In this document: in pieces, positions 1-64,000 of the stretch
How the letters are laid out: the number at the start of each line of letters is the position of its first letter
Numbering within the stretch: position 1 is the stretch's first letter
Origin: an uncultured Alphaproteobacteria bacterium
GTDB lineage: Bacteria > Pseudomonadota > Alphaproteobacteria > CAAHEQ01 > UBA3637
Assembly: GCA_944392795.1 (NCBI GenBank)
Contig: CALXXX010000024.1
Location: 215-64,214, forward strand
Direction: 5' to 3'
Length of the DNA stretch: 64,000 nucleotides
The notes under the pieces: model-generated
Databases searched by the model: none
Told to the model about the DNA's origin: nothing
What the model saw: only the letters and a program-made list of their open reading frames with translations
Translations under genes and position numbers: made by a program

Positions 1-158
1 TTTTGTCATAAAATCGCCTCTTACAATTTATAATTTATATCAATTTATAATTTATATTATATTCCACAAATTAACCATTATCTATGTAATTTATATCTAT
101 ACAATTTAATTATTACTTTTCAAGAAATATATGAAAAATTCTTTTAAATATTTTAAAG

Positions 159-716
159 TCAAATTATTGTGCTACGTGGTTGACAACCGCAATAAGTTTG
201 TCTGTAGAGTTGTAGCTCTTTTTGCATAGTTTGTCGAATTTGCTCTAATCCTCCCTTGCGCCAATTCACAGGAAAATAAGAAACAGAACTCTTCTCAAAA
301 GCCCTGTTTGCAGCACGATTAACTTGGTCAAAATCTTTATACTTTGAAACGCCTAACACACTTGATACAGCTTTAAAACCATGCTCTTGCGCATATTTTG
401 CAACTTTCCGCAAACGCATTTCAAAACAAATATCACAACGTTTTCCTCGCTCTGGTTCGGATAAAAGTCCTTTCGTTTTTTCACACCAACGTTCATTATC
501 ATATTCTAAAGAAACAAAAGGTACGCTAAACTTCTTACATAGTTTTTCATTTTCTTGCCGTCTTCGTTCATATTCCTCAAAAGGACGAATATTGGGATTA
601 TAAAAAATAACTGTAAAATTAATGCCAATCTTAGACAAATGCTGAATAACAGCACAAGAGCAAGGAGCACAGCAAGACAAAAGGAGCAAAGGTTCTGGTA
701 AATTAACCTCGAACAT
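159..716 (-). CDS. queH: Epoxyqueuosine reductase QueH (DUF208)
   Basis: LLLLSCCAPCS, CDIC and YRQTYCGC motifs. Start moved from the track's 797 to ATG 716, which has GAGAGGAA upstream and overlaps the stop of the preceding ORF. Confidence 0.88.
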   Translation of the reverse strand: MFEVNLPEPLLLLSCCAPCSCAVIQHLSKIGINFTVIFYNPNIRPFEEYERRRQENEKLCKKFSVPFVSLEYDNERWCEKTKGLLSEPERGKRCDICFEMRLRKVAKYAQEHGFKAVSSVLGVSKYKDFDQVNRAANRAFEKSSVSYFPVNWRKGGLEQIRQTMQKELQLYRQTYCGCQPRSTII

Positions 717-1647
717 GAGCTTCCTCTCGAGCAAAATATAACTGTCCCGTCCAACAATCCTCTCCCTCCCACAAATTTTGAGGATTAGATTGCTCAATCA
801 ACTCAGACAACCCATTAAACAAATCTTTTTTTCCAGAAAGACATCCTTCCAATGGCCAGTGCGGATGATAAACAACTGCTCGACGAGCTGTATTCATAAC
901 TTCAATTGCTTTTCTTTCCATAACTTCATCTGAAATAACAGGAGAATCATCAAACTCTTCAAAACCATCAACTAAAATTTTATGATATGCTTTCTGTCTA
1001 ATACTCGTTTCTTCACTTTTGTAAATGTCAGATAAAACAGGTTCTATCAAAGAAAAAAAATACTCCGGAACTCCCTTCATATACTGAGTAAACTTTTTCT
1101 TTAAGCAATGTCGCTTTTTAATTAAGTCAGCTTTGAGTTTAAAATCATCTGTTGCTTTAATTGTATAATGCATTTGCTGTAAAGTCTGGCAAATGATTTC
1201 TCCCCCTACAAAAAAGAAATTACGTGCGTTAGAATTTCGAGCTCCCCAATAATTACTTTTATTCATTTGTTTTATTTTTTGAAAAAATTCAATTGGATAA
1301 TAAAAGCTATTCATTTCTTGAGAACGCTTTTCCATTTTTTTCAAGCTCCAAGGTAAAACCATAGCATGCATCAGATCATAATCAATTTCTGGACGAATCT
1401 GTTTTAGTTCATTAAATTCTTGAAGCTCATAAGTTATGGCTGTTAATACATGTTCAGAGCTACAAACTTCATTTTCTCCCCGGCTAAAATCATTTTCTAA
1501 GCTCAATCGTTGAATAAAATCATGATATTCTTTTGTCGACATCAGCCCCAAATACAGAAAAACAGCCGGATGATAATTTCCATCTTTAATATACTTAAAG
1601 AAAGGATTACGACGAGGCCTTAAATTTTTACCAAAGAACGAAGCCAT
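703..1647 (-). CDS. Hypothetical protein (314 aa)
   Basis: Long ORF with AGGAGAGG upstream; no recognisable motif; overlaps the queH start by 14 nt. Confidence 0.75.
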   Translation of the reverse strand: MASFFGKNLRPRRNPFFKYIKDGNYHPAVFLYLGLMSTKEYHDFIQRLSLENDFSRGENEVCSSEHVLTAITYELQEFNELKQIRPEIDYDLMHAMVLPWSLKKMEKRSQEMNSFYYPIEFFQKIKQMNKSNYWGARNSNARNFFFVGGEIICQTLQQMHYTIKATDDFKLKADLIKKRHCLKKKFTQYMKGVPEYFFSLIEPVLSDIYKSEETSIRQKAYHKILVDGFEEFDDSPVISDEVMERKAIEVMNTARRAVVYHPHWPLEGCLSGKKDLFNGLSELIEQSNPQNLWEGEDCWTGQLYFAREEAHVRG

Positions 1648-1760
1648 ATTTCCTCTCCTGTTTTTGATAATAGTGTATATATTTTTTATGTTTTTGTCAA
1701 TATTTTCACAAATTTGTTTCGAAATTTTCAGATTATTTTTTTCGAAACTCTGGCCATCCT

Positions 1761-1793
1761 AAAAAATAAAAGGGAAGCTAAAAGCATCCCTTT
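1761..1793 (-). terminator. Probable intrinsic terminator after tRNA-Arg
   Basis: AAAGGGA-T-GCT/AGC-T-TCCCTTT hairpin followed by a T-rich run on the minus strand. Confidence 0.55.
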
Positions 1794-1797
1794 CAAA

Positions 1798-1874
1798 TGG
1801 CGCGCCCAAGAAGATTCGAACTCCTAGCCTTCTGATCCGTAGTCAGATGCTCTATCCAATTGAGCTATGGGCGC
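1798..1874 (-). tRNA. tRNA-Arg(ACG)
   Basis: Reverse complement is GCGCCCATAGCTCAATTGGATAGAGCATCTGACTACGGATCAGAAGGCTAGGAGTTCGAATCTTCTTGGGCGCGCCA: cloverleaf, anticodon ACG, encoded CCA. Confidence 0.97.
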
Positions 1875-1885
1875 AAGATGAGAGT

Positions 1886-1914
1886 GTTATATCTGAATTC
1901 ACCCTGAATTGCAA
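1886..1914 (-). promoter_or_regulatory. Candidate sigma70 promoter of tRNA-Arg
   Basis: TTGCAA-N17-TATAAC on the minus strand just upstream of the tRNA. Confidence 0.55.
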
Positions 1915-1921
1915 GCTTTTT

Positions 1922-2653
1922 TTATGCACATCTTTCATTTATTCTATTATTTAATTCAAAAGGCAAAGAAAAGCGAGATTTAACTTCTGTTTTTTTCATT
2001 AAAAAATTTATATCTAACCCCAGTTTCTGTCCATAGAAAGTAACTTTCTGCTCGAACAGTTCCTCGTTAGTACTTTTAGCCGACTCTGGCCAATACTTTG
2101 AAACTGTTTTCAAAGCATTCTGGAGAGAGTTCATTTGTGTTAGTATTTCAGACCCCATTTCCAAATCCTGAGATTCTAAAACGGCCATACAATTCATACG
2201 ATAAGAATTCCAAACTTGATCTTGATAAATACCACCGATAGAATCGACTGCCCCTAATATATCTGTACAAGTTTCCTGATCATTTTGTTTTTTGGCCTCT
2301 TCATAAGCCGCATATAAAACGGTTAATCCTTTTTCCAATAAGGCAAAAGAATGGGGCGGGAACGAATCGTATGAGACCTGAAAACGAGCTTTCAATGCTT
2401 TCTTTGAAAACTCTTCATCTTGAGTACGCAAGCCAATAAGGACAGAACGGACATTTAAATAATGTTGTGCCGCCGTTAGAACAAACAAATTATTACACGC
2501 AACATCATACAACTCATCATGGGAGGCTTTTTTATCTTCTCGACCTAAAAGGCCTTTTATGGCTTGTTCTATGGAACTCTGCATTTTTGCATTCTCTCCA
2601 TGATCTGTCAAACCCTTGCCTAACATGTCAAAACTCTCCTTTTTTCTTGACAA
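1922..2653 (-). CDS. Hypothetical helical protein (243 aa)
   Basis: Long ORF, AGGAGAG upstream, no family recognised. Confidence 0.75.
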   Translation of the reverse strand: MSRKKESFDMLGKGLTDHGENAKMQSSIEQAIKGLLGREDKKASHDELYDVACNNLFVLTAAQHYLNVRSVLIGLRTQDEEFSKKALKARFQVSYDSFPPHSFALLEKGLTVLYAAYEEAKKQNDQETCTDILGAVDSIGGIYQDQVWNSYRMNCMAVLESQDLEMGSEILTQMNSLQNALKTVSKYWPESAKSTNEELFEQKVTFYGQKLGLDINFLMKKTEVKSRFSLPFELNNRINERCA

Positions 2654-3089
2654 TTTTTACTCTTTTTCAAACGGGAATAAAAATCCATTATAACGAAAGC
2701 AGTGATTCATGTCAAGAAAAAATTAACAAAAAGTTAATAAAATGATTTTATCGAAAAGTTTATAAAAAAATCTTTACTTTCCAACAAGAAAACAGAAAAA
2801 AAAATTTAAAAAAACGACTCTAAAACTAACCTATTTATGTATTCAAGCGAATCATTTGAAAAAAAATGAACAAACAAAAATAAGCTTACAAAGCATTTCG
2901 AAACCAAACAATTCAGAGTGCCTATTTTTTTCTAAAAACAATTCATGTTGACATCATAGGTAAAAAATAGGAAAAAGGCTTGCTATTTTTTTTATTTTGT
3001 TATATAAGGGAGTCCTTAACGGCTAAAAAGGCTATGGGATGCCTTCAGGCTAAAAGTTTTAACGTTAATAAAATAATAAAGGATAAAAA

Positions 3090-3284
3090 ATGCCCAAATT
3101 AAAAACAAAATCTGCCGTGAAAAAGCGGTTTTCTTTAACTGCAACCGGCAAAATCAAAAGAACAACGGCCTTCAAACGCCATTGCTTAGCTTGTAAAACA
3201 ACAAAAATGAAACGTCAGGCACGTGGTGGTCGCATTTTAGATGTGACGAATTTTAAAACAGTCGAACGTTTTATGAACGGTTAA
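3090..3284 (+). CDS. rpmI: 50S ribosomal protein L35
   Basis: [14 protein letters not shown] signature; directly upstream of rplT. Confidence 0.95.
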
Positions 3285-3298
3285 AAGGAGTTTGAAAA

Positions 3299-3658
3299 AT
3301 GGCTAGAGTAAAAAGAGGCGTTGTTTCTCACGCTAAACATAAAAAAATCTTGGATTTGGCAAAAGGCTATAGAGGCCGCAACTCCAAAGTTTACACTGTT
3401 GCAAAAGAAAAAGTTGAAAAAGCTTTAGTTTATGCCTATCGTGATCGCCGTCGGAAGAAAAGTAATTTCCGCTCTTTGTGGATTGCTCGTATCAACGCAG
3501 GCGTCCGGGCTGAAGGCTTAACTTATTCCCGATTTATGAACGGGCTGAGACAGGCCGGAATTGAACTGGACCGCAAGGTTTTAGCAGATATTGCTTTAAA
3601 TGATGCGACAAGCTTTGCCGGTTTGGTTGAAAAAGCCAAGACGGCATTAAAAGTGTAA
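3299..3658 (+). CDS. rplT: 50S ribosomal protein L20
   Basis: [34 protein letters not shown]. Confidence 0.98.
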
Positions 3659-3677
3659 AAAAACACGCTAAAAAAAG

Positions 3678-3715
3678 AAAAGGCCGTTGCAAAAAACGGC
3701 CTTTTTTATTATGCT
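3678..3715 (+). terminator. rplT terminator overlapping a candidate pheS promoter
   Basis: AAAAGGCCGTT/AACGGCCTTTT hairpin plus T-run; TTGCAA(3687)-N17-TATGCT(3710) is embedded in it. Confidence 0.7.
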
Positions 3716-3745
3716 ATAGTATCCAAAAATAAAGGGGATATAAAA

Positions 3746-4831
3746 ATGAGTAAAGTAGAGGAAATCAAACCACAAATTTTAACAAGAATTAATGAAGCGT
3801 CTTCATTACAAGGGTTAGAAGATATCCGCATTTCTGTTCTGGGAAAGAAAGGTGAAATCACAGAAATGATGAAAACACTTGGCAGTTTACCTCCCGAAGA
3901 AAGAAAGCTTGCTGGACAAGCTTTAAATGAGCTTAAAACTGAAATCACGGCAGCCCTAGACGCAAAAAAAACAGCTTTAGAAGAAGCCGAACTTAATCAC
4001 CGCTTAGAAACGGAAGTCATAGATGTCACTCTTCCTATTCGCCCGACACATCAAGGACGTATTCATCCTGTTAGTCAAGTGATGGAAGAAATGCTCACTA
4101 TCTTTGCCCAAATGGGTTTCGATTTAGCAGAAGGCCCAGATATCGAAGATGACTGGCATTGTTTCGAAGCTTTAAATTTTCCCCCTTCTCATCCTGCACG
4201 TCAAATGCAAGCCACTTTCTTTATGGAAAATACAAATGGAAATGTATTAAGAACACATACATCTCCGGTTCAAATTCGTGCGATGGAAAACCAAAAACCG
4301 CCTATTCGGATTGTTGCTCCAGGACGGACTTATCGTTGCGACTATGATATGACACACACGCCAATGTTCCATCAAATTGAAGGACTGGTGATTGACACAG
4401 AAACAAACATGGGCCATTTAAAAGGTGTTCTAGCTGATTTCATGAAAAAGTTTTTTGAAGTGGATGATGTTCCTATTCGTTTTCGTCCCTCTTTTTTCCC
4501 GTTTACAGAACCTTCTGCGGAAGTTGATATTGGTTGTTCACGCGAAAATGGTGAATTTAAAATTGAAAGCGGCAAAGGTTGGATGGAAGTATTAGGATGT
4601 GGAATGGTTCATCCTAATGTTCTTAAGAATTGTGGTTTAGATCCAGAAGTTTATCAAGGATTTGCTTTTGGTTTTGGTGTTGACCGTTTTGCAATGTTAA
4701 AATATGGCATTCCAGATTTACGCGGTTTCTTTGATGCTGATATGCGTTGGTTAAAGCATTATGGTTTTATTCCTCTGGACATTCCGACAATTACAAGTGG
4801 TTTAAGCGCGAATGGAGGCGCAAAAAGATGA
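3746..4831 (+). CDS. pheS: Phenylalanine--tRNA ligase alpha subunit
   Basis: LRTHTSPVQIR, FHQIEGL, RFRPSFFPFTEPS, GFAFGFGVDR. Confidence 0.98.
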   Translation: MSKVEEIKPQILTRINEASSLQGLEDIRISVLGKKGEITEMMKTLGSLPPEERKLAGQALNELKTEITAALDAKKTALEEAELNHRLETEVIDVTLPIRPTHQGRIHPVSQVMEEMLTIFAQMGFDLAEGPDIEDDWHCFEALNFPPSHPARQMQATFFMENTNGNVLRTHTSPVQIRAMENQKPPIRIVAPGRTYRCDYDMTHTPMFHQIEGLVIDTETNMGHLKGVLADFMKKFFEVDDVPIRFRPSFFPFTEPSAEVDIGCSRENGEFKIESGKGWMEVLGCGMVHPNVLKNCGLDPEVYQGFAFGFGVDRFAMLKYGIPDLRGFFDADMRWLKHYGFIPLDIPTITSGLSANGGAKR

Positions 4832-7188
4832 AATTTTCTCTTTCTTGGTTAAAAGATTATTTAGATACAACAGCATCTGCAACAGATATTTCTGAAACCC
4901 TGACTCGTATTGGATTAGAAGTTGAAGAAATGACAGATACAGCCTCTGCGTTAAAAGACTTTATCGTAGGAGAAATCAAAACAGTTGAAAAACATCCTAA
5001 TGCAGACAAGCTGAATTTACTGACTGTCTGGACAGGAAAAGAAAGTTTACAAATTGTTTGTGGAGCTCCCAATTGTCGTGTTGGTATGAAAAGTGTTCTA
5101 GCCTTACCCGGTGTTATGATTCCGAAATATGGTGAAAAACTAGAAAAAGGTGTTATTCGTGGTATAGAAAGTCAAGGAATGATGTGTGCGGAAGATGAAC
5201 TTTGCCTTGGCGCAGACCATACCGGCATTATTGACTTAAAAACAGACTTACCTGCAGGAACTCCTTTTGTGGATATTTTGCAACCGGATATCATCTTCGA
5301 TGTAAATGTAACTCCTAATCGAGGTGATTGTTTCGGTGTTAAAGGAATTGCACGAGATTTAGCTGCTGCTGGATTAGGGACACTCAAAAAAACAGATGTA
5401 TCTCCAGTTTCTGGAACATTCAAAAGCCCGGTCAATGTCACAATTGAAACGCCAGATTGCCCCGTATTCGTTGCTCGTTATATTAAAGGAGTTAAAAATG
5501 TTGAAAGTCCGGCCTGGCTAAAAAAGAAACTAATTGCTGCTGGCTTACGTCCTATTTCCGCGTTAGTAGATGTGACTAACTACTTCAATATTGGCGAAAA
5601 TAGGCCTCTTCATGTCTTTGACGCAGATAAATTAACGGGAAATTTATGCGTTCGCTCTGCGAAAGATGGAGAAAAGTTAGATGCGCTAGATGAGCGAACT
5701 TATACCTTAAAAGAAGGTATGATCGTTGTTGCGGATGAAACAGGACCTCAGAGTATCGCCGGTGTTATGGGAGGAACTCCTACAGGATGTAGCTCTGAAA
5801 CGGTCAATGTTGTTTTAGAATCAGCCTATTTTAATCCCATTTCCATCGCAAAAACAGGTCGCGAATTAAATGCTGAATCAGATTCCAGAACTCGTTTCGA
5901 ACGAGGAATTGATCCTAAAGCAACTATTCAAGGAGCAGAAAATGCAACACGGTTAATTTTAGATATTTGTGGAGGAGAAGCTTCTGAACTTGTTATTGCT
6001 GGTGCTGAACCCAATGAAAAACGAGTTATCAATTTCAATTGGAGTACTGTCAACAAACTGTGTGGCATGGATATTGCAAAAGAAAAGATGATTGAAATTT
6101 TAACTCATTTAGGGTTTGAAATCAGTGGTAATGCTATCACTGTTCCTTCATGGCGTTTAAATGATATTCGATATCCAGCCGATATTGTAGAAGAAATCGT
6201 TCGTATTTACGGCTACGATTCTTTGCCTGCTTTATCCATGAAGACAGATGAAATTATTACATCAACTTTAAAGCCTCATCAAAAAAATGAGATTGCTGTC
6301 CGTAGAGCTTTAGCAAATGAAGGCCTATATCAAGCTATCACTTGGTCTTTCATGGACAGTCGTCTTGCCGCTTTATTTGGTTCAAAAGGCTTAAAAATTT
6401 TAAATCCGATTGCTTCTGATTTAGATGAAGTACGTCCTTCTCTTGTTCCAAACTTATTATCTGCGGTTAAACGGAACAACGATAGAGGTATCGCTGATGT
6501 TGCTTTATTTGAAGTCGGCCCAGCATTTACAGGTGTTCAACCAGGAGAACAAAAAACAATTGCCTGTGCTATTCGTTCAGGAAAAACAGGACCAAGACAT
6601 TGGGCAGAAAAAGAACGTTTTATTGATACTTTTGATGCAAAATCAGATGCTATTGCTGCTTTAGCTGCTGTTAACGCACCGATTTCCAGTCTTCAAGTAT
6701 TTAAAAATGCACCAGCTTGGTATCATCCTGGTCGTTCGGGTGCTTTATGCTTAGGGAAAACAGTCTTAGCTGTCTTTGGTGAATTACATCCTAAAATTTT
6801 AAGCGCTTTTGATGTAAAAGGACCTATCGTGGCATGTGAGGTCTATCTAGATGCTGTTCCTCCGACTAAAAATAAGGTTAAGAATAAAGCCTTAAAACTT
6901 TCAGCGTTAATGCCATTAACACGAGATTTTGCTTTTGTCATGGAACAAAATGTAGACGCAGCAAAGCTTTTAAATGCAATCAAAGGCTTAGATAAAGAGC
7001 TTATTGAAGATGTGCGTATCTTTGACGTCTATCAAGGAGATAAGCTCCCAAAAGGAAAAAAATCTCTTGCCGTAGAAGTTGTTATTCAACCTAAAGAAAA
7101 AACACTCACGGATGAAGAAATTGAGCTGTTATCTCAGCGTATCATTGGTATAGCTGCCAAAGTTGCAGGTGCCGAACTAAGAGCATAA
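4828..7188 (+). CDS. pheT: Phenylalanine--tRNA ligase beta subunit
   Basis: MKFSLSWLKDY, IVCGAPN, TPNRGDC, RFERGID; ATGA overlap with the pheS stop, so the start is 4828 rather than the track's 4747. Confidence 0.98.
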   Translation: MKFSLSWLKDYLDTTASATDISETLTRIGLEVEEMTDTASALKDFIVGEIKTVEKHPNADKLNLLTVWTGKESLQIVCGAPNCRVGMKSVLALPGVMIPKYGEKLEKGVIRGIESQGMMCAEDELCLGADHTGIIDLKTDLPAGTPFVDILQPDIIFDVNVTPNRGDCFGVKGIARDLAAAGLGTLKKTDVSPVSGTFKSPVNVTIETPDCPVFVARYIKGVKNVESPAWLKKKLIAAGLRPISALVDVTNYFNIGENRPLHVFDADKLTGNLCVRSAKDGEKLDALDERTYTLKEGMIVVADETGPQSIAGVMGGTPTGCSSETVNVVLESAYFNPISIAKTGRELNAESDSRTRFERGIDPKATIQGAENATRLILDICGGEASELVIAGAEPNEKRVINFNWSTVNKLCGMDIAKEKMIEILTHLGFEISGNAITVPSWRLNDIRYPADIVEEIVRIYGYDSLPALSMKTDEIITSTLKPHQKNEIAVRRALANEGLYQAITWSFMDSRLAALFGSKGLKILNPIASDLDEVRPSLVPNLLSAVKRNNDRGIADVALFEVGPAFTGVQPGEQKTIACAIRSGKTGPRHWAEKERFIDTFDAKSDAIAALAAVNAPISSLQVFKNAPAWYHPGRSGALCLGKTVLAVFGELHPKILSAFDVKGPIVACEVYLDAVPPTKNKVKNKALKLSALMPLTRDFAFVMEQNVDAAKLLNAIKGLDKELIEDVRIFDVYQGDKLPKGKKSLAVEVVIQPKEKTLTDEEIELLSQRIIGIAAKVAGAELRA

Positions 7189-7202
7189 AAAGCAATACTT
7201 TT

Positions 7203-7231
7203 AAAAGCCTCTCTTTTGAGAGGCTTTTTTT
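7203..7231 (+). terminator. Intrinsic terminator after pheT
   Basis: AAAAGCCTCTC-TTTT-GAGAGGCTTTT plus T-run. Confidence 0.85.
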
Positions 7232-7249
7232 TATATTAATAACAAAAAT

Positions 7250-7278
7250 TTGACTATTCTTTTCACCTTACATATAAT
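7250..7278 (+). promoter_or_regulatory. Near-consensus sigma70 promoter
   Basis: TTGACT-N17-TATAAT, followed by SD-like AAGAGAGG at 7293-7300. Confidence 0.75.
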
Positions 7279-7350
7279 TAATTCATAGAATTAAGAGAGG
7301 ATTCGCTAATTTACATACTCATTTTTATATTTGCATGTGAATCTCTTTCA

Positions 7351-7878
7351 ATGGCAAAAACAATTAATCGAAAAGCTTACAAAGTTTTCAAAGAACAAGT
7401 AACTGCCTATTGGAATGGATCTTCCGCTGGATGTTGTGATACGACAGCTAATTATGCTTTAGTCAAAAATTATATTGATGATCAAACAGAAACACCTTAT
7501 ATCTGTTGCAAGCGTCAGGAAGACGACGGAGACTATACTGATTATACAGTAGTAGGTGCAGTCAATGGAACGTGTTGTGGTGAATATGCTAAAAATGAGT
7601 ACAGCATGATAACCCCAGATGATGCTGATCCAAGCAAAGAAGCAATAGTTCATTTTTCACATACAGAAACTTTTTCCGTTCAAAAAAATCAAGGGGATTA
7701 TTATTGTGGATCAGAATATAAATACATTATAACATATAAAGGAGAAACAACCACTAATGTAGAAACAAAGCTTGTCACACCAGAAAAATGGTGTTTTTAC
7801 AATTATCTTGATCCAAGTGGAAATTACTGTGTATGCAGTTCAACAGGCGATCCTGAAAACGGAGAAATTTGCAGTTAA
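7351..7878 (+). CDS. Cys-rich, probably exported protein (true start may be ATT 7309)
   Basis: 11 Cys including three CC doublets. The frame is open upstream and encodes the hydrophobic IYILIFIFACESLSMA. Confidence 0.7.
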   Translation: MAKTINRKAYKVFKEQVTAYWNGSSAGCCDTTANYALVKNYIDDQTETPYICCKRQEDDGDYTDYTVVGAVNGTCCGEYAKNEYSMITPDDADPSKEAIVHFSHTETFSVQKNQGDYYCGSEYKYIITYKGETTTNVETKLVTPEKWCFYNYLDPSGNYCVCSSTGDPENGEICS

Positions 7879-7995
7879 ATAACTTTTTTTACTTTTAGAT
7901 TATTTATTTTTTTCAAAGTCTTGTAAAAAAGTTCACGCTTGACCTCTAATTCTCTCAATGAGAAGTATCAAGTTTTTTAATAAAATTACTATGGA

Positions 7996-10128
7996 TTAAC
8001 TGCTAAATGTACTGCCAAACCCAGATGTTGGTTGCTGTTCCGGCGGGACATGAACCGTTGATTGATCAAAATTCGGATCATTCTTTAATTCTAACTGCTG
8101 TTGTCGCATAGCATCATATTCTGGTGTATTCCCTGTTCCTGTTGACGTCCCTGTCGATTGCTCTTGTTGAATAGCACTAACATCTGCTGCCATTTGCTTA
8201 TACATTTCTGTCATGGCTAAGCTCTTTTGAGCATCCGTCATCGTTGTATTTGATTGCAAAGCTTGTGCTTGAGCCGTATAATTTTGGACGACAGAACCAT
8301 AAACAGGAGGTAATTCTGTTGCCGTAGAAACTATTGGTGTTCCATTCGAAGAAGAACCAGAACCCAAGAATTGATCTAAAATATTAGCCCCTGAATTAAC
8401 ACCTGACACAATCGAATTAGCCGCATTAGAGACACTAGTTGAACCAGTTGCTGCATATTCTGCATTTCGACCTGCTGAGATCAACTTATAAACAGCTGAT
8501 TGAACATCTGACATTGTTCCACTACCGAATGCACTTTGAGCCAAACCGCCGATACCCTGTCCAGCTGTTGTTACTGTTGATTTAATATTGGAAATATCAT
8601 TAAGCATTTGTTGAGCCTGATCAGCATATCCAAGATCAACTCCGGTAATTTGTTGAAATGAATTTTCAAGCCCAGATGCCGTATTTGTTAAATTTCTAAA
8701 GAAACTCTCTAAATTATTAACATTATCAGCACCTGCTCCTAAGAAATCTAATGCGCCTTTAAATGTTTCTTCCAGTTTTTCGCCTGTTGTTTTGGCGGCC
8801 CACTCCTTATTAGATATTTCATCTATTTGATTAGTAAATTGTTCATATTTTTGTTGAAATTCTGCCTCTTTTTTAGCCAACATTTTATCTTTTTCTTCCT
8901 GGCTCAAAGCACTGTTTTCGATTGTTTTTTTAGTTTGTTCAAATTGAGCCTTCTCAGCATCAGCCTGAGCTTGTAAATTTTGTTTTTCTCGAGCCCATTC
9001 TTGTTTTTTTTGTTCTAAGGCCCGCTCAGCCTCTTTTTGTTTTTCCTGAACTAACTGATTAGCGGCCTCTTTTTGAATCTCAAGTTCTTGTTTTTGAGCG
9101 GCCTCTATTTCGGCTTTTGTTGATGCCAATTGTTCATCAACTTTTGCTTTTTCCATTGCTTTTTCTTCTGCCGACATATTCGGATTATTATCTATTTCCT
9201 CCTTACGTTGAGCAGCAGCTTCCTCTGCACGTTCTGTTGCTGTTTTTTCAAGAGAGGTACGTTCTTGTTCCAACCCCTCTAATTCACCCTGTCGAGAAGC
9301 TTCTAACTCTTCTAACATAAAATTTCGTTCTTCTTCTGAAAGCGTTTGATCATTCAGAATATTATTCATTTCCTCGTTATAACGTTGATTAACCTCATCT
9401 TGGGCGGCTTGATTTTCTGCTATTGCTTGTTCTTGTTCTCTTTGCGCCGCTGTTTTATTCAATTCTTTTTCTTGCTCCTGCAAAGGATTTAAAGCTTCTT
9501 CGCGCATTAATTCATTTTCCTCCAAAAGATGATTCCGCTCTTCTTCTGTCAAAGTTGGATCATCTAAAATAGCTTGACGTTGTGCATCATATTGCGCATT
9601 AATTTCATCTTGCTGAGTTTTATTTGCTTCCAAAGCTTTTTGCCGTTGAGCTTCTTCTGCAACAGCCTTTTCACGTGCAATGCGATTTTCTTCTTCCTTA
9701 ACACGAGCCTGATATTTTGCTTCCTCTGCCGCTATTAATTGTGCTTTTTCCTCGTCTGTCAATTTTGGATCCGCCTTAATTTTAGCTATATTCGTATCAC
9801 GTTCATAAAGAGCCTTATCTAATTCGGAAACAGTTGTTGGAACAGAAGTTGCTGTTGAAGTAGAAGCACCATCTAATTTAATTGTATCCTGAGTTATTTC
9901 ATGGAAATTTACAGTTCTTCCCATCAAGGCATCATCATAGACATGCAAGTTACCAAATTCATAAGGGATATAATCAGAAGAAGATGTTGTTGACCCGATT
10001 CCTGATGTTGTTGACCCGGTCCCTGATGTCGTGGTCGGAGTAGGAGTTGTTTGTTGTGCTAGCATACTTTCCGAAATACTCAATAAACCAATCGTTAAAA
10101 TTGTTGTCAGTAATAATCTGTTTTTCAT
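7996..10128 (-). CDS. Secreted coiled-coil repeat protein
   Basis: Signal-peptide-like MKNRLLLTTILTIGLLSISESMLA after AAGGAG; Thr/Ser-rich N-terminus; repeated I-x-x-[DN]-x-x-[LM]-[ST]-x-EE[KR] units. Confidence 0.8.
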   Translation of the reverse strand: MKNRLLLTTILTIGLLSISESMLAQQTTPTPTTTSGTGSTTSGIGSTTSSSDYIPYEFGNLHVYDDALMGRTVNFHEITQDTIKLDGASTSTATSVPTTVSELDKALYERDTNIAKIKADPKLTDEEKAQLIAAEEAKYQARVKEEENRIAREKAVAEEAQRQKALEANKTQQDEINAQYDAQRQAILDDPTLTEEERNHLLEENELMREEALNPLQEQEKELNKTAAQREQEQAIAENQAAQDEVNQRYNEEMNNILNDQTLSEEERNFMLEELEASRQGELEGLEQERTSLEKTATERAEEAAAQRKEEIDNNPNMSAEEKAMEKAKVDEQLASTKAEIEAAQKQELEIQKEAANQLVQEKQKEAERALEQKKQEWAREKQNLQAQADAEKAQFEQTKKTIENSALSQEEKDKMLAKKEAEFQQKYEQFTNQIDEISNKEWAAKTTGEKLEETFKGALDFLGAGADNVNNLESFFRNLTNTASGLENSFQQITGVDLGYADQAQQMLNDISNIKSTVTTAGQGIGGLAQSAFGSGTMSDVQSAVYKLISAGRNAEYAATGSTSVSNAANSIVSGVNSGANILDQFLGSGSSSNGTPIVSTATELPPVYGSVVQNYTAQAQALQSNTTMTDAQKSLAMTEMYKQMAADVSAIQQEQSTGTSTGTGNTPEYDAMRQQQLELKNDPNFDQSTVHVPPEQQPTSGFGSTFSS

Positions 10129-10158
10129 GTTCCACTCCTTATTCCATGTCCTCTTTTT

Positions 10159-10187
10159 AGGATAACTCTTTTCAAGGCTGAAGTCAA
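10159..10187 (-). promoter_or_regulatory. Candidate sigma70 promoter for the repeat protein
   Basis: TTGACT-N17-TATCCT on the minus strand. Confidence 0.55.
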
Positions 10188-10198
10188 TAAATACTGAC

Positions 10199-10237
10199 AA
10201 AAAAGCCTTCTTTTTTTTCGAAAAGAAGGCTTTTTTT
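10199..10237 (-). terminator. Intrinsic terminator after infC
   Basis: AAAAGCCTTCTTTT/AAAAGAAGGCTTTT inverted repeat with flanking A/T runs. Confidence 0.8.
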
Positions 10238-10240
10238 GAA

Positions 10241-10792
10241 TTACTTAGTCGAAATAGGACCTATCAGCATCCCCATAGCTTTTCCCTCAAGCTTAGGTTC
10301 TTGTTCCACCTTACCAATTTCGATTAAATCTGTTTTAATTCTGTTTAAAACATCTAGCCCTTGATCTTGATAAGACAATTCTCGTCCTCGAAATTTTAAT
10401 GTAAACTTGACTTTATTTCCATCGCTCAAAAAGCGTTTAGCGCTTTTTAGTTTGACTTCATAGTCATGTGTATCAATCATTGGAGTTAACTTTAATTCTT
10501 TTACTTCAACAATTTTTTGTTTTTTCTTCGCTTCATTTTTACGCTTTTGCATTTCATATTTATACTTACCTAAATCCAGTATCTTACAAACAGGCGGAAT
10601 GGAATTAGGAGAAATTTCAACTAAATCTAATCCCTCCTCTCTTGCCTTTGCCAAAGCTTCACGTGTAGAAACAACTCCTACATTATTTCCGTTCGAAAGG
10701 ATTAAACGCACTTCTTTAACAGAAATTTTTTCATTTGCTTTTGGTCCCTCGTCATTTGCAGGTTCAAAAGCTTTATTATTTTCGATAACTAT
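10241..10792 (-). CDS. infC: Translation initiation factor IF-3 (probable ATA start)
   Basis: LDLVEISPN, PPVCKILDLGKYKYE, KVKFTLKFRGRE; GGAGG lies 5 nt before an in-frame ATA at 10792. Confidence 0.95.
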   Translation of the reverse strand: MVIENNKAFEPANDEGPKANEKISVKEVRLILSNGNNVGVVSTREALAKAREEGLDLVEISPNSIPPVCKILDLGKYKYEMQKRKNEAKKKQKIVEVKELKLTPMIDTHDYEVKLKSAKRFLSDGNKVKFTLKFRGRELSYQDQGLDVLNRIKTDLIEIGKVEQEPKLEGKAMGMLIGPISTK

Positions 10793-10863
10793 TGTAGCCT
10801 CCATTTGATTATTAACACACATTAGAAAGAAAACCTCTTTCTGCCGTTATCATACTTATTTTT

Positions 10864-10893
10864 TTGACAGAATCAACTTTTTTTATATATACT
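10864..10893 (+). promoter_or_regulatory. Candidate sigma70 promoter (leaderless transcript)
   Basis: TTGACA-N18-TATACT ending 7 nt before ATG 10901; no SD. Confidence 0.55.
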
Positions 10894-10900
10894 CCTATCT

Positions 10901-12694
10901 ATGCGATGGATATTTATGTTTTTAATCATAATTTTTTCTTCTTGCGCTTTGGCTCAAGAAGAAAAATTACCAGCGCCCATCATCTCTGTCACAAAGTTTG
11001 TTAATCAAACAAAAAAACAGCTTCAATCAGCTCAAAAAAACTCTCCTAAAGAACTCTATCAACAAGCACCTTCTTGGACAACGGCGCTCTATGCCGATGA
11101 AAAATCTATGAGCCCTATAACAGGAACAGATGGAACCTCACCGTGGAAACAAACAATATTTGGACGTATTCGTTTACTTACTTGTCACACCGGTATAAAA
11201 AACTTAAGAAATTTATGGTTAACTTTAGATACGGAAATAAAAAAAGGATGGTCTATTCGCATTCCTCATTTAACTATCCAACCGACATCTCAAATTATAA
11301 ATGCTCATTTTTTTATTCCCAAACTCCCCCCCTTTGACGGGGAAAAGCCAAAACAATTTGTTAAAAGTGCCTCTTTTCCTTTTTATTTGCAGCTTAATCA
11401 AGCTAATACACCTTTAACAATAGATATTGACACAAATTTTGAAGCGTGCTTTCAAAATAATTGTCAACAAATTCAATCATCTGTTTCAATAACTCTTCCT
11501 AACACACAAAGTAAACCGTCTCCTTTTTGCCCATACATTCGCCGCTCAATGATGTATGTTCCTCTGGAAGCCTCAAAAGATGAGCTTACTTTCTTTTTAA
11601 CGCCGGAAAATTATTTACAAATTCAAGCTTCTTTTGAAAAAAAAGCATTTGAACCTCAAATTTTATTGACACAAAAAAAACAAATTTTTTACAAAATAAT
11701 ATCTCAAGAAACTATTCATAATAAGTTAAATATAACACTTTTACCTCAAAATTGGTCGCCAACCGAGCCTATTACTGTAACGATCATGAACAGAAAACAA
11801 ATAATGGAAAAAACAATGATTCCTCCATTAGGAGAAGCGCCAAATTTATCTTTTATCCCTTCTCAATCCAACAGACCATTCCGCTTTATTCTTTTCTTTT
11901 TAACAACCCCACTAATGTCTTATCTTTTATATGTCTTCTTCAAAAATGAATATAGCGCACGTCGAAAGAGCCTTTTCATTATTTGTATTTATCTTTTAAG
12001 CGGTATTTTATTTCAACTCCTTTTTCCACTCTTATCAGGTCTACATCTTTACGATTCTTTATTGTGGGCTTGGTCCATGGGAATCATCTTCATCCTTGCT
12101 GCTCTTTTTATTCAAAATTTAACTTTGATTTCTTTTATCGCTCTCACTTTTTTAGCTCCATTAACTTATCTTTATCCTCTTGTACAAGAAGATGAAAGTT
12201 GGCTCTTCGTTCAGTTAGCCTGTATATCAACTATACCTTATGTACTGTTTGCGTATATTCCCTCTTTTGCGGTCTCATGGAGTCGGTTTACACAAAAATT
12301 ATCACCCTTGTGGAAACGTCTCCCTTTGCTTATAAGTGGCACTATTTGGACTTTAATACTGCTTTGTTTACTCTATCATACCGCTGTCCCCACCCAAACA
12401 TCTCAGCAGCATCCCCAAGCAGAACTGATACTGATCAGTCCGCCTTGGCACATTCAAGGAACTCTTTTTGATATAACAGCCACACAGTTAAGCACAGGAA
12501 AAGAATTACTAAAAAAAGGAATACTATCCGTCAAAAGACAAACATCTCATTCAAAAATAGATATTCAACCCAACGAAACACCGTCTTTTCCTTTTGCTAT
12601 TTTAAAAGGAGAAAAACGATCAAAACCACTTATTTTCAAACCAACATTATCAACTTATCAACTAACAGACTACTTTAACTCTGTTCTTAATTGA
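10901..12694 (+). CDS. Degenerate DsbD/ScsB-like membrane protein
   Basis: Signal peptide; LTLDTEIKKGW and CFQNNC resemble the DsbD N-domain; multiple TM helices; C-terminal thioredoxin-like segment (LISPPWHIQG) without CxxC. Confidence 0.5.
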   Translation: MRWIFMFLIIIFSSCALAQEEKLPAPIISVTKFVNQTKKQLQSAQKNSPKELYQQAPSWTTALYADEKSMSPITGTDGTSPWKQTIFGRIRLLTCHTGIKNLRNLWLTLDTEIKKGWSIRIPHLTIQPTSQIINAHFFIPKLPPFDGEKPKQFVKSASFPFYLQLNQANTPLTIDIDTNFEACFQNNCQQIQSSVSITLPNTQSKPSPFCPYIRRSMMYVPLEASKDELTFFLTPENYLQIQASFEKKAFEPQILLTQKKQIFYKIISQETIHNKLNITLLPQNWSPTEPITVTIMNRKQIMEKTMIPPLGEAPNLSFIPSQSNRPFRFILFFLTTPLMSYLLYVFFKNEYSARRKSLFIICIYLLSGILFQLLFPLLSGLHLYDSLLWAWSMGIIFILAALFIQNLTLISFIALTFLAPLTYLYPLVQEDESWLFVQLACISTIPYVLFAYIPSFAVSWSRFTQKLSPLWKRLPLLISGTIWTLILLCLLYHTAVPTQTSQQHPQAELILISPPWHIQGTLFDITATQLSTGKELLKKGILSVKRQTSHSKIDIQPNETPSFPFAILKGEKRSKPLIFKPTLSTYQLTDYFNSVLN

Positions 12695-13122
12695 AGCTCC
12701 TCGATAAAACGACGAGCTAAAGCATCAACTCGTTCATTTTCCCGGTGTCCGTTATGTCCTTTAACCCAAACCCATTTCAAATGATGAGGAAGACTAAGTC
12801 TTAATAACTCTTGCCATAGTTCTAAGTTTGCTACAGGTTTCTTAGAAGCACTTTTCCAATTCTGAGCAACCCAAGTCGGAAGCCATTGAGTAAATCCTTT
12901 TAAAACATATGTACTATCTGTATAAATGGTCGCATCAACTGGCTCCTTTAACTGTCGAAGAGCTTCTATCACAGCCGTCAGTTCCATTTGATTGTTGGTT
13001 GTTTCTATTGCACCACCAGATATTTCTTTTTCTTTCCCCTTATAGCGCATTAAAACTCCCCATCCTCCCGGACCAGGATTTCCACTACATGCACCATCAG
13101 TGTAAATTTCAATTTTCTTCAT
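12670..13122 (-). CDS. rnhA: Ribonuclease HI
   Basis: IYTDGACSGNPGPGGWG, TTNNQMELTA, WVKGHNGHRENERVDALA. Confidence 0.97.
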   Translation of the reverse strand: MKKIEIYTDGACSGNPGPGGWGVLMRYKGKEKEISGGAIETTNNQMELTAVIEALRQLKEPVDATIYTDSTYVLKGFTQWLPTWVAQNWKSASKKPVANLELWQELLRLSLPHHLKWVWVKGHNGHRENERVDALARRFIEELQLRTELK

Positions 13123-13381
13123 TCCTTGAAGATGCCCGATTCTTTACCTATATTCAAGTATAAAGATAAAAAACTTTTTATTAGAGTATATTCTTTAAGA
13201 TATAATCTAAGATTTATCTTGTATTATCCAAAAAAATAGCAATATAAAAGGAAGATGAAGCAACAAAATTCCTATTCTTATTGGATGTTTTTTTAAAATG
13301 TATGCACTTTATTTTAAATTATTGTTGAAAAAAATATAAAAATACAAGTATAAACACTTTCAAGAAAAGAAATAACATAAG

Positions 13382-13750
13382 ATGATAAACAACATGACAA
13401 AAGAAAACTTTAGCAAAATATTGGGAAATCGCATTCGGGAGCTTAGGAAGATGAATGGGATGAGCCAATTGGATCTCGCCACGGAAATGGATGTAACACT
13501 GAATACTGTTTCCGGAATCGAGTGTGGGAAAACTTCTCCTAAAATTGAAACCTTGTGTCGAATGGCACTGGCTTTAGATATTCCGTTAGAGGATTTTTTC
13601 TCTTTTCCGGAACAATTTCCCCGTGATAAGAATGTTCGTCGGAAAGTAGAAAGCTTAGCACGTCAGTTGCTTCTATACGATGAGGATTTCATTGATTTAA
13701 TTATTGAAAATATTCATACAATGATGAAAATTAAAGGACCTAAAAAATAG
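13382..13750 (+). CDS. XRE-family helix-turn-helix regulator
   Basis: LGNRIRELRKMNGMSQLDLA...VSGIECGKTSP. Confidence 0.88.
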   Translation: MINNMTKENFSKILGNRIRELRKMNGMSQLDLATEMDVTLNTVSGIECGKTSPKIETLCRMALALDIPLEDFFSFPEQFPRDKNVRRKVESLARQLLLYDEDFIDLIIENIHTMMKIKGPKK

Positions 13751-13762
13751 GTCCTTTTTTTT
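13733..13762. terminator. Bidirectional terminator between convergent genes
   Basis: AAAGGACCT-N7-AGGTCCTTT plus T-run, overlapping the XRE stop codon. Confidence 0.65.
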
Positions 13763-13766
13763 CATT

Positions 13767-13952
13767 TTAAGCTACTTTTTTTGGCTTTATTTGAGCAGTT
13801 TGCATAGCTTTAGCTTCACTAAAGCAGACACGTTCGGCATATTCGCTTTGCTTTCCTTTATTAAAATGATTAACAGGTCTAAAATACCCCATCACACGTG
13901 TCCACACTTCGCAAGGTTGACGTTCTTCATCTTTTAAATGAACAGCACACAT
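13767..13952 (-). CDS. Stand-alone NrdD C-terminal glycyl-radical domain (61 aa)
   Basis: CEVWTRVMGYFRPVNHFNKGKQSEYAER matches the class III RNR C-terminal motif; SD AGGGAGG upstream. Confidence 0.8.
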   Translation of the reverse strand: MCAVHLKDEERQPCEVWTRVMGYFRPVNHFNKGKQSEYAERVCFSEAKAMQTAQIKPKKVA

Positions 13953-14132
13953 TTTTTCCTCCCTAAGATTTACTTCATTTTACAATATAACACAAAGAGT
14001 TAAAAAAAACGTTAATTTAAAAATCTTTAAAACTTTATAGTTATGTAGATAAGTATTGCTTTTCCTTCCTAAATGATATATATCTTTATTAACTTAGGTA
14101 ATAAAAATATTTTTATCATTAAGAGAAAAGAT

Positions 14133-15806
14133 ATGCCTGATAAAAAAAACACACTTCAAATTGGACGGAGTATGATTGAAATCATCGCTGTTTTAGCGAT
14201 TATTGGTATTTTAACTGCTCTTAGCCTAACTTTATATAGCTATTTAATCAACAAACACCGCGCTAATAACACAATTTATGATACTATGTTACGTGCTACT
14301 AATGTCCCAATGTATTATGAGACATATAAAGAGGCAAACGAAGGTACTCTTTTTAATTTCCCTGATCTAGGCCCAACGACACCAGACGCCTATCCAACTC
14401 AAGCCATTCGTGAACCCTTAACATCTCCCTACATTTTCCGAGTAGAAGTAAGTGCTATTCCTAATGAAGTTTGTCGACATGTGATTGATTTAAATCCAAC
14501 TGACATAGATCTTATCAAAATAAACTCAACAGAAAGGAGCAAACCAGACTCCACATCCGCAGATTGCTCGAAACAAAAATTAAATACCTTCTATTTTTAT
14601 TTCGAACCGACAACCCCCTCTTCGTCTGAAGAGGATGACGACCTTCAGGAAGGAGGCTGCACAGAAGATTCTTGTGAAAATTGTCATTTCTGTGATTCAG
14701 AAAGTGGGCAGTGCGTGCGTGAAGATTGCCCAATTCTAACCTGTCCAACAGGTTCTTATGCAACAGGCGTCGATGATTGCAACTGTATTATATCTTGTCA
14801 AGATTGCCCCGAGTTTACGCCATGTAATACTTGTTTTGATACTCTATATGACGCAAAAGGTTGTCCTACAGGTTGTACTCCCAGTACCTCTCATGAATGT
14901 TTATGTCCGGATGAACCTGTGTCTTGTAACCCTTTGTGCGAGACAGAAGGACAAGATAATAACGGCTGTCGAACATGTACTTCTTTATGTACAGAATCAT
15001 GCACAGTCTGTGGAGAAAATGGATGTGAAGCAAGTGATGCTCCAGAATGTCAGTGTCCGGAAGGATGTGATGCTTGTGAACAATGCGTCAACGGTGTATG
15101 TCAATTTATGTGTGGAGCAGAGGAAGTTTGCAATAGTGAAGGAACATGCGTACACTGTCCGTTAATTTTAAATGAAGGCAGAACTTGTCCTGATAATGGT
15201 CAGGGCGCTCTCTACATTACTTGGTGTCATAAAGAATCTTTAGGAGATAACAGCTGTGGTTGTTGCATATCTTGTCCTGGAGAAGGAGTAGCTTATGCTT
15301 TCAAACGAAATCCAGAGTCGCCAGAAGAGTGTTGTTTTGAGGAAGTTATTCAAAAATCAAATGGAGAATGGATGTGCTGCTCCTCAGATTCATCTCTTTA
15401 TAATATGAAATATGCATCTGGTCTCCGCTTTGACAGCAATAATAATCCTTATCTTGGAAGCCCAGCTCTTATTGATACTTTGTGTTGTAAAGCATCACCT
15501 CTTTGTCAATGGGGCTTGGATTACAAAGGAATAGAGATTTGTTATAGGCCTTATCAATGCTGCCCAGAAGGTTCAAAACCGCATATTATTTCGATGATTG
15601 ATAGAGGAGAACATGACATCGAATTTTTATCAGGATGCTGTGCTGGTACAGTGTCATTAAAATATTCTTGCGATTATACCGATTCTGATCCATCCAGTCC
15701 CTGTTATTATATTAGCGGCAATCATGCCGAGGCTTATACTTGTTCTACTGGGTGGATAGAAGATTGCTCAAATTGTACTTCCTCAGGCTATTATACGGTA
15801 GAATAG
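14133..15806 (+). CDS. Prepilin-like protein with a large Cys-rich C-terminal region
   Basis: QIG|RSMIEIIAVLAIIGIL prepilin-like leader (Glu+5), acidic linker, then about 58 Cys by hand count. Start set at MPDKK. Confidence 0.85.
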   Translation: MPDKKNTLQIGRSMIEIIAVLAIIGILTALSLTLYSYLINKHRANNTIYDTMLRATNVPMYYETYKEANEGTLFNFPDLGPTTPDAYPTQAIREPLTSPYIFRVEVSAIPNEVCRHVIDLNPTDIDLIKINSTERSKPDSTSADCSKQKLNTFYFYFEPTTPSSSEEDDDLQEGGCTEDSCENCHFCDSESGQCVREDCPILTCPTGSYATGVDDCNCIISCQDCPEFTPCNTCFDTLYDAKGCPTGCTPSTSHECLCPDEPVSCNPLCETEGQDNNGCRTCTSLCTESCTVCGENGCEASDAPECQCPEGCDACEQCVNGVCQFMCGAEEVCNSEGTCVHCPLILNEGRTCPDNGQGALYITWCHKESLGDNSCGCCISCPGEGVAYAFKRNPESPEECCFEEVIQKSNGEWMCCSSDSSLYNMKYASGLRFDSNNNPYLGSPALIDTLCCKASPLCQWGLDYKGIEICYRPYQCCPEGSKPHIISMIDRGEHDIEFLSGCCAGTVSLKYSCDYTDSDPSSPCYYISGNHAEAYTCSTGWIEDCSNCTSSGYYTVE

Positions 15807-16104
15807 TAGTGAACAATTATCAAAATGATGCTTTGAGGCTTTAAAGCCTCATAATAATTCTCTATGATATTTCGTTCAAATAGAGGGAATTCTGAGAAAA
15901 CTTTTTAAAATTTTAAAGAGTTATAAAATAGAGCTTTACTCAATAAGTCTGTTTTATTCCAGAACCTAAGGTTAAATAGAGTGTTTATTCTGAAAGAAAA
16001 CCACAGAGATAATTTGAATAAAACATAAAGAAATACATATGACTACATTATAAAAATTACATTTATAGAAAAAGTTTAAAAAGAAAATATTGGCATTGTT
16101 AATA

Positions 16105-16134
16105 AAAAACCCCTGTTAAAAAACAGGGGCTTTT
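16105..16134 (-). terminator. Terminator after ptsN
   Basis: CCCCTGTT/AACAGGGG hairpin with T-run on the minus strand. Confidence 0.7.
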
Positions 16135-16146
16135 CATAAATTTCAC

Positions 16147-16602
16147 CTATTCATCAGCATCTGCTGTTTGAATAATTTTCAAAGTTTCTTCTTTTGTTTT
16201 TGCGGAACGCAGCTGAGTACAAACATCTTCATTACGTAATAATTTAGAAATTCGTGCCAAAGCTTTTAAATGATCTGCGCCAGATTCTTCCGGCACCAAC
16301 AAGAAAAAGATTAAATCAACAGGTTTTCCATCAATTGCTTCGAAATCCAATGGCTTTGTACGCATAAAAGCACAAAATAAGTCCTTTAACCCAGGCAATC
16401 TTGCATGAGGAATTGCAACTCCCTTACCAATACCTGTTGTCCCCAAACGTTCTCGTTCGATTAAAGCATCAAAAACAGCTTGATGTTCACATCCAGTCAA
16501 AGGAGCAGACACTTCGGCGACTTCTTCAAGTGCTTGTTTCTTCGAAGCCGCATCAACATCTAAAAAGATGAGACTAGGCTTTAAAATATCCACAATTCTC
16601 AT
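16147..16602 (-). CDS. ptsN: PTS IIA nitrogen-regulatory protein
   Basis: LIERERLGTTGIGKGVAIPHAR (phospho-His), HLKALARISKLL. Confidence 0.93.
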   Translation of the reverse strand: MRIVDILKPSLIFLDVDAASKKQALEEVAEVSAPLTGCEHQAVFDALIERERLGTTGIGKGVAIPHARLPGLKDLFCAFMRTKPLDFEAIDGKPVDLIFFLLVPEESGADHLKALARISKLLRNEDVCTQLRSAKTKEETLKIIQTADADE

Positions 16603-16608
16603 GAGAAA

Positions 16609-17160
16609 TTAGCCTTTATTCTTAGGATCAACCCAACCGATATTACCATCTGAACGACGATATACCATATTCAATCCACCATGTGCTGAATTACGGAACA
16701 TCAACGCAGGCAAATCTGCTAAATCCATACGCATTACCGCACCACTGACAGAACAAATCGGTAACTCTGTTTGCATTTCTGCCACAATAACAGGAGCAGT
16801 TCCTTTAACTTCTTCTTCTTCCTCTGGTTCAATAACGGCAGCATCAACCATTTCAAACTTAATATTTTTATGTTCCGTCAAACGGTTTTTGTAACGCCGT
16901 AGTTGACGAGCGATACGATCACATGCCTGATCAAAAGCGACATATGCATCCGCTCCTTTAGCAGAACCTTTCAATAAAGCACCTGAACCAGGATGAACTG
17001 TGACTTCTGCTTTAATAGCATCGCCTTCGCGAGAAAAAACAACTGACGCATCAATTGCTGCATCAAAATACTTATCGACGACAGCAGACAAGTTTTTTTC
17101 TGCATAAGATTGCATGTTGTCGCCTAAATTCAATTGTTTTCCAGTAATTGTTATTTGCAT
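16609..17160 (-). CDS. hpf: Ribosome hibernation promoting factor (long HPF)
   Basis: MQITITGKQL, RQLRRYKNRL, C-terminal LNMVYRRSDGNIGWVDP; start moved to 17160. Confidence 0.93.
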   Translation of the reverse strand: MQITITGKQLNLGDNMQSYAEKNLSAVVDKYFDAAIDASVVFSREGDAIKAEVTVHPGSGALLKGSAKGADAYVAFDQACDRIARQLRRYKNRLTEHKNIKFEMVDAAVIEPEEEEEVKGTAPVIVAEMQTELPICSVSGAVMRMDLADLPALMFRNSAHGGLNMVYRRSDGNIGWVDPKNKG

Positions 17161-17251
17161 TTTTTTATCCTTAACTATAAACCATAGATTTATCAATCTA
17201 AAAGTCTTTCTCAGAAAAGTCAAGGCACTTCTTTAGCATACCTACAAATTC

Positions 17252-17923
17252 TTAACGGGAATAATGATTATGTTTTTGAAAATTTCTGATTTCTGTCCGC
17301 CGACGTTTTCGAAATTTCTCGTTAATTTGTCCGTAGAGCATCCAATCATCCGGTGAAAAATCATCCTCTTTAAATTGGACTTCCCAAATATTATGATTCA
17401 TGTGTATTACATGAGAGGTCCGAATAAGTGAAGCTTTAGTAGCACCTACATTTTTAGCCTCAACTCGGTACCATAGAACTTTTGAATCCATCATCGTATT
17501 TAAAATGCTTTCTAAGCCTTGATCCCCCAGTGGATTACCCGAAAGTGTTAATCGCCCTATTTTTTTAGATGATAAAACGGTAGCCAAAGCAGGGGCAGAA
17601 GCCGAAGTCATCTGACAATTTTCTAAGTCAATCGTCGTACAATGTGTATTATCCTTTAAACTTTCCGCCAATTTTAAAATGATCTCATCTGTCATTTTTT
17701 GCCCGGACCAATTTAATGTATCTAGCTCTGAATCGTTCTGCATAATTTGATTTAATTGATATTTCAGTTGTTCCGAAGAAAGTTTTATGACATTGTTTTC
17801 TAAATATCCTCTTTGCTTGTACTGTAGTCGCAATTTCTCATCTGCCGTTTCTTTAGCAATCAAGGCATGACGTTCTTCTTCTGTCATATCTGTCATATAT
17901 TGAAATTTTAAACGAGATGTCAT
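17252..17923 (-). CDS. Leucine-rich-repeat protein, ribonuclease-inhibitor-like class
   Basis: LDTLNWSGQKMTD, TTIDLENCQMTS, GRLTLSGNPLGDQG at about 28-aa spacing; SD AGGAGGT before ATG 17923. Confidence 0.8.
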   Translation of the reverse strand: MTSRLKFQYMTDMTEEERHALIAKETADEKLRLQYKQRGYLENNVIKLSSEQLKYQLNQIMQNDSELDTLNWSGQKMTDEIILKLAESLKDNTHCTTIDLENCQMTSASAPALATVLSSKKIGRLTLSGNPLGDQGLESILNTMMDSKVLWYRVEAKNVGATKASLIRTSHVIHMNHNIWEVQFKEDDFSPDDWMLYGQINEKFRKRRRTEIRNFQKHNHYSR

Positions 17924-17974
17924 AATATACCTCCTGCAAATAAAAATTATAGCAAAAAATAGACAAAAAATCAA

Positions 17975-18003
17975 TTGATTTTAAGAAAGAAATTGTTTAG
18001 ACT
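17975..18003 (+). promoter_or_regulatory. Candidate sigma70 promoter (leaderless hemW)
   Basis: TTGATT-N17-TAGACT, 6 nt before ATG 18010. Confidence 0.45.
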
Positions 18004-18009
18004 AAAAAA

Positions 18010-19062
18010 ATGGAAAAATTCGGTATTTATATTCATTGGCCTTTTTGTCTGTCTAAGTGTCCGTATTGCGATTTTTTCTCATTGCCAGCAGCCTCTTGGG
18101 ACGAGAAGACTTTAGAAAGTGCTTATATACGAGATTTAAAACGAATTCCTATTCGAACAGTAACAAGCTTATTCTTTGGTGGAGGAACTCCCTCTCTGAT
18201 GAGCCCGCGTTTGGTCCATCGCTTAATAACTGTGATCCGTGATAATTTCCCTGTTGCCTCAGAAATGGAAATATCCTTGGAAGCCAATCCGGATGCTATT
18301 GATAAACTTAAAATGGAAGCTTTTCATGCAGCTGGAATAAACCGACTCTCTTTAGGGATACAAGCTTTAAATCAAAAAGATTTAAAATTTCTAGGAAGAC
18401 GACATACTTTAGAAACAGCTTTACAACGCATTGAAGAAATGAAGTCTGTCTTTTATAATTTTTCTTTCGATCTCATATATGCTCGACCTGGACAAACTTT
18501 GCAAGCTTGGCAAAACGAGCTGGAAGAAGCTCTTTCATTTAATCCCCCTCATCTCTCTTTATATCAGTTAACAATTGAAGAAGAAACACCTTTTGCGCGT
18601 AAAAACATTGATCTTCCTGATGATGAAATAGCCAGATCGCTTTATGAATGGACTTTAGAAAGAATGGAAAAAGCTGATTGTCCTTTCTATGAAGTTTCTA
18701 ATTTTGCTCGTTCCGGTTTTGAATGCCGACATAACCTTTTATATTGGGAAGGAGATGACTATGCAGGCATTGGACCCGCTGCCCATGGTAGACTGGGATT
18801 AATTGCAACTGAGAACCCTAAGAACCTATCAAGTTGGTTAAAAGGAGAAACAATTACAACACTTTTATCCCCCTTTGAAAGACAAGAAGAAAAACTGATC
18901 ATGGGGCTTCGTCTCAAAAAAGGTATATCCGATAAAGGACTATCACCGATCAACATTCAAAAAGCGATCAAAAAGGGATGGTTAAAACAAGAAAAAGGAC
19001 GTATTTTTGCAACCCGTGAAGGTTTTATGATGCTCAATCAACTGATTCTGGAACTGGCATAA
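18010..19062 (+). CDS. hemW: Radical SAM heme chaperone HemW (HemN-like)
   Basis: IYIHWPFCLSKCPYCDF, FFGGGTPS, LEANP, HLSLYQLTIE, HNLLYW. Confidence 0.9.
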   Translation: MEKFGIYIHWPFCLSKCPYCDFFSLPAASWDEKTLESAYIRDLKRIPIRTVTSLFFGGGTPSLMSPRLVHRLITVIRDNFPVASEMEISLEANPDAIDKLKMEAFHAAGINRLSLGIQALNQKDLKFLGRRHTLETALQRIEEMKSVFYNFSFDLIYARPGQTLQAWQNELEEALSFNPPHLSLYQLTIEEETPFARKNIDLPDDEIARSLYEWTLERMEKADCPFYEVSNFARSGFECRHNLLYWEGDDYAGIGPAAHGRLGLIATENPKNLSSWLKGETITTLLSPFERQEEKLIMGLRLKKGISDKGLSPINIQKAIKKGWLKQEKGRIFATREGFMMLNQLILELA

Positions 19063-20476
19063 TATTTCCGACGGTCTGAAGAGCTTCTATTTCCTTGCGA
19101 GCACGTTCTTGAGCTATTCGTTGTTGTTCGCGATAAGCATTCAGTATTCGAATATCCGACATATGCTCTTTCATAAAGGCTTCTTCTTCAAAGGAAGATG
19201 CTGGTTTTTCCAAGACACGAAAATTATTTTTTCCAGCTATTTGAAAAACACCTAACAATCTTTCTGATGAGCCATCTTGACGCAGACGGAATAGACCATC
19301 TGTTCCCATAAATCCTCTGCTACTTGTCAGGCTTTCCTCGGACAGGCCCAAGGTTTGAGGCAAAACAGATGCAAGAGCGACAGCATCATATGCTAAAGAA
19401 GCCAATCGAACAGGTGTTCGACCATAAGTTTCTTTATATTTAGCAGAAAAAGCTTCAAATCCAGAAGAGGGAAGAGCTGCAAAGCGTCCACCCAATAAAG
19501 CTCCCTCATTTGTCAACGAAGGCTCATACCAAGTAGACATACCAAGAAACATAACATCTTTTGGTGTCACATCATAAAGGCCAAATAAAGAAGCAATAGA
19601 TTTTAAACGATTTCCATCATCAGCAATAAATAAGGCATCAAAATCTAATTGTTCGGCGATAGGAATTTCTGGCTCTAAATTTTCTTTCTCAGATTTCTTT
19701 TTATCTTTTTCCTTTTCATCTGCATATTTCTTTTTTGAAGCAAAAGAATCCGGTAAAACAGACAAAACATAAGGTTCAAAGTTGATAAAAGTCGGATTAT
19801 AAACAGCTAACTTTGTAATTTCTATTCCACAAGCGGCAGCAGCTTTTCGAGCTGTATCGATAGCAATATCTCCGGCTTTATTATCAGGTGCCATAATTGC
19901 TAATCGTGTCTTTTTTTGTTCGCAAGCATGCCGAATAATACGCTCTGTTTGTTGTGTCAACAACAAAGCCATCGTATAAACACCTTTTCCAACCGAGTCG
20001 GTATCTGAAGTAAAAGACACAACTGGAATATGATCAGCCATTTTACGAACAGCTTTAACTTCATCAGCATAAACAGGTCCTAACACAAGCTGAACATTAT
20101 CTTTCTCAGCTTTCTCAAAAGCTTCTTTTGCTCCTTCAGCTGTCCCTTTTGTATCATAAAACTGTAAGACTAAATTATCATTTGCCAACTCAAACTGAGC
20201 CAACATACCAGCATTACGCAGTTCTTCTCCTAACTGCTTTGATTTCCCTGTTAAAGGGAGCAACATTCCGACACGGACACTGACATTTTGTTTAGAAGAC
20301 TTAAGTAAGTCTTCATATTGAGGCGCGTCAATACTTCCTTCATAATATGGGATAATAGAAGCAGGAAGTTCTCCTAAAATGGGTTGTTCATACTTATCTC
20401 TTACCGCGCATGCTGCGGCAAAAAGCATACACCCCAAACAGGCTATTTTGGAAAAGAAAGTCCTTTTTTCTAACAT
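19034..20476 (-). CDS. Penicillin-binding protein activator (LpoA/LppC-like lipoprotein)
   Basis: Lipobox-like FAAAC, VGMLLPLTG, LVLGPVYA, ASLAYDAVAL, GTDGLFRL; divergent from rsmI. Confidence 0.82.
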   Translation of the reverse strand: MLEKRTFFSKIACLGCMLFAAACAVRDKYEQPILGELPASIIPYYEGSIDAPQYEDLLKSSKQNVSVRVGMLLPLTGKSKQLGEELRNAGMLAQFELANDNLVLQFYDTKGTAEGAKEAFEKAEKDNVQLVLGPVYADEVKAVRKMADHIPVVSFTSDTDSVGKGVYTMALLLTQQTERIIRHACEQKKTRLAIMAPDNKAGDIAIDTARKAAAACGIEITKLAVYNPTFINFEPYVLSVLPDSFASKKKYADEKEKDKKKSEKENLEPEIPIAEQLDFDALFIADDGNRLKSIASLFGLYDVTPKDVMFLGMSTWYEPSLTNEGALLGGRFAALPSSGFEAFSAKYKETYGRTPVRLASLAYDAVALASVLPQTLGLSEESLTSSRGFMGTDGLFRLRQDGSSERLLGVFQIAGKNNFRVLEKPASSFEEEAFMKEHMSDIRILNAYREQQRIAQERARKEIEALQTVGNIMPVPESVD

Positions 20477-20560
20477 GTTATCAAAAATATTTTTATTATT
20501 TATCTTCTTTTGGTATAATCGAAAATAATTAAAATTTCAACAAAAAAGAGGATTCTTTTC

Positions 20561-21394
20561 ATGACTGCGACCCTTTTTCTTGTCTCGACGCCTATCGGCA
20601 ACCTTGGCGATTTTTCGGACCGTGCAAGAGACGCTTTTCAAAAAGCAGATTTAATTGCTTGTGAAGATACGCGTCATACAAAAAAACTAATTGGACTTTT
20701 AGGAATTGAAACACACGCAGACTTTCTATCCTATCATGAGTATAACGCAGACAAAATGCGTCCTATTGTTATAGAAAAATTATCTGAAGGACTAGATATT
20801 GTTTTAGTTTCCGATGCAGGAACTCCTTTAATTTCAGATCCGGGATACAGACTTGTCAGAGATTGTTTAAAGACCGAAATAAAAGTTGTTCCAATCCCCG
20901 GAGCAAATGCGGTTCTACCTGCCTTACAATTATCTGGATTACCTTCCGATCGTTTTATGTTCGTTGGTTTTCTGGAAACAAAAACAACTGCTCGCCAAAA
21001 AGAACTTTCCGAATTTAAAACTGTTCCGGCTACTTTAATTTTTTATGAGTCGCCTCATCGTGTTTTGGAAACTTTGAAAGACATGTTCGCCGTTTTCGGA
21101 GACAGGTCTGCTGCTGTTGTTCGAGAGCTTACAAAACGTTTTGAAGAAAGTAAAATAGGCCTTCTATCCGAATTAATCGCTTTTTATGAGCAAAATGGAG
21201 AACCAAAAGGTGAAATTGTTATTTTAGTCGATAGACCCTCTGAAAAGACTCCTATCAATTTTGATATTCATGCAATGCTAACGCAAGCCATGAAAAATAA
21301 AACATTACGAGATGCTGTTGATGAAGTGACGACCATAACCGGATTAGACCGCCGTAAAATTTATAAAGAGGCTATTGAGATTAAAAATGGATAA
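20561..21394 (+). CDS. rsmI: 16S rRNA C1402 2'-O-methyltransferase
   Basis: VSTPIGNLGD, CEDTRHT, LVSDAGTPLISDPG, FYESPHR, RELTKRFEE. Confidence 0.97.
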   Translation: MTATLFLVSTPIGNLGDFSDRARDAFQKADLIACEDTRHTKKLIGLLGIETHADFLSYHEYNADKMRPIVIEKLSEGLDIVLVSDAGTPLISDPGYRLVRDCLKTEIKVVPIPGANAVLPALQLSGLPSDRFMFVGFLETKTTARQKELSEFKTVPATLIFYESPHRVLETLKDMFAVFGDRSAAVVRELTKRFEESKIGLLSELIAFYEQNGEPKGEIVILVDRPSEKTPINFDIHAMLTQAMKNKTLRDAVDEVTTITGLDRRKIYKEAIEIKNG

Positions 21395-21770
21395 ACGCAC
21401 CCGCGGACAAACAGCTTATATTTCTGGTCATGCTGCTGAACAAACGGCTCTGAGTTTTTTAGAAAAAAAAGGTTATGTTTTAGTCGCAAAAAATCTAAAA
21501 ATGCCAAAAGGAAGCGGCGCTAATGAATTGGATTTAGTTGTCAAAAAGAATCAAATGCTGGTTTTTGTCGAAGTCAAAAAGCGTCAAACAATGGATGAAG
21601 CCGCCTTTTGTATTACAAAAAACATGAAAAAACGTTTATTAAAAGCTGGCGCTGCCTTTTTAGCTTTACACCCTGAATTTGAAAATTTTGATTGTCGCTT
21701 TGATGTCGTTCTCTTTTCAAAAGACAACGAGTGCCTTCATCTTGAAAATGTCTTATGGGAAGGAGCATGA
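21387..21770 (+). CDS. yraN: YraN family protein (UPF0102)
   Basis: GHAAEQTA, NELDLV, LVFVEVK, CRFDVV. Confidence 0.9.
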   Translation: MDKRTRGQTAYISGHAAEQTALSFLEKKGYVLVAKNLKMPKGSGANELDLVVKKNQMLVFVEVKKRQTMDEAAFCITKNMKKRLLKAGAAFLALHPEFENFDCRFDVVLFSKDNECLHLENVLWEGA

Positions 21771-22339
21771 AGTACTTATTTCCTCTTTTTTTACTTTTGA
21801 CTGGCTGCCAAATCATTGGAACGACTTATAATGTCGGTAGCAAAGTCGGTTCTGTCCTTATGGATGAAAGGACATTAGAAGATGATTGGAAAGATACACA
21901 AATCAATATAGCCCTTCGAACAAAATTAATGAGTGAAAAATTTGCTTATGTTTTAGATGTTGAAATTACTGTTTTTGAAAGTGAAGTTATGCTCAATGGT
22001 GCTATCCCAACCATTGAAGACATGGAACGTATTGTTGAAATTGCTTGGAAAACAGAAGGTGTCAGTAAAGTTTACAATCACATTCGACTTGAAAATCCCG
22101 CTCAAATCACAGATACTTCTGAAGATGCTTTCATCGCAGCATCCATTCGCACACAATTAGCCTTGACGCAAAACGTTTCTTCTGTCAATTATAAGATAAC
22201 AGTCGATGATAATGTATTGTATGTCATGGGCATTGCCAAAAATCAAGCTGAGTTTGATGCCGTTATGAATGCGATTAAAAGTACAAAAGGAGTAAAAAAA
22301 GTTATTTCTCATGTCAGAAAATCATATGAACAACAATGA
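21767..22339 (+). CDS. Dual BON-domain lipoprotein (DolP/YraP-like)
   Basis: Lipobox LTGC; two BON domains; ATGA coupling to yraN. Confidence 0.85.
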   Translation: MKYLFPLFLLLTGCQIIGTTYNVGSKVGSVLMDERTLEDDWKDTQINIALRTKLMSEKFAYVLDVEITVFESEVMLNGAIPTIEDMERIVEIAWKTEGVSKVYNHIRLENPAQITDTSEDAFIAASIRTQLALTQNVSSVNYKITVDDNVLYVMGIAKNQAEFDAVMNAIKSTKGVKKVISHVRKSYEQQ

Positions 22340-22535
22340 ATTATTAAACCTGCTTTTATCTTTTATTCCCCCAGGAAATGAAGCTCTTAAAGACAGAGCT
22401 ATCCTATTGGCAACTTTTGATAATTTAAAAGACGCTATTGAAGCAATGGAAGCCTATATTGCCAATGCTGATCCAGATGAAGATACTTCTAAAGAACGAG
22501 AATTTTTGGAAAAAATGAAAAATCATCTCAATTAA
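22326..22535 (+). CDS. Small hypothetical protein
   Basis: ORF overlapping the BON gene end; plausible amphipathic helices. Confidence 0.55.
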   Translation: MNNNELLNLLLSFIPPGNEALKDRAILLATFDNLKDAIEAMEAYIANADPDEDTSKEREFLEKMKNHLN

Positions 22536-22705
22536 AAAATTATTCTTTTTATAAAAATAAACATTATAAGAAGCTTTTCGTTAAAACTTATCATCATTTC
22601 CAATAGATTATTTGGAAACATAACATCCTATAAACAAAGAGAAAATTGACTTCTTTACTCTTCCATGTTATACTTTTTCTATTCATTGAGAAAGGCTATT
22701 TTAAC

Positions 22706-22915
22706 ATGAAACGAAAAATCGTCTTTACACAAAAAACTCCCACCATTCCTCTACCAAAAGAAAAAGACTATGATAAAGAAGCCTATCAACATTTTTTATG
22801 TGAAGGAATAAATGGTAAAGGCTGCGGAATCGAAAAGCAATATATTTCTCACTACCGCCGAGAAAGAACTTGGAAAGAACTCTGTCATTCGTTTTGGCAA
22901 CATGACGGAGATTAA
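22706..22915 (+). CDS. Small hypothetical protein (69 aa)
   Basis: GAAAGG SD before ATG 22706; followed by a hairpin. Confidence 0.5.
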   Translation: MKRKIVFTQKTPTIPLPKEKDYDKEAYQHFLCEGINGKGCGIEKQYISHYRRERTWKELCHSFWQHDGD

Positions 22916-22942
22916 AAAAGGGAGCTTTTTACTCCCTCTTTT
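22914..22942. terminator. Probable bidirectional terminator
   Basis: AGGGAG/CTCCCT stem flanked by A and T runs, between convergent genes. Confidence 0.5.
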
Positions 22943-25460
22943 ATTTCACAACGATATTCAACAATCTTTTTGGCACATAAATTACTTTAACGATTTCTTT
23001 GCCGGACAAATAATCCGTCAAACGTGGTTCTGCTTGAGCAATTTTCAAGACCTCCTCTTGCTTTGCCTCCACAGGGACCAAAATTGTCGCTCTTTTTTTA
23101 CCCATAATTTGAACAACAATTTCGATTTCACTTTCTTGTAGCATTGCTTCATCGTAAGTCGGCCATTTTTCATAAGCTAAAGTTGTCTTATGTCCCAAAC
23201 GCTCCCACAACTCTTCCATCATATGAGGCGCAATAGGAGATAAAAGAAGCACAAAGCTTTCCATAATAGACCGATTCACCTTTTCAGCCTTACTCAAGGC
23301 GTTTGTCAACTCCATCATTTTTGCAATAGCGGTATTAAAAGACATTTTTTCCATATCGTCCGATACACCTTTAATTGTTTTATGTATCAGCTTTTCTAAA
23401 GAAACATCTCCTCCTTCTGAAACAATGCGTGTTGAAAGCTGATCATCTTCACTGACAAAAAGGCTCCAGACACGCTTTAAAAAACGAGAAGCGCCATTAA
23501 TGCCCTCATCCGTCCAAGGCTTCTCTGCGGAAACAGGTCCCATAAACATCTCATAAAGACGCAAGGCATCTGCTCCATAATCTCTGACAACATCGTCTGG
23601 ATTTGCAACATTATATCGAGACTTACTCATCTTTTCGACCTGAGTATTCACTCTGACACCAGTTGCCTTGACAAAATAGTCATTTCCACGACGTTCGACA
23701 TCTGTCGGGTGATAATATTTACCGTTATCATCACGATAAGAATAAGCCGTAATCATTCCCTGATTAAATAACTTTTGGAAAGGTTCTTTTGTAGAAACCA
23801 ATCCAGCATCGAATAAAACTTTATGCCAGAAACGAGCATATAATAAATGCAAAACAGCATGCTCTGCTCCTCCGATATAAGTATCGACAGGCATCCAATA
23901 TTTTTCTGCTTCTTGACTCCAAGCCTCTTTATCATTTGTCGGATCGCAATAGCGTAAGAAATACCAACTGGAACCAGCCCATTGAGGCATAATATTTGTT
24001 TCTCTTTTAGCCGGAAGGCCTGTTTCTTCGTCTATTGTATTCACCCAATCGGTTGCCTTTGATAAAGGAGGTTCTCCATCCTTTGAAGGACTAAAATCTG
24101 TCATTGGAGGCAACAAAACTGGTAAATCCTTTTCTGGTAAAGACTTGATAGTTCCATCCGCACAGTGAATAATCGGGAACGGTTCTCCCCAATAACGTTG
24201 ACGAGAAAACAACCAGTCCCGCAATTTATAATTAACGGTCCCTTTTCCCAATCCCCGCTCTTCTAACCATTCAGTCATCTTTTTCTTTGACTCTGCCACA
24301 TGAAGACCATTTAAAAAACCTGAATTGATTAAAGCACCATCACCTTCCCAAGCTTCTTTGGAAATATCTCCGCCTTCAATGACTTGAATAATCGGTAAGT
24401 TAAATTTTTTCGCAAAATCATAGTCTCGTTGATCATGCGCCGGAACAGCCATAATCGCTCCATAACCATAATCTCCTAAAACATAATCAGCAATATAAAT
24501 AGGTATTTTCCGCCCATCAACCGGGTTGACTGCATAAGCTCCAGTAAAAGCCCCTGTCTTTTCTTTAGCTTCTGCTAATCGGTCTTGAGCAGACTTCTTT
24601 GAAGCTTCGGCAACATAAGCTTCAACATTGGCACGTTCTACTTCTGTCGTAATCATCTTTACCAAAGCATGCTCCGGAGCTAAAACGCAATAGGTTGCTC
24701 CGAATAAAGTATCTGGACGCGTTGTGTAAACAGTAAATTCCGCATCAGCTCCGTCAACTTTAAATTTAACATCAGCTCCGGTTGATTTTCCAATCCATTC
24801 CCGTTGCATGACTTTAATTCCCTCAGGCCAATCCAAATCATCCAAATCTGTCAACAACCGCTCTGCATATTTTGTAATTCTAAGCATCCATTGACGCATC
24901 GGTTTTTTAATGACCTCGTCCCCAGTCTCAACATACTTACCGTCTTTGACTTCTTCATTTGCCAAAACAGTCCCTAATTTCGGACACCAATTAACGGGAA
25001 CCTCAACTTCGTATGCTAATCCTTTATCAAACAACAGCTTAAAAATCCACTGTGTCCACTTATAATAAGAAGGATCTGATGTCTTAATTAACCTGTCCCA
25101 ATCATAAGAAAAACCGACACCTTTCATCTGTTGCGTAAAATAATCACAGTTTTTATGAGTTACTTCACTGGGATGAATACCTTTACGTTCAGCATATCTT
25201 TCAGCCGGAAGACCAAAACTATCATATCCCATAGGATGCAAGACATTAAAACCACGCATTCTTTTATAGCGTGCAATAATATCAGAAGCGGTATATCCTT
25301 CAACATGACCGACATGCAAACCATCTCCCGATGGATAAGGAAACATATCCAATACGTAATATTTTGGTTTATTTTTATCAATTTCAGCCTTAAAAGTCTT
25401 ATTATCTTCCCAATATTTTTGCCATTTTTTTTCAATCGCTTGATGATTATACTCAGCCAT
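22941..25460 (-). CDS. leuS: Leucine--tRNA ligase
   Basis: [14 protein letters not shown] (HIGH), editing domain, KMSKS; AAGGAG before ATG 25460. Confidence 0.98.
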
Positions 25461-25578
25461 TTCCAACTCCTTTGTTAAATATGTCCGAAAATAGCATAAA
25501 TCCAAATGAATAGCAATAAAGAAGTGTGAGACTTTTGCTTCAAAAATTATCCATAAAAAAAATAAAATAAGACGAAAC

Positions 25579-26796
25579 TTATTGATACCGCAAAGCTTCA
25601 ATCGGGTCTAATTTCATCGCTTTAACAGCTGGAAACAAACCAGAAGCCACCCCAACAATAACAGCGACAGAAAAAGAAATAACAACTGTCCATATAGAAA
25701 TCGGAACATTTTTATCAAAAATCGCACCGCCTATTTGCGATAAACCAATGCCGATAACTAACCCCATAATACTTCCCATAAATGATATTAAAATTGATTC
25801 AACCAAAAACTGAACCATAATCCATCTATTAGGTGCCCCTAAAGCCTTTCGCGTTCCAATTTCACGTGTTCTTTCCGTCACGGAAACTAACATCATGTTC
25901 ATAATACCTATAGAACCGACGATTAAAGAAATGGAAGCAATAGCCGCCAACAATAATGATAAATAAAAACCAACTTTTTTAACTTGCTCTACCAATTCTG
26001 CCATATTTCGAATTGTGAAGTCATCATCCTCTCCATTTTTTAAATGATGACGTGCTCTCAATAAATAACTAACTCTTTGTTGAACAGCTTCAATTTTACT
26101 CTCATCAGCCACTTTTACAAAACCAATATTAACCATTTGAGGCATACGAGCTCCTCGAATTTTCTGTCTTAAAGTCGTAAAAGGCATAAAAATTAAATTG
26201 TCTTGATCCTCTCCGGTTAAGCCGGGACCTTTTGCTTTTAAAGTCCCGACAACGGTAAATGGAATATTTTGAAGTCGAATAACTTTACCAATCGGATTTT
26301 CAAAACCAAATAACTCATCAACAACTGTTTGTCCTAAAAGAATATGAGATGCCGCAGATTTTAAATCTCGTTCTGTCAAGCCTATACCTCTATCAATTTC
26401 CCAATTACCAACTATCATATAATCAGGAGTTATTCCTCGAGCCGACACATTCCAGTTATTTTTACCATAAACTGCTTGAACAGTCGCATGTGTTGCATAA
26501 GATGTCGTTTGAACATCTTTCAGCTCCTTCATCGCATCCATATCTTGACGACTGACCGTCGGACGCCCCATCGCCGTCCGAACGCCTCCACTGACAGAAG
26601 CTCCTGGTAAAACAATCAAAAGGCTTCCGCCCATACTTTCAAAGCTTTCATCTATGACATTTTGCACAGTCTGACCAACAGCAACCATCAAAACAACAGC
26701 AGCAACACCAATCATAATGCCAAGTGTTGTTAGAAATGTCCGCATCTTATAAGCAGTAATTGAAATCCAAGCTTCACTGAAAATCAGTCTGAACAT
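25579..26796 (-). CDS. MacB-like ABC transporter permease (FtsX domain)
   Basis: [51 protein letters not shown]. Confidence 0.92.
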
Positions 26797-26808
26797 CGAT
26801 TATTTCCT

Positions 26809-27495
26809 TTAATACTCATCTTCTGCTTCTAAAATCTTTAAAAAATCATCATAGGCTTTTTGATCATAAACCTTCACATCAGTATCACCATTCCCTGTAG
26901 CGATCAATGTTCCGGCTCCATTATAAATATAGCCCTTATCTCCCTTTTGAATGACCGTATAAAGCAATGTTTTTGTCTGGGCATTAGAATAACTCGCAGA
27001 CATTGTACCATCTGCCATCATATCAATTTTTGTTTCTATGCCATTTTCAACTTGTGTCATCGTTCCGACAGCTTGCCCTTTTACCATTTGAACATCTATC
27101 TGATTACTTTTCCCAGAAGCTTTGATATGACCAGATAATTCCTTTTCATTTAAATCTGTTAAATGCATTTCTAATTTTTCTCCGGTCGGATAATCTTGAA
27201 CAACATCTAAATATTCATCTTTGTGCCCAGAAATATGGCCGATAACTTTTCCTGTTTTTTTATCTGTTAATACGTGTTGAACAGTATCTGTTTCCGTATT
27301 GTACTTAGAATCTATTTTAATTTGTTCTTCTCCTTTTGGATTTGAAATTTGAATGTTTGCATTTGTATCTGTTAAATTTTTAACATCTATATTTGCTTGA
27401 TGTTCTCCATAATAAACTCTTTGAGATGGCACTGTTTGTGCTTGTGCTGCGCTGAAAAATGTTATGCCCAAACAAACTAATAATAATTTTTTCAT
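26809..27495 (-). CDS. Secreted hypothetical protein, beta-rich
   Basis: MKKLLLVCLGITFFSAAQA signal peptide; AAGGAG SD. Confidence 0.8.
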   Translation of the reverse strand: MKKLLLVCLGITFFSAAQAQTVPSQRVYYGEHQANIDVKNLTDTNANIQISNPKGEEQIKIDSKYNTETDTVQHVLTDKKTGKVIGHISGHKDEYLDVVQDYPTGEKLEMHLTDLNEKELSGHIKASGKSNQIDVQMVKGQAVGTMTQVENGIETKIDMMADGTMSASYSNAQTKTLLYTVIQKGDKGYIYNGAGTLIATGNGDTDVKVYDQKAYDDFLKILEAEDEY

Positions 27496-27555
27496 TTTTT
27501 TCTCCTTTTTTCATTCTTCATAAGTTTTTGAACAATCAAAATTTTCTTTCATAAA

Positions 27556-28272
27556 TCACAAATGTTTCTTTTCAAAATATCTTTTAACAGAACCATCATA
27601 CTCAATTGTCCCGTCGGCAATACGTATCAAACGTTTAGCATATTGAGCCACATCTGGTTCATGTGTCACTAAAATAATTGTAATTCCTGTTTCGTTTAAC
27701 TTTTGAAAAAAAGTCATAATCTCGTCAGAAGTGCCGCTATCAAGATTACCTGTTGGTTCATCGGCTAAAATAATTTTAGGATTATTAATTAAAGCTCTAG
27801 CAATTGCGACTCTTTGTTGCATCCCACCGGATAATTGGTTAGGAACACGATCTTGATATCCCGCAAGCTTGACTTTTTTAATCATTTCTACAGCACGTTC
27901 ATAACATTCTTTTTTACCACAACCTTGATAAATCAAAGGCAGAGAAACATTATCAGCAATAGTCCTTTTCATTAACAAGTTAAAACTTTGAAACACAAAG
28001 CCTAAAGTCTTGCCACGCAGCTCAGCTAACTCATTATCTGTTAATTTAGAAATATGATGCCCGGCTAAGATATATTCTCCAGAAGTGGGACGATCTAAGC
28101 AACCTAAGATATTCATCAGAGTTGATTTACCTGAACCCGAATGTCCCATAATAGCAACGAATTCACCTTCTGTAATTGTAAAATTAACATCCTTCAAAAC
28201 CTGTTGGCTTAAACCACCCAGCATGTAATACGTTTTTTTCAGATGTTTAACTTCAACAACAGACTGAGACAT
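27556..28272 (-). CDS. ABC transporter ATP-binding protein (MacB/LolD family)
   Basis: GHSGSGKST, LSGGMQQRVAIAR, ILADEPTGNLD, VTHE. Confidence 0.95.
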   Translation of the reverse strand: MSQSVVEVKHLKKTYYMLGGLSQQVLKDVNFTITEGEFVAIMGHSGSGKSTLMNILGCLDRPTSGEYILAGHHISKLTDNELAELRGKTLGFVFQSFNLLMKRTIADNVSLPLIYQGCGKKECYERAVEMIKKVKLAGYQDRVPNQLSGGMQQRVAIARALINNPKIILADEPTGNLDSGTSDEIMTFFQKLNETGITIILVTHEPDVAQYAKRLIRIADGTIEYDGSVKRYFEKKHL

Positions 28273-29399
28273 TATCGTCTAAAACCTCCACTCGTTCCTG
28301 TAGAAATAAATTCAGAAATCAGCTCTTGACCTTCTTTTAGTCCACCTACAACTTCAACATACATGACATCACTTAAGCCGACTTGAATAACATGAGGCTT
28401 TAACCCTCCATCTTCAAAAGTATAGACAACAGCCTCCGAAGGTTTGATATCTTGAGGACGAGCACCCGTCAAATGCTGCCTCAAAAAAGCGTTCGGTTTA
28501 AATTGAACAGTTGTATTGGGAATACGCAAAACATTATCTTTTGCTGCTGTTACAATCGTTACGAATGCCGTCATTCCCGGTAATAATTTTTTATCATCAT
28601 TTGCAACTTCAACAATAACCGTATACATCACAACATTTTGTTCTTCAGTCGGATTAAGCCGAACTTGTTGAACGGTTCCTGTAAAAACTTCAGTCGGATA
28701 AGCATCTACGGTAAATTCTGCTTTCATCCCTTGTTGGATTTTGCCGATATCTGCTTCGGAAACATTGGCTTCTATCTGCATAAGCTTTAAATTTTCTGCA
28801 ATTTGAAAAAGTGTCGGTGTAGAAAAAGATGCGGCGACAGTCTGTCCCTGCTCTACTTCTTTTGACAGAACTGTTCCCGAAACAGGCGATTCTATCCGAG
28901 CATAATCCATATTTTGCTTTGCTTTATTATATCCTGCTTGAGCACTTTTTAAATTTGCTTCAGCGGTTGCTAAAGAAATTTCAGCATCTTCCATTTCTGC
29001 TTTGGCAATCAATTTTTGCTCATATAAATCTTTATAACGTTGATAGTTCATCTCTGCGACTTTATACTTACTTTGAGCTAATTCTAAAGCCGCTTGATTA
29101 TCCATTAAACTTTCATTTAATAAAAATTTATCTAACTCTGCTAAAAGTTGCCCCTTTTCAACTTCATCATTGTAGTCCACCAATACTTTTTCAATAATCC
29201 CAGAAACCTGCGTGCCGACACTTACCACATTAATCGGTTGTAATGTACCGGTGGCCGTCACTTTTTCAACAACAGGACCTTTTTCAACCTTGACAAATTC
29301 AAATTGATTACGACTAAGATGGCTTGATGGCTTCAAAAAAGCATATCCTCCAACGCCGATTAACGCAACTATTCCTAAAACAACCAAACCTTTTTTCAT
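28272..29399 (-). CDS. Periplasmic adaptor / membrane fusion protein (MacA-like)
   Basis: N-terminal anchor, VGTQVSGII, IESPVSGTV, GQTVAASFSTPTLF. Confidence 0.92.
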   Translation of the reverse strand: MKKGLVVLGIVALIGVGGYAFLKPSSHLSRNQFEFVKVEKGPVVEKVTATGTLQPINVVSVGTQVSGIIEKVLVDYNDEVEKGQLLAELDKFLLNESLMDNQAALELAQSKYKVAEMNYQRYKDLYEQKLIAKAEMEDAEISLATAEANLKSAQAGYNKAKQNMDYARIESPVSGTVLSKEVEQGQTVAASFSTPTLFQIAENLKLMQIEANVSEADIGKIQQGMKAEFTVDAYPTEVFTGTVQQVRLNPTEEQNVVMYTVIVEVANDDKKLLPGMTAFVTIVTAAKDNVLRIPNTTVQFKPNAFLRQHLTGARPQDIKPSEAVVYTFEDGGLKPHVIQVGLSDVMYVEVVGGLKEGQELISEFISTGTSGGFRR

Positions 29400-29440
29400 A
29401 AAATAACTCCTTTTTCCCTCAGAAAAAACATCTTCTGATA

Positions 29441-30790
29441 TTACGAACGCGCCTCCATTTTACCTAACACGCGCATTAAATTATTCTTAGCGATTAAAAA
29501 ATTATAAAAACTGGTGCTAAATTCAATTCGGGCATTTGCTAACTGTGCTTGAGCATCTAAAAGGGTTAGAATATTAACCCGACCCACTTTATAGGAAGCA
29601 AAAGCAACACGTTCTGATTCTTCGGCGCTCTTTAAAAGAGTTTGAGAAATCGTATGCGTTCTAAAAGAAGTCTTATAATCCTGCACTGCTGCCCAAACTT
29701 CATTTTCAATTGTATTTTTTAAATCTGTTAATTCATTTTGTGCTTGTTCATATTGATATGCAGCTTGTCCGATTTTATAAGACTGTTGAAAGCCTGTAAA
29801 AATAGGAACAGATAGCTGCAACCCGGCAGAAGAACTATAAGTCGTATCACGCCCACGACGTAAATCATCTCCGATACCGGCACCGGCATTAGCTGATAAA
29901 GTTGGTAATCCATCTGATTTTGCAATTTCAATATCTAATTCTGCAGCTTGCTTGGCGAGTTCTTTAGCCTTATAATCTGGCCTATTTTTCAAAGCTTGTT
30001 CTATCAGTTTTTCAATCTCATCAACATCTTCTGTATCTTGAATTTTTTCATCTCGCCTGTTTAACTTTAACAAAGTATAAGGAGGTAAATTCATCAACTT
30101 AGCAAGGTTGCCTCGTTGAATCGCTATCTCTTTTTGTGCAACGGTAGAGGATAACTTGGCTTGAGCATAAGCTGTTTCTGCTTGCAGTTTGTCTGATAAT
30201 GGCACAAGTCCCAAATTAAAACGACTAGACGCTTCCTCATAGGCTTTTTGAGAAGCCTTCTCACTCTCCAGTAAACCTTCATACTTTTCTTCTGCTGACA
30301 AAACGCTAAAAAAACTTTCCGCGACATTATAAAGCAACGTTTGCAAACTATTATCATATGTATAATAAGCACTATTCAGATACGTTTTAAACTGCTCCGC
30401 CGTTGCAGAACGACCGCCGAAATCCAACAGAAGCCACTTTAATGATAAATCAGCATTTGTATCTGTCTGATCATCTGAACCATCGCCATCTACTTTTGTA
30501 TTACGCTGTGTTAACGAGGCCGCTCCATCAATGCTCGGCAGATAAGAAGACAAACTTTGACCATATTGAGCCCCTGAAACCTTTGTTGCCAAATAGCTTA
30601 CTTTCAAAGAGGGATTTTGACAAACAGCTATTTCCATAACATCTAATAAATCTAAATTCTCTGTTATTTTCTTATGATGACAAACCTGTTCATTTTCTTG
30701 TTTATAAATACCAAAAGGATCCAAGGCAAAAGCTGGAAAAACAAAGAAAAGAAAAAAAAGACTAAAATCTAATTTAAGAATAAACTTCAT
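29441..30790 (-). CDS. TolC-family outer membrane channel
   Basis: Duplicated OEP-like halves, LPSIDG, LSVPIFTGF, LTLLDAQ. Confidence 0.9.
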   Translation of the reverse strand: MKFILKLDFSLFFLFFVFPAFALDPFGIYKQENEQVCHHKKITENLDLLDVMEIAVCQNPSLKVSYLATKVSGAQYGQSLSSYLPSIDGAASLTQRNTKVDGDGSDDQTDTNADLSLKWLLLDFGGRSATAEQFKTYLNSAYYTYDNSLQTLLYNVAESFFSVLSAEEKYEGLLESEKASQKAYEEASSRFNLGLVPLSDKLQAETAYAQAKLSSTVAQKEIAIQRGNLAKLMNLPPYTLLKLNRRDEKIQDTEDVDEIEKLIEQALKNRPDYKAKELAKQAAELDIEIAKSDGLPTLSANAGAGIGDDLRRGRDTTYSSSAGLQLSVPIFTGFQQSYKIGQAAYQYEQAQNELTDLKNTIENEVWAAVQDYKTSFRTHTISQTLLKSAEESERVAFASYKVGRVNILTLLDAQAQLANARIEFSTSFYNFLIAKNNLMRVLGKMEARS

Positions 30791-30928
30791 AATTCACTCC
30801 TTTTTGTATCATAAATCCCTTTTCTTAACAAAATATAAACCTCTTCATCGTTTTTACAGGTGCTTTTTATATAAGGATAATTTTTTTATCTTATAGGATG
30901 TTTTTTCGATCAAAAAATGGAATAAAAA

Positions 30929-30953
30929 AAAAGCCCTTAGAAACAGGGCTTTT
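30929..30953 (-). terminator. Terminator after the small regulator
   Basis: AAAAGCCCT/AGGGCTTTT with T-run on the minus strand. Confidence 0.75.
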
Positions 30954-30968
30954 GTATGATTTTTTAAA

Positions 30969-31175
30969 TCAACTGTTCGCAAAGAAAGAGACTTTAGGTC
31001 GAGGATCTTTTAACTCGATGGTATCTGAACTATCATAGAAATCATCCCACATATCTAAAGCATCGCAGACAGCCTGAATTAAGAAATCCTGAACACTTTC
31101 TCCATTTTTATGGGCATGTTTTTCCAACTTCTCATATAGTCTTTCGTCAATATTAAGCGCTATCTTACGTGCCAT
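30969..31175 (-). CDS. Small ribbon-helix-helix-like protein (68 aa)
   Basis: Alternating beta strand KIALNID followed by two helices (ERLYEKLEKHA, SVQDFLIQAV); AGGGAG SD. Confidence 0.65.
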   Translation of the reverse strand: MARKIALNIDERLYEKLEKHAHKNGESVQDFLIQAVCDALDMWDDFYDSSDTIELKDPRPKVSFFANS

Positions 31176-31210
31176 TCTTCTCTCCCTATTTTTAGTTTCT
31201 AAATTTGTTA

Positions 31211-31310
31211 TAGACGCACGAGTTAGAGACTGCAACAAAAAAATGCGACTTTTTTTGCCGAGTCGCTCTAATTGTTTTCTTGCACGACTCGCAAAGGCGC
31301 AGAAAGTCTA
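31211..31310 (-). promoter_or_regulatory. Candidate structured leader RNA / attenuator
   Basis: GC-richer island with nested stems. GCGACT/AGTCGC hairpin followed by ATTTTTTT; upstream CGAGTCG is complementary to the 5' arm. Confidence 0.4.
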
Positions 31311-31599
31311 GCTTTAGATAAGATAATTTTTTTTAAAAAAAGAACCGCTATTTTGCCTATTTTTTAAGCAACTTTCTTTTGCATGTCTCTTTTTTTTAGT
31401 TTTTCCGATTCGAATCGATAAGTGCTTTAATATATTTTCTCCCTAATAGCTTTAAAACTGATATTTTTCCTTTTTAACGTTTTGTTTATGCTTTTATTAT
31501 AGACTCATAACCAAGTTCTTATAAGGGGTTATTTGTTCTTTTTTTGTTCTTAAATTCTTCATAAAAACTCTAAAAAAATGACTCATTTCCTATGCAAAT

Positions 31600-31635
31600 T
31601 CCCATTGACTCCCATCTCATCCCATGATATCCCAT
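31600..31635 (+). promoter_or_regulatory. MraZ-box direct repeats overlapping the dcw promoter
   Basis: TCCCAT at 31600, 31610, 31620 and 31630 (exact 10-bp period; TGGGA on the minus strand); TTGACT at 31605. Confidence 0.75.
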
Positions 31636-31683
31636 AAGAAGAAAAGAAACAGGAAACGAGTCGTATAAAAACAGGGGAACATT

Positions 31684-32157
31684 ATGGTCAAGAAAAGCTG
31701 TCTTTTCCTTGATACCATTCAAAATAAAATCGATACCAAACTTCGCATATCGGTTCCTGGTTCATTTCGCGCTGTCTTAGAAGAAATGAACACAGAGTTA
31801 ATTCTATATGCTTCATTCAAACAACCCTGTCTGGAAGGACTAACAGGGGATATGCTAGAGGTTCTTGCTCAAGGTATCTATGAACAATATGACATGTTTT
31901 CTGAAGAAGAAAATGATTTAACGAGTCTTATTTTTGCAGAATCACGCGTTTTTCCTTTGGATAGCACCGGACGTTTAACTTTACCTCCTAAATTGATGGA
32001 ACACGCTGAATTATCTGATACAGCCCTGTTTGTCGGGAAGGGTAAAACCTTTCAAATCTGGAATCCTGAAATCTTCGCCGAAGAGCAACAAAAAATTCGT
32101 GAAAAGATGAAAACACGGCCGCTCACGTTCCGCCTAAAAAAGGAGGTAAATGAATGA
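31684..32157 (+). CDS. mraZ: Transcriptional regulator MraZ
   Basis: KIDTKLRISVPGSFR, LDSTGRLTLP, FVGKGKTFQIWNP. Confidence 0.92.
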   Translation: MVKKSCLFLDTIQNKIDTKLRISVPGSFRAVLEEMNTELILYASFKQPCLEGLTGDMLEVLAQGIYEQYDMFSEEENDLTSLIFAESRVFPLDSTGRLTLPPKLMEHAELSDTALFVGKGKTFQIWNPEIFAEEQQKIREKMKTRPLTFRLKKEVNE

Positions 32158-33065
32158 GCCGCCACATTCCCGTTCTATTGAAAGAAGCTGTGGCAGCCCT
32201 TCGAATTCAGGATAACGGGGTTTATGTGGATGGCACCTTTGGAGCAGGAGGATATACCTCTTTCATTTTAGAGCAAAATCCAACTGTCCATGTCTATGCT
32301 TTAGATCGAGATGAAACCGCTATCTCTGCCGGTCGAGCACTTGTAAAAAAATACGCTCCTCGACTTCATTTAATTCATGGTTGTTTTGGAGACATGTCAG
32401 AACTGATACCGGAATCCGTAGACGGAATTGTGTTAGATATCGGTGTTTCCTCAATGCAGATTGACACACCTGAACGCGGTTTTTCATTTCAAAAAGATGG
32501 TCCTTTAGATATGCGTATGGGACAAACGAGGTTAACTGCTGCCGATATAGTTAATACATTCAAAGAAAATGAATTAGCCGATATTCTGTTTCAATATGGG
32601 GAAGAAAAGAAAAGTCGATTAATTGCAAAAAAAATCATTGAACGTCGCAAAGAAAAACCTTTTAAAACTACCCTTGATTTAGCACAACTTATTCACGGAT
32701 GTATGCCGCACAAAGAAGGCGAGATTGATAGCGCGACACGAACATTTCAAGCCTTGCGCATTTATGTAAATGATGAATTAGGAGAATTGGAACGAGCTTT
32801 AATTGCCGCTAAAAGCTTATTAAAGCCTGCCGGAATTTTAGCAGTTGTTTCTTTTCATTCTTTAGAAGATAGAATCGTCAAACGCTTTTTCCAAGAACAA
32901 AGTGGACACACCCCCAATACGAATAAGCATCTTCCTCCTGTTCAAAAAGAAAAGCCCAGTTTTGAATTGTTAACGAAAAAGCCAGTAACGGCAACTTTAG
33001 AAGAAAAAAACGCCAATCCTCGCTCAAGATCTGCCAAACTTCGTGTGGCAAGGAGGCTTGCATGA
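32154..33065 (+). CDS. rsmH: 16S rRNA m4C1402 methyltransferase
   Basis: HIPVLL, DGTFGAGG, LDIGVSSMQID, SFHSLEDRIVK, NPRSRSAKLR. Confidence 0.97.
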   Translation: MSRHIPVLLKEAVAALRIQDNGVYVDGTFGAGGYTSFILEQNPTVHVYALDRDETAISAGRALVKKYAPRLHLIHGCFGDMSELIPESVDGIVLDIGVSSMQIDTPERGFSFQKDGPLDMRMGQTRLTAADIVNTFKENELADILFQYGEEKKSRLIAKKIIERRKEKPFKTTLDLAQLIHGCMPHKEGEIDSATRTFQALRIYVNDELGELERALIAAKSLLKPAGILAVVSFHSLEDRIVKRFFQEQSGHTPNTNKHLPPVQKEKPSFELLTKKPVTATLEEKNANPRSRSAKLRVARRLA

Positions 33066-33397
33066 AACGTTTTTTATTTAATATGATTTTCGTATTGCTT
33101 GCCTTTATGTCTTCTGCCGGTATGTTTATTTTAAAGTATCAGGTCATTGTTCAAGAAGAAAAACTTGCCTCTCTTCAACATGAGATTATCAAAAACCAAC
33201 GGACTATTCATGTTTTAAAAGCGGAATGGTCTCATCTCAACGATCCAGAGCGTATTCGAACGTTAATTGAAGCACACACAAAGCTGGCTGTTGTTAAGTC
33301 TACTCAAATTATTCAATTAGAAGATGTCGCTTTAAAAGAACTCCCCGCTCCGACACGCAAACCGCAAATTGTTCCTGTCGCCTACGAAAGACCATAA
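33062..33397 (+). CDS. ftsL: Cell division protein FtsL
   Basis: Single TM, coiled coil, LKAEWSHLNDPERI; positioned between rsmH and ftsI. Confidence 0.85.
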   Translation: MKRFLFNMIFVLLAFMSSAGMFILKYQVIVQEEKLASLQHEIIKNQRTIHVLKAEWSHLNDPERIRTLIEAHTKLAVVKSTQIIQLEDVALKELPAPTRKPQIVPVAYERP

Positions 33398-33398
33398 A

Positions 33399-35132
33399 AT
33401 GCCTTTTAAGAAAAAAAAAGAAACTTTCTTCTATGTCGGACAAGAAATTCCTGTTTCCGGAGGTGATCGCTATCGTTTTTTAGATAAAGCTACCGTTTCT
33501 GCTTTAAAAACGGGACGTTTAAGAATGTTGTTTGTTGCCTATGTTTTTTTAATAGCTTTTCTCATCCTAGGAGGTCGCCTTTTTGAACAAACAATTTTAA
33601 AAAAGAATATCAATCCCCCTCGACGGCAGCTTTCTTTAACAGACTTACCCGTTAAACGGGCCGATATTGTTGATCGAAACGGAACAATCCTAGCGACTAG
33701 CCTCCCAACCGTTGATTTATATATTGATGCGCGTCATGTGCCGCATCCGCAACAACTGGCAGAAGATTTAATAAGTGTTCTACCGGATCTAAAAAAAGAA
33801 ACAATTTTAAAACAAATTGCAACAAAAAGCAGTTTCCGGTTTATCAAAAGAAATTTAACACCAAAAGAACAATACGCAGTCAATCGTCTGGGCTATCCGG
33901 AATTAAATTTCATAGACGGAGAACAACGCATTTATCCCCAAAGTCATTTGTTTTCACATTTGTTAGGTTTTACCAACATTGATAATAAAGGCATAACCGG
34001 ACTTGAAAAAGCATTTGATGAACAATTAACCCAAGATACTACACCAATTCGACTTTCTGTAGATACCGGCATTCAAAATATTGTGCGTTATGAATTAGAA
34101 AAGGGCATTCAAAAGTTCAACGCCACCGGAGGAGCCGCTGTTGTTATGAATGCCAAAAACGGAGAAGTATTAGCTCTTGTTTCTCTTCCTGATTTTGATC
34201 CGAACCGTGCGTCGACGCGAACAAATCAAAATCTTTTTAACAAAGCAACCTTAGGTGTTTATGAAATTGGATCTGTTATGAAGCTCTTCACAGTCACAAT
34301 GGGTCTTGAAAGTAAAACTATCACGCCTGATGATAAAGTTGATGCGACTGAACCTTTAAAATATGGTCGTTTCCGTATAACAGATTATCAAGGGAAAAAT
34401 CGTTTTTTAACTATTCCGGAAGTTTTAATTTATTCATCTAATATTGGCTCGGCAAAAATAGCTTTAGCTATGGGAGAAGAGCAACAACGTGCTTTTTTAG
34501 AACGTTTTGGCTTATTGTCACCACTATCATTTGAACTACCGGAAAAAGGACGACCAATGTATCCTGATCCTTGGCGAGAAATTAACACTGTCACTATTGC
34601 GTATGGATATGGTCTGGCTATTTCACCGCTTCATGTAGCTTCTGCCGTCAGTGCTATTGTGAATGGAGGTTTATACCATCATCCGACTGTTTTAAAGGGG
34701 AAAAATGACACTGAACCGGCGACACAAGTCATATCACCCCAAACATCTCGCATCATGCGTTTTATGATGAGAGCTGTTGTTGACATAGGCTCAGGAAAAA
34801 GCGCTAACATTAAAGGATATTTAGTCGGAGGAAAAACAGGCTCTGCAGAAATGCAAGATGAAAACGGACGATACGTTAAAGGAACTTTAAGAACTTCTTT
34901 TGTCGGAGCTTTTCCTATGGATGATCCTCAATATGTTGTTTTTGTTATGTTGGAAAACCCGATGAAACGTGAAGAAGACTGGTATTTCAATACAGCTGGT
35001 TGGAACGCGACGCCTACAGGAGGACGCATTATAGAGGCTATTGCACCTCAACTTGGTATTATTCCAAAAGAAGAACTTGAAAAACCAGCCTATATTGAGG
35101 TAGCCTATAGTCAGTATAAAAAGAAAAAATAG
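33399..35132 (+). CDS. ftsI: Penicillin-binding protein 3
   Basis: RADIVDRNG, SVMK (SxxK), SSN, KTG. Confidence 0.95.
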   Translation: MPFKKKKETFFYVGQEIPVSGGDRYRFLDKATVSALKTGRLRMLFVAYVFLIAFLILGGRLFEQTILKKNINPPRRQLSLTDLPVKRADIVDRNGTILATSLPTVDLYIDARHVPHPQQLAEDLISVLPDLKKETILKQIATKSSFRFIKRNLTPKEQYAVNRLGYPELNFIDGEQRIYPQSHLFSHLLGFTNIDNKGITGLEKAFDEQLTQDTTPIRLSVDTGIQNIVRYELEKGIQKFNATGGAAVVMNAKNGEVLALVSLPDFDPNRASTRTNQNLFNKATLGVYEIGSVMKLFTVTMGLESKTITPDDKVDATEPLKYGRFRITDYQGKNRFLTIPEVLIYSSNIGSAKIALAMGEEQQRAFLERFGLLSPLSFELPEKGRPMYPDPWREINTVTIAYGYGLAISPLHVASAVSAIVNGGLYHHPTVLKGKNDTEPATQVISPQTSRIMRFMMRAVVDIGSGKSANIKGYLVGGKTGSAEMQDENGRYVKGTLRTSFVGAFPMDDPQYVVFVMLENPMKREEDWYFNTAGWNATPTGGRIIEAIAPQLGIIPKEELEKPAYIEVAYSQYKKKK

Positions 35133-35141
35133 GAAGAGAAT

Positions 35142-37949
35142 ATGAAACTTGCTGAATTACTCAAAATTGCCAGAGTGGCAACTCCTTTTGAAACAGACAT
35201 CGATATTCGTGGTATTACCTCGGACTCGCGCGAGGTTGAAAAAGACTATTTATTCGTTGCTTTACCTGGCACGAATCACAATGGACTAAAATATGTTCCA
35301 GATGCAATTTCTAAAGGAGCAGCAGCTATTCTGACACAAGAAGCTTTCGAAGCTTCTATTCCTGTTTTTCAAACGAATCATATTCGTGAAGCCTTAGCAG
35401 CGATGTGTGTTCTTTTTTATGAACCTCATCCTGGAACACTTGTTGCCGTTACAGGGACAAATGGTAAGACTTCTACAGTTTTTTTTACAAGACAAATTTT
35501 TGAACATGCTGGCTTTCTTGCTGCAAGCATGGGAACACTAGGCGTGCAATCTAAAAATTTTCATTCCTATAGTGGAATGACAACGACAGATACGGTTCAT
35601 CTGAACCAAGATTTGCAAGCTTTAGCTGAAAACGGCATTACACACGTAGCTATGGAAGCTTCCAGTCATGGATTGGAGCAACATCGTTTGGATGGATTAA
35701 TGTTTAAAGCCTCAGCTTTTACAAATTTAACACGAGATCATTTAGATTATCATCTAACGATGGAGGCTTATCTTGAAGCAAAATTAAAACTGTTTACGCA
35801 GCTGACAAGTGAAATAGCAGTTTTAAATGCAGATGTTCCTGAGTATGAATCCATAAAAAGTGTCTGTCTTAACAGAGGTTTACGCATTTTTAGTTATGGG
35901 AAAGATGGAGAAGAAATCCGCTTGCTGTGTCAAACCTTACACGAAACCGGACAAGAATTAACGATTGAATTATTTGGACATGTTTACACGGTTGATGTTC
36001 CTGTTGCCGGACATTTTCAAGGAATGAACGTTCTGGCTGCATTAGGTCTAGCGATTGGTGCCGGAGTCGATATTGAAAAAGCAGTTGAAGCTTTAAAAAC
36101 ACTCAAAAGTCCTGATGGTCGAATGGAATTGGTTGGCCGAACCCAAAAAGGCGCATCTATTTTTGTCGATTATGCTCATACGCCAGATGGTCTAGAAACA
36201 GCTTTAAAATCTCTTCGTTTACACACAAAGGGGCATTTGAGCGTTGTTTTTGGCTGTGGCGGTAATCGAGACACGGGGAAACGTCCCATGATGGGAAAAA
36301 TTGCAACAGATTTAGCCGATACGGTTATTGTGACAGATGATAACCCCCGTTTCGAAGATGCAAAGCTCATTCGTTCTCAAATTTTAGAAGCAGCTCCTCA
36401 TGCCATTGAAATTGCTGACAGAGCCAAAGCTATTTTTTATGCTATTTCACACTTAGAGGCTGGGGATGTTTTATTACTGGCTGGCAAGGGACACGAAGAA
36501 GGACAGCTTATTAATGGTTTTATGCATCCGTTCAATGACAAAATTCAAGCGATTCTCAGTTTAAGAACTTTAGAAGAAAAACCTCTTTGGACAAGTGATG
36601 AATTAATAGAAGCAACTTCAGGAAAGGCTTATAAAACTTTTGTAGGCTACGGTGTTTCAATTGATACGCGGACACTTGTCCCCGGAGACATTTTTATCGC
36701 GCTTAAAGGAGAAAGACTTGATGGTCACGATTACGTCGCAGAAGCCTTAAAAAAAGGAGCAGCAGCTGCCATCGTCAGCCATGACATCCCGGATGTTTCA
36801 GACTCAGCAAAGCTCTTCTTTGTTGTCAACACAGATGAAGCTCTAGAAGATATGGCTCGTTATGCGATGCGCCATTCTCGGGCCTTAAAAATCGGGATTA
36901 CGGGCAGTTCAGGGAAAACAACAACAAAAGAAATGCTTGCTTTGGCATTAACCGGGCAAGGAACAATTCATGCGACTAAAGGCAACTTAAATAATCAATG
37001 GGGAGTTCCTCTAACGCTTGCACGTTTGCCACGTTTGACTGATTATGCCATTATTGAAATGGGAATGAATCATACGGGAGAAATGGAATATCTTTCTCAC
37101 TTAGTCGAGCCTGATGTTGCGATGATTACGATGATCGGCTCGGCACATCATGAGTTTTTTAAAACACTCCAGGATATTGCAGCAGCTAAAGCCGAAATTT
37201 TTATTCACATGAATAAACTCGGTACGGCTGTTTTACCAAGAGATTCAGACTATTACGAATTTTTAAAGAATAAAGCGATAGAACATACTGTTGCACATCA
37301 AATTTCTTTTGGACAAAATCTAGATGCTGACTCTCGTCTTTTAAAGGCGGAGCAAACATCAGAAGGAACATTTGTTTCTGCGAGCCTTATGGGAGAATTG
37401 GTCACCTTTTCATTACAAACGACCGGCATGCACTTTGTTATAAATGCTCTCGGTGTTTTAGCTATAGTAAAAGCCTTGGGAGCAGATGTAAAAAAAGCAG
37501 CTCAGAACCTATCTAAGATGAAGCCGCTCAAAGGACGAGGAGAACAAGTCCAAGTATGCCTTGATGGTAAGCTCATTACTTTAATTGATGACAGTTACAA
37601 CGCGAATCCTTCATCTATGAAGGCAGCTCTTTCCGTGTTGGGACAAAAGCAAGGGCGTAAACTGGCTGTTTTAGGAGATATGCTTGAATTAGGCGAACAA
37701 TCTAAAACGTTGCATACTGCTTTAGCTCAAGATTTAGTCAACCAAAAAGTAGATCGCCTTTATACAGTCGGACGAGAAATGCGGGCTTTGTTTGAAGCCG
37801 TTCCAGCAGAAATGCGTGGTTGGGCTGCACAAACTGCATTAGAGCTGCTTCCAATTCTGAAACAAGACTTAAGAAATGGCGATGTTGTTTTGTTTAAAGG
37901 CTCGAACGGGACAAAAATAACTCGTTTGGTTGAGGCTCTTCAAAATTAG
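35142..37949 (+). CDS. murE/murF: Fused MurE-MurF peptidoglycan ligase (935 aa)
   Basis: First half GTNGKTS, MEASSHG, DNPR (mDAP specificity); second half GSSGKTTTKE, IDDSYNANPSS; no stop between them. Confidence 0.95.
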   Translation: MKLAELLKIARVATPFETDIDIRGITSDSREVEKDYLFVALPGTNHNGLKYVPDAISKGAAAILTQEAFEASIPVFQTNHIREALAAMCVLFYEPHPGTLVAVTGTNGKTSTVFFTRQIFEHAGFLAASMGTLGVQSKNFHSYSGMTTTDTVHLNQDLQALAENGITHVAMEASSHGLEQHRLDGLMFKASAFTNLTRDHLDYHLTMEAYLEAKLKLFTQLTSEIAVLNADVPEYESIKSVCLNRGLRIFSYGKDGEEIRLLCQTLHETGQELTIELFGHVYTVDVPVAGHFQGMNVLAALGLAIGAGVDIEKAVEALKTLKSPDGRMELVGRTQKGASIFVDYAHTPDGLETALKSLRLHTKGHLSVVFGCGGNRDTGKRPMMGKIATDLADTVIVTDDNPRFEDAKLIRSQILEAAPHAIEIADRAKAIFYAISHLEAGDVLLLAGKGHEEGQLINGFMHPFNDKIQAILSLRTLEEKPLWTSDELIEATSGKAYKTFVGYGVSIDTRTLVPGDIFIALKGERLDGHDYVAEALKKGAAAAIVSHDIPDVSDSAKLFFVVNTDEALEDMARYAMRHSRALKIGITGSSGKTTTKEMLALALTGQGTIHATKGNLNNQWGVPLTLARLPRLTDYAIIEMGMNHTGEMEYLSHLVEPDVAMITMIGSAHHEFFKTLQDIAAAKAEIFIHMNKLGTAVLPRDSDYYEFLKNKAIEHTVAHQISFGQNLDADSRLLKAEQTSEGTFVSASLMGELVTFSLQTTGMHFVINALGVLAIVKALGADVKKAAQNLSKMKPLKGRGEQVQVCLDGKLITLIDDSYNANPSSMKAALSVLGQKQGRKLAVLGDMLELGEQSKTLHTALAQDLVNQKVDRLYTVGREMRALFEAVPAEMRGWAAQTALELLPILKQDLRNGDVVLFKGSNGTKITRLVEALQN

Positions 37950-37963
37950 GAAAGGGATAAAAT

Positions 37964-39043
37964 ATGCTGTATTGGCTTTTACTTCCGTTATCTCAAAATT
38001 ATACCATTTTTAATTTACTGAAATATCAAACTTTCCGTTCAGGAGCTGCTCTTTTAACGGCCTTAATCATTTGTCTTATAATAGGTCCGCACTTAATCAA
38101 ATTTTTAAAATCAAAAAGCAAACAACCGATTCGCAAAGATGGTCCTCAAACGCACTTGAAAAAAGAAGGAACTCCGACCATGGGCGGTCTGATGATTTTA
38201 ATCAGTTTATTTATTTCAGTTCTTTTATGGGCAGATTTAAGAAGCCCTTATATTTGGATGCTTTTGATTGTCACAGCCATCTATGGATTATTAGGTTTCA
38301 GAGATGATTATCTAAAAGTCATTCAACATAATCCAGATGGTGTATCCGGCCGTAAAAAGCTTTTTTGGCAATTTATAACGGCGGCTGGATTGGTTTTTTG
38401 GATTATGAGCTTAGCTCCAGCCGAAATGGCTACCGAACTTGCTTTTCCGTTTTTTAAAAATCTTTTTTTAAATTTGGGAGTTTTTTATCTATTTTTTGGA
38501 GCAATTGTCATTGTCGGTTCTTCTAATTCAGTCAATTTAACAGACGGTTTAGATGGCCTCGTTTCCGTTCCGCTCATTATGGCGAATTTAGCTTTTGTTA
38601 TTATTGTTTATGTTTGTGGCAATGCTATTTTTGCTAATTATCTTCAAATTCCTTATGTTCCCGGTATCGGAGAAATGACGATTTTTGGCTGTGCTGTCAT
38701 AGGAGCTGTTCTTGGCTTTTTATGGTTTAATGCGCCACCGGCTGAAATTTTTATGGGGGATACCGGTTCTCTAGCTTTGGGAGGCGCATTAGGTACAATG
38801 GCTGTGGCAGCCAAACATGAACTGGTTCTGGCCATCGTAGGAGGCTTATTTGTCATTGAAGCACTTTCTGACATCATTCAAGTTGGAAGTTATAAAATGC
38901 GTAAAAAGCGCGTCTTTTTAATGGCTCCCATTCATCATCATTTTGAAAAAAAAGGATGGCCGGAAACAAAAGTTGTTATTCGTTTTTGGATTATTTCAAT
39001 TGTACTGGCGCTTATAGGTCTTTCTACTTTAAAAATTAGGTAA
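37964..39043 (+). CDS. mraY: Phospho-MurNAc-pentapeptide transferase
   Basis: KEGTPTMGG, NSVNLTDGLDG, IFMGDTGS, MAPIHHHFE. Confidence 0.98.
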   Translation: MLYWLLLPLSQNYTIFNLLKYQTFRSGAALLTALIICLIIGPHLIKFLKSKSKQPIRKDGPQTHLKKEGTPTMGGLMILISLFISVLLWADLRSPYIWMLLIVTAIYGLLGFRDDYLKVIQHNPDGVSGRKKLFWQFITAAGLVFWIMSLAPAEMATELAFPFFKNLFLNLGVFYLFFGAIVIVGSSNSVNLTDGLDGLVSVPLIMANLAFVIIVYVCGNAIFANYLQIPYVPGIGEMTIFGCAVIGAVLGFLWFNAPPAEIFMGDTGSLALGGALGTMAVAAKHELVLAIVGGLFVIEALSDIIQVGSYKMRKKRVFLMAPIHHHFEKKGWPETKVVIRFWIISIVLALIGLSTLKIR

Positions 39044-39045
39044 AA

Positions 39046-40182
39046 ATGAAAATAAAAAAACAACTTCAAGAAATACGATTTTTTTTAGCAGAATGGTATC
39101 GAACTTTAGATACGTGGCTATTATGGTCTATTGCCGGTTTAATTGTTTGCGGAATTTTTTTGACTTTTTCAGCCAGCCCTGTTGTGGCAGAGCGCGTTTT
39201 AAAAACGCAAGACACTTTTTATTTTGTTAAAAAACAACTGTTTTTTTTAATTCCCTCTATCGGGTTGATGTTAGGCGTTTCAATGTTATCGCCCAAACAA
39301 ATTCGGCGACTGGCATTTATTGTTTTTACAGCTTCCTTAATTGCCCTAGTCTTAACCTTAGTGGCCGGTATGGAAGTTAAAGGTGCAAAGCGATGGCTTT
39401 ATTTCCCGGGCTTTTCTATTCAACCATCCGAGTTTATGAAACCGGCTTTTGCGGTTATTTGTGCTTGGATATTTGCTTCTGGTCGTTTGATTGATAAATT
39501 CCCTGGTATTCGAATTGCGGGGTGTATTTATCTAACGACAATTATGTTGCTTCTTTTACAACCGGATATTGGTCAAACACTCACCATCAGCACGATTTGG
39601 GGCTGTCAGTTATTTTTGGCAGGTATTTCTGTTTTATGGGTTATTGCGTTATTGGGAATCGGTATCTTTGGCGTTATTGGGACATATTTCATTTTTCCAC
39701 ATGTCCAAAGCCGTATAGATCGTTTTCTTAATCCAGAAACCGGAGATGTTTTCCAAGTTCGCACCTCATTAGAAGCTTTTCATAATGGCGGCTGGTTTGG
39801 ACGAGGGCCTGGAGAAGGAATCATTAAAGGAAAATTGCCAGATGCACATACAGATTTTATTTTAGCGGTTGCAGCAGAAGAGTTCGGATTTTTCCTTTGT
39901 GCTTTTTTGATTTTTTTATTTGCCTTTATTATCTTCCGAGGCTTTTTAATCATGAGCAAAGAGAAAAATCTTTTTAATATGCTGGCTGTTGCTGGACTTT
40001 TAACACAATTTGGTGTACAAGCTTTCATTAACATGGCATCGACCCTGAACCTCATTCCGACAAAAGGAATGACATTACCGTTTATTTCATACGGTGGTTC
40101 ATCGCTTTTATCTTTGGCGTTCGGGTTCGGAATTATCTTGTCTTTGACAAGACGCCATCCGACACAAGGAGGATTGGAATGA
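39046..40182 (+). CDS. ftsW: Peptidoglycan glycosyltransferase FtsW
   Basis: GAKRWL, QPSEFMK, LQPDIG, PDAHTDFI, PFISYGGSS. Confidence 0.96.
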   Translation: MKIKKQLQEIRFFLAEWYRTLDTWLLWSIAGLIVCGIFLTFSASPVVAERVLKTQDTFYFVKKQLFFLIPSIGLMLGVSMLSPKQIRRLAFIVFTASLIALVLTLVAGMEVKGAKRWLYFPGFSIQPSEFMKPAFAVICAWIFASGRLIDKFPGIRIAGCIYLTTIMLLLLQPDIGQTLTISTIWGCQLFLAGISVLWVIALLGIGIFGVIGTYFIFPHVQSRIDRFLNPETGDVFQVRTSLEAFHNGGWFGRGPGEGIIKGKLPDAHTDFILAVAAEEFGFFLCAFLIFLFAFIIFRGFLIMSKEKNLFNMLAVAGLLTQFGVQAFINMASTLNLIPTKGMTLPFISYGGSSLLSLAFGFGIILSLTRRHPTQGGLE

Positions 40183-41276
40183 AAAAGAAATTGATTGTAT
40201 TGACAACAGGCGGTTCCGGAGGACATGTTTTTCCCGCAGAAGCTTTAGCGACTGAAATGAAAGGGAAAGAATATGATCTTGCTTTTATCACAGACAAGCG
40301 GATTCAAAACAAAATTCAAGGAACATTAGCAACTTTACCTATTTATTACGTCTGTGCAGAAGCAGTAACGGGAAAAGGTCTTCTGGGAAAATTAGCCAGT
40401 GCTTTTAAACTTTTAACAGGAACCGTTCAATCAATTATTCTCTTAACAAAATTAAAACCCTCTCTTGTCGTTGGTTTCGGAGGATATGCTTCTATACCTG
40501 CAACATTAGCGGCACAATTGCTTCATATTCCGGTTGTCTTACATGAGCAAAATGCTATCTTAGGTCGAGCTAATCGTCTTCTAGCGCGACGGACTCGTTT
40601 AATTGCTACTTCTTTCACTCCGACGCAACTGATACCAGAAGGTATTAGCACTCGACAAACAGGTATGCCGGTTCGCCCTCAAATTATGGAAAAGAAAGGA
40701 ACACCCTATCCGACGGATAAAGATGAATTCCGTTTATTGATTATCGGAGGGAGTCAAGGTGCTCGAGCTTTTTCAGATATTATCCCAAAAGCCTTAATTA
40801 ATTTAGCGCCAGATTTAAAAGCAAAGCTCGTTTTAACGCAACAAGTTCGCCCGGAAGATGAAAAGCGCGTCAAAGAAGAATATCGTAATTCTGGCATTAA
40901 AAGTATTACGTTATCTTCGTTTTTTAATAATATTCCCGAGCTTTTATCTAAAGCTCATCTTGTTATTTCGCGTTCAGGTTCTTCGAGCCTTGCTGAATTA
41001 TCTGCCTTAGGAAGACCGGCGCTACTTATTCCGCTTCCCACTTCAGCTGATGACCATCAAACAGCAAATGCTCGCGTATGGACGGCGGATGGAAGCGGTT
41101 GGTTGATGATAGAAAAAGATACAACGCCTGATAAATTATCCAGCCGATTAACGGAACTGATGGAAAATCCGTTCATCTTACAAAGAGCAGCAGCTTGTGC
41201 ACTAGGTAAAAATCAGACACGCGGCGCAGAAGATTTGGCAGAGACACTTTCGACTATTTTAAAGGAAAAAGAATGA
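40179..41276 (+). CDS. murG: Lipid II GlcNAc transferase
   Basis: TGGSGGHVFP, HEQNAILGRAN, GGSQGA, HQTANA. Confidence 0.97.
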   Translation: MKKKLIVLTTGGSGGHVFPAEALATEMKGKEYDLAFITDKRIQNKIQGTLATLPIYYVCAEAVTGKGLLGKLASAFKLLTGTVQSIILLTKLKPSLVVGFGGYASIPATLAAQLLHIPVVLHEQNAILGRANRLLARRTRLIATSFTPTQLIPEGISTRQTGMPVRPQIMEKKGTPYPTDKDEFRLLIIGGSQGARAFSDIIPKALINLAPDLKAKLVLTQQVRPEDEKRVKEEYRNSGIKSITLSSFFNNIPELLSKAHLVISRSGSSSLAELSALGRPALLIPLPTSADDHQTANARVWTADGSGWLMIEKDTTPDKLSSRLTELMENPFILQRAAACALGKNQTRGAEDLAETLSTILKEKE

Positions 41277-42667
41277 GCTATCTTTCGAATAAAACGATTC
41301 ATTTTATCGGCATTGGCGGAATCGGAATGAGTGCTATTGCCGAATCATTATTACAAATGGGAATTCATGTTCAAGGCTCAAATAATGTCGAAAATGAACA
41401 TGTCATTCGTCTGCGTGAAAAAGGTATTCAGGTTTTTATTGGACAACGTGATGGAAGTTGTCTCAAAAATGTTGACATGGTTGTTACTTCCTCTGCTGTT
41501 CCACAGAATAATCCGGAATTATTAGCAGCAAAAGAAAAAGGCTTACCTATTGGTCATCGCTCGGAGATGCTGGCTGAACTGTTGCGTTTAAAACAAGGTA
41601 TTACAGTTGCAGGTACACATGGGAAAACAACGACAACAGCTATGATTGCTGATGTATTAGAAAAAGGTGGACTAGAGCCTTCCTATATTGTTGGTGGGAT
41701 TATGAATGTTTGCGGCAGCAATGCAAAAATCGGACGAAGTGATTGGATGGTTGTTGAAGCGGATGAATCGGATGGCAGCTTTTTACGTCTTCCAAAAATG
41801 ATCTCTGTTGTTACAAATATTGACCCAGAGCATCTTGATTATTATGGTTCTTTTGAACAAATGAAAAAAGCTTTCATTCATTATCTGCAAACCACATCTT
41901 TTTATGGATTTTGTGTTGCTTGCTTAGATCATCCCGTTGTCAAAGAAGTCATTGAGCACGTTCCAAACAGACGTATTATTACTTATGGATTGGATAAAGC
42001 AGCTGAAATTCATGCCGAAAATATCCATATTGAACCAGGGAAATTGAATTTTGATATTGTAATTAAAAATGAAATTTTCCCAAACTGGACATTACCCATG
42101 TTTGGAATACACAATATTTTAAATGCAATGGTTCCGATTGCCATAGCAAAAGAACTAGGCATGCCTTTGGAAAAAATAAAAAAAGCTTTATCTTATTTTG
42201 ATGGCGTTCAACGTCGTTTTACCAAACGCGGGACCTTTAATGGCATCACAATTTACGATGACTACGCTCATCATCCTGTAGAAATTGCCGCCGTTTTAAA
42301 AGCCGCAAGAGAAGCCGTTGGGACACATCAAGTTGTTGCTATTTTCCAGCCCCATCGTTATTCTCGAGCAAAAGATTTAGCAGATGCATTTGCACATTGT
42401 TTTGAAAAAGCAGATCGTGTTTATGTCGCAGATATTTATTCTGCCGGAGAAAAGCCTTTGCCGGATATCAACAGAGATATTCTAGTCGCAAAAATTAAAG
42501 CTTCCGGTCATAAAGGAGCATTTGCTTTAACGAGTAAAAATGAATTAAAAGAGATTGTCTTAAAGCACATGAGCGCCGGTGATTTAATAATTGGTCTTGG
42601 CGCTGGTGATATCTCAAAATGGATGAAAGAACTACCGGAAATTTTAAATGAAAGAGAGGCTGTATGA
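41273..42667 (+). CDS. murC: UDP-MurNAc--L-alanine ligase
   Basis: GIGGIGMS, GTHGKTTTT, EADESDGSF, DDYAHHP. Confidence 0.97.
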   Translation: MSYLSNKTIHFIGIGGIGMSAIAESLLQMGIHVQGSNNVENEHVIRLREKGIQVFIGQRDGSCLKNVDMVVTSSAVPQNNPELLAAKEKGLPIGHRSEMLAELLRLKQGITVAGTHGKTTTTAMIADVLEKGGLEPSYIVGGIMNVCGSNAKIGRSDWMVVEADESDGSFLRLPKMISVVTNIDPEHLDYYGSFEQMKKAFIHYLQTTSFYGFCVACLDHPVVKEVIEHVPNRRIITYGLDKAAEIHAENIHIEPGKLNFDIVIKNEIFPNWTLPMFGIHNILNAMVPIAIAKELGMPLEKIKKALSYFDGVQRRFTKRGTFNGITIYDDYAHHPVEIAAVLKAAREAVGTHQVVAIFQPHRYSRAKDLADAFAHCFEKADRVYVADIYSAGEKPLPDINRDILVAKIKASGHKGAFALTSKNELKEIVLKHMSAGDLIIGLGAGDISKWMKELPEILNEREAV

Positions 42668-43602
42668 TTTTTGATAAACTAAAAAGTTTTTTTACGCATC
42701 AAAGACCTCACATTTTTTTACCGCGCACAAAAAGTGAAATTAAAAAAAATATTCCTTTAGCAAAAAAAACTTGGATGGGTGTTGGTGGTGAAGCCGAATT
42801 TTATTTCGAACCTTTTGACGAAAAAGATTTAAGTTTTTTTATCAAAAACAAGCCAGCTATACCAATGACGGTTTTAGGCGGAGGCTCAAATGTCATTATT
42901 CGTGACAAAGGAGTCCCCGGAATTGTTGTTCATTTAGGGAAAAGTTTTGCAAACATTACACGAAAAGGCAATATTATTACTTGTGGAGCTGGTCTTTTAA
43001 CCATTGACCTTGCGAAATTTGCGCAAAAAGAAGGATTATCCGGTTTTGAATTTTTATCAGGTATTCCAGGTTCTGTGGGAGGTGCTCTTCGGATGAATGC
43101 AGGAGCCTATGGTTCTGAGATAAAAGATATTTTGACGTCCATTCGTCTTGTTGATGGCAATGGTTCCGTTCAAGAATTTTCTCCACAAGCTGATTTTTTT
43201 CAATATCGTCGCAATGCTTTACCGGATGATTGGATTTTTATAGGTGCTTCTTTTAAAGGAACGCCAGCAGAACCAACAGTTATTCAGTCAAAGATGGATG
43301 AGTTTAAGAAAAAAAGAGAAATGGGACAACCGACTGGCGTTAAAACATGCGGTTCCACCTTTAAAAACCCAGAAGGATTAAAAGCGTGGCAATTAATAGA
43401 TAAAGCAGGATGTCGAGGTCTTAAAAAAGGCGATGCAATCGTATCAGAAAAACATTCTAATTTTCTGATTAACCAAGGGAAAGCAACCGCTGAAGATGTA
43501 GAAGAGCTTGGTGAAGAGGTTCGTCGCCGTGTTTTGAAAAAATGCGGGGTCCATCTGGAATGGGAAGTAAAGCGCATTGGTATTCGAGGAGATGAGGAAT
43601 GA
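42664..43602 (+). CDS. murB: UDP-N-acetylenolpyruvoylglucosamine reductase
   Basis: GGGSN, GIPGSVGGALRMNAGAYG, GSTFKNP, HSNFLIN. Confidence 0.96.
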   Translation: MIFDKLKSFFTHQRPHIFLPRTKSEIKKNIPLAKKTWMGVGGEAEFYFEPFDEKDLSFFIKNKPAIPMTVLGGGSNVIIRDKGVPGIVVHLGKSFANITRKGNIITCGAGLLTIDLAKFAQKEGLSGFEFLSGIPGSVGGALRMNAGAYGSEIKDILTSIRLVDGNGSVQEFSPQADFFQYRRNALPDDWIFIGASFKGTPAEPTVIQSKMDEFKKKREMGQPTGVKTCGSTFKNPEGLKAWQLIDKAGCRGLKKGDAIVSEKHSNFLINQGKATAEDVEELGEEVRRRVLKKCGVHLEWEVKRIGIRGDEE

Positions 43603-44522
43603 AAAAAGTAGCTGTCGTTGCTGGCGGAATGTCTTCGGAACGAGAAATATCGTTGATGACGGGACAAGGCGTTTTAGAATCTCTGTTAAGACAAGGATAC
43701 GATGCTTTTTTATTAGAGTTAACACCTCACATTTTTGACTTTGTTCGGACCTTAGAAAAAGAGAAGCCAGATGTCATTTTTAATGCGCTTCATGGTCGCT
43801 TTGGAGAAGATGGCAACATCCAAGGCTTATTCAATCTGATGCAAATTCCTTATACACATTCAGGTGTTCTCGCTTCTGCTCTTTCCATGAACAAGAAAAT
43901 GGCAAAAATACTTTTTGAAAAGGAAGGATTACCGGTAGCGGAAGATAAAATTATTACTCTTTTTGACTTAAAGCAAAAGGAACATTTACCATATCCCTAT
44001 GTTATCAAACCATTAAATGAAGGGTCTTCTGTCGGGGTTTATATTATTACAAGTCCTGAAGATGAAAAGGCTTTGATGGAACGTTGGCCTTTTGGCGGAG
44101 CCGCTGTTATGATGGAGGAGTATATTCAAGGACGAGAGATGAGTGTTCCTGTTTTAGATGGAAAAGCAATTGGTGTTGTTGAAATTGCTCCCAAAAAAGG
44201 ATTTTATACATATGAAAATAAATATCAAGAAGGAAGGACAGATCATTTTATTCCCGCACCTATTCCTCAAAAGCAAACAGATCTTTTAATGGATTATGCT
44301 GAACGCGCGCATCACGTTCTCGGTTGCAAGGGAGCATCCAGAACGGATTTCCGTTATGATGACACTCAGCCAGATAAAGAACCTCGTCTTGTTATTTTGG
44401 AATTGAATAATCAACCCGGAATGACGGCTCTTTCTTTACTGCCGGAAGTCGCAAAAAAAGCTGGCATTTCCTACGATGAAGTAGTATCATCCTTGGTGGA
44501 GGAAGCTGAATGCGAAGAATAA
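43599..44522 (+). CDS. ddl: D-alanine--D-alanine ligase
   Basis: GGMSSEREIS, LHGRFGEDG, EGSSVG, YENKY, ELNNQPGMT. Confidence 0.97.
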   Translation: MKKVAVVAGGMSSEREISLMTGQGVLESLLRQGYDAFLLELTPHIFDFVRTLEKEKPDVIFNALHGRFGEDGNIQGLFNLMQIPYTHSGVLASALSMNKKMAKILFEKEGLPVAEDKIITLFDLKQKEHLPYPYVIKPLNEGSSVGVYIITSPEDEKALMERWPFGGAAVMMEEYIQGREMSVPVLDGKAIGVVEIAPKKGFYTYENKYQEGRTDHFIPAPIPQKQTDLLMDYAERAHHVLGCKGASRTDFRYDDTQPDKEPRLVILELNNQPGMTALSLLPEVAKKAGISYDEVVSSLVEEAECEE

Positions 44523-45367
44523 AAAAACAAAAGAAAAAAACAAAACTAACTTTTCGCCAACTCTTTCGGCGAACCATTAAGATATTTTTTTTGATTGTTT
44601 TTTTATGTTTTATCTGTGTTGGTATATGGAGCTTTAAAACAGGCTATTTACAAAACAAATGGACAGAAGCTAAGCTTTTTTTCCACGAAAGTATGGGAAA
44701 AGCAGGGTTTTCTGTCAAAGATGTTTTCATTCAAGATCGGGTGAGAACGTCTTTTAGCAGTCTTCAAGAAGCTATTGCCGTTAATCAAAATATGCCTATG
44801 ACGCAGGTTGATATTTATGCCATGAAAGAACGTATTAAAGCTCTTCCTTGGGTTAAAGATGTCATTATAGAACGCAAGCTTCCCAATCAATTATTCATTC
44901 AATTAATAGAGCGTCGCCCTATTGCTTTATGGCAAAAAGATGGACGCCATCATCCTTTGGACGAGGAAGGTAATGTGATTAATGTTTCTCCAAAAGGATT
45001 AGAATATTTACTTATTACGGTTGGGGAAGATGCTCCTCGTCACACACCTGAATTGGTAAATGAGCTGATAAAATATCCTGAATTAAACCGTCGCGCCATG
45101 TCTGCAGTTCGAATCGGGGGACGCCGTTGGAATTTAATTCTAGATGAAGTCGATGATGGGCTTGAAATTTACTTGCCAGAAAATGATGTACCTGCCACAT
45201 TAGCTCGTTTAGACCGTTTAAATAAAGAACATGATCTATTAAATAGACAGCTCAAACGAATTGATTTACGATTACCTGATCGCCTTATTGTTCAAACAAT
45301 TGATAATCGTCCTATTCAACCATTACGTTCTGCCCCCAAAAATTTAACTGGAGGACATGATGTCTAA
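44510..45367 (+). CDS. ftsQ: Cell division protein FtsQ
   Basis: TM plus POTRA (LPWVKDVIIERKLP), IDLRLPDR. Confidence 0.92.
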   Translation: MRRIKKQKKKTKLTFRQLFRRTIKIFFLIVFLCFICVGIWSFKTGYLQNKWTEAKLFFHESMGKAGFSVKDVFIQDRVRTSFSSLQEAIAVNQNMPMTQVDIYAMKERIKALPWVKDVIIERKLPNQLFIQLIERRPIALWQKDGRHHPLDEEGNVINVSPKGLEYLLITVGEDAPRHTPELVNELIKYPELNRRAMSAVRIGGRRWNLILDEVDDGLEIYLPENDVPATLARLDRLNKEHDLLNRQLKRIDLRLPDRLIVQTIDNRPIQPLRSAPKNLTGGHDV

Positions 45368-46610
45368 CTTGATCAAAAATGGTTTTGTCACTGCTTTGGA
45401 TATCGGTTCAACAAAAATTTGCTGTTTAATTGCAAAGGTTCTTTCCGATGGTTCTTTTCATATTATCGGGAGTGGCTATGCGCAAGCAAAAGGTATAAAA
45501 AACGGTGTTATTGTTCACTTAAATGATGCAACCGCTTCTATTCAAGATGCCATCATGATGGCAGAAGAGAAAGCTGAACGTCGTGTTGAATCTGTTATTG
45601 TGAACATCTCATCAACACAATTAAAATCAACTTTTGCCAAAGCAGAAATAGAAATTGCAGATAATAAACCTGTCTCCTCCAACGATGTTCGTAAGTTAAT
45701 TGATTTAGCTTTACAAAAAGCTGAATTATCTGACCAAGAAATCATTCATCAACTTCCCCTTTCTTATGACTTAGACGGACAAAACGATATAATAGAACCA
45801 TCCGGACTTTACGGTAAAAAATTAAGTATTGTTTTACATGTTATTTCCATTCCTCTGACACAAATTAGGAATCTTTCTCTTGCTCTTGAACGATGCCACG
45901 TTTCCATTGATGCCAAAGTTGCAACACCTTATGCTTCTGCCCTTTCTGTTTTAAGCGAAGATGAAAAAGAAACTGGAGCGACTCTTATTGATATAGGGGG
46001 AGGAAATGCGTCAATTGCTATTTTCTCTGGCGGTTTTATTCGCTACGCAGCAGCTCTTCCTTTAGGTGGACTTTTATTAACTAAGGATATTGCACAAGTT
46101 TTAAAAACGCCTTTTTCTGATGCTGAACGTGTTAAAACGCTTTATGGAAGTGCTTTTTTATCGCCACAGGATGAAAAAGAAACTTTAAGTGTTCCCCTTA
46201 TTGGAGAAACAGAAGAAGGAACACTGACAACATTACCACGTTCTTATTTAATTTCCATTATGGTCCCTCGCATTGAGGAGATGTTGGAATTAACGAACGG
46301 CTATTTAAAAAGTCAAGAAACAGATGATTATGCTACACGCCGAATTGTCTTTTGCGGCGGAAGCAGTCTGATACCCGGGTTAAGAGAAAAAGCAAGTGCT
46401 ATGCTGGAGGCACAAGTTCGAATGGGTAAACCTCTCATGATGAAAGGATTGCCTGATTTTATGCCAAGCACGACCTTCTCGACAGCTACAGGTCTCTTGC
46501 GTTATGCGGCGAATCGGCGTATACATTCCGAAGATAAACGAATTAAACCTACAACTTCTTCAACTAGTTTTATAAAAAGGGCGACAAAATGGCTGATGCA
46601 GAATTTTTAA
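45357..46610 (+). CDS. ftsA: Cell division protein FtsA
   Basis: [32 protein letters not shown]. Confidence 0.95.
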
Positions 46611-48127
46611 AAACAGAATCAGATACAGACTTAAAAATTGGACTACCGGAGCAAGGTCCTGAAATTTTGCTAACCCCCAACATCGGCGTTATCGGCGTTG
46701 GTGGCGCCGGAGGGAATGCTGTTAATAATATGATTAATTCTCATTTAGCCGGTGCGTCATTTATTGTAGCGAACACAGATGCGCAGGTTATGTCTAAATC
46801 ATTAACACATGAGCGCATTCAATTAGGTTCGACATTAACTCAAGGATTAGGAGCAGGTTCTAATCCAGAAATCGGAAAAGCGGCTGCTGAAGAAAGTGCT
46901 GATAAAATTAAAGAAGCAATTCAAGGTCTCCATATGTTATTCATTGCCGCTGGCATGGGAGGCGGAACCGGAACCGGAGCTTCTCCTGTTATTGCGCGCA
47001 TTGCCAGAGAAATGGGTATTTTAACGGTTGGTGTTGTTACAAAACCTTTCCGTTTAGAAGGTTCTAAACGAATGCGCACAGCTGAAGCCGGTATTGAAGA
47101 GTTAGCTAAATATGTTGACACTCTGATTATCATTCCTAATCAAAATTTATTCCGCATTGCCAAAGAAAACACATCATTTGTTGATGCTTTCAAAATGGCG
47201 GACGATGTCCTATTTCAAGGCGTGAGAAGTATTACCGACTTAATGATGACACCGATGTTGGTTAATTTAGATTTTGCAGACTTAAAAACAGTTATCTGTG
47301 AAATGGGAAAAGCAATGATGGGATCTGGAGAAGCTGAAGGAGAAGGTCGAGCTTTGGCGGCTGCGGAAAAAGCGATTTCCAATCCACTCTTAGATGTCTC
47401 CATGAAAGGTGCAAAAGGTATTTTAATTAACATTTCCGGAGGCAAAGACTTAACCTTAATGGAAGTGGATGAGGCAGCCGAGCGAATCCGAGAAGAAGTG
47501 GATGAAGACGCTAATATTATTTTTGGTGCGAGCTGCGATGAAAATCTAGAAGGAAAAATTCGTGTTTCCGTTGTTGCAACAGGCCTATCTGGTGAGACAA
47601 AATCGAAAACACCTGAAACAGAAAAAATGCTCAAAGAAGCACAAGAAATTGTCCAAGTCACTCCTCCTGCTTCAGAAATCATCGTTCCAAATCCAGATGC
47701 ATTAAGCACAACCGTTACACAGGAAACAACTTTATTAGATAAAGAAGATAACGTTGTTGCTTCTTTTGCATCAGAGACGACCATTACAAAGCATGATGAA
47801 GGGCAAACTATTGATAATATTTCTTTGGAAGAAACTTTTATTCCAGAACCGGCAGTTATGTCAAAACCTGATGTGGAAGACTTAGAAGAAGAAGCTGAAG
47901 AAGAATTTATTCCTTCTTTAGATGATTTGAAAGATGAACCGATTGAAACACCTCCAAAACGCTCTTTTTTGGGAGATGGTTTTTTACCGGGTATTTTTGG
48001 AGATAGAAGCTTTACGAAAGACCAAAAGCGTAGCAAGCGCTTAAAAGAAGAGACTAATCGCAAATTACCAGAAATTAATGAAGAAGATTTAGAAATTCCT
48101 TCTTTCCTCCGGCGGAAAAATGACTGA
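46589..48127 (+). CDS. ftsZ: Cell division protein FtsZ (long acidic linker)
   Basis: [27 protein letters not shown]-terminal LEIPSFLRR. Confidence 0.98.
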
Positions 48128-49385
48128 TTTTCTTATTTCACGCAAATCCGCTCTTTCTATTCTAGAACAAACGGCCCGAAAAGGGAAAAGTCTCGAGGAT
48201 GTTTTCGAAAAAGAAACGCAAGGTCTTGATAGTCGAGATAAAGCTTTTATTCGTATGCTAACGTCGACAACTTTTCGCCGTTTGGGACAGATAGATGATT
48301 TATTATCAACTTTGCTCAAAAAACCACTTCCTGCTCGAGCTCAAAAAGCGCAAGATATTTTAAGGCTCGGCATCACACAACTCTTATTCATGGAAACGCC
48401 GGCACACGCTGCCGTATCCACTTCTGTGGAATTGGCTCGTCAAACGGGAGAAGATTTTTATGTTCCCCTTATCAATGCATTACTCAGAGAATTAACGCGC
48501 CGCGGAGACAGCCTTCTAAGAATGCAAGATGCCGCTTTACTCAATACACCTTCTTTTATCTGGGACAGTTGGGTAAAAGCTTATGGGCAAGACAAAGCTC
48601 GCGCCATGGCAGAAGCCAACATGACAGAACCGTCCGTTGATATTTCTGTCAAGGAAAATCCAGCCTATTGGGCAAAGCAATTAAATGGAGAATTATTACC
48701 AACCGGCTCTGTTCGTCTTGCTCCTAATAGTTACATTCCGGAACTTCCCGGTTTCCAAGAAGGAGCCTGGTGGGTTCAAGACGCAGCCGCCGCTTTAGCT
48801 GTCCGGTTAATGGGAGATGTTAAAGGGCTTAAAACAGCAGATTTATGTTCAGCTCCGGGGGGGAAAACAGCCGGTCTTCTTAATGCTGGAGCCATCGTTG
48901 ACGCTTATGATATTTCCGCAAAGCGCCTTCAACGAGTCGAGGAAAATCTCAGACGACTTCATTTATCCGCAAGTTTAATTGCAAAAAATGCTAATGAAAT
49001 AGAAGGCAAAGAAATTTACGATAAAATTTTAATCGATGCCCCTTGTTCTGCAACAGGCACATTACGGAGACATCCGGATATTATCGTTCATCGAACAGCT
49101 CAGGATATTGAACGCTTACAAAACGCGCAAGAAAACTTGTTAAAAACAGCGCATCGTCTGGTGAAAAAAAACGGAACTGTTGTCTATTGCACTTGCTCAT
49201 TACAAAAAGAAGAAGGGGAAGACATAATTGATAAGTGTGCTTTCTTATTTGATAGAGTTCCCATCACCGATTCGCTCTTGCATCCCCATTTAACAATCCA
49301 CGGAGACATCCGAACCTTTCCAATGGACGGAACAGATGGCTTTTTTATGGCTAAATTAAGAAAAAAAGGAGACAAATATGCCTAA
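48120..49385 (+). CDS. rsmB: RsmB/Sun-family rRNA m5C methyltransferase
   Basis: NusB-like N-terminus, [30 protein letters not shown]. Confidence 0.88.
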
Positions 49386-49959
49386 AACAATTGCTTTTTT
49401 ATTCTCAGGTAAGATCGAAAGTCCGACAAATTTAGCTCTTTTAACTGGAATGGATGCCTTAGATAAGTCTCAATATACCCCTATCGCATTTGTCGAAGAC
49501 ATGAATGGAAGCTTTACAAAAAAGCTACAAAAGCAAAAACTCAAGCTTGTTCCTTTTCAGCTAAAATGTCCGGTTGATCCAAAAGCTTCTCGCCTTAAAG
49601 GAGCTTGGCAAACATTCCGTAATTCTTTGATGGTTTTAATGTTGGTAAAACATTATCAAATTGATTTCGTTGTTTCGGCAGAAATGGGATTAATTTTAGC
49701 TTTCTCTCCCGGAGTTTACGCTGCTCATAAAAAAATCATTTGGATGCAAGAATCTTTATGGGAAGATTATCCCATCGCAGAACTCTGGTCAGGATATATG
49801 GGAGGTTTATTTGTCAGTTCAGAAAAAGTATTAAAATCGCTTCCCCCTTCTTTGCAGTATCATGCAAAAATTTTAGAACCTCCGTCCTTTGAAACAGCGC
49901 TCAAAAAGAAAGAAATTGCAAAAAATTATATAGAAACGCTTTTAAAAGATTGCAATTAA
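49378..49959 (+). CDS. Hypothetical protein resembling a lone GT-B N-terminal domain
   Basis: Rossmann-like pattern (IAFLFSG...IDFVVS...KIIWMQE...LFVSSE); ends at 193 aa with no donor-binding domain. Confidence 0.5.
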   Translation: MPKTIAFLFSGKIESPTNLALLTGMDALDKSQYTPIAFVEDMNGSFTKKLQKQKLKLVPFQLKCPVDPKASRLKGAWQTFRNSLMVLMLVKHYQIDFVVSAEMGLILAFSPGVYAAHKKIIWMQESLWEDYPIAELWSGYMGGLFVSSEKVLKSLPPSLQYHAKILEPPSFETALKKKEIAKNYIETLLKDCN

Positions 49960-50012
49960 AATTCTTTCGTTGTAAAACTAAAAATAGTTAGGCAATCACA
50001 AAGGAGAAATAA

Positions 50013-50531
50013 ATGAAAAAAACTTTTTTAGCGATATTGGCCGGTATGATTCTGTTTTCCAGTCCTGTTTTAGCACAAACGAATAAACGCTTGGAAATGC
50101 TTGGAACGTTTGGTTCTTGGACTGCATACAAAATGGATGAAAAAGACGGTAAGTTATGTTATATGGCTTCCGTTCCTCAAAAGTCAGAAGGAAAATACAA
50201 ACGCCGCGGAGATGTTGTGTTAATCGTAGCTCACCGTCCAAATGAAAAAACATGGGACGTTGTTAGTTTAACTGCCGGTTATACTTATAAAAAAGATTCT
50301 TCTGCGTCCATTAAGATTGATAACCAAAAAGCGATTAGTTTATTCACGCATGAAGATACGGCTTGGGCAAATTCTTCCAAAGCCGACTCACAATTGGTCC
50401 GTATGATGAAAGCGGGGAATAAAGCTGTTATTCAAGGAAAATCATCCCTGGGTACTTTAACAACTGACACGTTCTCTTTATCAGGCTTTACAAAAGCATA
50501 CAACGCCATCAGCAAAGCTTGCGGTAAATAA
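50013..50531 (+). CDS. Invasion-associated locus B (IalB)-family periplasmic protein
   Basis: Signal peptide, GTFGSW, CYMASVP, DTFSLSGFTKAYNAISKAC; upstream of rlmN. Confidence 0.85.
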   Translation: MKKTFLAILAGMILFSSPVLAQTNKRLEMLGTFGSWTAYKMDEKDGKLCYMASVPQKSEGKYKRRGDVVLIVAHRPNEKTWDVVSLTAGYTYKKDSSASIKIDNQKAISLFTHEDTAWANSSKADSQLVRMMKAGNKAVIQGKSSLGTLTTDTFSLSGFTKAYNAISKACGK

Positions 50532-50534
50532 TAA

Positions 50535-51599
50535 ATGAAAGATTTAGTGGGCTTGTCCCGCGAAGCGCTTCTGACCGAAGTCACAGCTTTAGGTGAGAAG
50601 CCTTTTCGCGTTAAGCAATTGTGGCAATGGATTTATAACAAAGGCGTAACTGATTTTACGCAGATGACAAATATTGCCAAACCTTTACAAAAACGATTAG
50701 CGGAAAATTATTTTATTTCAAGACCTCAAATCGTCACAGAAAAAAACTCAACGGATAAAACACGCAAATGGCTTTTCCGCTTCGCAGACGGAAAAGAAGT
50801 CGAAACCGTTTATATTCCAGAAGAAGATCGTGGAGCAGTTTGTCTATCCACCCAAGTGGGCTGTCAAATGGGATGCCGCTTCTGTCACACAGGGACACAA
50901 GGCTTTACGCGCAATTTAACTGCCGGCGAAATCGTCGGCCAATTTATGGCCGCGCGAGACAGTTATGGTGAATGGCCCTCCCCCACAGATGAAACGCGTT
51001 TTTTATCAAATGTTGTCGTCATGGGCATGGGTGAACCGCTTATGAATTACGATAATTTAGTAACGGCGATGCGAATCTTAATGGACGGAGAAGGAATTGC
51101 TTTATCTAAACGTCGAATAACCGTTTCAACCTCCGGTATTGCTGATAAAATTCCGAACTTAGCAACGGATTTGGGGGTAAAACTAGCTGTCAGCTTACAT
51201 GCTCCGACTGATGATATCCGAAATCAAATTATGCCTATTAACCGACGTTTTCCTTTAAAGGATTTAATGGAAGCTTGTAAAGAATACCAACAAAAATTAG
51301 AGCATCGTCAATATATTACAATGGAATACGTTATGTTGAAAGATGTTAACGACTCGATTGAGCAAGCTCATCAATTGATTGATTTGGTTAAGGGATTGGA
51401 AGTAAAATTTAATCTGATTCCTTTTAATCCCTGGGACGGTTGTCCTTACGAATCTTCTTCTAACAATGCCATCCGCCGCTTTCAAAAAGTTTTAGAAGAT
51501 GCTTGGTTCCCTGCGCCGATTCGCGTTTCCAGAGGCCAAGACATTATGGCCGCCTGTGGTCAACTTAAATCCGTTTTCCACAAAGAACAAAAGAAATAA
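50535..51599 (+). CDS. rlmN: 23S rRNA m2A2503 methyltransferase
   Basis: CLSTQVGCQMGCRFC, VMGMGEPL, SLHAP, DIMAACGQL. Confidence 0.97.
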   Translation: MKDLVGLSREALLTEVTALGEKPFRVKQLWQWIYNKGVTDFTQMTNIAKPLQKRLAENYFISRPQIVTEKNSTDKTRKWLFRFADGKEVETVYIPEEDRGAVCLSTQVGCQMGCRFCHTGTQGFTRNLTAGEIVGQFMAARDSYGEWPSPTDETRFLSNVVVMGMGEPLMNYDNLVTAMRILMDGEGIALSKRRITVSTSGIADKIPNLATDLGVKLAVSLHAPTDDIRNQIMPINRRFPLKDLMEACKEYQQKLEHRQYITMEYVMLKDVNDSIEQAHQLIDLVKGLEVKFNLIPFNPWDGCPYESSSNNAIRRFQKVLEDAWFPAPIRVSRGQDIMAACGQLKSVFHKEQKK

Positions 51600-51667
51600 G
51601 CTATTTTTACATGAAAAGGTATGCATTTTTTACCTTTTATTAAGAGATTATATCGTATTTTGACTCT

Positions 51668-51706
51668 CAAGAGAAGAAATTGCCCACGGGCAATTGAATT
51701 TTCTTG
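51668..51706. repeat. Inverted repeat upstream of the pilin pair (operator-like)
   Basis: AATTGCCC-AC-GGGCAATT (51678-51695) with outer arms CAAGAGAA/TTTTCTTG, abutting TTGTCT-N17-TAGTTT. Confidence 0.55.
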
Positions 51707-51779
51707 TCTTCCAAAATCAGCTATGCTAGTTTTGGAATTGGTTAATTAACCTATAACTTATAAGAAAAGGATTTTTAAA

Positions 51780-52184
51780 ATGAAAAATACTCAACAAGGT
51801 CGTTCTATGATTGAAATGCTCGGCGTTTTAGCCATTATCGGTGTTTTGTCCATCGGTGGCTTGGCTGGTTACACAATGGCGATGAACCGCCACAGAGCAA
51901 ACCAAATTTTGGACTATGTCTCTCGTGCTGTTGTTATTGCTCAAACAAAGGGCGATGGTGCACAATCCATCGATGATACTTGCCAAAACATTTTGGATGG
52001 TGAAGCAGTTCCTGTCTCTGGCATGACTTGCGAAGTAGATCGTACAGCTGGTATCGATCAAAATACAACAGTCACAGTTGGTGGTGTTAATGAACGTATT
52101 GCTGCTGCTTTAGCAAACCGCTCCGGCAACCAAGTAACAATTACATCCACTTCAAATGGTGCTAATTTCACATTCATGAATTAA
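51780..52184 (+). CDS. Type IV pilin-like protein, copy 1
   Basis: QQG|RSMIEMLGVLAIIGVLSIGGLAGY; 134 aa; one Cys pair. Confidence 0.88.
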   Translation: MKNTQQGRSMIEMLGVLAIIGVLSIGGLAGYTMAMNRHRANQILDYVSRAVVIAQTKGDGAQSIDDTCQNILDGEAVPVSGMTCEVDRTAGIDQNTTVTVGGVNERIAAALANRSGNQVTITSTSNGANFTFMN

Positions 52185-52206
52185 TTTTCTGAAAGGATTT
52201 TTAAAA

Positions 52207-52614
52207 ATGAAGAATACTCAACAAGGTCGTTCTATGATTGAAATGCTCGGCGTTTTAGCCATTATCGGTGTTTTGTCCATCGGTGGCTTAGCCGGTTACA
52301 CAATGGCCATGAACCGTCACAGAGCAAATCAAATCTTGGACTATGTCTCTCGTGCTGTTGTGATCGCTCAAACAAAGGGTGATGGAACACAGGAAATTTC
52401 GAATGAAAATTGCTCTACCATTTTAGATGGTGAAGATGTTCCAGTCTCCGGCATGGGATGTACAGTGAACAAAACAGCTGGCTATGCAAATATCACTGTT
52501 TCTGTAACAAATGTTAACAGCCGTATTGCAGCTGCTTTACAAAATCGTTCCGGTAACCAAGTAACGATTACATCTACTTCAAACAGTGCTGCTTTCACTT
52601 TTGCAAGTTCATAG
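52207..52614 (+). CDS. Type IV pilin-like protein, copy 2
   Basis: First 60 aa identical to copy 1; diverged C-terminal half; same AAAGGATTTTTAAA leader. Confidence 0.88.
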   Translation: MKNTQQGRSMIEMLGVLAIIGVLSIGGLAGYTMAMNRHRANQILDYVSRAVVIAQTKGDGTQEISNENCSTILDGEDVPVSGMGCTVNKTAGYANITVSVTNVNSRIAAALQNRSGNQVTITSTSNSAAFTFASS

Positions 52615-52630
52615 TTTGCAAAATGAGGAA

Positions 52631-52661
52631 AAAACGCTCCGAGGTATCGGAGCGTTTTTTT
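52631..52661 (+). terminator. Strong terminator after the pilin pair
   Basis: AAAACGCTCCGA-GGTA-TCGGAGCGTTTT plus T-run. Confidence 0.88.
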
Positions 52662-52683
52662 ATATCTTTTTATGAACGAAATA

Positions 52684-52712
52684 TTGACGCTTTTCTTCAT
52701 TTTTCCTATGAT
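52684..52712 (+). promoter_or_regulatory. Candidate sigma70 promoter of the GT41 gene
   Basis: TTGACG-N17-TATGAT. Confidence 0.65.
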
Positions 52713-52732
52713 AAAAAGAAAAAAGGAAAATA

Positions 52733-54298
52733 ATGAACACAGCTTTAGATCTTCTTAACAAAGGCGTTGAATACGCACAAAATAAAAATTACACTCAAGC
52801 GGAAAAATGTTTCCGTCAATCCCTAGAACTGGATCCGAATAATCCTGTTACTATTCGAAACCTTGGCAACGCTTGCGCAGCAGATGGCCGAATGACGGAA
52901 GGGCTTGTCTATCTGACACAATACTTGGATATGAGACCTGACGACTTAGAAACCATGGGACATGTCCTTTACTTAAAGTATAATTACTGCATTTGGAATG
53001 GATTAGAAAGAATGCAGGAACGCCTTAAAAAAGGATTACAAGAACATACTCTGCAATCCGAACCTAAACTTTTATTTTTGGGAATGACTTTCGAAGAACG
53101 CTATCACTATATGACGAAGCTAGCCGCAGAGAACAAAAAACTTTCTCTTTTGCGCAAAGAAAAACCTTTCTCATTACCAACTTATCAACACGACAAGTTA
53201 AAAGTCGGTTTTTTCACAACAGATATAGGACCTTCTCCTTGTGGTTTTGTCATTGCCAGTTTATGGGAAAACTTATCTCACGATGATTTTGAATGGCATT
53301 GTTTTTCTTGCCGAAAACTTTCCGATAAGCCTGAAGATGCTCCCTTAATAAAGCGGCACAAGGCGGCTTTTGATTTTTTCCATGACGTCTCGAATATAAA
53401 AGACTTCCGCATGATGGCTGATACCATAGCAAAAGAAGAAATTGATATTTTAATTGATGTCAATATGCTTATCAATTCAATGTATCCGGCTTTATATTAC
53501 AAGCCTGCACCGATTATCGTAAATTATTTAGGCTATCCTTCGACAACAGGCTTGCCTTGGTATGATTATATGATTGCAGATGCTTGGACCGTTCCTTCAG
53601 AAAAAGAACGTTGGTTTACAGAAAAAATTATTCGTATGCCTCATTGTTATCATTGTGTTGACACAAACCCTGAAACTTATCCAGGGCTTGCACCTAAATC
53701 GATTCTAGGACTTCCAGAAAAAGGAACTATTTTTGCCTGTTTAAATTCTCCGTTTAAAATTACACCTCACTATTGGGATATGTGGATGCGAATTTTAAAG
53801 GCTGTTCCTGACAGTATCCTTTGGTTACGTTCTTTTAATTTTGAAACTGATGAGAAATTTAAAGAAGAAGCTAAAAAACGCAATATTAATCCCAACAGAA
53901 TTATTGTCTTGCCGAAAATGCCAACTCATGCAGACTTTCTGTATTGCTTCAAAAATGCTGATTTATTTCTGGACACAGAAATGTACAACGCACATTCAAC
54001 TGCTTTAGAGAGTCTTTTCTGTGGTGTCCCCCTTATTACTTGTCCAGGAGACTCTTATGCCTCACGCGTTTCATCCAGTATGCTGCATGCCTTCGGATTA
54101 GATGAGATGATTTGCAAGACAGAAGAAGAATATGAAAAAAAAGCAATTGAACTTGGTCTTAATACAGAAAAGCTCAATTGTCTTAAAGCAAAAACCGTTG
54201 CGTTAATGACACAAAATAATCCACTGTTTGATATGAAATCTTATGCACGAGATTTTGAGAAGCTTTTACGACAAATTTCATCTAAAAAGAATTCTTAA
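52733..54298 (+). CDS. TPR-containing GT41 (OGT/SPINDLY-like) glycosyltransferase
   Basis: About two N-terminal TPRs; PAPIIVNYLGYPSTTG, FACLNSPFKIT, DLFLDT..YNAHST, PGDSYASRVSSSML. Confidence 0.9.
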   Translation: MNTALDLLNKGVEYAQNKNYTQAEKCFRQSLELDPNNPVTIRNLGNACAADGRMTEGLVYLTQYLDMRPDDLETMGHVLYLKYNYCIWNGLERMQERLKKGLQEHTLQSEPKLLFLGMTFEERYHYMTKLAAENKKLSLLRKEKPFSLPTYQHDKLKVGFFTTDIGPSPCGFVIASLWENLSHDDFEWHCFSCRKLSDKPEDAPLIKRHKAAFDFFHDVSNIKDFRMMADTIAKEEIDILIDVNMLINSMYPALYYKPAPIIVNYLGYPSTTGLPWYDYMIADAWTVPSEKERWFTEKIIRMPHCYHCVDTNPETYPGLAPKSILGLPEKGTIFACLNSPFKITPHYWDMWMRILKAVPDSILWLRSFNFETDEKFKEEAKKRNINPNRIIVLPKMPTHADFLYCFKNADLFLDTEMYNAHSTALESLFCGVPLITCPGDSYASRVSSSMLHAFGLDEMICKTEEEYEKKAIELGLNTEKLNCLKAKTVALMTQNNPLFDMKSYARDFEKLLRQISSKKNS

Positions 54299-54302
54299 AA
54301 GG

Positions 54303-57270
<2,968 letters not shown>

Positions 57271-57274
<4 letters not shown>

Positions 57275-59115
57275 TTCTTCACTTTTTTATCCATATAGTC
57301 ACTCACAAGCTCTTTTAATGTCTCATCTAATTCTTTTTCTAAAGAAGTTGATAACTTAGATGCTTTATTGATTTCTTCTAAAAGATAAGGTTGATTAAGA
57401 CGAATTTGCTCTAACATTTTTGTTTCAAAATCAGGAATATCTGATGGCTCCATCGAAGATAAATACCCTTTTACAACAGCATAAAGAGAAATAAACTCTT
57501 CCTCAAATGACAAAGGTTGATGAAGCTTTTGTTTAAGTACCTCTGTCATTCGAACACCTTTACGCAATAATTCTTGAGTTGTCTCCTCTAAATCAGAAGC
57601 AATTTGCGCAAAAGAAAGCATCTCACGATATTGAGACAAGTCTAATTTCATAGAGCCGGAAATTTTTGCTAAAAGAGGACGTTGAGCTTTAGAGCCTACT
57701 CGACTGACAGATAAACCGACATTAACAGCCGGACGAACGCCTTGATGAAATAATCCGCTTTCCAAAAAAATTTGCCCATCTGTAATAGAAATGACATTTG
57801 TCGGAATATACGCAGATACATCCCCTTCTTGCGTTTCAACAACCGGTATAGCTGTTAAAGAACCTCCACCCTTTTTGTCACTCATCATCGCAGCTCGCTC
57901 TAACAGCCTGGAATGTAGATAGAAAATATCCCCAGGATAAGCTTCTCGACCAGGAGGCCGCCGCAGTAATAATGAAATTTGACGATAAGCATTTGCATGC
58001 TTTGATAAATCGTCCAGAAAAACAATAGCATTCATCCCTTGGTCACGAAAATATTCTCCAATTGTCATCCCCGTAAACGGAGCCAAATATTGTAAAGAAG
58101 CCATATCAGAGGCTGACGCTAATACAATGGTCGTATAAGCCATAGCTCCTTCATTTTGTAAAATGCGTTGCACCTCTGCAACTGTTGACTGCTTTTGCCC
58201 GATAGCAACATAAATACAATAAACTTTTTCCTTTTCGCTTTTGGCTTGTTCATTCACTCTTTTTTGATTTAAAATACTATCAATAATCAAGGATGTTTTT
58301 CCGGTTTGACGATCCCCCACGATTAATTCCCGTTGTCCCAGTCCTATTGGAACAAGAGCATCTATCACTTTAATACCCGTTTGAAAGGGAATTTTTACCG
58401 GCTGACGTTCAATAATACCCGGAACAGATGCCTCTAAAGGCATCTTAGTTGTTGCCTTTAATTCTCCAGCATCATCAATAGGCTCCCCTAAAGCATTTAC
58501 AACTCTGCCAATCAATTCTTTCCCAACAAAAACCTTAGGAACATCACCCGTTTGAACAGCTAAATCGCCTTCTTCCAATTTCGAGCTGTTAGACAACAAA
58601 ACAACATCTGAATATTCCGGATTTAAATTAAAAACGATTCCCTTAATCTTATTTGAAAAGTCTATAAGTTCTCCCGCTCGCGTCCGTTTCATCCCAGATA
58701 CGCGAACTATACCATCTTTAATCGAAACAACACGTCCTATTTGCTTAACTTTCGGATGAACACTTTTTTCCTCCGCTAATCTTTTAAGCAAATGATCAAA
58801 TGCGCCAGATGATAGTTCTGTCAAAGAAACTTTACCTAAAACTTCTTGAAGTTGATACAACTTTTCTTTAACAGAAGCATCAATTAAGGAAGAGCCTATT
58901 TGTAACTGAAAACCACCCAATAAAGAAGGATCAATTTTAATATTTAACAAAGCTTTTTTGACATGCAGCGATTGTGAAACAAGTTCACTGATCTGCAACT
59001 GTTGCCTTTTATTGAGTGCGTGAGACGTAATAATATCAACATATAATTCCTCGCAAAGGAAAGTCTCTTTTTTAGAGTGTTGCTTCTTATTTTTTGTCTG
59101 TTTTTCTACAACCAT
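57271..59115 (-). CDS. atpH/atpA: Fusion of ATP synthase delta C-terminal domain and alpha subunit (614 aa)
   Basis: Residues ~24-93 carry delta/OSCP C-domain motifs (IITSHAL, IDPSLLGGFQLQIGSSLIDASV). The rest is alpha (GDRQTGKT, PPGREAYPGD, GLSVSRVG). Confidence 0.92.
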
Positions 59116-59139
59116 TATCTTCCCCTTTTCTTTTTTTTA

Positions 59140-59168
59140 GTTGTAGCACAAACAAACACCCCCTGCAA
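59140..59168 (-). promoter_or_regulatory. Candidate promoter of the F1 operon
   Basis: TTGCAG-N17-TACAAC with extended TG, upstream of the AAGGGG SD. Confidence 0.45.
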
Positions 59169-59183
59169 GAAAACACTTTATTT

Positions 59184-59699
59184 TTATGTCTCAGGAATAA
59201 AAATATCTTCTAATTGGGCTTGTTTTAAGTTAAATCCTCGCCAACCGTATTGAAAAGGCAAAGAAAGGCATATCAGAGACGCTGATGGACAACTTTCTGA
59301 AAGATGATATCGAATAGTAACGGATGTCGGAACCAATAACTGAATAAACTCGAACAAGGCAGGACTATGTCCAATAATCATAATTTGATCAATTGTATCA
59401 TCTACTAAATTTAAAAGCTCTAAAAGAGTATATTCACTTGCTAAGTATAAGAAATCCAAAAAAACAATATGCCCTGTATGACAAAAAGGCGATAGACCCT
59501 CAAAAGTCTCGCGCGCTCTTTTTGCTTTGGAACAAAAAATGAGCTCTGGCTCTATGGAATGCAAAGATAAATAATGCTTTAATTTTTTCACTTGCCGTTT
59601 TCCCTTCAGAGACAACGGCCTATCAAAATCACGCATCTGCGCTGTTGCTCGACGACCTTGTGCATTATTCAACAGATATAGGATACGCTTTTTGCACAT
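59184..59699 (-). CDS. SixA-like histidine-phosphatase fold, catalytic RH motif absent
   Basis: DFDRPLSLKG, FCSKAKRARET, IIGHSP, but LLNNAQ where LRHAK/LRHG is expected. Confidence 0.75.
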   Translation of the reverse strand: MCKKRILYLLNNAQGRRATAQMRDFDRPLSLKGKRQVKKLKHYLSLHSIEPELIFCSKAKRARETFEGLSPFCHTGHIVFLDFLYLASEYTLLELLNLVDDTIDQIMIIGHSPALFEFIQLLVPTSVTIRYHLSESCPSASLICLSLPFQYGWRGFNLKQAQLEDIFIPET

Positions 59700-59761
59700 T
59701 AAAAATCCCCCTTAGTTTCAATCCAAAAAAGGATACAACTAAAAGTTGAGATGAGCAAGCT

Positions 59762-60220
59762 TTATTTTAAAGTAGATAAAACATTTTGTTCAATTTCGCG
59801 CAACCTTTGACGTACCTCTTCTTGAATAAAAGGATAAGATACGTTTTCTTCACGAGGCCAAATGGGCTTCATATCCGGAGAAAAGTCTGTTGTTTCCAAC
59901 CATTCATCTTTCGAACGAACTGTTGCCTTTTTTTCTTTTTGTGGAATAGAAGTTTCTATGATCTCAGGTAAAGTCTGTTTTGAAGCTGGTTTAGTTTCTG
60001 CCTCATCCACAAAAACAGAAGGTAAAAACTCGGAATGACGCGTATGATCCTTAACCAAATCCTTATATTTATAATGAGCAAAATACAAAATTGTGCTCAA
60101 CAAAAGGACAAGAACAATAGGAATAAAATAATGATTAAACAATAAAAGACATGCACCAAGTGCTTGCCCCATTCGATTAAAAAGAGATAACGGTGTTTTT
60201 TTCTTTCTCTTAGAGGGCAT
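59762..60220 (-). CDS. Hypothetical membrane-anchored protein
   Basis: Basic N-terminus, hydrophobic segment, AAGGAG SD. Confidence 0.7.
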   Translation of the reverse strand: MPSKRKKKTPLSLFNRMGQALGACLLLFNHYFIPIVLVLLLSTILYFAHYKYKDLVKDHTRHSEFLPSVFVDEAETKPASKQTLPEIIETSIPQKEKKATVRSKDEWLETTDFSPDMKPIWPREENVSYPFIQEEVRQRLREIEQNVLSTLK

Positions 60221-60229
60221 TATGTCTCC

Positions 60230-60466
60230 TTATTTAATCTTCTCAGAAATACGTTCTAACTGACGTTCTTCTCGCCCGATAATTCCTTGAGAAGAATGAG
60301 AAACATCTTGTGCTCCTTCAACCACAACCTCCTTTGTGGACGAGAAAACGCTCATTATTTTCCCGGGGACTTCTCGAGGGGTAATTCCTCCGAAGAACCA
60401 AAAAGCTCCAAGAATAAGAGCAAGAATAACAATCCACTCAAAAAGTTGTCGTAAAAATTCCCGCAT
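60230..60466 (-). CDS. Small single-TM hypothetical protein
   Basis: WIVILALILGAFWFFGG; AGGAG SD. Confidence 0.65.
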   Translation of the reverse strand: MREFLRQLFEWIVILALILGAFWFFGGITPREVPGKIMSVFSSTKEVVVEGAQDVSHSSQGIIGREERQLERISEKIK

Positions 60467-60590
60467 TTTATTCTCCTTTTTTCTTTCTTTTCTTATAATT
60501 TAAACAAAAATATTTCTTTTGTCATTAAGTTTTTATGCTTTTTATTGAGAAAAAATTTTTTTCCTTCTATATTAAGAAGGAGAAGGAAAA

Positions 60591-61055
60591 ATGTTTTATT
60601 TTTTTAAAAGTAAAAAGCAAAAAACAAAACAACCGTTTTGGGAACATAAAAAGCTATCTCAAATGACCGAACAAGAATGGGAAAGCTTATGCGACAGGTG
60701 TGGTAAATGTTGCTTAATTAAAATCGGCGTTTGGCGAATTCGATTCACGAACATCGGCTGCCCGCTTTTAAATGTAAAAACGGGTTTATGTTCAAGCTAT
60801 TCAAACCGTTGGAATACTGTCCCAGAATGCATCAAATTAACTCCCAAAAATTTACGAAAATATGCTAAATATCTTCCAAGGACTTGTGCTTATCTATGGA
60901 TTTTAAAAAAGCGTCGTCTACCACCTTGGCATTACTTAGTATCAGGTTCACGCCAAAGTGTTCATCAAATGGGAATTTCCGTTAAAAACAGAGCAGAACC
61001 CTTCCAACAACCTGTCGATTTAAAGGAGCATGTTATCTCATGGTCCGATCTTTAA
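60591..61055 (+). CDS. YcgN family Cys-cluster protein (UPF0260)
   Basis: EWESLCDRCGKCC, CSSYSNR, VPECIKLT, LPRTCAY, WHYLVSG. Confidence 0.9.
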   Translation: MFYFFKSKKQKTKQPFWEHKKLSQMTEQEWESLCDRCGKCCLIKIGVWRIRFTNIGCPLLNVKTGLCSSYSNRWNTVPECIKLTPKNLRKYAKYLPRTCAYLWILKKRRLPPWHYLVSGSRQSVHQMGISVKNRAEPFQQPVDLKEHVISWSDL

Positions 61056-61723
61056 TTGTTTCAGGAACATCCATAGATATTATTCCTAAAAAAGGATGCC
61101 ATTCTCTCAAGTTGAGAATAGATCGGAAAACAGGAAAACCACAAGTTATTATTCCATTTTTATATCCCATTTTTATGGTTCAAAAATTTATAGAAAGTCA
61201 TATCGTTTGGTTACAAAAGCAGATATCATTAACACCGCAAAAAATAACTTTTAAAGACGGAATGAAACTTTCAATTTTAGGGCAAGAGCTTATCATTCGA
61301 CATCAAGATAAAAGAATCGGCGGCGTATTTATTGAAGGGAACATCTTAATTGTCACAGGTTCTTCTGAACATCTTCACAGACGCGTAAAAGATTTTATCC
61401 AAAAACAAGTCTCTGAATATGTTTCTGTGAAAGCGCCAAAAATAGCAGAACAGTTAAATTGTTCTATCAAACGCATAACCATCAAAGATACCATTTCACG
61501 CTGGGGAAGCTGCACCTCAACAGGACATCTATCTTTTTGTTGGCGACTGGGTCTAGCTCCTCTATTTGTTTTAGATTACGTAATTATCCATGAGGTTGCT
61601 CATTTGGTTGAAATGAATCATTCTTGGGCTTTTTGGAAAAAAGTTGCAGAATTAAATGCTAATACACGACAAGCAAAAAAATGGCTTAATGAAAACGCAC
61701 CTTACTTGCATTCTTTTCTATAG
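61040..61723 (+). CDS. YgjP/DUF45-family metallo-hydrolase
   Basis: SRWGSC, DYVIIHEVAHLVEMNHS. Confidence 0.88.
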   Translation: MVRSLIVSGTSIDIIPKKGCHSLKLRIDRKTGKPQVIIPFLYPIFMVQKFIESHIVWLQKQISLTPQKITFKDGMKLSILGQELIIRHQDKRIGGVFIEGNILIVTGSSEHLHRRVKDFIQKQVSEYVSVKAPKIAEQLNCSIKRITIKDTISRWGSCTSTGHLSFCWRLGLAPLFVLDYVIIHEVAHLVEMNHSWAFWKKVAELNANTRQAKKWLNENAPYLHSFL

Positions 61724-61744
61724 AAATCTTATTTTTTCGTTGAA

Positions 61745-62497
61745 ATGGCCATTAAAAAAAGATACACTCTTTCAAAGGGATGTAAAAAGGATTCTAATAT
61801 GTTTTTTTGGTTGGCTGTTTTAACATTTTTTACGACAATTTTAATTTATGGTTTCTATCCACGCTCTGACGCACTTAAAATCGTCGACAAACCGGAAGCA
61901 AATAATGCTATTTCAGAAGTTGTCACACAGCATACTTCAGCTCTGCAAGGCATCACCCTGCAAAAAGGCGGACGTCCTGTCTATATCGATCTCGTTCCGG
62001 AAAATGGCTCTGTTACTTTATCTGAGGATGTCTACTATAATTATTTACCTGATGGTTTTATCTTCTCGGAGACTCCTCCCATTAGTCGTGTTTTTTGCCT
62101 AAATAATACCAACGGACAGCCCGCAGATACTTGCGCTGTCACAGCGCCAACAGCAGCTTACCCTAAAGGAACAACAGATTTTCTTGTTACTTATGGAGAT
62201 GTTCCTTTTAATTTTAGTGCTTATATTGCCGCTCTTGCCCCACGCTCATTGGGAGAAAAGGTCTTCCTCACAGATTACTCAGAAGAATATCATTTACAAA
62301 CAAATTGTGGAACCGTCAGCTGTGAAAATGGTGTTTGTCACCTTAATAATACACGATACTTAACGGCAGAAGTTCCTATTTCAATTGCCGATCAAATACC
62401 AGAAGGTAGTTTAGTTTGCTTGTCTCGTTTATCCGCGGCTTATGAGTTAGATGAAAACAACAAGCCAACTTTAATTCAAGTGACACATTTACCTTAA
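61745..62497 (+). CDS. Single-TM exported protein, possibly pilus accessory
   Basis: One N-proximal TM, four Cys, YLPDGF; immediately upstream of the PilV-like gene. Confidence 0.65.
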   Translation: MAIKKRYTLSKGCKKDSNMFFWLAVLTFFTTILIYGFYPRSDALKIVDKPEANNAISEVVTQHTSALQGITLQKGGRPVYIDLVPENGSVTLSEDVYYNYLPDGFIFSETPPISRVFCLNNTNGQPADTCAVTAPTAAYPKGTTDFLVTYGDVPFNFSAYIAALAPRSLGEKVFLTDYSEEYHLQTNCGTVSCENGVCHLNNTRYLTAEVPISIADQIPEGSLVCLSRLSAAYELDENNKPTLIQVTHLP

Positions 62498-62513
62498 ATG
62501 AAGAGAGGAAAAC

Positions 62514-64000
62514 ATGTCTAATATCAGTTATAAAACACAAAAAGGTTCTTTAATGATTGAAGTTATCGCCGTTTTGGGATTGCTTGCTTTAATCACGCCT
62601 CTTTTATTCCAACAAATTGCACGCCGCAATGAAGAAATTATCAACACACAAATAGCGACAGAAGTCAGAGCTGTTAAAGATGCTGTTGCTGCATACATTC
62701 AAGCAAATGAAAATCAAATTGCTCGTAATTGCGGCCTTACAGATGAAAATGGAACTTATATTGCGACACCTGATGGAGAAATCTATGCATGCGATGCCAT
62801 CGGTTCTGCCGAGTTTATTCCTTTCTTTAGCGGAATCAGCGGTGTATTATCAGACTATAATTATGAGTTCTATGGTTACACGATCCCAAGTCGATCAGAC
62901 AGCGCCGGAAATGTATCGGATTATCGTCCTGTGATTTATGCGACGATTAGTAGAAATGCTGGAGAAAACTTTACTTTAAGACAAGCCGCTCGAATTGCTT
63001 CGTTAATCGGTCTAGACGGAGGTGTTGTCGTTGAAGATCCTGATGTCCCCTCCCAAAGAATTATCAGTGGCATACAAGGTGCTTGGGAATTAGATACAAC
63101 TCTCCCCCTCAACACAATCGTTGCTGTCACAGCATTCAATGACGCAACAAATTCAGCTATTTTAAAAGATGTTAAACTAGAACACTTCCAAGGACAAACC
63201 ATGCAAGCAGATACAGCCGTTGCTACTCGTATGAATGTCAGAGAATTTTTATCCATCGGACCTAATAATATAACCTCTTGCATTGAAAACTATGGAAACA
63301 ATACAATCCGCGTAAAGTATGGACAAACAGAAGAGGATTTAACAGCAGATCCGGCTATTTCTCCAGAATGTGCTCCATTGTTCGAAGTGAATGGAGATAC
63401 AGGCGTTGTTTATATCCATAATGGACAAATTCGTACCGGTCAAAAGATAGAAGCTTCTCAATCTACAGCTGGAGAAACACGCGAGACAAATGCAGATGGA
63501 ACACCTAAGTATGATGAATATCAATTGGATCCTGCTTATACTTCCGTGATGAATGACATTAAATTGACCTCTCGAGGCGGAGCTCGACTCAGCGATATTT
63601 TACCTAACTATGTTTTAAAAGATATTTATTATGCAAGCACCTCAACTTCTGATGGAGCGAATGTATCCGATGTCACTTATCCTGGATTATCGGGACATAC
63701 CATTACAGGAAATCCTTGGACTGTTCCTATCCCTGAATGTCCGGTAGGATACGCCCCTGCTATCACAGTATCTCCTTCACTTATTCAAGGTGCCTTAATG
63801 TATACCTTTCCTGAAGAAATAACGGAAGTTAACACAAAAGGTTTTGCTAAAGCCAGCGGTGCTTATCGTTTTCTAATCTCAGAAAAAGAAGCTGTTAAAA
63901 AAGAGGCCCCAAACGCGACAGGAAACTGGTCCATTACGGTTCAATTTTGGCATCCTGATAAATACTGGACAGCAGCAGGTAATGTTTTTCGATCACTTAT
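62514..64000 (+). CDS. Prepilin-like, shufflon-PilV-like adhesin (3' end outside the window)
   Basis: Translated by hand; absent from the ORF track because there is no stop. MSNISYKTQKG|SLMIEVIAVLGLL, AARIASLIGLDGG, GIQGAW, VPIPECPVGYAPAI; open to the window end. Confidence 0.8.
   Translation, partial: MSNISYKTQKGSLMIEVIAVLGLLALITPLLFQQIARRNEEIINTQIATEVRAVKDAVAAYIQANENQIARNCGLTDENGTYIATPDGEIYACDAIGSAEFIPFFSGISGVLSDYNYEFYGYTIPSRSDSAGNVSDYRPVIYATISRNAGENFTLRQAARIASLIGLDGGVVVEDPDVPSQRIISGIQGAWELDTTLPLNTIVAVTAFNDATNSAILKDVKLEHFQGQTMQADTAVATRMNVREFLSIGPNNITSCIENYGNNTIRVKYGQTEEDLTADPAISPECAPLFEVNGDTGVVYIHNGQIRTGQKIEASQSTAGETRETNADGTPKYDEYQLDPAYTSVMNDIKLTSRGGARLSDILPNYVLKDIYYASTSTSDGANVSDVTYPGLSGHTITGNPWTVPIPECPVGYAPAITVSPSLIQGALMYTFPEEITEVNTKGFAKASGAYRFLISEKEAVKKEAPNATGNWSITVQFWHPDKYWTAAGNVFRSL

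What the first reader, a model, noticed from the sequence alone, without database searches (positions are those of the whole stretch)
14133..15806. Pilin head fused to a ~60-cysteine, eukaryote-like disulfide-rich stalk
Seen: prepilin-like leader, a ~170-aa pilin-like domain with 2 Cys, an acidic linker (SSSEEDDDLQE), then about 58 Cys in ~385 aa. The proximal zone has CxxC/CxC motifs and the distal zone has CC doublets. Inference: a minor pilin displaying a large modular adhesin or antigenic decoy, recalling protist surface antigens more than known pilins.
Basis: partly seen in the sequence, partly recalled or inferred. Interest (0 to 1): 0.7.

Follow-up and report, generated by a model that had tools for sequence, protein, structure and literature searches.

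The report
Cysteine-packed modular type IVb pilin gene
This gene of an uncultured gut alphaproteobacterium encodes a pilus-subunit "handle" fused to a 380-residue, probably disulfide-laced stalk, one of about 30 such genes in a 1.3-Mb genome, and most likely serves as a swappable sticky tip for a single hair-like pilus, though nothing has been tested at the bench.

Summary
Window 14133-15806 (+) encodes a 557-aa protein with a prepilin-like leader (MPDKKNTLQIG|RSMIE), a head of about 160 aa with 2 Cys, an acidic linker, and 58 Cys in the last 382 aa (CxxC/CxC proximally, six CC doublets distally).

The head is modelled confidently (pLDDT 85). Its only credible structural matches are the type IVb pilins CofA and TcpA, at moderate TM-scores (0.40-0.56).

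The genome (1.29 Mb) has one R64-thin-pilus-like type IVb operon, a prepilin peptidase and two DsbA-like oxidoreductases. It carries 31 copies of this head; most of its 41 contigs break inside family genes. The head occurs in 80/80 genomes of the order.

Conservation decays from head to distal tip. Tail Cys are 6-fold more conserved than other residues.

New here:
- The gene lies in a genus-specific 3-kb islet between rnhA and ptsN.
- A sister species has a different, Sec-exported Cys-rich gene in the same slot.
- A 2.4-kb tract around the gene is 98% identical between two species whose flanks are 78-90% identical, which points to recent cassette exchange.

Best reading: a modular type IVb minor pilin acting as a variable pilus-tip adhesin. 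This is a new variant of a known kind. I found no paper describing the family, but this scan has flagged it repeatedly. All evidence is computational.

The parts
14133..15806 (+). Complete gene (557 codons plus stop) for the Cys-rich modular pilin (P0001)
   Evidence: It is intact, with all 60 Cys kept, in two other assemblies (L107, L108).
14121..14125 (+). Shine-Dalgarno sequence (AAGAG; AGGAG in relatives), 7 nt before the ATG
14133..14165 (+). Class III (prepilin-type) leader peptide, aa 1-11 MPDKKNTLQIG, ending in Gly(-1)
   Evidence: Read directly from the sequence. A profile of family heads aligns G|RSMIE to G|FTLIE of solved type IV pilins. There are weak NCBIfam prepilin hits, below cut-off.
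14166..14606 (+). Pilin head, aa 12-158: hydrophobic alpha1-N with Glu+5, a long alpha1 helix, a 4-stranded sheet, and the conserved Cys114/Cys145 pair
   Evidence: AF2 head model has pLDDT 85.4 and pTM 0.73. Foldseek top hits are CofA (9iuf_A, prob 1.00, TM 0.56/0.50) and TcpA. The Cys pair is nearly invariant in alignment A1.
14607..14657 (+). Acidic/Ser-Pro linker, aa 159-175 (TTPSSSEEDDDLQEGG)
   Evidence: pLDDT is below 50 in both models. Relatives carry Gly/Ser-, Pro/Asp- or acidic linkers at this position.
14658..15167 (+). Tail zone A, aa 176-345: 36 Cys in CxxC/CxC-type small modules. This is the semi-conserved proximal stalk.
   Evidence: aa 180-250 are modelled at pLDDT about 80 as beta-hairpin modules. 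About 30 of 108 homologues share aa 181-240 and about 13 share up to aa 340. There are no amino-acid differences from the 98% twin.
15168..15803 (+). Tail zone B, aa 346-557: 22 Cys including six CC doublets. This is the hypervariable distal part.
   Evidence: Only 3-6 of 108 homologues align here. Nine of the 13 amino-acid differences from the 98% twin fall here.
15835..15850 (+). 16-nt perfect palindrome (GAGGCTTTAAAGCCTC) 29 nt after the stop; a possible transcript-end hairpin with no T-run
   Evidence: conserved in L107/L108
16110..16129 (.). Terminator-like hairpin between the convergent 3' ends of this gene and ptsN
13123..16146 (.). Genus-specific islet of about 3 kb inserted between rnhA (12670-13122) and ptsN (16147-16602). 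It holds an HTH_3 regulator (13382-13750, +), a 61-aa NrdD-C-terminus-like ORF (13767-13952, -) and this gene.
   Evidence: In most of the other genera whose locus could be read (e.g. G043, G063, G079, G031, G008, G029), rnhA directly abuts ptsN. Only the three genomes of this genus carry the islet.
13850..16290 (.). Tract of about 2.4 kb that is 97-100% identical to a sister species, while flanking genes are 78-90% identical
   Evidence: gene dS 0.041, against 0.34-1.23 in the adjacent genes
51780..52614 (+). Two tandem short pilins (134 and 135 aa, 2 Cys each) with the same MKNTQQG|RSMIEMLGVLAIIGVLS leader; candidate major pilins of the same filament
   Evidence: One reaches the TIGR02532 cut-off (16.7 vs 16.3). 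Pfam N_methyl hits are weak.

Best explanation
The gene encodes a modular type IV pilin of the type IVb kind.

Proposed mechanism:
1. The 11-residue leader and hydrophobic alpha1-N insert the protein into the inner membrane.
2. The genome's single A24 prepilin peptidase cuts after Gly11.
3. The single R64-thin-pilus-like type IVb machine incorporates the head into the filament. That machine comprises a TcpQ-domain protein, a PilN-type lipoprotein secretin, PilO, PilP, an ATPase and a platform protein.
4. The head most likely sits at the tip, as in the large minor pilins PilV, CofB and TcpB. The body of the filament is probably built from the short 134/135-aa pilins that share the same leader.
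5. The 382-residue tail is exported with the head and oxidised in the periplasm, probably by the two membrane-anchored DsbA-like proteins, forming up to 29 disulfides.
6. The tail projects as a protease-resistant stalk. Its proximal part (zone A) acts as a conserved spacer. Its distal part (zone B) is the variable, ligand-binding or antigenic end.

The gene is one of at least 31 head-bearing paralogues in this genome. Together they give one filament a repertoire of alternative tips. Individual cassettes are gained, lost, replaced and exchanged between species.

Shown here: the sequence anatomy, the predicted fold of the head, the machinery, the family size and distribution, the conservation pattern and the locus history.
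Inferred: cleavage, assembly, tip location, disulfide bonding and adhesion.
For: Class III signal:
- Gly(-1), Glu(+5) and a 22-residue hydrophobic stretch are present.
- The family-head profile aligns to alpha1-N of solved type IV pilins, E 3e-4 to 0.01.

Fold:
- The head model has pLDDT 85.4.
- The only matches with probability above 0.25 are the T4b pilins CofA (prob 1.00, TM 0.56/0.50 over 208 columns) and TcpA (TM 0.42-0.48), plus C. difficile PilW. The same top hits came from the low-confidence full-length model.

Machinery in the same genome:
- Peptidase_A24: 62 bits, cut-off 26.5.
- On contig C40: TcpQ domain (E 3e-17), PilN-family T4b secretin (274.5 bits, cut-off 287.65), PAP_PilO (94.6 bits, above cut-off), PilP (40.7 vs 34.65), T2SSE ATPase (228 bits) and T2SSF platform (92.5 bits).
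- A family head sits in the pilin slot immediately downstream.
- Only one platform gene is present in the genome.

Linkage outside the order:
- In a 201-genome class sample, head and PilO co-occur (9 genomes with both, 6 head only, 19 PilO only; Fisher p = 1.6e-5).
- In four genomes outside the order, the head gene lies 4-5 kb downstream of pilO on the same strand, as on C40.

Extracytoplasmic, disulfide-type tail:
- The 58 tail Cys (an even number) are identical in 61% of 32 homologues; other tail residues in 9.7%.
- Relatives' tails are bona fide EGF/DPY/EB/Dickkopf-type modules.
- The same CC-doublet modules also occur behind ordinary Sec signal peptides.
- Two anchored DsbA-like proteins with CSHC and CGYC motifs are present.

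Constant base, variable tip:
- Of 108 homologues, 105-108 share the head, about 30 share aa 181-240, about 13 share up to aa 340, and about 3 share the last 120 aa.
- Nine of the 13 substitutions against the 98% twin lie in zone B and none in zone A.

Repertoire:
- This genome has 31 head matches. All 80 genomes of the order have between 6 and at least 48 each.
- Family genes break most contigs.
Against: - No experiment exists. Cleavage, methylation, assembly, surface exposure and binding are all untested.
- Arg at +1 is unusual, and this protein scores below the curated cut-offs of TIGR02532 (10.7 vs 16.3) and hits no Pfam model.
- The structural matches are moderate (Foldseek E 0.013; TM about 0.5).
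- The leader (11 aa) and head (about 150 aa) are shorter than in classical T4b major pilins.
- The tail could not be modelled: the full-length model has pLDDT 53, so no lectin-like or other binding fold was seen.
- DsbB and VKOR were not detected, so how DsbA would be reoxidised is unknown.
- A 382-residue passenger must pass the secretin or be assembled outside it.
- Tip location is argued only by analogy.
Confidence: 0.6

Rival explanations
1. The family is an antigenic-variation or decoy coat rather than a set of adhesins. It would be a repertoire of disulfide-rich ectodomains presented on the pilin scaffold. Expression would be sequential or mutually exclusive, and the role would be to evade host IgA, phages or grazers rather than to bind a ligand.
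For: - Repertoire size: 31 heads in 1.29 Mb, and 6 to at least 48 per genome across the order.
- Several paralogues share identical 5' coding blocks.
- The distal end is hypervariable.
- Cassettes are gained, lost and replaced between sister species.
- This gene has dN/dS of 0.28, against 0.01-0.18 in its neighbours.
Against: - dN/dS is below 1 and rests on only 29 substitutions.
- No switching device (invertible promoter, shufflon sites, homopolymer variation) was seen at this locus. The coding A8 run is identical in three assemblies.
- Each paralogue has its own upstream region.
- This reading overlaps the best explanation (same export and display) and differs only in purpose.
Confidence: 0.17
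2. The pilin-like head is only an export or anchoring device. The protein stays anchored in the inner membrane, or forms a short pseudopilus as in type II secretion. The Cys-rich domain would then work in the periplasm or at the secretin mouth, for example as a plug, a scaffold, or a partner for the Sec-exported Cys-rich proteins.
For: - The ATPase scores best against GspE (245 bits).
- Pseudopilins share the same signal.
- A large passenger may be hard to thread through a secretin.
- The same CC modules exist as Sec-exported soluble proteins, so pilus display is not obligatory for their function.
Against: - The operon content (TcpQ, PilN-type lipoprotein secretin, PilO, PilP) is that of type IVb pili. 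No T2SS-specific GspC/L/M or multiple minor pseudopilins were noted.
- The head resembles T4b pilins, not GspG-K.
- Dozens of variable paralogues make little sense for a periplasmic structural role.
Confidence: 0.15
3. The cysteines bind metals, or buffer redox, in a non-secreted protein.
For: - CxxC and CxC motifs are also typical of zinc ribbons and metallothioneins.
- DsbB and VKOR were not found.
Against: - The N-terminal class III signal and hydrophobic helix argue for export.
- The tail has 28 aromatic residues and only 6 His, unlike metallothioneins.
- Relatives' tails are extracellular-type EGF/DPY/EB modules.
- Paralogous modules carry Sec signal peptides.
- DsbA-like oxidoreductases are present.
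Confidence: 0.04
4. The gene, or its near-identity between species, is an assembly or binning artefact, or the gene is a decaying pseudogene.
For: - All genomes involved are MAGs.
- The family breaks assemblies.
- A strain-switching assembler could create mosaic contigs.
Against: - The ORF is intact, with all 60 Cys, in three independent assemblies from different sources (window, NCBI GCA_949282845.1, Logan ERR10610627).
- The gene lies mid-contig, 14 kb from the end.
- The 2.4-kb tract still differs by 1.7%, so it is not the same molecule.
- dN/dS of 0.28 indicates purifying selection.
Confidence: 0.04

Closest known systems
PilV minor pilin/adhesin of IncI (R64, TP114) conjugative type IVb thin pili
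   Same: - The machinery has the same gene set and order: TcpQ/PilM-like, PilN lipoprotein secretin, PilO, PilP, ATPase (PilQ), platform (PilR), then pilin.
- The protein is a large pilin with a constant N-terminal pilin part and alternative C-terminal parts. In PilV these parts set which cells the pilus binds (PMC9045228, abstract).
- The operon sits next to type IV secretion genes: VirB2-, VirB3- and VirB4-like genes are divergent on C40.
   Different: - No sequence similarity to the PilV constant region: no Pfam hit at E<=1, including Shufflon_N.
- Variation comes from dozens of separate complete genes, not from one gene with a shufflon.
- The tails are 10-17% Cys modules rather than PilV's short variable C-termini.
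- The system is chromosomal in a 1.3-Mb genome, not plasmid-borne.
CofB (ETEC CFA/III) and TcpB (V. cholerae TCP), large type IVb minor pilins at the pilus tip
   Same: - The head's nearest structures are the cognate major pilins CofA and TcpA.
- The architecture is pilin domain, then flexible linker, then extra C-terminal domains.
- The size (557 aa) is close to CofB (about 520 aa). That figure and the tip location of CofB/TcpB come from my own knowledge and from Raynaud et al. 2021 (PMC8179133, Discussion).
   Different: - The extra domains of CofB and TcpB are a beta-repeat and a beta-sandwich without dense disulfides.
- Those systems have one such gene each, not about 30.
- The leader here is short (11 aa), with Arg at +1.
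Modular type IV pilins (S. sanguinis PilB with a vWA module, PilC with a lectin module; Raynaud et al., PNAS 2021, PMC8179133)
   Same: [quoted passage not shown] That paper counted more than 1,200 such proteins in 264 architectures and predicted that many more lack database signatures.
   Different: - The module here is a very long disulfide-rich array with no database signature.
- The family is massively expanded per genome and restricted, in its long form, to one order of gut Alphaproteobacteria.
- It would have escaped that survey, because most members do not reach the N_methyl/IPR012902 threshold.
Eukaryotic extracellular Cys-rich repeats (teneurin-type EGF, Dumpy DPY, EB, Dickkopf-N) and protist variant surface proteins (Giardia VSP)
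   Same: - Family relatives pass Pfam cut-offs for EGF_Teneurin, EGF_2, DUF7107, Dumpy_DPY, EB and Dickkopf_N.
- Cys density, CxxC abundance and large per-genome repertoires recall VSPs.
   Different: - This protein's own tail hits none of these families.
- No VSP match was found.
- Anchoring is by an N-terminal pilin helix, not a C-terminal TM segment.
- The resemblance to protist antigens is an analogy of composition, not detectable homology.

Membership tests
Type IV pilins (class III signal peptide proteins) | Short hydrophilic leader ending in Gly(-1), then about 20 hydrophobic residues with Glu at +5 | tested here: met
   The sequence reads MPDKKNTLQIG|RSMIE-IIAVLAIIGILTALSLTLYSYL. The profile of family heads aligns G|R..E onto G|F..E of solved pilins. 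G11, R12 and E16 are nearly invariant in 56 heads.
Type IV pilins (class III signal peptide proteins) | Score above the curated cut-off of TIGR02532 / PF07963 (N-terminal methylation motif) | tested here: not met
   P0001 scores 10.7 bits against a TIGR02532 cut-off of 16.3 and has no Pfam hit at E<=1. Relatives do pass: P0037 reaches 24.0 vs 21.2 on PF07963, and the short paralogue at 51780 reaches 16.7 vs 16.3 on TIGR02532. Arg at +1 is the likely cause.
Type IV pilins (class III signal peptide proteins) | Long N-terminal alpha-helix packed on an antiparallel beta-sheet | tested here: met
   The AF2 head model has pLDDT 85.4, with helix 5-57 and strands 88-93, 102-110, 127-130 and 150-157. 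The only credible Foldseek hits are pilins.
Type IV pilins (class III signal peptide proteins) | C-terminal (D-region) disulfide pair in the globular domain | tested here: inconclusive
   Cys114 and Cys145 are nearly invariant across the family.
Type IV pilins (class III signal peptide proteins) | Cognate prepilin peptidase and assembly machinery in the same genome | tested here: met
   Peptidase_A24 scores 62 bits. The ATPase, platform, secretin, PilO and PilP lie on C40, with a family head in the pilin slot.
Type IV pilins (class III signal peptide proteins) | Leader cleavage, N-methylation and polymerisation into a filament | not testable with these tools
   This needs expression or proteomics.
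Type IVb pilins (CofA/TcpA/PilS class) | Assembled by a type IVb gene set (lipoprotein secretin of the PilN/BfpB/TcpC type, TcpQ, PilO/PilP of the R64 type) | tested here: met
   TIGR02520 scores 274.5 bits (cut-off 287.65, just below). PF10671 TcpQ has E 3e-17. PF06864 scores 94.6 bits. TIGR03021 scores 40.7 vs 34.65. Head and PilO co-occur and are linked in other families of the class.
Type IVb pilins (CofA/TcpA/PilS class) | Fold closest to solved type IVb pilins | tested here: met
   9iuf_A CofA has prob 1.00 and TM 0.56/0.50. 3s0t CofA has TM 0.40. 8uhf TcpA has TM 0.42-0.48. E-values are weak (at least 0.013), so support is moderate.
Type IVb pilins (CofA/TcpA/PilS class) | Long leader (about 15-30 aa) and large mature pilin domain (about 190 aa); these criteria come from my own knowledge | tested here: not met
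   The leader is 11 aa and the pilin domain about 150 aa. The short paralogues have 7-aa leaders and about 127-aa mature proteins.
PilV shufflon adhesins (PF04917 Shufflon_N) | Homology to the PilV constant region | tested here: not met
   There is no Pfam hit at E<=1 for P0001.
PilV shufflon adhesins (PF04917 Shufflon_N) | C-terminal variants switched by Rci-mediated inversion at sfx repeats | not tested
   No recombinase or sfx search was run. No convincing inverted repeats were found at this locus. Variation here is carried by separate genes.
Modular type IV pilins (Raynaud et al. 2021) | N-terminal pilin module, short linker, extra C-terminal module not specific to pilus biology | tested here: met
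   Head 12-158, linker 159-175, Cys-rich tail 176-557. Relatives' tails are EGF, DPY and EB modules.
EGF-like / teneurin EGF / DPY / EB / Dickkopf Cys-rich domains | Score above the Pfam gathering cut-off | tested here: not met
   The tail (aa 175-557) has 0 Pfam families at E<=1 and 0 PDB sequences at E<=10. phmmer against 1.84 billion representatives finds only its own cluster plus one weak hit. Relatives P0051, P0064, P0045, P0033 and P0011 do pass.
Giardia VSP-type protist surface antigens | Match to the VSP family; C-terminal TM anchor | tested here: not met
   The Pfam scans gave no VSP hit. The only hydrophobic segment is N-terminal.
   There is no Pfam hit at E<=1 on the whole protein or on the tail.

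The most novel reading that the evidence does not exclude
A whole order of small-genome gut and rumen Alphaproteobacteria uses one chromosomal, R64-like type IVb pilus as a display platform. That pilus is encoded back-to-back with VirB2/3/4 type IV secretion genes.

The platform would carry a repertoire of dozens of disulfide-rich, partly eukaryote-like tip modules per genome. These would be complemented by Sec-secreted versions of the same modules. The cassettes would be traded between species by homologous recombination: here, 98% identity against a background of about 86%.

Functionally this would be a chromosomal, multigene counterpart of the PilV shufflon. The tips would choose which cells (bacteria, protists or host epithelium) the bacterium attaches to for contact-dependent type IV secretion. 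That would imply an epibiotic or otherwise partner-dependent lifestyle for this common but uncultured gut lineage.
Probability: 0.2. Interest if true: 0.85.

Novelty: new variant of a known kind. Interest (0 to 1): 0.6.

Why it matters
Type IV pili are usually thought of as one major subunit plus a handful of minor ones. Here a 1.3-Mb genome spends roughly 3% of its DNA on about 30 pilin-headed, cysteine-packed proteins, and every sampled genome of the order does something similar.

If these are interchangeable pilus tips, three things follow:
- They would be the largest adhesin repertoire known for a single type IV filament.
- They would be a bacterial use of EGF/DPY-like disulfide modules.
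- They would give a handle on how an abundant but uncultured gut lineage attaches to its partners.

The cassette-like behaviour found here (islet insertion, slot replacement, inter-species exchange) makes the question testable with long-read metagenomes and metatranscriptomes. The conserved head and the G|R leader give a simple search key for annotating the family, which current curated models miss.

Tried and rejected
- Pfam and NCBIfam on the whole protein and on the tail gave nothing for the tail, and only sub-threshold prepilin hits for the N-terminus.
- A PDB sequence search with the tail gave no hit at E<=10.
- phmmer of the tail against 1.84 billion representatives found only its own cluster and one weak hit (P0110, E 2e-5), so no deeper tail family could be built.
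- The full-length AF2 model with 34 homologues reached mean pLDDT 53. Only aa 180-250 were confident. Its weak hits to a poxvirus TNF-receptor Cys-rich domain and to NELL2 (E of at least 0.8) were not taken as evidence.
- The antistasin and Giardia-VSP ideas found no family match.
- I looked for switches at the locus, namely invertible repeats, homopolymer variation and shared promoters:
  - The 32-nt inverted repeat flanking the gene (14006-14037 / 15906-15937) is 78% complementary AT-rich sequence and probably chance.
  - The coding A8 run is identical in three assemblies.
  - The paralogues share 5' coding sequence but not upstream regions.
- I looked for near-identical copies in other genera (G013, G011). 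Only the heads are similar.
- DsbB and VKOR were not found.
- Three literature searches found no description of this family.
Full report
**1. Observation**

Window 14133-15806 (+) is an intact ORF of 557 codons.
- It contains 60 Cys. Two (C114, C145) lie in the first 175 residues and 58 lie between residues 176 and 548, about 15% of the tail.
- The median Cys content of the 656 ORFs of at least 250 aa in this genome is 0.86%.
- The acidic linker (TTPSSSEEDDDLQEGG) is present.
- The zoning is as described: CxxC and CxC motifs up to about residue 345, and six CC doublets from 377 to 503.
- The start at 14133, rather than the upstream in-frame ATG at 14073, is backed by an AAGAG Shine-Dalgarno sequence 7 nt upstream, which reads AGGAG in two related assemblies.

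**2. The head is a type IV pilin module of the IVb kind**

*Sequence.*
- The N-terminus reads MPDKKNTLQIG|RSMIEIIAVLAIIGILTALSL. It has Gly at -1, Glu at +5 and a 22-residue hydrophobic stretch.
- Arg at +1 replaces the usual Phe or Met. This is probably why curated models score it below threshold: TIGR02532 gives 10.7 bits against a cut-off of 16.3, and Pfam gives no hit.
- A profile of 11 diverse family heads (A1) matches only the alpha1-N of solved type IV pilins in the PDB (E 3e-4 to 0.01), with G|R..E aligned on G|F..E.

*Predicted structure.*
- An AF2 model of residues 1-180, built on 56 heads, has pLDDT 85.4 and pTM 0.73. It shows a 53-residue alpha1 helix followed by a four-stranded sheet.
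- Its best PDB matches are CofA in the ETEC CFA/III type IVb pilus (9iuf_A: prob 1.00, TM 0.56/0.50, 208 columns), the CofA crystal structures (TM 0.40) and TcpA (TM 0.42-0.48).
- No non-pilin hit has probability above 0.15.
- E-values are weak (at least 0.013), so I rate this as moderate, not strong, structural support.
- The two head Cys are nearly invariant across the family, as expected for the pilin D-region disulfide. I could not measure the distance between them in the model.

**3. The machinery exists, is single, and is linked to this head type**

The window's genome has 1.29 Mb in 41 contigs and is 99.4% complete.

| Component | Location | Score |
|---|---|---|
| A24 prepilin peptidase (233 aa, GGGDVK motif) | C15 | 62 bits, cut-off 26.5 |
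| TPR-like protein | C40 operon | below cut-off |
| TcpQ-domain protein | C40 operon | E 3e-17 |
| PilN-family type IVb lipoprotein secretin | C40 operon | TIGR02520, 274.5 bits vs 287.65 |
| PilO | C40 operon | PF06864, 94.6 bits |
| PilP | C40 operon | TIGR03021, 40.7 vs 34.65 |
| GspE/PilB-type ATPase | C40 operon | 228 bits |
| T2SSF platform protein (the only one in the genome) | C40 operon | 92.5 bits |

- This is the gene order of the IncI R64/TP114 thin pilus.
- The next gene, in the pilin slot, is the 5' end of a family member that runs off the contig end.
- Divergently upstream lie TrbC/VirB2-like, VirB3-like and VirB4 genes (VirB4: TIGR00929, E 8e-103).

*Co-occurrence test.* I searched an evenly drawn sample of 201 genomes of the class.
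- 15 genomes have the head, 28 have R64-type PilO, and 9 have both. Fisher's exact test gives p = 1.6e-5, or p = 3e-4 without the two genomes of the own order. Shared ancestry inflates this.
- In four genomes of other families (G117, G102, G185, G134), the head gene lies 4-5 kb downstream of pilO on the same strand, exactly as on C40.
- Outside the order, the head-bearing ORFs are short (160-330 aa). The long Cys-rich fusions are therefore a speciality of this order.

*Candidate major pilins.* Two tandem short pilins in the window share the same leader: 51780-52184 and 52207-52614, of 134 and 135 aa with 2 Cys each. They are the natural candidates for the major subunit.

**4. The tail is an exported, disulfide-type modular array with a constant base and a variable end**

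The tail itself has no recognisable relatives in the domain libraries:
- no Pfam hit at E<=1;
- no PDB sequence hit;
- essentially no relatives by phmmer among 1.84 billion representatives.

The family context is nevertheless clear. All 108 homologues from the 5.8-billion-protein search share the architecture: head, then a Gly/Ser, Pro/Asp or acidic linker, then a tail with 8-17% Cys. Several tails pass Pfam cut-offs for teneurin-type EGF, EGF_2, DUF7107, Dumpy DPY, EB and Dickkopf-N modules.

- *Cys conservation.* In the tail of this protein, Cys positions are identical in 61% of 32 aligned homologues; other positions in 9.7%. Against the 38%-identical P0003, 45 of 58 Cys are conserved, compared with 92 of 324 other residues. 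This is the signature of structural disulfides.
- *Head-to-tip decay.* Of 108 homologues, 105-108 align over the head, about 30 over aa 181-240, about 13 up to aa 340, six up to aa 420 and about three over the last 120 residues.
- *Recent substitutions.* Against its 98% twin, the protein has 13 substitutions: 3 in the head, 1 in the linker, 0 in zone A (170 aa) and 9 in zone B (212 aa). All 60 Cys are kept.
- *Sec-exported versions.* The genome also encodes at least six proteins built from the same "AYWNGS..QCC" CC-doublet modules, but with ordinary Sec signal peptides. One has 1075 aa and 135 Cys. These modules therefore work outside the cytoplasm independently of the pilin head.
- *Oxidoreductases.* Two membrane-anchored DsbA-like thioredoxin-fold proteins (CSHC, CGYC) are present. 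DsbB and VKOR were not detected. How DsbA would be reoxidised remains open.

The full-length AF2 model was poor (pLDDT 53). Only aa 180-250 were confident, as stacked beta-hairpins. No binding fold can be claimed.

**5. Family size and distribution**

- This genome has 31 matches to the head profile.
- At least 14 head fragments and about 20 Cys-rich tail fragments sit at contig ends, so the family is what fragments the assembly.
- At least six paralogues share an identical 5' coding block of 60-240 nt but have different upstream regions.
- About 38 kb, 3% of the genome, lies in open frames with at least 8.5% Cys.
- All 80 genomes of the order (one family, 16 genera, 0.7-2.0 Mb) carry the head, with 6 to at least 48 copies each.
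- The named records are almost all "uncultured Alphaproteobacteria bacterium" MAGs from human gut, rumen and caecum.
- Within its own genome this gene is an outlier. Its head is only 44-51% identical to the main group, and its tail is 20-30% identical to any paralogue.

*Islet.* In most of the other genera whose locus could be read, rnhA directly abuts ptsN. Only the three genomes of this genus carry an insertion of about 3 kb. It holds an HTH_3 regulator, a 61-aa ORF equal to the C-terminal glycyl-radical stretch of NrdD, and a Cys-rich gene.

*Slot replacement.* One sister species (G016, the same locus as L107, GCA_949282845.1) has the same gene. The other (G015) has, in the same slot, a different Cys-rich gene with no pilin head and apparently a Sec-type signal peptide, made of CC-doublet modules.

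*Recent exchange.* I compared the window with L107.

| Gene | nt identity | dS | dN/dS |
|---|---|---|---|
| This gene | 98.3% | 0.041 | 0.28 (14 synonymous, 15 non-synonymous changes) |
| Adjacent genes overall | 78-90% | 0.34-1.23 | 0.01-0.18 |
| HTH regulator | 86.0% | 1.23 | 0.017 |
| rnhA | 82.3% | 1.17 | 0.060 |
| hpf | 88.8% | 0.76 | 0.012 |
| ptsN | 89.5% | 0.59 | 0.029 |

- The high-identity tract runs from about 13850 to about 16290. It covers the gene and both intergenic regions.
- The simplest reading is a recent recombinational exchange of this cassette between species.
- Caveats: the contig is mosaic elsewhere too (leuS 98.2%, BON 96.5%), and all genomes are MAGs.

*Gain and loss.* A second case of turnover was seen. 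An 826-aa family gene is inserted in the relative between sequences that are contiguous in this genome (L024 5835-8693 against G000 C19:21632-21730).

**7. Mechanism**

The best-supported reading is a modular type IVb minor pilin.
1. It is cut after Gly11 by the A24 peptidase.
2. Its alpha1 helix is incorporated into the single type IVb filament, most likely at the tip.
3. The tail is oxidised in the periplasm and projects as a rigid stalk whose distal part varies.
4. The roughly 30 paralogues form a repertoire of alternative tips.

This works like PilV of IncI thin pili, whose alternative C-termini select the cells the pilus binds in the gut (PMC9045228). It also resembles CofB and TcpB, and fits the "modular pilin" concept of Raynaud et al. 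(PMC8179133).

Membership is a separate question:
- It qualifies as a type IV pilin by signal, fold and machinery, but fails the curated N-terminal models.
- It is type IVb by machinery and nearest fold, but not by leader or domain length.
- It is not a PilV homologue.
- Its tail belongs to no described family.

Rivals are given with odds in the report sections: antigenic coat or decoy, pseudopilin-like periplasmic role, metal binding, and artefact.

**8. Novelty and limits**

- Four literature searches found no description of the family.
- This scan's own notes show the family has been flagged at least 22 times in at least 18 genomes, including a near-identical gene elsewhere. I used those notes as leads only.
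- I re-tested the pilin fold, the machinery and the family size here. My results contradict one note's bold reading that VirB2/3/4 are missing.
- I rate the finding a new variant of a known kind. It is interesting mainly for the scale of the repertoire, the eukaryote-like modules and the cassette dynamics.
- Everything is computational.

Noticed in passing
window 51780-54298: Two tandem short pilins (134 and 135 aa) with the family leader are followed directly by a TPR + GT41 (O-GlcNAc-transferase-like) gene at 52733-54298 (PF13844, 223 bits). This may be a pilin glycosylation module.
   Followed up: partly
window 13767-13952 (-): A 61-aa ORF consists only of the C-terminal glycyl-radical stretch of anaerobic ribonucleotide reductase NrdD (TIGR02487 positions 550-579). 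It is conserved in both sister species next to the HTH_3 regulator. It could be a "spare-part" radical domain like GrcA, or a gene remnant.
   Followed up: partly
L105 (G000 contig C40:7000-20673), 710-3986 (-) and 4167-13406 (+): The type IVb pilus operon lies back-to-back with TrbC/VirB2-like (131 aa), VirB3-like (113 aa) and VirB4 (810 aa, TIGR00929 E 8e-103) genes. It also recalls IncI plasmids, where a thin type IVb pilus assists a T4SS.
   Followed up: partly
G000 contig C37, both ends (first and last ~130 nt): The same family 5' end (...FHRGSQTGRSMIEMLGVLVIVGVLSIA) runs outward from both ends of the 66-kb contig in inverted orientation. This could be a substrate for large inversions, or simply two paralogues.
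   Followed up: no
L024 5835-8693 vs G000 contig C19:21632-21730: There is a presence/absence polymorphism. The sister species has an 826-aa, 110-Cys family gene inserted downstream of two small ORFs that look like ribosomal-protein genes (not annotated here), whereas this genome has an empty 98-nt site. That gene's tail is 84% identical to the C32:12097-14685 gene of this genome, which lies at another locus.
   Followed up: partly
G000 C6:16563-17360, C17:28861-29508, C19:73316-73948, C21:41030-41740, C5:1-741, C36:20328-23552; L112 (G015) slot between rnhA and ptsN: A second class of Cys-rich proteins is built of "AYWNGS..QCC" CC-doublet modules behind ordinary Sec signal peptides. One has 1075 aa and 135 Cys. 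In sister species G015, a gene of this class occupies the very slot that holds the pilin-fused gene here. They may be secreted partners or alternatives of the pilin-borne modules.
   Followed up: partly
G000 whole genome; C5:3385-3834 (-), C27:32158-32631 (+): The genome has two membrane-anchored DsbA-like proteins (CSHC, CGYC) but no detectable DsbB or VKOR, even though about 3% of it encodes Cys-rich exported proteins. The route for reoxidising DsbA is unknown.
   Followed up: partly
window 4800-25500 vs L107: Divergence between the two sister species is strongly mosaic along one contig: leuS 98.2%, BON-domain gene 96.5%, pheT 92.6%, but the 597-aa membrane protein only 78% and rnhA 82%. The LRR gene at 17252-17974 gave no blastn hit at all. 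This indicates frequent inter-species recombination and a fast-evolving eukaryote-like LRR protein.
   Followed up: partly
window 14006-14037 and 15906-15937: A 32-nt inverted repeat (78% complementary) flanks the gene about 100 nt outside each end. It is AT-rich, low-complexity sequence and probably chance.
   Followed up: no
window 7996-10200 (-): A 734-aa secreted protein has a Thr/Ser-rich N-terminus and about 400 aa of E/K/Q/A-rich coiled coil, with a weak DUF1542 match. It is another probable surface fibril of this small genome.
   Followed up: no
G000 C17:1869-2465 (-): A 379-aa PilT/TraJ/DotB-like ATPase (pilT_fam, 124 bits, below cut-off) lies away from the pilus operon. It may be a retraction ATPase for the type IVb pilus or a T4SS component.
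   Followed up: no

Follow-up and report, generated by a model that had tools for sequence, protein, structure and literature searches.

The closest kin of the system described here are the IncI plasmid R64/TP114 thin pilus (PilL–PilV) and its chromosomal or plasmid-borne relatives, namely PAPI-1, the Burkholderia PilO2 variant, and the pBSY19_1 cluster of Bosea sp. RAC05. Known type IVb pilins carry Met, Leu, Trp, or Ser at the first mature position (+1) after long leaders, and the major pilins among them measure about 180–240 aa (PMC9045228). Current models of how type IV filaments assemble turn on the first residue and Glu5, and what N-methylation contributes is still unexplained (PMC10191384). 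A paper on the reduced-genome Rs-D84 gut Alphaproteobacteria reported no type IV pili in this group (PMC12306168).

The window analyzed here is a 64,000-nucleotide stretch of one contig from the small (1.29 Mb) genome of an uncultured gut alphaproteobacterium; this genome resembles the Rs-D84 group. The original prediction held that four genes in the window, dispersed among housekeeping genes, code for proteins resembling type IV pilins, with a short leader, a Gly, four further residues, Glu at +5, and a hydrophobic helix. All four ORFs exist as described and are indeed scattered among housekeeping genes; three bear the motif G|RSMIE and one G|SLMIE, with identical Gly-to-Glu spacing. They are genuine genes for pilus subunits and belong to a type IVb system that is complete, though scattered. 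R64-type type IVb pili are themselves already known, and the novelty lies in the variant with Arg at +1 (Arg+1), for which a literature search on Arg-first pilins found no published description. Both Arg and Ser had been called non-canonical at this position; Arg is without precedent, whereas Ser is listed for type IVb pilins (PMC9045228).

The pilin repertoire

A tblastn pass and an ORF census identified 29 pilin genes across the genome, with Arg at +1 in 27, Trp in one, and Ser in one. Six are small and likely include the major subunit; the remaining ~22 are longer or truncated at contig ends, and the complete longer pilins are modular, carrying Cys-rich passengers. A generic scan of the whole genome for G-x4-E followed by an uncharged helix returned 33 matches, mostly members of the pilin family and otherwise a few ordinary membrane proteins. 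The same scan of related sequence gave 112 forward matches, all with Arg, and 0 in the reversed sequence; the pattern is not due to chance. Pilus subunits and adhesin-like modules take up at least 1.7% of the genome, and automatic annotation labels the Arg+1 pilin proteins as hypothetical. The three classes proposed from the window (small major-pilin-like, Cys-rich adhesin-like, and PilV-like) are all recovered.

The candidate major subunit is a small Arg+1 pilin of 134 aa (51780–52184, + strand; MKNTQQG|RSMIE), with the leader MKNTQQG and a mature length of 127 aa. Its tandem paralog (52207–52614, + strand; 135 aa) has the same N-terminus; the first 52 mature residues of the two are identical and the heads differ. 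A second tandem pair of small pilins lies on contig C34. With leaders of 7 aa and mature lengths of 127–139 residues, the small pilins are type IVa-like and fall outside the range of type IVb major pilins in both leader and size. In an alignment with 1,133 relatives of the 51780 pilin, G7, R8, S9, and E12 are invariant, the alpha1 helix is near-invariant, and the head is variable; compared with solved pilins, the small-pilin profile places G|RSMIE against G|FTLIE column for column. An AF2 model of the 51780 pilin (pLDDT 79) predicts a "lollipop" shape with a 54-residue helix (3–56) and a five-strand beta-sheet, for which the best match in a fold search against the PDB was the C. difficile pilin PilW, a weak one. 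Curated prepilin motif models are borderline: scores against TIGR02532 were 16.7 and 16.5 for the small pilins and 10.7 for the 14133 pilin described below (cut-off 16.3), and PF07963 scored 18, below its cut-off of 21.2. A tblastn search of plasmids with a small pilin gave no match. The idea of a structured leader RNA ahead of the small-pilin genes was considered and rejected: the upstream regions of the two loci have no obvious common sequence on inspection and yielded no common predicted structure, the upstream region of another pilin did not align, and an Rfam search of the window returned only a tRNA.

The modular Arg+1 pilin of the window (14133–15806, + strand; ...LQIG|RSMIE) is 557 aa long if translation starts at the ATG at 14133 and 577 aa if it starts at the upstream ATG at 14073. 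Its pilin module of ~150 aa is followed by a Cys-rich C-terminal passenger of ~400 aa without a Pfam domain. The eight complete large members, this pilin and seven others, align over the ~150-aa module, including a conserved Cys pair, and diverge beyond it into Cys-rich sequence. The passengers consist of disulfide-rich repeats with 6–14% Cys, in which a Pfam scan found nothing significant; the C-type-lectin-like appearance of one member received no support from a sequence search of the PDB. One chimera has a TM2 domain, in place of the class III signal, as the anchor of its pilin head. A shufflon-like or otherwise programmed rearrangement was considered because 14 paralogs end at contig edges, where fragments of 14133 paralogs were also found. 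This proved unsupported: the overlap between contig ends is exactly 127 nt, the k-mer of the assembler, and the missing C-terminal parts of the edge-cut paralogs were located at other contig ends. These overlaps, together with 5′ ends that are 90–100% identical over 200 nt, identify the truncations as ordinary repeat fragmentation. Recombination among the pilin copies is possible.

The fourth gene (62514–64000, + strand; KTQKG|SLMIE) encodes a PilV-type large minor (tip adhesin) pilin of 517 aa; its ORF extends 67 nt past the end of the window. It has 135 homologs, and the +1 residue in the 30 aligned sequences is Ser (18), Ala (11), or Val (1). The PilV assignment comes from an hhalign comparison of this family with the protein annotated as PilV in the plasmid type IVb cluster of Bosea sp. 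RAC05 (97.4% probability, E 1e-11, 370 columns). The AF2 model contains a confident pilin module (residues 1–205) and a C-terminal beta domain, and a fold search against the PDB returned weak matches or none. Directly upstream lies a conserved gene for a membrane-anchored 250-aa putative partner (61745–62497, + strand), with no match in Pfam or NCBIfam. In a related MAG, the gene order is ATP synthase, YgjP, an unannotated 278-aa gene, pilV, and Sua5, making the 278-aa gene the positional counterpart of the 61745 ORF. The position of the locus between housekeeping genes in conserved synteny suggests that pilV is chromosomal and non-mobile.

Assembly genes and the prepilin peptidase

As the original prediction noted, the window lacks an assembly ATPase and a peptidase; no T2SSE ATPase or A24 match was found anywhere on its contig. 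A search for pilD, pilB, pilC, and secretin homologs nevertheless recovered a peptidase, an assembly ATPase, a platform protein, and a secretin elsewhere in the genome, and the outcome that the prediction had set against itself, a genome devoid of type IV filament machinery, is not what was observed. Profile searches delineate a seven-gene type IVb operon resembling that of the R64 thin pilus (contig C40, 11166–20405). It encodes a TcpQ-domain (PilL-like) lipoprotein (PF10671, 3e-17), PilO (PF06864, 8e-27; 94.6 bits against a cut-off of 26.7), PilP (TIGR03021, 40.7 against 34.65), an ATPase (PF00437, 2e-67), and a platform protein (PF00482, 2.5e-26). The secretin exceeds the PF00263 cut-off, and its best match is the PilN family model TIGR02520, at 274.5 bits just below the equivalog cut-off of 287.65. 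An Arg+1 pilin gene comes directly after pilR; most of the pilin genes lie apart from those for the machinery. A VirB-type secretion system is encoded head-to-head with the pil operon, and a dispersed PilT-like ATPase shares 38% identity (E 2e-57) with the second ATPase in the type IVb cluster of Bosea.

The genome encodes a single A24 prepilin peptidase, a short protein (233 aa) with both catalytic Asp motifs and a short N-terminal loop without the four Cys; even with the threshold relaxed to E ≤ 1, the genome gave no match to the PF06750 methylase domain. The altered processing that had been proposed for this filament finds no support here, given one ordinary A24 peptidase and a PilV family with Ser, Ala, or Val at +1. 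Judging from sequence, the absent PilD-type N-methylase domain is likely the one processing difference. Since the PilV family is presumably cut by the same peptidase, Arg+1 is probably not a requirement for cleavage, and it is most likely kept for assembly instead.

Conservation of Arg+1 and alternative readings

The system is lineage-specific, as proposed. Pilins occur in 80 of the 80 genomes of the order, with 5 to more than 51 matches each. PilO is single-copy in 71 of these genomes and in 52 of the 54 of high quality, the nine genomes in which it is missing being mostly incomplete ones; the A24 peptidase is single-copy in 77 of the 80 and in all 54 of high quality. The order of the pil operon is kept in six genomes from different genera. 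Among 145 diverse representatives drawn from 5,632 clusters (50% identity), 141 bear the motif, with a median leader of 7 aa, and every one of the 141 has Arg+1. Type IV pilins are expected to begin with a hydrophobic or small residue, often N-methylated; here only the PilV family has Ser, Ala, or Val at +1. Gly-1 is invariant in both pilin families, as is Glu+5, which is followed by an uncharged helix. Arg+1 is written with all four CGN codons in this genome and AGA elsewhere, and Ser+2 with both AGY and TCN; because the Arg codons turn over while the residue stays, Arg+1 is under strong purifying selection.

Building on the observed genes, homologies, co-occurrence across the order, and Arg conservation, we consider it probable that all four genes contribute subunits to a single R64-type type IVb pilus, which is chromosomal and vertically inherited and whose assembly genes lie on other contigs. 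Prepilins would be inserted into the inner membrane and cleaved after Gly-1 by the single short A24 peptidase, probably without N-methylation, as the enzyme has no methylase domain. The PilQ-like ATPase, the PilR platform, PilO/PilP, and the PilN secretin with its TcpQ/PilL-like lipoprotein would then polymerize the small Arg+1 pilins, the presumed shaft subunits. In the filament core, the Arg1 guanidinium could supply a positive charge that pairs with Glu5. The single-copy PilV homolog (G|S) would act as an initiating or tip minor pilin, and the modular Arg+1 pilins, having the same handle, would be built in as alternative vehicles for disulfide-rich binding modules. The dispersed PilT-like ATPase may retract the pilus, whose predicted function is adhesive and possibly serves the adjacent VirB-type secretion system.

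Arg+1 could instead be a frozen quirk of the lineage without mechanistic consequence, in an otherwise ordinary type IVb filament processed by peptidases tolerant at +1. Reviews place the critical processing residue at Gly-1 (PMC4471445), the Ser, Ala, and Val of the PilV family presumably pass through the one shared peptidase, and one paralog carries Trp in place of Arg; yet the constancy of Arg in all motif-bearing representatives while its codons turn over, and the expectation that placing a charged residue first in the buried helix is unlikely to be neutral, lead us to regard this reading as unlikely. It also appears improbable that the proteins form a display or secretion device, that is, a short pseudopilus resembling those of type II secretion or the archaeal bindosome, which presents or releases large Cys-rich proteins. 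The prevalence of longer or modular family members in a 1.29-Mb genome would suit such a device, the top-scoring models for the operon ATPase and platform protein are GspE, GspF, and ComGB, and NCBI names one PilV homolog a "type II secretion system protein." However, the signatures of the secretin (PilN), PilO, PilP, TcpQ, and PilV belong to R64-type pili rather than type II secretion, the conserved helix and variable head of the small pilins are typical of exposed shaft subunits, and the pseudopilin models GspG and GspH reach E values of only 0.1–0.2 (GspG ~0.2).

The N-termini might even be uncleaved signal anchors, in which case the proteins would simply be tethered to the membrane, at the surface or in the periplasm, and have nothing to do with the pil operon, a reading prompted by curated prepilin models at or under threshold, by the distance of most pilin genes from the machinery, and by the TM2 chimera. 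We hold this to be highly improbable in view of the invariant Gly-1 and Glu+5 at canonical spacing, the joint occurrence of pilins, peptidase, and PilO across the order, the pilin gene behind pilR, and the PilV homology of the 62514 product. A broader version of the type IVb pilus reading is offered tentatively: in uncultured small-genome gut Alphaproteobacteria, one machine may serve as a general display platform, in which an invariant G|RSM(I/V)E handle, processed by a methylase-less peptidase, would direct dozens of interchangeable disulfide-rich passengers per genome to the pilus. Arg1 would replace N-methyl-Phe1 as the partner of Glu5 in the filament core, near-identical 5′ ends of the paralogs would allow C-terminal reshuffling by recombination, and the pilus would bring about contact with partner or host cells for the VirB-type system.

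Comparison with known systems

With Arg always in first place and no methylase domain detectable in the peptidase, the thousands of sequence clusters of this family constitute a natural experiment on the role of the pilin N-terminus. They also represent overlooked surface machinery in very common uncultured, reduced-genome Alphaproteobacteria of the gut and rumen, and a surface-contact apparatus fits the proposed partner-dependent lifestyle.

The present system shares with the R64-type pili a TcpQ/PilL-like lipoprotein, a PilN-family secretin, PilO (PF06864), PilP, the ATPase and platform protein, a short prepilin peptidase, a large PilV minor pilin, and proximity to a type IV secretion system. 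Unlike them, it sits on the chromosome, is passed on vertically, has its genes distributed over at least five sites, and includes dozens of additional pilin genes; no shufflon (Rci with invertible pilV 3′ segments) is apparent. Its candidate major pilins differ from known type IVb pilins in their very small size, their leader of 7 aa, and the invariant Arg+1.

The modular members recall those of Streptococcus sanguinis, in which vWA and lectin modules are borne by PilB and PilC, respectively (PMC8179133, PMC9934059). Both have a pilin-module handle with a grafted C-terminal module that is presumably displayed on the filament. However, many modular genes are present here in 1.29 Mb as compared with one or two in S. 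sanguinis; the passengers are disulfide-rich (6–14% Cys) and without a curated domain, and the machine is a type IVb system in a diderm, with a handle that begins with Arg. As a single large bimodular minor pilin (about 420–520 aa) with Glu5 and one gene per system, the 62514 product is similar to TcpB of Vibrio cholerae and CofB of ETEC, although there is no sequence or fold match to either and homology is demonstrated only to PilV. The EppA-dependent pilins of archaea (Methanococcus) have a polar +1 residue, Gln, and a dedicated second peptidase. They resemble the present pilins in a lineage-specific, non-hydrophobic +1 residue within a class III signal peptide; in contrast to the EppA system, a single peptidase here seems to handle Arg as well as Ser/Ala substrates.

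Pilin genes of the window and their paralogs

The original prediction had flagged four pilin-like ORFs in the window, and all four were recovered. Three carry the prepilin motif G|RSMIE (predicted cleavage at the bar, Arg at +1, Glu at +5): 14133-15806 (+; ...QIG|RSMIE), which is rich in Cys toward its C terminus, and the small pilins at 51780-52184 (+; 134 aa) and 52207-52614 (+; 135 aa), both beginning MKNTQQG|RSMIE. The fourth (+; 517 aa; KTQKG|SLMIE) has Ser at +1 and runs from 62514 to the window end and 67 nt beyond. Spacing between Gly and Glu is exactly four residues in both motif forms, and when solved pilins are aligned to the small-pilin profile, their G|FTLIE coincides with G|RSMIE. 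Scanning the whole genome for a generic G-x4-E followed by an uncharged helix returned 33 matches, mostly members of this pilin family, the remainder being a few polytopic membrane proteins; the same scan of related loci returned 112 matches, all with Arg, and none in reversed sequence. Curated motif models gave only borderline scores for the Arg+1 pilins, which is probably why these are annotated as hypothetical.

An XRE-family HTH regulator (13382-13750, +; PF01381, 4e-14) precedes the Cys-rich modular pilin gene by ~380 nt and is a possible local regulator. The small pilins are preceded, two genes away, by a signal-peptide-bearing protein of the IalB (invasion-associated locus B) family (50013-50531, +) and followed directly by a TPR and GT41 (OGT/HMW1C-like) protein glycosyltransferase (52733-54298, +; PF13844, 5.6e-66). 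Of 80 related loci, only 2 have a homolog of this glycosyltransferase 2.5 kb or less from a small pilin; any connection with glycosylation of pilins is therefore weak.

The window corresponds to C24:215-64214 of an assembly of 1.29 Mb in 41 contigs that is 99% complete. Across this source genome, tblastn and ORF extraction recovered 29 family members: 15 are intact (134-853 aa) and the other 14 are cut off by a contig end; with incomplete copies counted at their present length, the family occupies at least 1.7% of the genome. Of the 29, 27 have Arg at +1, one has Trp, and one has Ser; Phe and Met are absent from this position. Six are small pilins (134-172 aa), among them two tandem pairs. What the large pilins have in common is a module of ~150 aa containing a conserved Cys pair, followed by divergent passengers of 6-14% Cys; a Pfam search of these Cys-rich passengers found no family covering them.

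The G|WSMIE paralog (C22:159, -, running on into C33) is the sole non-Arg member of the Arg family; its TGG codon is one base from CGG, and it could be either a true variant or a mistake of assembly or sequencing. Trp+1 has been reported for some known type IVb pilins. Outside the window, the ORF containing position 35834 of C21 (+; 688 aa) encodes an Arg+1 modular pilin with a Hint/bacterial-intein-like C-terminal part (C..TQVTLADG ... HLNCFTNGILT; weak matches to PDB 6y75, E 0.024, and PF05203, E 0.046) and then a ~80-aa extension; this passenger may be self-cleaving or toxin-like. A 265-aa chimera, also outside the window (C40:1221-2018, -), places a pilin alpha1 segment (...GGLAGYTMAMNRHRANQLLDY) and head behind an N-terminal part resembling, by eye, SHOCT and TM2 membrane domains; a permanent membrane anchor here stands in for the class III signal. 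Other metagenomes encode comparable proteins (P0338, P0360).

About ten large-pilin paralogs are 90-100% identical over their first ~200 coding nt but unrelated in the DNA just upstream, a pattern that suggests concerted evolution or gene conversion. These near-identical 5' ends lie at the ends of contigs C6, C9, C19, C20, C22, C23, C24 (bases 2-205, just before the window), C28, C35, C37 (both ends), and C40. Contig ends overlap by k=127 and C-terminal pilin fragments are located at other contig ends; the breaks within pilin genes are therefore attributable to repeats, and the near-identical paralogs explain much of the assembly fragmentation.

Assembly machinery and the PilV homolog

All pilus machinery genes are located outside the window. 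The seven genes of the pil operon (C40:11166-20405) specify, in this order, a conserved protein of 396 aa, a lipoprotein with a TcpQ domain, a lipoprotein secretin (best model, the PilN type IVb family), PilO (PF06864), PilP (TIGR03021), a GspE/PilB-like ATPase (566 aa), and a platform protein (373 aa); in the source genome, an Arg+1 pilin gene begins 29 nt after the platform gene. Plasmid pBSY19_1 of Bosea sp. RAC05 has an annotated type IVb cluster, and an unlinked 379-aa ATPase of the source genome shares 38% identity (E 2e-57) with that cluster's second ATPase, which is PilT-like. The genome holds one A24 peptidase (C15, 233 aa; motifs AID...LLPD and GGGDVK), whose first cytoplasmic loop is short and without the four-Cys zinc site; PF06750, the PilD-type methylase domain, had no match in the genome even at E<=1.

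The pil operon stands head-to-head with virB4 (PF03135, 8e-11), virB3-like, and virB2/TrbC-like genes (C40:7709-10985, -; outside the window), and virB2 adjoins the operon in four of six relatives. This arrangement suggests that the pilus and type IV secretion are functionally paired, as they are in IncI plasmids.

The Ser+1 ORF at 62514 belongs to a family of 135 homologs, all from the same kind of MAGs. By hhalign (probability 97.4%, E 1e-11, 370 columns) it matches a Bosea protein whose annotation is PilV, the shufflon-type tip adhesin, and its product is thus a PilV homolog. The 30 members aligned have Ser (18), Ala (11), or Val (1) at +1; Bosea PilV has G|L. In the AF2 model, a confidently predicted pilin module is connected to a C-terminal beta domain through a poorly modeled stretch. 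In another MAG, pilV and, apparently, its upstream 250-aa neighbor occupy the same place between the ATP synthase operon and sua5, which argues for an old chromosomal gene. Within the window, the ATP synthase alpha subunit (57271-59115, -; 614 aa) is fused N-terminally with the delta (OSCP) subunit; a related MAG's 609-aa homolog contains PF00213 with PF00006 and PF00306, which shows that the fusion is conserved.

Distribution among related genomes

The order of the source genome comprises one family and 16 genera (genomes 0.7-2.0 Mb); relatives carry the label "Alphaproteobacteria bacterium" and are MAGs from the gut of humans, rabbits, and ruminants. The small-pilin profile matches all 80 genomes of the order, with 5 to >51 matches each. 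PilO is single-copy in 71/80 genomes (52/54 of high quality) and the peptidase in 77/80 (54/54), the open frame around the peptidase match typically spanning about 230-270 aa. Gene order in the pil operon is kept in six genomes of different genera, none of which has a pilin gene after pilR; dispersed pilin genes are thus the norm. The pilus genes are scattered yet co-inherited.

In a sample of 300 genomes, exact copies of the GRSMIEMLGVLAIIG motif were also present in four further alphaproteobacterial families. Searching 1.84 billion representative proteins with the profile returned 5,632 clusters at E<=1e-3; among 145 newly retrieved representatives, 141 contain the motif (RSMVE in 100, RSMIE in 41; median leader 7 aa), every one with Arg+1.

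Arginine at +1 and comparison with known type IVb pili

Of the original prediction, a dispersed type IV pilin-like system with altered processing, the observation stands and the interpretation is supported in part: the type IV pilin genes are scattered, and machinery is present elsewhere in the genome, but altered processing is not supported as stated. Small +1 residues occur in the PilV family of the same genomes, which have only one peptidase, making it unlikely that cleavage requires Arg. Arg+1 is encoded by all four CGN codons in the source genome and by AGA elsewhere, and the neighboring Ser by both codon families; this codon usage argues for protein-level selection on the residue. Current models pair the N-terminal amine of one pilin with Glu5 of the following subunit inside the filament core and leave the role of N-methylation unexplained (PMC10191384). 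On the reading proposed here, Arg1, together with a methylase-less peptidase, would supply the positive partner of Glu5. Fold-library searches with the pilin models were uninformative.

Judged by gene content, this is a genuine type IVb pilus system of the R64 kind (the thin pilus of IncI plasmid R64). Three properties are unusual: Arg+1 small pilins, a large passenger repertoire, and scattered genes. The pilin handle carries a large set of Cys-rich passengers, plausibly alternative adhesins; such proteins correspond to the modular pilins of PMC8179133. The shaft-type pilins are small, with a short leader and invariant Arg+1, whereas known type IVb pilins have Met, Leu, Trp, or Ser at this position (PMC9045228). 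The literature searched contains no description of an Arg+1 type IVb pilin system; R64-type type IVb pili are known, and what is new here is a variant with Arg+1 pilins.

What the first reader, a model, noticed from the sequence alone, without database searches (positions are those of the whole stretch)
51762..52614. Tandem pilins with constant N-termini, mosaic variable C-termini and a gene-conversion-like tract
Seen: residues 1-60 are identical, with 11 synonymous differences by hand alignment. Codons 3-27 (75 nt) have none, while 10 fall in codons 28-60. Distal halves alternate conserved blocks (ILDGE, VPVSGM, RIAAAL, NRSGNQVTITSTSN) with variable ones, including compensating indels. Both have SDs and share one terminator. 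Established: conserved/variable mosaics underlie Neisseria pilin variation. Inference: two co-expressed antigenic variants homogenised by recombination at the 5' end.
Basis: partly seen in the sequence, partly recalled or inferred. Interest (0 to 1): 0.65.

Follow-up and report, generated by a model that had tools for sequence, protein, structure and literature searches.

The report
Tandem pilin genes exchanging sequence tracts
Two adjacent, complete pilus-subunit genes of an uncultured gut alphaproteobacterium keep an identical N-terminal half, partly through copying between the two genes, while the exposed half varies strongly between strains; this is a familiar pilin pattern found in a new organism, not a Neisseria-style cassette system.

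Summary
Genes A (51780-52184) and B (52207-52614) encode 134- and 135-aa pilin-like proteins. Residues 1-60 are identical, with 11 synonymous differences and a 77-nt identical run (P=0.013). Each gene has its own ribosome-binding site, and they share one terminator.

Both genes have one-to-one orthologs in two sister species, so the duplication is old. In the 5' 180 nt, A and B of one genome are closer to each other (dS 0.23-0.33) than to their orthologs (0.85-0.98). Site patterns run 16-18 against 3-5. The variable core shows the reverse. This is concerted evolution, specific to one lineage.

Among 14 strains of the sister species, diversity is about 0 in the 5' halves and at most 0.01 in most flank windows. 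It peaks at 0.12 in A's 3' half. Several alleles carry short tracts of the other paralog, and one strain has a private haplotype in both copies.

The genome holds no silent cassettes and no G4 motif. It does encode a type IVb-like pilus machine, a prepilin peptidase, RecA and MutS.

Verdict: co-oriented pilin paralogs shaped by purifying selection, gene conversion between the copies and strain-level diversification. It is a new member of a known kind.

The parts
51678..51695 (+). Terminator-like hairpin closing the upstream rlmN gene. The pilin promoter must lie between here and 51779. No clear sigma-70 consensus was found there.
   Evidence: scan; rlmN ORF 50535-51599
51765..51771 (+). Ribosome-binding site of gene A (AAAAGGA, 8 nt before the ATG).
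   Evidence: read directly from the sequence; 18 of 25 upstream bases are shared with B's leader
51780..52184 (+). Gene A: 134-aa prepilin-like protein. It has leader MKNTQQG, predicted cleavage G|RSMIE, an alpha-1 helix, and a head with two Cys (C68, C85).
51786..51862 (+). 77-nt tract in A identical to B 52213-52289. This is the candidate most recent homogenised tract.
   Evidence: run P=0.013; orthologs in G001 and G002 differ here
51960..52181 (+). Variable head-coding half of A. Paralog-specific core is at gene nt 251-309. Shared blocks lie at nt about 213-240 and 310-396.
52191..52197 (+). Ribosome-binding site of gene B (GAAAGGA), inside the 22-nt A-B spacer.
52207..52614 (+). Gene B: 135-aa prepilin-like paralog. 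Residues 1-60 are identical to A; overall identity is 83%.
52628..52661 (+). Intrinsic terminator shared by A and B (15-bp stem followed by a T run).
52733..54298 (+). Neighbouring gene: TPR + GT41 glycosyltransferase. It sits next to the pilins only within this genus, so it is listed as context and not as a proven part.

Best explanation
A and B are an old tandem duplication of a small type IV pilin-like gene in an uncultured, reduced-genome (1.29 Mb) gut alphaproteobacterium. They are probably transcribed together from one promoter to one terminator. The products would be cut after Gly7 by the genome's prepilin peptidase and assembled by its single type IVb-like machine.

Three processes shape the pair.
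1. Strong purifying selection holds the N-terminal alpha-1 helix invariant.
2. RecA-type homologous recombination between the two direct repeats (start codons 427 bp apart) copies tracts from one gene to the other. In the lineage of this genome and its nearest sister it has homogenised the ribosome-binding site and the 5' 180 nt (concerted evolution). Elsewhere it moves short tracts (about 10-50 nt, possibly up to about 200 nt) within the head-coding half.
3. The head, especially of A, is kept highly diverse between strains, most likely by diversifying selection on an exposed surface (phage or host antibody).

Shown: the anatomy, orthology, synonymous-site pattern, mosaic alleles, diversity profile, and presence of the machinery.

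Inferred: pilus incorporation, co-transcription, RecA dependence and the selective agent.
For: Pilin identity
- Class III signal motif: TIGR02532 scores 16.7 bits against a cut-off of 16.3.
- The AF2 head model has pLDDT 90.9, with a long helix packed on a 5-stranded sheet.
- A prepilin peptidase is present.
- The cluster on C40 holds TcpQ, a secretin, PAP_PilO, a T2SSE ATPase and a T2SSF platform protein.

Old duplication
- A and B have one-to-one syntenic orthologs (rlmN-A-B-GT41) in G001 and G002.
- 14 sites are fixed between the paralogs across lineages, all at nt 251-308 and 399-404.

Concerted 5' end
- Differences per 162 nt: A-B 10 (G000) and 8 (G001), against A-A or B-B 20-23 to G002.
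- dS 0.33 and 0.23 against 0.85-0.98.
- Three-taxon patterns in nt 1-180: paralogs together 16-18 against orthologs together 3-5 (p 0.003-0.027). The core nt 251-309 reverses this (6-8 against 15-19). Fisher p=0.005 and 0.0004.
- G002's A and B differ at about 10 sites in codons 3-27, so there is no general nucleotide-level constraint.
- Codons 52 and 58 show A_G0=B_G1 but A_G1=B_G0.

Short tracts in the variable half
- Runs of the other paralog's diagnostic sites in A_L099 (P=0.002), A_L097/L101/L102 (P=0.001) and A_L104/L106 (P=0.004). Combined P=6e-7.
- The same tracts recur in independent samples.
- Strain L109 has a private TCAAAAATC...GAT haplotype in both copies.

Diversity
- In most flank windows pi is at most 0.01 (0.055 at one alignment edge, up to 0.025 in the last GT41 windows). 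In the 5' halves it is about 0. It peaks at 0.12 in A's 3' half and 0.04 in B's.

Recombination genes
- RecA and MutS are present.

A second case
- In G002 the second tandem pair, C/D, has its own 41-nt identical 5' tract.
Against: - The formal tests are weak where the data are short. ML trees point the predicted way (A_G2+B_G2 80/85 for the 5' part; A-ortholog clade 71/73 for the 3' part). However, AU tests do not reject the alternative trees (p 0.18 and 0.08).
- PHI is not significant in four of the five partitions tested. In the sister-species set p=0.99 (A+B) and 0.52 (A alone), and the two 5'-only partitions give 0.77 and 0.37. PHI is significant only for G000/G001 whole genes (p=0.0015).
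- Synonymous sites between G000 and G002 are near saturation. Some 'lineage pattern' sites could therefore be parallel changes under strong codon bias.
- All strain alleles come from short-read metagenome assemblies. The most dramatic chimera (L084) sits on a 765-bp contig. The single-gene form (L107) joins at a 32-nt repeat in a k=31 assembly, so both may be artefacts.
- piN/piS in the head is 0.5-0.8, not above 1, so positive selection is not demonstrated.
- Foldseek finds no significant PDB match (best is C. difficile PilW, E=0.017 and 0.078). Pfam N_methyl is below its cut-off.
- There are no expression data.
Confidence: 0.68

Rival explanations
1. There is no recombination. The N-terminal identity is purely purifying selection on the alpha-1 helix, together with strong codon bias that limits synonymous change. 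The mosaics are recurrent mutation at a few hypervariable sites.
For: - Residues 1-60 are invariant across all alleles and nearly so across the family.
- All paralog pairs, including ones that do not exchange sequence, are least diverged at nt 55-108. This suggests some codon-level constraint.
- PHI is not significant in four of five partitions, and the AU tests are not decisive.
Against: - Constraint cannot explain why A and B differ at 21 of 162 sites in G002 but at only 8-10 in G000 and G001.
- It cannot explain the reversal of site patterns between the 5' end and the core.
- It cannot explain runs of 3-4 adjacent donor-type sites, or a strain-private multi-site haplotype present in both copies.
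Confidence: 0.08
2. The mosaic alleles are assembly artefacts. Short-read assemblers switch between A and B, or between co-occurring strains, at shared k-mers.
For: - Many contigs break inside A's 5' repeat.
- L107 joins rlmN directly to B across a 32-nt identity in a k=31 assembly.
- L084 is a 765-bp contig whose 3' junction lies in a 23-nt identity.
Against: - The A_L099 tract has only an 11-nt identity on its left. It lies within about 60 nt of A-specific sites in a contig named k119 (my reading: MEGAHIT final k=119), so every 119-mer was seen in reads.
- The same tracts recur in three independent samples and assemblers (L097, L101, L102; also L104-L106).
- The concerted-evolution signal comes from three long, syntenic contigs of 55-68 kb.
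Confidence: 0.1
3. This is a programmed, high-frequency antigenic variation system of the Neisseria pilE/pilS type, with one copy acting as donor for the other.
For: - The constant and variable parts are arranged as in PilE.
- Tract transfer between the copies occurs.
- A is far more polymorphic than B in the sister species, as expected for one acceptor and one donor.
Against: - Both copies are complete, each with a ribosome-binding site, and lie in one operon.
- There are no silent, 5'-truncated cassettes anywhere in the 99%-complete genome.
- No G4 motif is present.
- Each copy is conserved as an ortholog across three species.
- Tracts are few per allele, and flanks of the same strains are nearly identical. 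This fits evolutionary-time events rather than switching within a clone.
Confidence: 0.06
4. A and B are not fibre subunits. They are pseudopilins, or other proteins that merely use the class III signal for export or anchoring, like the roughly 30 other G|RSMIEML proteins in this genome.
For: - The N-terminal module is shared with about 30 genes of 57 to 863 aa.
- Arg at +1 is atypical.
- No significant structural or sequence match to a solved pilin was found.
- The gene in the major-pilin position of the type IVb-like cluster is a different family member.
Against: - A-D are the only small members (127-139 mature residues) with a compact helix-plus-sheet head.
- The small pilins are conserved across the family of genomes. 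They often lie next to rlmN and are often in tandem.
- Hypervariability of the head is typical of exposed major subunits.
- Only one pilus-type machine was found, and no separate type II secretion set.
Confidence: 0.15

Closest known systems
Neisseria gonorrhoeae/meningitidis PilE with silent pilS cassettes (gene-conversion antigenic variation; e.g. PMC4023411, review PMC4534519)
   Same: - The pilin has an invariant N-terminal helix and a mosaic of conserved and variable blocks in the head.
- Variable tracts are transferred non-reciprocally between homologous copies.
- Strain-level diversity is high.
   Different: - Here there are two complete, co-oriented, probably co-expressed genes, not one expression locus with many promoterless 5'-truncated cassettes.
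- No G4 or sRNA element is present.
- There is no evidence of high-frequency switching.
- The machine is type IVb-like and the mature N-terminus would be Arg.
Concerted evolution of duplicated bacterial genes by RecA-dependent gene conversion (classic case: tufA/tufB of Salmonella and E. coli; from my own knowledge, not checked here)
   Same: - Paralogs within a genome are more alike than orthologs at synonymous sites.
- The homogenisation is specific to a lineage.
- It depends on stretches of identity.
   Different: - Here only part of the gene (ribosome-binding site, 5' 180 nt and some internal blocks) is homogenised.
- A paralog-specific core is preserved, and the rest is hypervariable between strains.
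Tandem major-pilin paralogs in other bacteria (e.g. Kingella kingae pilA1/pilA2, Pseudomonas stutzeri pilAI/pilAII, Synechocystis pilA1/pilA2; from my own knowledge)
   Same: Two adjacent pilin genes share the N-terminal region and have diverged heads.
   Different: - Those are type IVa systems with Phe or Met at +1.
- As far as I know, tract exchange between the copies and a strain-level diversity profile have not been part of their description.
Type IVb pili of IncI plasmids (R64 PilS/PilV with shufflon), TCP and BFP
   Same: The machinery content and order match: TcpQ-like, secretin, PilO (PF06864), ATPase, platform, then a pilin gene. In those systems too, the exposed C-terminal part varies.
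   Different: - R64 varies PilV by site-specific inversion (shufflon). Here variation comes from homologous exchange and allelic diversity.
- The leader (7 aa) and mature size (127 aa) are much shorter than in classical type IVb pilins.

Membership tests
Type IV pilin / pseudopilin superfamily | Class III signal: short basic leader, Gly at -1, Glu at +5, followed by about 20 hydrophobic residues | tested here: met
   - Sequence MKNTQQG|RSMIEMLGVLAIIGVLSIGGL.
- NCBIfam TIGR02532 scores 16.7 bits against a cut-off of 16.3.
- Pfam N_methyl scores 18.0, below its 21.2 cut-off.
- The +1 residue is Arg, which is atypical.
Type IV pilin / pseudopilin superfamily | A prepilin peptidase (A24) and an assembly machine (ATPase, platform, secretin) in the same genome | tested here: met
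   - PF01478 scores 62 bits at C15.
- T2SSE scores 227 bits, and the secretin, T2SSF, PAP_PilO and TcpQ are on C40.
Type IV pilin / pseudopilin superfamily | Lollipop fold: a long alpha-1 helix packed against an antiparallel beta-sheet | tested here: inconclusive
   - AF2 models: pLDDT 81 for the full protein and 90.9 for the head. They show helix 3-56 plus 5 strands and 2 short helices.
- The best Foldseek PDB hit is the pilin PilW of C. difficile, at only E=0.017/0.078 and TM 0.39-0.52.
- A profile search against PDB sequences gives E=0.41 to a PilA.
Type IV pilin / pseudopilin superfamily | Incorporation into a surface fibre | not testable with these tools
   This needs purification of pili or cryo-EM. 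The organism is uncultured.
Type IVb pilins (TcpA/BfpA/PilS class) | Long leader (15-30 aa) and a large mature protein (about 180-200 aa) with the type IVb head topology | tested here: not met
   The leader is 7 aa and the mature protein 127-128 aa. No fold match to type IVb pilins was found. Only the machinery is type IVb-like.
pilE/pilS-type antigenic variation | A repertoire of silent, promoterless, 5'-truncated cassettes that donate to one expression locus | tested here: not met
   tblastn and blastn of the four head domains against the whole genome hit only the four complete genes, plus one weak 30% match.
pilE/pilS-type antigenic variation | A G-quadruplex-forming element upstream of the expression locus | tested here: not met
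   No G4 motif on either strand in 51400-52900.
pilE/pilS-type antigenic variation | High-frequency variation within a clonal population | not testable with these tools
Concerted evolution by gene conversion between paralogs | Paralogs in one genome are more similar than orthologs, in a region-specific and lineage-specific way | tested here: met
   - 5' dS is 0.23-0.33 against 0.85-0.98.
- Site patterns are 16-18 against 3-5 and reverse in the core.
- The pattern is absent in G002.
- AU tests are not decisive.
Concerted evolution by gene conversion between paralogs | Contiguous donor-type tracts in acceptor alleles | tested here: met
   - Painting of 78 diagnostic sites.
- Run tests give P=0.001-0.004 for three tracts, 6e-7 combined.
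- A private haplotype is shared by both copies in L109.
- PHI is not significant in four of five partitions.

The most novel reading that the evidence does not exclude
The pair may be a minimal antigenic diversification device with two cassettes. Both copies would be expressed, and each would serve as template for the other. Short-tract conversion, seeded by the homogenised 5' end and the conserved internal blocks, would then keep producing new mosaic pilin heads in a reduced-genome human and animal gut commensal. It would do this without silent cassettes, invertases or G4 elements. The strong asymmetry in the sister species (A hypervariable, B nearly fixed) would reflect a division of labour between an acceptor and a donor.
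Probability: 0.15. Interest if true: 0.6.

Novelty: new member of a known kind. Interest (0 to 1): 0.38.

Why it matters
Strain-level surface variation in gut commensals bears on phage predation, IgA recognition and strain coexistence. These reduced-genome gut Alphaproteobacteria are uncultured, and their pili appear undescribed: the one paper I found on such lineages (order Rs-D84, which may or may not be this organism's order; PMC12306168) reports no type IV pili for them.

The locus gives a clean, compact example of three forces acting on one 0.85-kb operon: purifying selection, concerted evolution and diversification. It is also a convenient marker for telling strains apart in metagenomes.

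There is a practical point too. The family's shared 5' module breaks short-read assemblies, so pilin repertoires in these MAGs are systematically under-assembled.

Tried and rejected
- PHI recombination test: not significant in four of five partitions. The test is poorly suited to very short tracts clustered in a hypervariable stretch. I report it as evidence against rather than dropping it.
- AU topology tests on the 162-nt and 228-nt partitions: the direction is as predicted, but p=0.18 and 0.08.
- Silent-cassette search with head domains at protein and nucleotide level: nothing found.
- G4 motif search: none.
- Foldseek of the full and head-only AF2 models against the PDB: no significant hit.
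- Profile search against PDB sequences: E=0.41.
- Functional link to the downstream TPR-GT41 glycosyltransferase: the adjacency holds only within this genus, so I did not include it in the mechanism.
- L107 (one gene between rlmN and GT41) as evidence of unequal crossing-over: rejected as unreliable, because the junction is a 32-nt identity in a k=31 assembly.
- Positive selection on the head: piN/piS is 0.5-0.8 and pairwise dN/dS 0.06-0.38, so it is not shown.

Full report
**1. The observation**

The window is contig C24:215-64214 of a 1.29-Mb genome in 41 contigs, 99% complete.

- Gene A (51780-52184, 134 aa) and gene B (52207-52614, 135 aa) lie 22 nt apart on the + strand.
- Residues 1-60 are identical. 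The DNA differs at exactly 11 synonymous positions: codons 2, 28, 29, 34, 37, 41, 43, 52, 53, 58 and 60.
- The longest identical run is 77 nt, from gene nt 7. With 11 changes spread at random over the 55 codons that can change synonymously, so long an unchanged run has P=0.013.
- The distal halves alternate shared blocks with variable ones and carry two opposite one-codon indels.
- Each gene has an AAAGGA ribosome-binding site.
- There is no terminator between the genes, a strong one at 52628-52661, and a weaker hairpin at 51678-51695 after rlmN.

The description is therefore accurate.

**2. What the genes are**

*Signal and fold*
- The N-terminus MKNTQQG|RSMIEMLGVLAIIGVLSIGGL is a class III (prepilin) signal with Gly at -1 and Glu at +5. 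It has Arg at +1.
- NCBIfam TIGR02532 is just above its cut-off (16.7 against 16.3 bits). Pfam N_methyl is below its cut-off (18.0 against 21.2).
- AlphaFold models show a 54-residue helix followed by a compact head of five strands and two short helices (full length pLDDT 81; head alone pLDDT 90.9 and pTM 0.83). This is the general pilin architecture.
- Foldseek finds no significant PDB relative. The best hit is the C. difficile pilin PilW, at E=0.017 and 0.078. A profile search of PDB sequences gives only E=0.41 to a PilA.

*Machinery*
- The genome encodes one A24 prepilin peptidase.
- Contig C40 carries a cluster of a TcpQ-like protein, a secretin, PilO (PF06864), a T2SSE ATPase and a T2SSF platform protein, followed by another pilin-like gene. 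This is a type IVb-like gene set.
- The leader (7 aa) and mature size (127-128 aa) of A and B are much smaller than in classical type IVb pilins. I therefore file them as type IV pilin-like, not as type IVb pilins.

*Family context*
- About 30 genes in this genome share the G|RSMIEML module. Many sit at contig ends, which shows that the repeat breaks the assembly. This agrees with earlier notes on this genome.
- A and B belong to a subgroup of four small members. The other two, C and D, form a second tandem pair on C34.

*Organism*
- The closest public records are 'uncultured Alphaproteobacteria bacterium' MAGs from human and animal gut metagenomes.

**3. Age of the duplication**

- Two sister species (G001 = CASDQF01, G002 = CALXUB01) have the same rlmN-A-B-GT41 arrangement. 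Each holds one ortholog of A (92% and 84% identical) and one of B.
- Fourteen sites are fixed between A and B in both lineages. All lie at gene nt 251-308 and 399-404. B's codon-94 deletion is also shared.
- The duplication therefore predates the split of these species.

**4. Concerted evolution of the 5' half**

| Comparison, 162 nt from Gly-1 to GDG | Differences | dS |
|---|---|---|
| A vs B within G000 | 10 | 0.33 |
| A vs B within G001 | 8 | 0.23 |
| A vs B within G002 | 21 | 0.76 |
| Orthologs, G000 or G001 vs G002 | 20-23 | 0.85-0.98 (G000-G002) |

- Three-taxon site counts in nt 1-180 give 'paralogs together' 16-18 against 'orthologs together' 3-5 (p=0.003-0.027). In the core, nt 251-309, the counts reverse (6-8 against 15-19). 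The contrast is significant (Fisher p=0.005 and 0.0004).
- No site in the first 180 nt is a fixed A/B difference across lineages, while six sites are fixed lineage differences shared by both paralogs.
- G002's A and B differ at about ten synonymous sites in codons 3-27. The identity in the window is therefore not a general constraint on the mRNA.
- The similarity extends into the untranslated leader in G000 and G001 (18-20 of 25 bases) but not in G002 (14 of 25).
- Since G000 and G001 split there are signs of further exchange. Flanking rlmN has dS of about 0.10, and C and D differ by 0-1 per 162 nt. Over the same distance, A and B orthologs differ by 6-8 per 162 nt. Codons 52 and 58 show the incompatible pattern A_G0=B_G1 but A_G1=B_G0.
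- In G002 it is the other pair, C/D, that carries a 41-nt identical 5' tract.

Caveats:
- ML trees of the two partitions differ in the predicted direction with moderate support, but AU tests do not reject the alternatives (p=0.18 and 0.08).
- G000-G002 synonymous sites are saturated in flanking genes.

**5. Population data**

I collected 22 complete A and 28 complete B sequences from the window and 28 public metagenome loci.

*Diversity in 14 strains of the G002 species*
- Most flank windows (rlmN, GT41) have pi between 0 and 0.012. One alignment-edge window reaches 0.055 and the last GT41 windows reach 0.016-0.025.
- Both 5' halves have pi of about 0.
- A's 3' half peaks at 0.12 and B's at 0.04. 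This is roughly 10-fold or more above the typical flank.
- Synonymous diversity is also concentrated in the 3' half of A (piS 0.10 against 0.00), and piN/piS there is 0.51.

*Tracts of the other paralog*
Painting 78 sites that distinguish A from B shows contiguous tracts:

| Allele(s) | Tract (gene nt) | Diagnostic sites in run | P |
|---|---|---|---|
| A_L099 | 193-199 | 4 | 0.002 |
| A_L097, L101, L102 | about 318-327 | 3 | 0.001 |
| A_L104, L106 | 334-342 | 3 | 0.004 |
| B_L109 | A-type tract | 3 | 0.05 |

- The combined P is 6e-7.
- Strain L109 carries a private TCAAAAATC...GAT haplotype in both A and B, and in no other strain.
- The L099 contig is named k119. If that is MEGAHIT's final k, which is my inference from the name, the tract and its paralog-specific flanks were seen together in reads.
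- Two tracts recur in three independent samples each.
- Allele combinations also reassort. L089 pairs a G001-type A with the G000-type B.

*Less secure observations*
- L084 is an A gene whose nt 156-338 are B-type. It sits on a 765-bp contig.
- L107 has a single gene between rlmN and GT41. Its junction is a 32-nt identity in a k=31 assembly.
- PHI is not significant in four of five partitions.

**6. What it is not**

- Searching the genome with the four head domains finds no extra, truncated copies.
- No G4 motif lies near the locus.
- Both genes are complete and conserved.

A pilE/pilS-type cassette mechanism is therefore not supported. RecA and MutS are present, so ordinary homologous recombination between the direct repeats is the economical mechanism.

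**7. Assessment**

The inference of recombinational homogenisation at the 5' end is supported, and it extends to short tracts in the head. The Neisseria analogy holds for the pattern but not for the mechanism.

An invariant helix with a variable head, tandem pilin paralogs and gene conversion between bacterial duplicates are all well known. What is new is the organism, the atypical Arg at +1 in this pilin family, and a compact, well-resolved example with population data.

Noticed in passing
G000:C34:48210-49127 (- strand; outside the window): There is a second tandem pair of small pilin genes (C, 146 aa; D, 141 aa) with the same N-terminal 50 residues. Each has an ortholog in both sister species. 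In G002 the C/D pair has a 41-nt identical 5' tract that the G000 pair lacks.
   Followed up: partly
G000 contig ends: C9, C19, C20, C22, C23, C24:71-217, C28, C35, C37 (both ends), C40:20436-20673: At least 11 contigs end inside a nearly identical pilin-like 5' module (GRSMIEMLGVLVIVGVLSIAALFGFTYAMNKYKANETIHDV...). Only one such gene is fully assembled (C32:12127-14688, 853 aa). The family's shared module breaks the short-read assembly, so the repertoire is under-assembled.
   Followed up: partly
window 52733-54298: A TPR + GT41 glycosyltransferase lies directly downstream of the pilins. Both pilins carry conserved N-x-S/T sequons (N[TI]T, NRS). The adjacency holds only in this genus and not in other genera with rlmN-linked pilins. 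In G001 the gene matches in two frames (337 + 122 aa), which suggests a frameshift or an assembly error.
   Followed up: partly
L027, L028, L030, L036, L038, L042 (other genera): A small pilin gene lies next to rlmN in several other genera of the family, in either orientation. Tandem small pilins also recur (L033, L036, L053). The rlmN-pilin linkage is therefore older than this genus.
   Followed up: no
L103:1-1094 (ENA ERZ16268208 scaffold_116340): A gene identical in protein to the common G002-species B allele sits behind a completely different upstream gene (a 128-aa ORF). The join is at B's own ribosome-binding site. This is either a relocated copy or a chimeric contig.
   Followed up: no
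L089 (ENA ERZ16268189 scaffold_68229): This strain combines a G001-type A allele with the G000-type B allele. The two 'species' therefore exchange alleles at this locus, or the species boundary is blurred here. Local flank identity is about 98-99%.
   Followed up: partly
G000:C40:1221-2018 (- strand): A 265-aa ORF starts with a soluble, charged N-terminus (MNKYDEIEKLARLKEKGVITEEEF...). It matches the pilin over query residues 11-118 at 39% identity, so it is a pilin-like domain without the usual class III leader context.
   Followed up: no
window 51780-52614 versus whole window: The two pilin genes have 42-43% G+C against 37.5% for the window. Their synonymous divergence to G002 (pS about 0.5) is lower than in the flanking genes (pS about 0.75). 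This is consistent with strong codon bias from high expression.
   Followed up: partly

What the first reader, a model, noticed from the sequence alone, without database searches (positions are those of the whole stretch)
51780..54298. Sequon-rich pilins next to a TPR-GT41 enzyme: candidate cytoplasmic pilin glycosylation module
Seen: pilin 1 has three N-x-S/T sequons (NTT, NRS, NFT) and pilin 2 has four (NCS, NKT, NIT, NRS), mostly in variable blocks, plus Ser/Thr-rich tails; the GT41 gene follows 118 nt later. Established: GT41 includes OGT/SPINDLY (O-linked) and HMW1C-type enzymes that glycosylate adhesin sequons in the cytoplasm. Inference: variation may re-pattern glycans. Caveat: a terminator and separate promoter uncouple the transcripts.
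Basis: partly seen in the sequence, partly recalled or inferred. Interest (0 to 1): 0.65.

Follow-up and report, generated by a model that had tools for sequence, protein, structure and literature searches.

The report
Pilin genes beside an OGT-like glycosyltransferase
Two near-identical pilus-subunit genes sit next to a cytoplasmic sugar-adding enzyme of the OGT type; relatives' genomes link this enzyme lineage to pilin-like genes, much like a pilin-glycosylating system already shown in cyanobacteria, but the N-linked "sequon" idea is not supported.

Summary
The genes are real: two tandem 134/135-aa type IV pilin-like genes (82% identical), then a terminator, a promoter-like site and a 521-aa TPR+GT41 gene 118 nt downstream.

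All seven N-x-S/T sequons are present. They are no more frequent than composition-matched shuffles give (P about 0.2). Only the NRS at residue 113 recurs across the pilin family. The orthologous pilin in a GT41-bearing relative has no sequon.

The enzyme aligns end to end with Xanthomonas XcOGT (E 5.5e-66), not with HMW1C/NGT. Any modification is therefore more likely O-linked on Ser/Thr.

The proposed pilin-GT41 link is supported by comparison. In the 80-genome family, 13 genomes carry 14 GT41 genes. The 12 put in a tree form one clade. Eleven of the 14 lie next to a pilin-like gene, seven of them 8-27 nt downstream of a large modular pilin gene. None of 78 outgroup GT41 loci has a pilin within 4 kb.

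In the window's sub-clade the link is looser: own promoter, inverted or pilin-less in some relatives. A conserved active-site His is replaced by Ser.

Synechococcus Ogt-PilA is a published precedent, so this is a new member of a known kind.

The parts
51780..52184 (+). Small type IV pilin-like gene 1 (134 aa). The leader is MKNTQQG, followed by RSMIEM with Glu at +5.
   Evidence: ORF. Borderline prepilin-domain hits (over the TIGR02532 cut-off, under the PF07963 cut-off). The AF2 model built with a 90-sequence alignment has pLDDT 78.9, with a helix at 5-56, four strands and a helix at 105-112. The best Foldseek hit is C. difficile PilW (probability 0.92, E 0.045).
52207..52614 (+). Small type IV pilin-like gene 2 (135 aa), 82% identical to gene 1 and identical over residues 1-60.
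52628..52661 (+). Intrinsic-terminator-like hairpin (15 bp stem, 6 G-C pairs) followed by a T-run, after pilin 2.
   Evidence: The locus of a 57%-identical GT41 (L190) has an equivalent hairpin upstream of its GT41.
52684..52712 (+). Sigma-70-like promoter (TTGACG-17-TATGAT, 10 of 12 matches) 21 nt upstream of the GT41 start codon.
   Evidence: L190 has TTGACA-17-TATGAT at the same place.
52733..54298 (+). TPR + GT41 (OGT/XcOGT-like) glycosyltransferase, 521 aa. It has no signal peptide and is the only GT41 in the genome.
   Evidence: PF13844 at 5.6e-66. XcOGT 2JLB at 5.5e-66 over residues 16-516. Single copy. Under purifying selection against G002: dN 0.10 with dS saturated.
52751..52951 (+). 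Short N-terminal TPR region (residues 7-73, about two repeats).
   Evidence: TPR_1, TPR_2, TPR_8 and TPR_9 hits.
53234..53236 (+). Codon for Ser168, at the position of XcOGT His218 and human OGT His558. The surrounding GPSPCG motif is a signature of the window's sub-clade.
   Evidence: Alignments. Residue equivalence from PMC3040809.
53756..53758 (+). Codon for Lys342, equivalent to the phosphate-binding XcOGT Lys388 and human OGT Lys842. It is conserved.
   Evidence: PMC3040809. The 13-bp deletion in the G001 copy (own 53739-53751) ends two codons before it, taking out codons 337-339 and part of codons 336 and 340, and shifts the frame across this codon.

Best explanation
The 521-aa protein is a soluble, cytoplasmic OGT-type (GT41) protein glycosyltransferase. 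It belongs to a lineage that, in this family of small-genome gut Alphaproteobacteria, is dedicated to proteins carrying the family's type IVb pilin 'handle'.

In this genome its most likely substrates are the two adjacent small pilins, which are candidate major subunits of the type IVb pilus encoded on contig C40.

Proposed mechanism (inferred):
- The short TPR region docks the pre-pilin.
- The GT-B domain transfers a monosaccharide from a nucleotide sugar to Ser/Thr hydroxyls, not to Asn.
- This happens before or during membrane insertion.
- The pilin is then cleaved by the prepilin peptidase and assembled.

The Ser/Thr-rich C-terminal beta-hairpin (TITSTSN) is the best candidate acceptor.

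The donor is unknown and may not be UDP-GlcNAc. Tyr418 sits where human OGT has Cys917, and the canonical His is Ser.

Shown here: gene anatomy, family membership, lineage-wide gene linkage, purifying selection. Inferred: catalysis, substrate, acceptor site, donor, and where in the cell it acts.
For: Linkage across the family:
- The family has 80 species genomes. GT41 occurs in 13 of them, as 14 genes.
- The 12 placed in a tree form one clade apart from 89 other GT41s (SH-aLRT 94).
- Eleven of the 14 lie next to a pilin-like gene.
- Seven of nine in sub-clade B lie directly downstream of a large modular pilin gene on the same strand, with gaps of 8-27 nt or overlapping. Their wider genomic contexts differ.
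- Pilin-like genes make up only about 1-5% of genes in these genomes.
- None of 78 outgroup GT41 loci has a pilin within 4 kb.

Support for real glycan chemistry:
- One clade member is fused to a GT8 domain and another to a pyruvyl-transferase domain.

The window's own sub-clade:
- The layout of pilin, pilin, GT41 holds in all three genomes of the genus. A 43-44% identical orthologue also lies beside a small pilin.
- The GT41 is under purifying selection (dN 0.10, dS saturated).
- Lys342, His421, Thr423 and Glu426 are kept at nucleotide-binding positions.

Other candidate routes and substrates look absent:
- No flagellin gene.
- No Wzy_C/PglL-type transferase above the cut-off.

A pilus system is present:
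- A prepilin peptidase and a cluster of secretin, PilO, ATPase, platform and pilin.

Precedent (PMC9306852):
- S. elongatus Ogt is cytoplasmic, and its conserved Lys445 is required.
- It is needed for PilA glycosylation and lies beside tandem pilA genes.
- ogt and pilin genes are adjacent in 77 of 201 cyanobacterial genomes.
Against: The link is loose in the window's own sub-clade:
- A strong terminator and a separate promoter lie between pilin 2 and the GT41.
- The GT41 is inverted relative to the pilin in the sister genus.
- G012 and the P0004/P0005 loci have the GT41 but no adjacent pilin.
- The same rlmN-atpC gap holds small pilins without any GT41 in at least five genomes.
- A 99%-identical copy in G001 carries a 13-bp frameshifting deletion.

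The active site departs from canonical OGT:
- His558 equivalent is Ser.
- Gln839/Asn385 equivalent is Ser.
- Tyr841 equivalent is Phe.

Topology is a problem. The pilin globular domain is periplasmic once inserted, and type IV pilins are generally thought to insert co-translationally.

Most family genomes (67 of 80) have many pilins and no GT41.

There is no biochemical evidence for this organism.
Confidence: 0.45

Rival explanations
1. The GT41 glycosylates other proteins, cytoplasmic or exported, as a general or regulatory O-glycosyltransferase. Its position next to the pilins is a relic of an ancestral pilin-linked operon, or a by-product of the rlmN-atpC gap being an insertion hot spot.
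For: - It has its own promoter and sits behind a terminator.
- Its orientation differs between genera.
- GT41 occurs without a pilin in G012 and at the P0004 locus, and pilins occur without GT41 at the same site in genus g14 and in G035.
- Sub-clade A sits on a long stem branch (0.9 changes per column) and has a changed active site.
- Bacterial GT41 enzymes with many cytoplasmic targets exist, for example Yersinia HmwC (abstract of PMC11329713, seen).
Against: - Sub-clades A and B together form one family-specific clade whose members are overwhelmingly pilin-linked.
- Adjacency is kept in all three genomes of the genus and in G023/P0009.
- In the few cases available, pilins that lie next to a sub-clade A GT41 have a Ser/Thr-rich last hairpin. 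Small pilins of G035, of genus g14 and of G012 do not. This is a weak pattern.
Confidence: 0.25
2. The protein has lost or greatly changed catalysis. It acts mainly as a TPR/GT-fold chaperone or scaffold for pre-pilins, or as a regulator, rather than as a transferase.
For: - Ser replaces the His whose mutation inactivates human OGT (the His218/His558 equivalence and the loss of activity are from PMC3040809).
- The Asn385/Gln839 and Tyr387/Tyr841 equivalents are also changed.
- An earlier scan note reports conserved 'dead' GT41 modules next to pilin genes in another lineage (not verified here).
Against: - The substitutions form a strictly conserved signature (GPSPCG in 11 of 12 sub-clade A sequences) and are not scattered decay.
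- The phosphate-binding Lys and the NAH(S/T)T and E/D nucleotide-binding motifs are kept.
- Purifying selection acts on the gene.
- That His is no longer regarded as the catalytic base in GT41 enzymes (PMC9715652).
Confidence: 0.12
3. HMW1C/NGT-type cytoplasmic N-glycosylation of the N-x-S/T sequons in the pilins.
For: - Seven sequons are present.
- HMW1C-type enzymes belong to GT41 (PMC3012730).
- There is a weak local hit to the NGT model (6.1e-05).
Against: - The NGT model scores 21.8 bits against a cut-off of 1000.
- No HMW1C structure appears among the 47 PDB sequence hits, while XcOGT aligns over the full length.
- The protein has TPRs.
- Sequon counts match composition-matched shuffles.
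- G023's GT41-adjacent pilin has no sequon.
- In 90 family pilins only N113-R-S recurs (42%), and 14 have no sequon at all. The same N-R-S motif is also found in the small pilins of genus g14, whose genomes lack GT41.
Confidence: 0.04
4. The enzyme acts on a non-protein acceptor, such as a polysaccharide or lipid-linked glycan.
For: - One clade member is fused to a polysaccharide pyruvyl-transferase domain, and one neighbours GT2 and GT-C-like genes.
- No protein substrate has been shown.
Against: - All characterised GT41 enzymes act on proteins (PMC9715652, PMC3012730, PMC9306852).
- TPR domains are protein-binding modules.
- The tight pilin-to-GT41 two-gene units in seven genomes argue for a protein target.
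Confidence: 0.08

Closest known systems
Cyanobacterial Ogt/OgtA-PilA system (Synechococcus elongatus PCC 7942 Synpcc7942_0051 beside pilA 0048/0049; Nostoc punctiforme OgtA). Source: PMC9306852.
   Same: - A soluble TPR+GT41 enzyme with no secretion signal, encoded beside tandem pilin genes.
- The phosphate-binding Lys is conserved.
- ogt-pilin adjacency recurs across a lineage: 77 of 201 cyanobacterial genomes there, 11 of 14 GT41 genes in this family here.
   Different: - Different phylum.
- The pilins here belong to a type IVb-like system (PilO, secretin, ATPase and platform cluster) with 11-70 pilin-handle genes per genome, many of them large and modular.
- Only about two TPRs.
- The window's enzyme has Ser in place of the conserved active-site His.
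- No experiment has been done here.
Xanthomonas campestris XcOGT (PDB 2JLB, 2VSY)
   Same: It is the best sequence match of the whole protein (E 5.5e-66, residues 16-516 against 70-560). It has the same layout of short TPR region plus bipartite GT-B domain. Tyr sits at the position of human Cys917.
   Different: - XcOGT keeps His218, Asn385 and Tyr387. The window's enzyme has Ser168, Ser339 and Phe341.
- XcOGT's native substrate is unknown. I did not examine its genomic context.
FlmG flagellin glycosyltransferase of Caulobacter (PMC7591256)
   Same: - The logic is the same: a soluble enzyme with an N-terminal TPR domain that binds the filament subunit and a C-terminal GT-B domain.
- It O-glycosylates the subunit in the cytoplasm before export.
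   Different: - Its substrate is flagellin, exported by the flagellar type III system, and its donor is pseudaminic acid.
- This genome has no flagellin gene.
- The paper does not describe FlmG as a GT41.
HMW1C / ApNGT N-glycosyltransferases (PMC3012730)
   Same: - CAZy family GT41.
- Cytoplasmic glycosylation of a protein that is exported afterwards.
   Different: - They are N-linked at sequons and use UDP-glucose or UDP-galactose.
- The window's enzyme fails the NCBIfam NGT model and is OGT-like.
- The window's enzyme has TPRs.
Periplasmic pilin O-oligosaccharyltransferases (PilO/TfpO, PglL) and TfpW
   Same: They modify type IV pilins and are often encoded next to the pilin gene (as cited in PMC9306852).
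   Different: - They are membrane enzymes that use lipid-linked glycans in the periplasm.
- They are unrelated in fold.
- This genome has no Wzy_C-type protein above the cut-off.

Membership tests
GT41 (Pfam PF13844, Glyco_transf_41) | Match to the family model above its curated cut-off. | tested here: met
   223.4 bits against a cut-off of 25, E 5.6e-66, in two stretches. The whole-genome search gives the same single gene.
OGT/XcOGT-type GT41 | N-terminal TPRs followed by a bipartite GT-B catalytic region that aligns with a solved OGT over its full length. | tested here: met
   TPR hits at residues 7-73. 2JLB aligns residues 16-516 to 70-560 at E 5.5e-66, and human OGT at about 1e-59.
OGT/XcOGT-type GT41 | Phosphate- and nucleotide-binding residues: human Lys842 / XcOGT Lys388, the His-Thr-Thr motif, and Asp471. 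| tested here: met
   Lys342, His421, Ser422-Thr423 and Glu426 align to XcOGT Lys388, His466, Thr467-Thr468 and Asp471 (PMC3040809).
OGT/XcOGT-type GT41 | Conserved active-site His (human His558 / XcOGT His218 / SPY His495) and Gln839/Asn385. | tested here: not met
   Ser168 and Ser339 occupy these positions. GPSPCG is conserved in 11 of 12 sub-clade A sequences. Sub-clade B and three of the four outgroup sequences aligned keep the His (HP(T/V/L)); the fourth has Gln there.
O-GlcNAc transferase in the strict sense (UDP-GlcNAc donor) | A small residue (human Cys917) that leaves room for the N-acetyl group; demonstrated GlcNAc transfer. | tested here: not met
   Tyr418 aligns with XcOGT Tyr463 and SPY Tyr744. 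PMC9715652 argues that this residue drives donor choice. Activity cannot be tested here.
HMW1C/NGT N-glycosyltransferase | Match to the NCBIfam equivalog NF049992, with an all-alpha N-terminal domain in place of TPRs. | tested here: not met
   21.8 bits against a cut-off of 1000, over residues 211-304 only. No HMW1C chain appears among the PDB hits. TPRs are present.
HMW1C/NGT N-glycosyltransferase | Acceptor sequons N-x-S/T that are enriched or conserved in the substrate. | tested here: not met
   Shuffle tests give P = 0.19-0.23. The G023 orthologue has none. Only N113-R-S recurs, in 42% of 90 pilins.
Type IV pilin (class III signal peptide proteins) | Short positively charged leader ending in Gly, Glu at +5, and a hydrophobic alpha-1 helix. 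| tested here: met
   The N-terminus reads MKNTQQG, then RSMIEMLGVLAIIGVLS. TIGR02532 scores 16.7 and 16.5 against a cut-off of 16.3. PF07963 scores 18 and 17.1, below its 21.2 cut-off. The match is borderline on the models but clear by motif.
Type IV pilin (class III signal peptide proteins) | Pilin fold: a long N-terminal helix packed on an antiparallel sheet. | tested here: inconclusive
   The AF2 model has pLDDT 78.9, with a helix at 5-56 and four strands. The best Foldseek PDB match is the C. difficile pilin PilW, but only at E 0.045, probability 0.92 and TM 0.44.
Type IV pilin (class III signal peptide proteins) | A prepilin peptidase and assembly machinery encoded in the same genome. 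| tested here: met
   Peptidase_A24 on C15. Secretin, PilO (PF06864), T2SSE, T2SSF and a pilin gene on C40.
Ogt-PilA pilin glycosylation module (cyanobacterial type) | A soluble TPR+GT41 gene next to pilin gene(s), with the adjacency recurring across relatives. | tested here: met
   The gap in the window is 118 nt. Eleven of 14 family GT41 genes are pilin-adjacent, against 0 of 78 outgroup loci.
Ogt-PilA pilin glycosylation module (cyanobacterial type) | The pilin carries a glycan that depends on the enzyme. | not testable with these tools
   This needs mass spectrometry or lectin blots of pilin with and without the GT41.
FlmG-type flagellin glycosyltransferase | A flagellin substrate present in the genome. 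| tested here: not met
   There is no PF00669 match in a 99.4%-complete genome, while the control genomes do match.

The most novel reading that the evidence does not exclude
A family-specific clade of OGT-like enzymes is hard-wired to the 'pilin-handle' surface proteins of abundant, uncultured small-genome gut Alphaproteobacteria.

- The enzymes O-glycosylate small major pilins and large Cys- and Ser-rich modular pilin adhesins in the cytoplasm. This would be a route reported so far only in cyanobacteria.
- The pilin-GT41 two-gene cassette moves between genomic sites. In three genomes (G020, G034 and G109) it lies beside a serine invertase that may switch it on and off.
- The window's sub-clade, with its conserved His-to-Ser active site, would use a donor other than UDP-GlcNAc.
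Probability: 0.3. Interest if true: 0.6.

Novelty: new member of a known kind. Interest (0 to 1): 0.42.

Why it matters
If the enzyme does glycosylate these pilins, cytoplasmic GT41-type pilin glycosylation would extend from cyanobacteria to a common but uncultured group of human and animal gut bacteria. These bacteria devote 1-5% of a 1-2 Mb genome to pilin-handle proteins.

It would also sharpen an open question: how a soluble cytoplasmic enzyme can modify a domain that ends up outside the cell on a protein thought to insert co-translationally.

The sub-clade B two-gene units (pilin followed by GT41) offer compact enzyme-substrate pairs for reconstitution.

The window's sub-clade offers a natural active-site variant (His to Ser, Asn/Gln to Ser, Tyr to Phe) for studying how GT41 enzymes choose their donor.

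For annotation, the practical lesson is that N-x-S/T counts in Asn/Ser/Thr-rich pilins of low-GC genomes carry no information on their own.

Tried and rejected
1. Sequon enrichment. Rejected by composition-matched shuffles and by lack of conservation.

2. HMW1C/NGT membership. Rejected.

3. Flagellin as an alternative substrate. No flagellin gene.

4. A conventional PglL/PilO-type route. Only an 18-bit Wzy_C hit in a frame with two stops.

5. A general GT41-pilin linkage among the nearest non-family GT41s. None of 78 loci has a pilin within 4 kb. The linkage is therefore lineage-specific among those sampled. Other lineages described in earlier scan notes were not re-examined.

6. A correlation between GT41 presence and a Ser/Thr-rich last hairpin in the small pilins. 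It holds for the genus g1 and G023 against G035 and genus g14. G012 has the GT41 but a Ser/Thr-poor, non-adjacent pilin, which fits 'adjacent pilin is the substrate'. The sample is too small to count.

7. Single-sequence AF2 of pilin 1 was useless (pLDDT 43). It was redone with 90 homologues.

8. Foldseek against the PDB gave only a weak pilin match.

9. Metagenome contigs for more sub-clade A contexts were mostly too short, or they break at the repeated pilin 5' ends.

10. dN/dS could only be bounded, because dS is saturated between the two species compared.
Full report
**What is there**

The window is contig C24 of a 1.29-Mb, 37% G+C, 99.4%-complete genome. Earlier notes, and the record title of a relative (L057, a human-gut MAG), place it among uncultured gut Alphaproteobacteria.

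Between rlmN (50535-51599) and the convergent atpC (54303-54761) lie three genes on the + strand:
- 51780-52184, 134 aa.
- 52207-52614, 135 aa.
- 52733-54298, 521 aa.

The two small proteins are 82% identical, and residues 1-60 are identical. Both start MKNTQQG, then RSMIEMLGVLAIIGVLS. This is a class III (prepilin) signal with Gly at -1 and Glu at +5. They score just over the TIGR02532 cut-off and just under the PF07963 cut-off.

With a 90-sequence alignment, AlphaFold gives a pilin-like model at pLDDT 78.9: a helix at 5-56, four strands and a short helix. The best PDB fold match is the C. difficile pilin PilW, but it is weak (E 0.045).

The genome encodes the parts needed to process and assemble pilins:
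- A prepilin peptidase on C15.
- On C40, a cluster of secretin, PilO-type accessory protein, T2SSE ATPase and T2SSF platform, followed by a pilin gene.

About 25-30 genes carry the same N-terminal 'handle'. Many sit at contig ends.

The 521-aa protein has about two TPRs (residues 7-73) and a GT41 domain (PF13844, 5.6e-66). It has no hydrophobic N-terminus and is the only GT41 in the genome.

A 15-bp-stem terminator (52628-52661) and a 10-of-12 promoter match (52684-52712) separate it from pilin 2. A 57%-identical homologue on a metagenome contig has the same two elements upstream.

**The sequons**

Their density is in the top 1% of this genome's long ORFs. However, shuffling each pilin's own residues gives 3 or more sequons in 23% of trials for pilin 1, and 4 or more in 19% for pilin 2.

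Conservation is poor:
- Paralogue C34a has none in its globular part.
- The small pilin next to the orthologous GT41 in G023 has none at all.
- In 90 family pilins the mean is 1.7 and 14 have none.
- The only recurrent site is N113-R-S (42%). It lies in a conserved block that is also present in the small pilins of genus g14, whose genomes lack GT41.

The sequons are therefore a by-product of composition.

**What kind of GT41**

The protein aligns with Xanthomonas XcOGT over residues 16-516 (E 5.5e-66). It also matches human and Drosophila OGT, Thermobaculum OGT and plant SPINDLY. No HMW1C structure is among the 47 hits. The NCBIfam N-glycosyltransferase model gives 21.8 bits against a cut-off of 1000. 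It is an OGT/SPINDLY-type enzyme, for which Ser/Thr O-linkage is expected.

I mapped residues through XcOGT, using the equivalences given in PMC3040809:

| Window residue | XcOGT | Human OGT | Status |
|---|---|---|---|
| Lys342 | Lys388 | Lys842 | kept |
| His421, Thr423, Glu426 | His466, Thr468, Asp471 | not mapped | kept |
| Ser168 | His218 | His558 | changed |
| Ser339 | Asn385 | Gln839 | changed |
| Phe341 | Tyr387 | Tyr841 | changed |

These changes form a conserved signature. GPSPCG is found in 11 of 12 sequences of the window's sub-clade, which span 42-98% identity. The sister sub-clade and most outgroups keep HP(T/V) and NNxYK.

Tyr418 occupies the position (human Cys917, SPY Tyr744) that PMC9715652 proposes as the determinant of donor size. 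UDP-GlcNAc is therefore not a safe assumption.

Against G002, dN is 0.10 while dS is saturated, so the gene is under purifying selection. A 99%-identical copy in G001 has a 13-bp deletion between short direct repeats. It ends two codons before the Lys342 codon and shifts the frame.

**Is the adjacency meaningful?**

The reference set holds 80 species genomes of this family. Thirteen of them carry GT41, as 14 genes. All 17 family genomes I sampled carry 11-70 pilin-handle genes.

Twelve of the 14 were placed in a tree of 101 GT41s. G001 and G109 were left out. The 12 form one clade (SH-aLRT 94) made of two sub-clades, each with 100% support.

Sub-clade B has 9 genes:
- Seven lie immediately downstream of a large (271-897 aa) pilin-handle gene on the same strand. 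The genomes are G047, G013, G020, G019, G034, G022 and G109.
- The gaps are 8-27 nt, or the genes overlap. Their wider genomic contexts differ.
- With pilin genes at 1-5% of genes, about 0.3 such cases are expected by chance. The cases are not fully independent, but the pilin C-terminal modules and the flanking genes differ between them.
- Several of these pilins carry Cys-rich repeats or poly-Ser linkers.
- Two members are fused to further glycan enzymes: GT8-TPR-GT41 in G047, and GT41 with a pyruvyl transferase in G013.

Sub-clade A has 5 genomes plus metagenome proteins P0001-P0009. It always sits in the rlmN-atpC gap:
- All three genomes of the genus have pilin, pilin, GT41.
- G023 and P0009 have the GT41 inverted and convergent with one small pilin.
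- G012 and the P0004/P0005 contigs show no pilin next to the GT41.
- The same gap is empty in G007.
- It holds small pilins without GT41 in G035 and in genus g14.

None of the 78 outgroup GT41 loci I fetched has a pilin motif within 4 kb.

The lineage as a whole is pilin-linked, and most tightly in sub-clade B. The window's sub-clade keeps a looser version of that link.

**Other routes and substrates**

There is no flagellin gene. There is no Wzy_C/PglL-type oligosaccharyltransferase above the cut-off.

**Comparison with what is known**

Suban et al. (PMC9306852) studied Ogt of Synechococcus elongatus, a TPR+GT41 protein with no secretion signal that is encoded beside pilA 0048/0049:
- It is required for PilA glycosylation, detected by succinyl-WGA lectin staining, which recognises GlcNAc.
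- It is required for normal piliation.
- Its conserved Lys445 is needed.
- ogt and pilin genes are adjacent in 77 of 201 cyanobacterial genomes.

The same paper cites Nostoc OgtA as required for PilA accumulation.

FlmG of Caulobacter shows the same logic for flagellin: its TPR domain binds the subunit and its GT-B domain modifies it in the cytoplasm (PMC7591256).

The window is best read as a new member of this known kind, in another phylum and with type IVb-like pilins.

Earlier notes of this scan already describe pilin-linked GT41 genes in Betaproteobacteria and in a gut alphaproteobacterium. I treated these as leads only. The alphaproteobacterial note matches what I found independently in G020.

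**Verdict**

- Observation: real, apart from 'sequon-rich' as a signal.
- Interpretation: the functional link between pilins and the GT41 is plausible and has comparative support. The N-linked sequon mechanism is not supported.
- For this particular enzyme I put about 45% on pilin O-glycosylation.
- The main rivals are another protein target (25%) and a scaffold role with altered catalysis (12%).
- Nothing biochemical has been shown for this organism.

Noticed in passing
L047:8872-9495, L049:12619-13221, L169:9139-9732 (relatives G020, G034, G109): A serine recombinase (Resolvase domain, with an HTH domain in two of the three) lies divergently, about 150-250 nt upstream of the pilin-GT41 operon in three genomes. 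It could be an invertible-promoter or cassette switch. I did not look for inverted repeats.
   Followed up: partly
L055:5891-8356 (G047) and L046:7780-10317 (G013): Two GT41 fusion proteins occur in the same clade: GT8-TPR-GT41 (821 aa) and GT41 with a polysaccharide pyruvyl transferase domain (845 aa). They suggest that the first sugar is extended or modified.
   Followed up: partly
L017:2535-2553 (G001), equivalent to window 53739-53751: A 13-bp deletion flanked by GTTTAAA repeats frameshifts the GT41 of a 99%-identical relative, ending two codons before the codon of the phosphate-binding Lys. It could be a population variant, a recent pseudogene or an assembly artefact.
   Followed up: partly
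window 49378-49959: A 193-aa ORF lies between rsmB and ialB. It is conserved in G002 but absent at this site in genus g11. It has no Pfam hit and only a weak PssD/Cps14F-type glycosyltransferase hit (E 0.024).
   Followed up: no
Contig ends of the window's genome, e.g. C9:1-284, C19:1-173, C20:1-274, C24:1-223, C28:1-233, C35:1-226, C37 both ends, C40:20436-20675: Many contigs end inside the conserved 5' part of pilin-handle genes. This repeat family is what fragments the assembly, so pilin copy number and neighbourhoods are under-counted.
   Followed up: partly
L192:5576-6220 and L193:4032-4708 (metagenome contigs with P0004): Downstream of a sub-clade A GT41, where other relatives have a pilin, there is a non-coding stretch that appears to hold tandem DNA repeats. 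I saw this only as repeated peptide motifs in a translated frame.
   Followed up: no
L169:6626-8905 (G109) and L049:9962-12466, L050:6385-9078: The large pilin-handle proteins next to GT41 are built of repeated Cys-containing modules. Examples are 'YYDSDEEAIAAMC' repeats, and 'CSTGATA...LC' modules joined by runs of 6-8 Ser. The poly-Ser linkers look like natural O-glycosylation targets.
   Followed up: no
G000 contig C40:7709-10985 and 11166-20675 (L168): The type IVb pilus cluster (secretin, PilO, ATPase, platform, pilin) lies directly beside three ORFs that I judged VirB4-, VirB3- and VirB2-like by size and N-terminal sequence only, without a family search.
   Followed up: no
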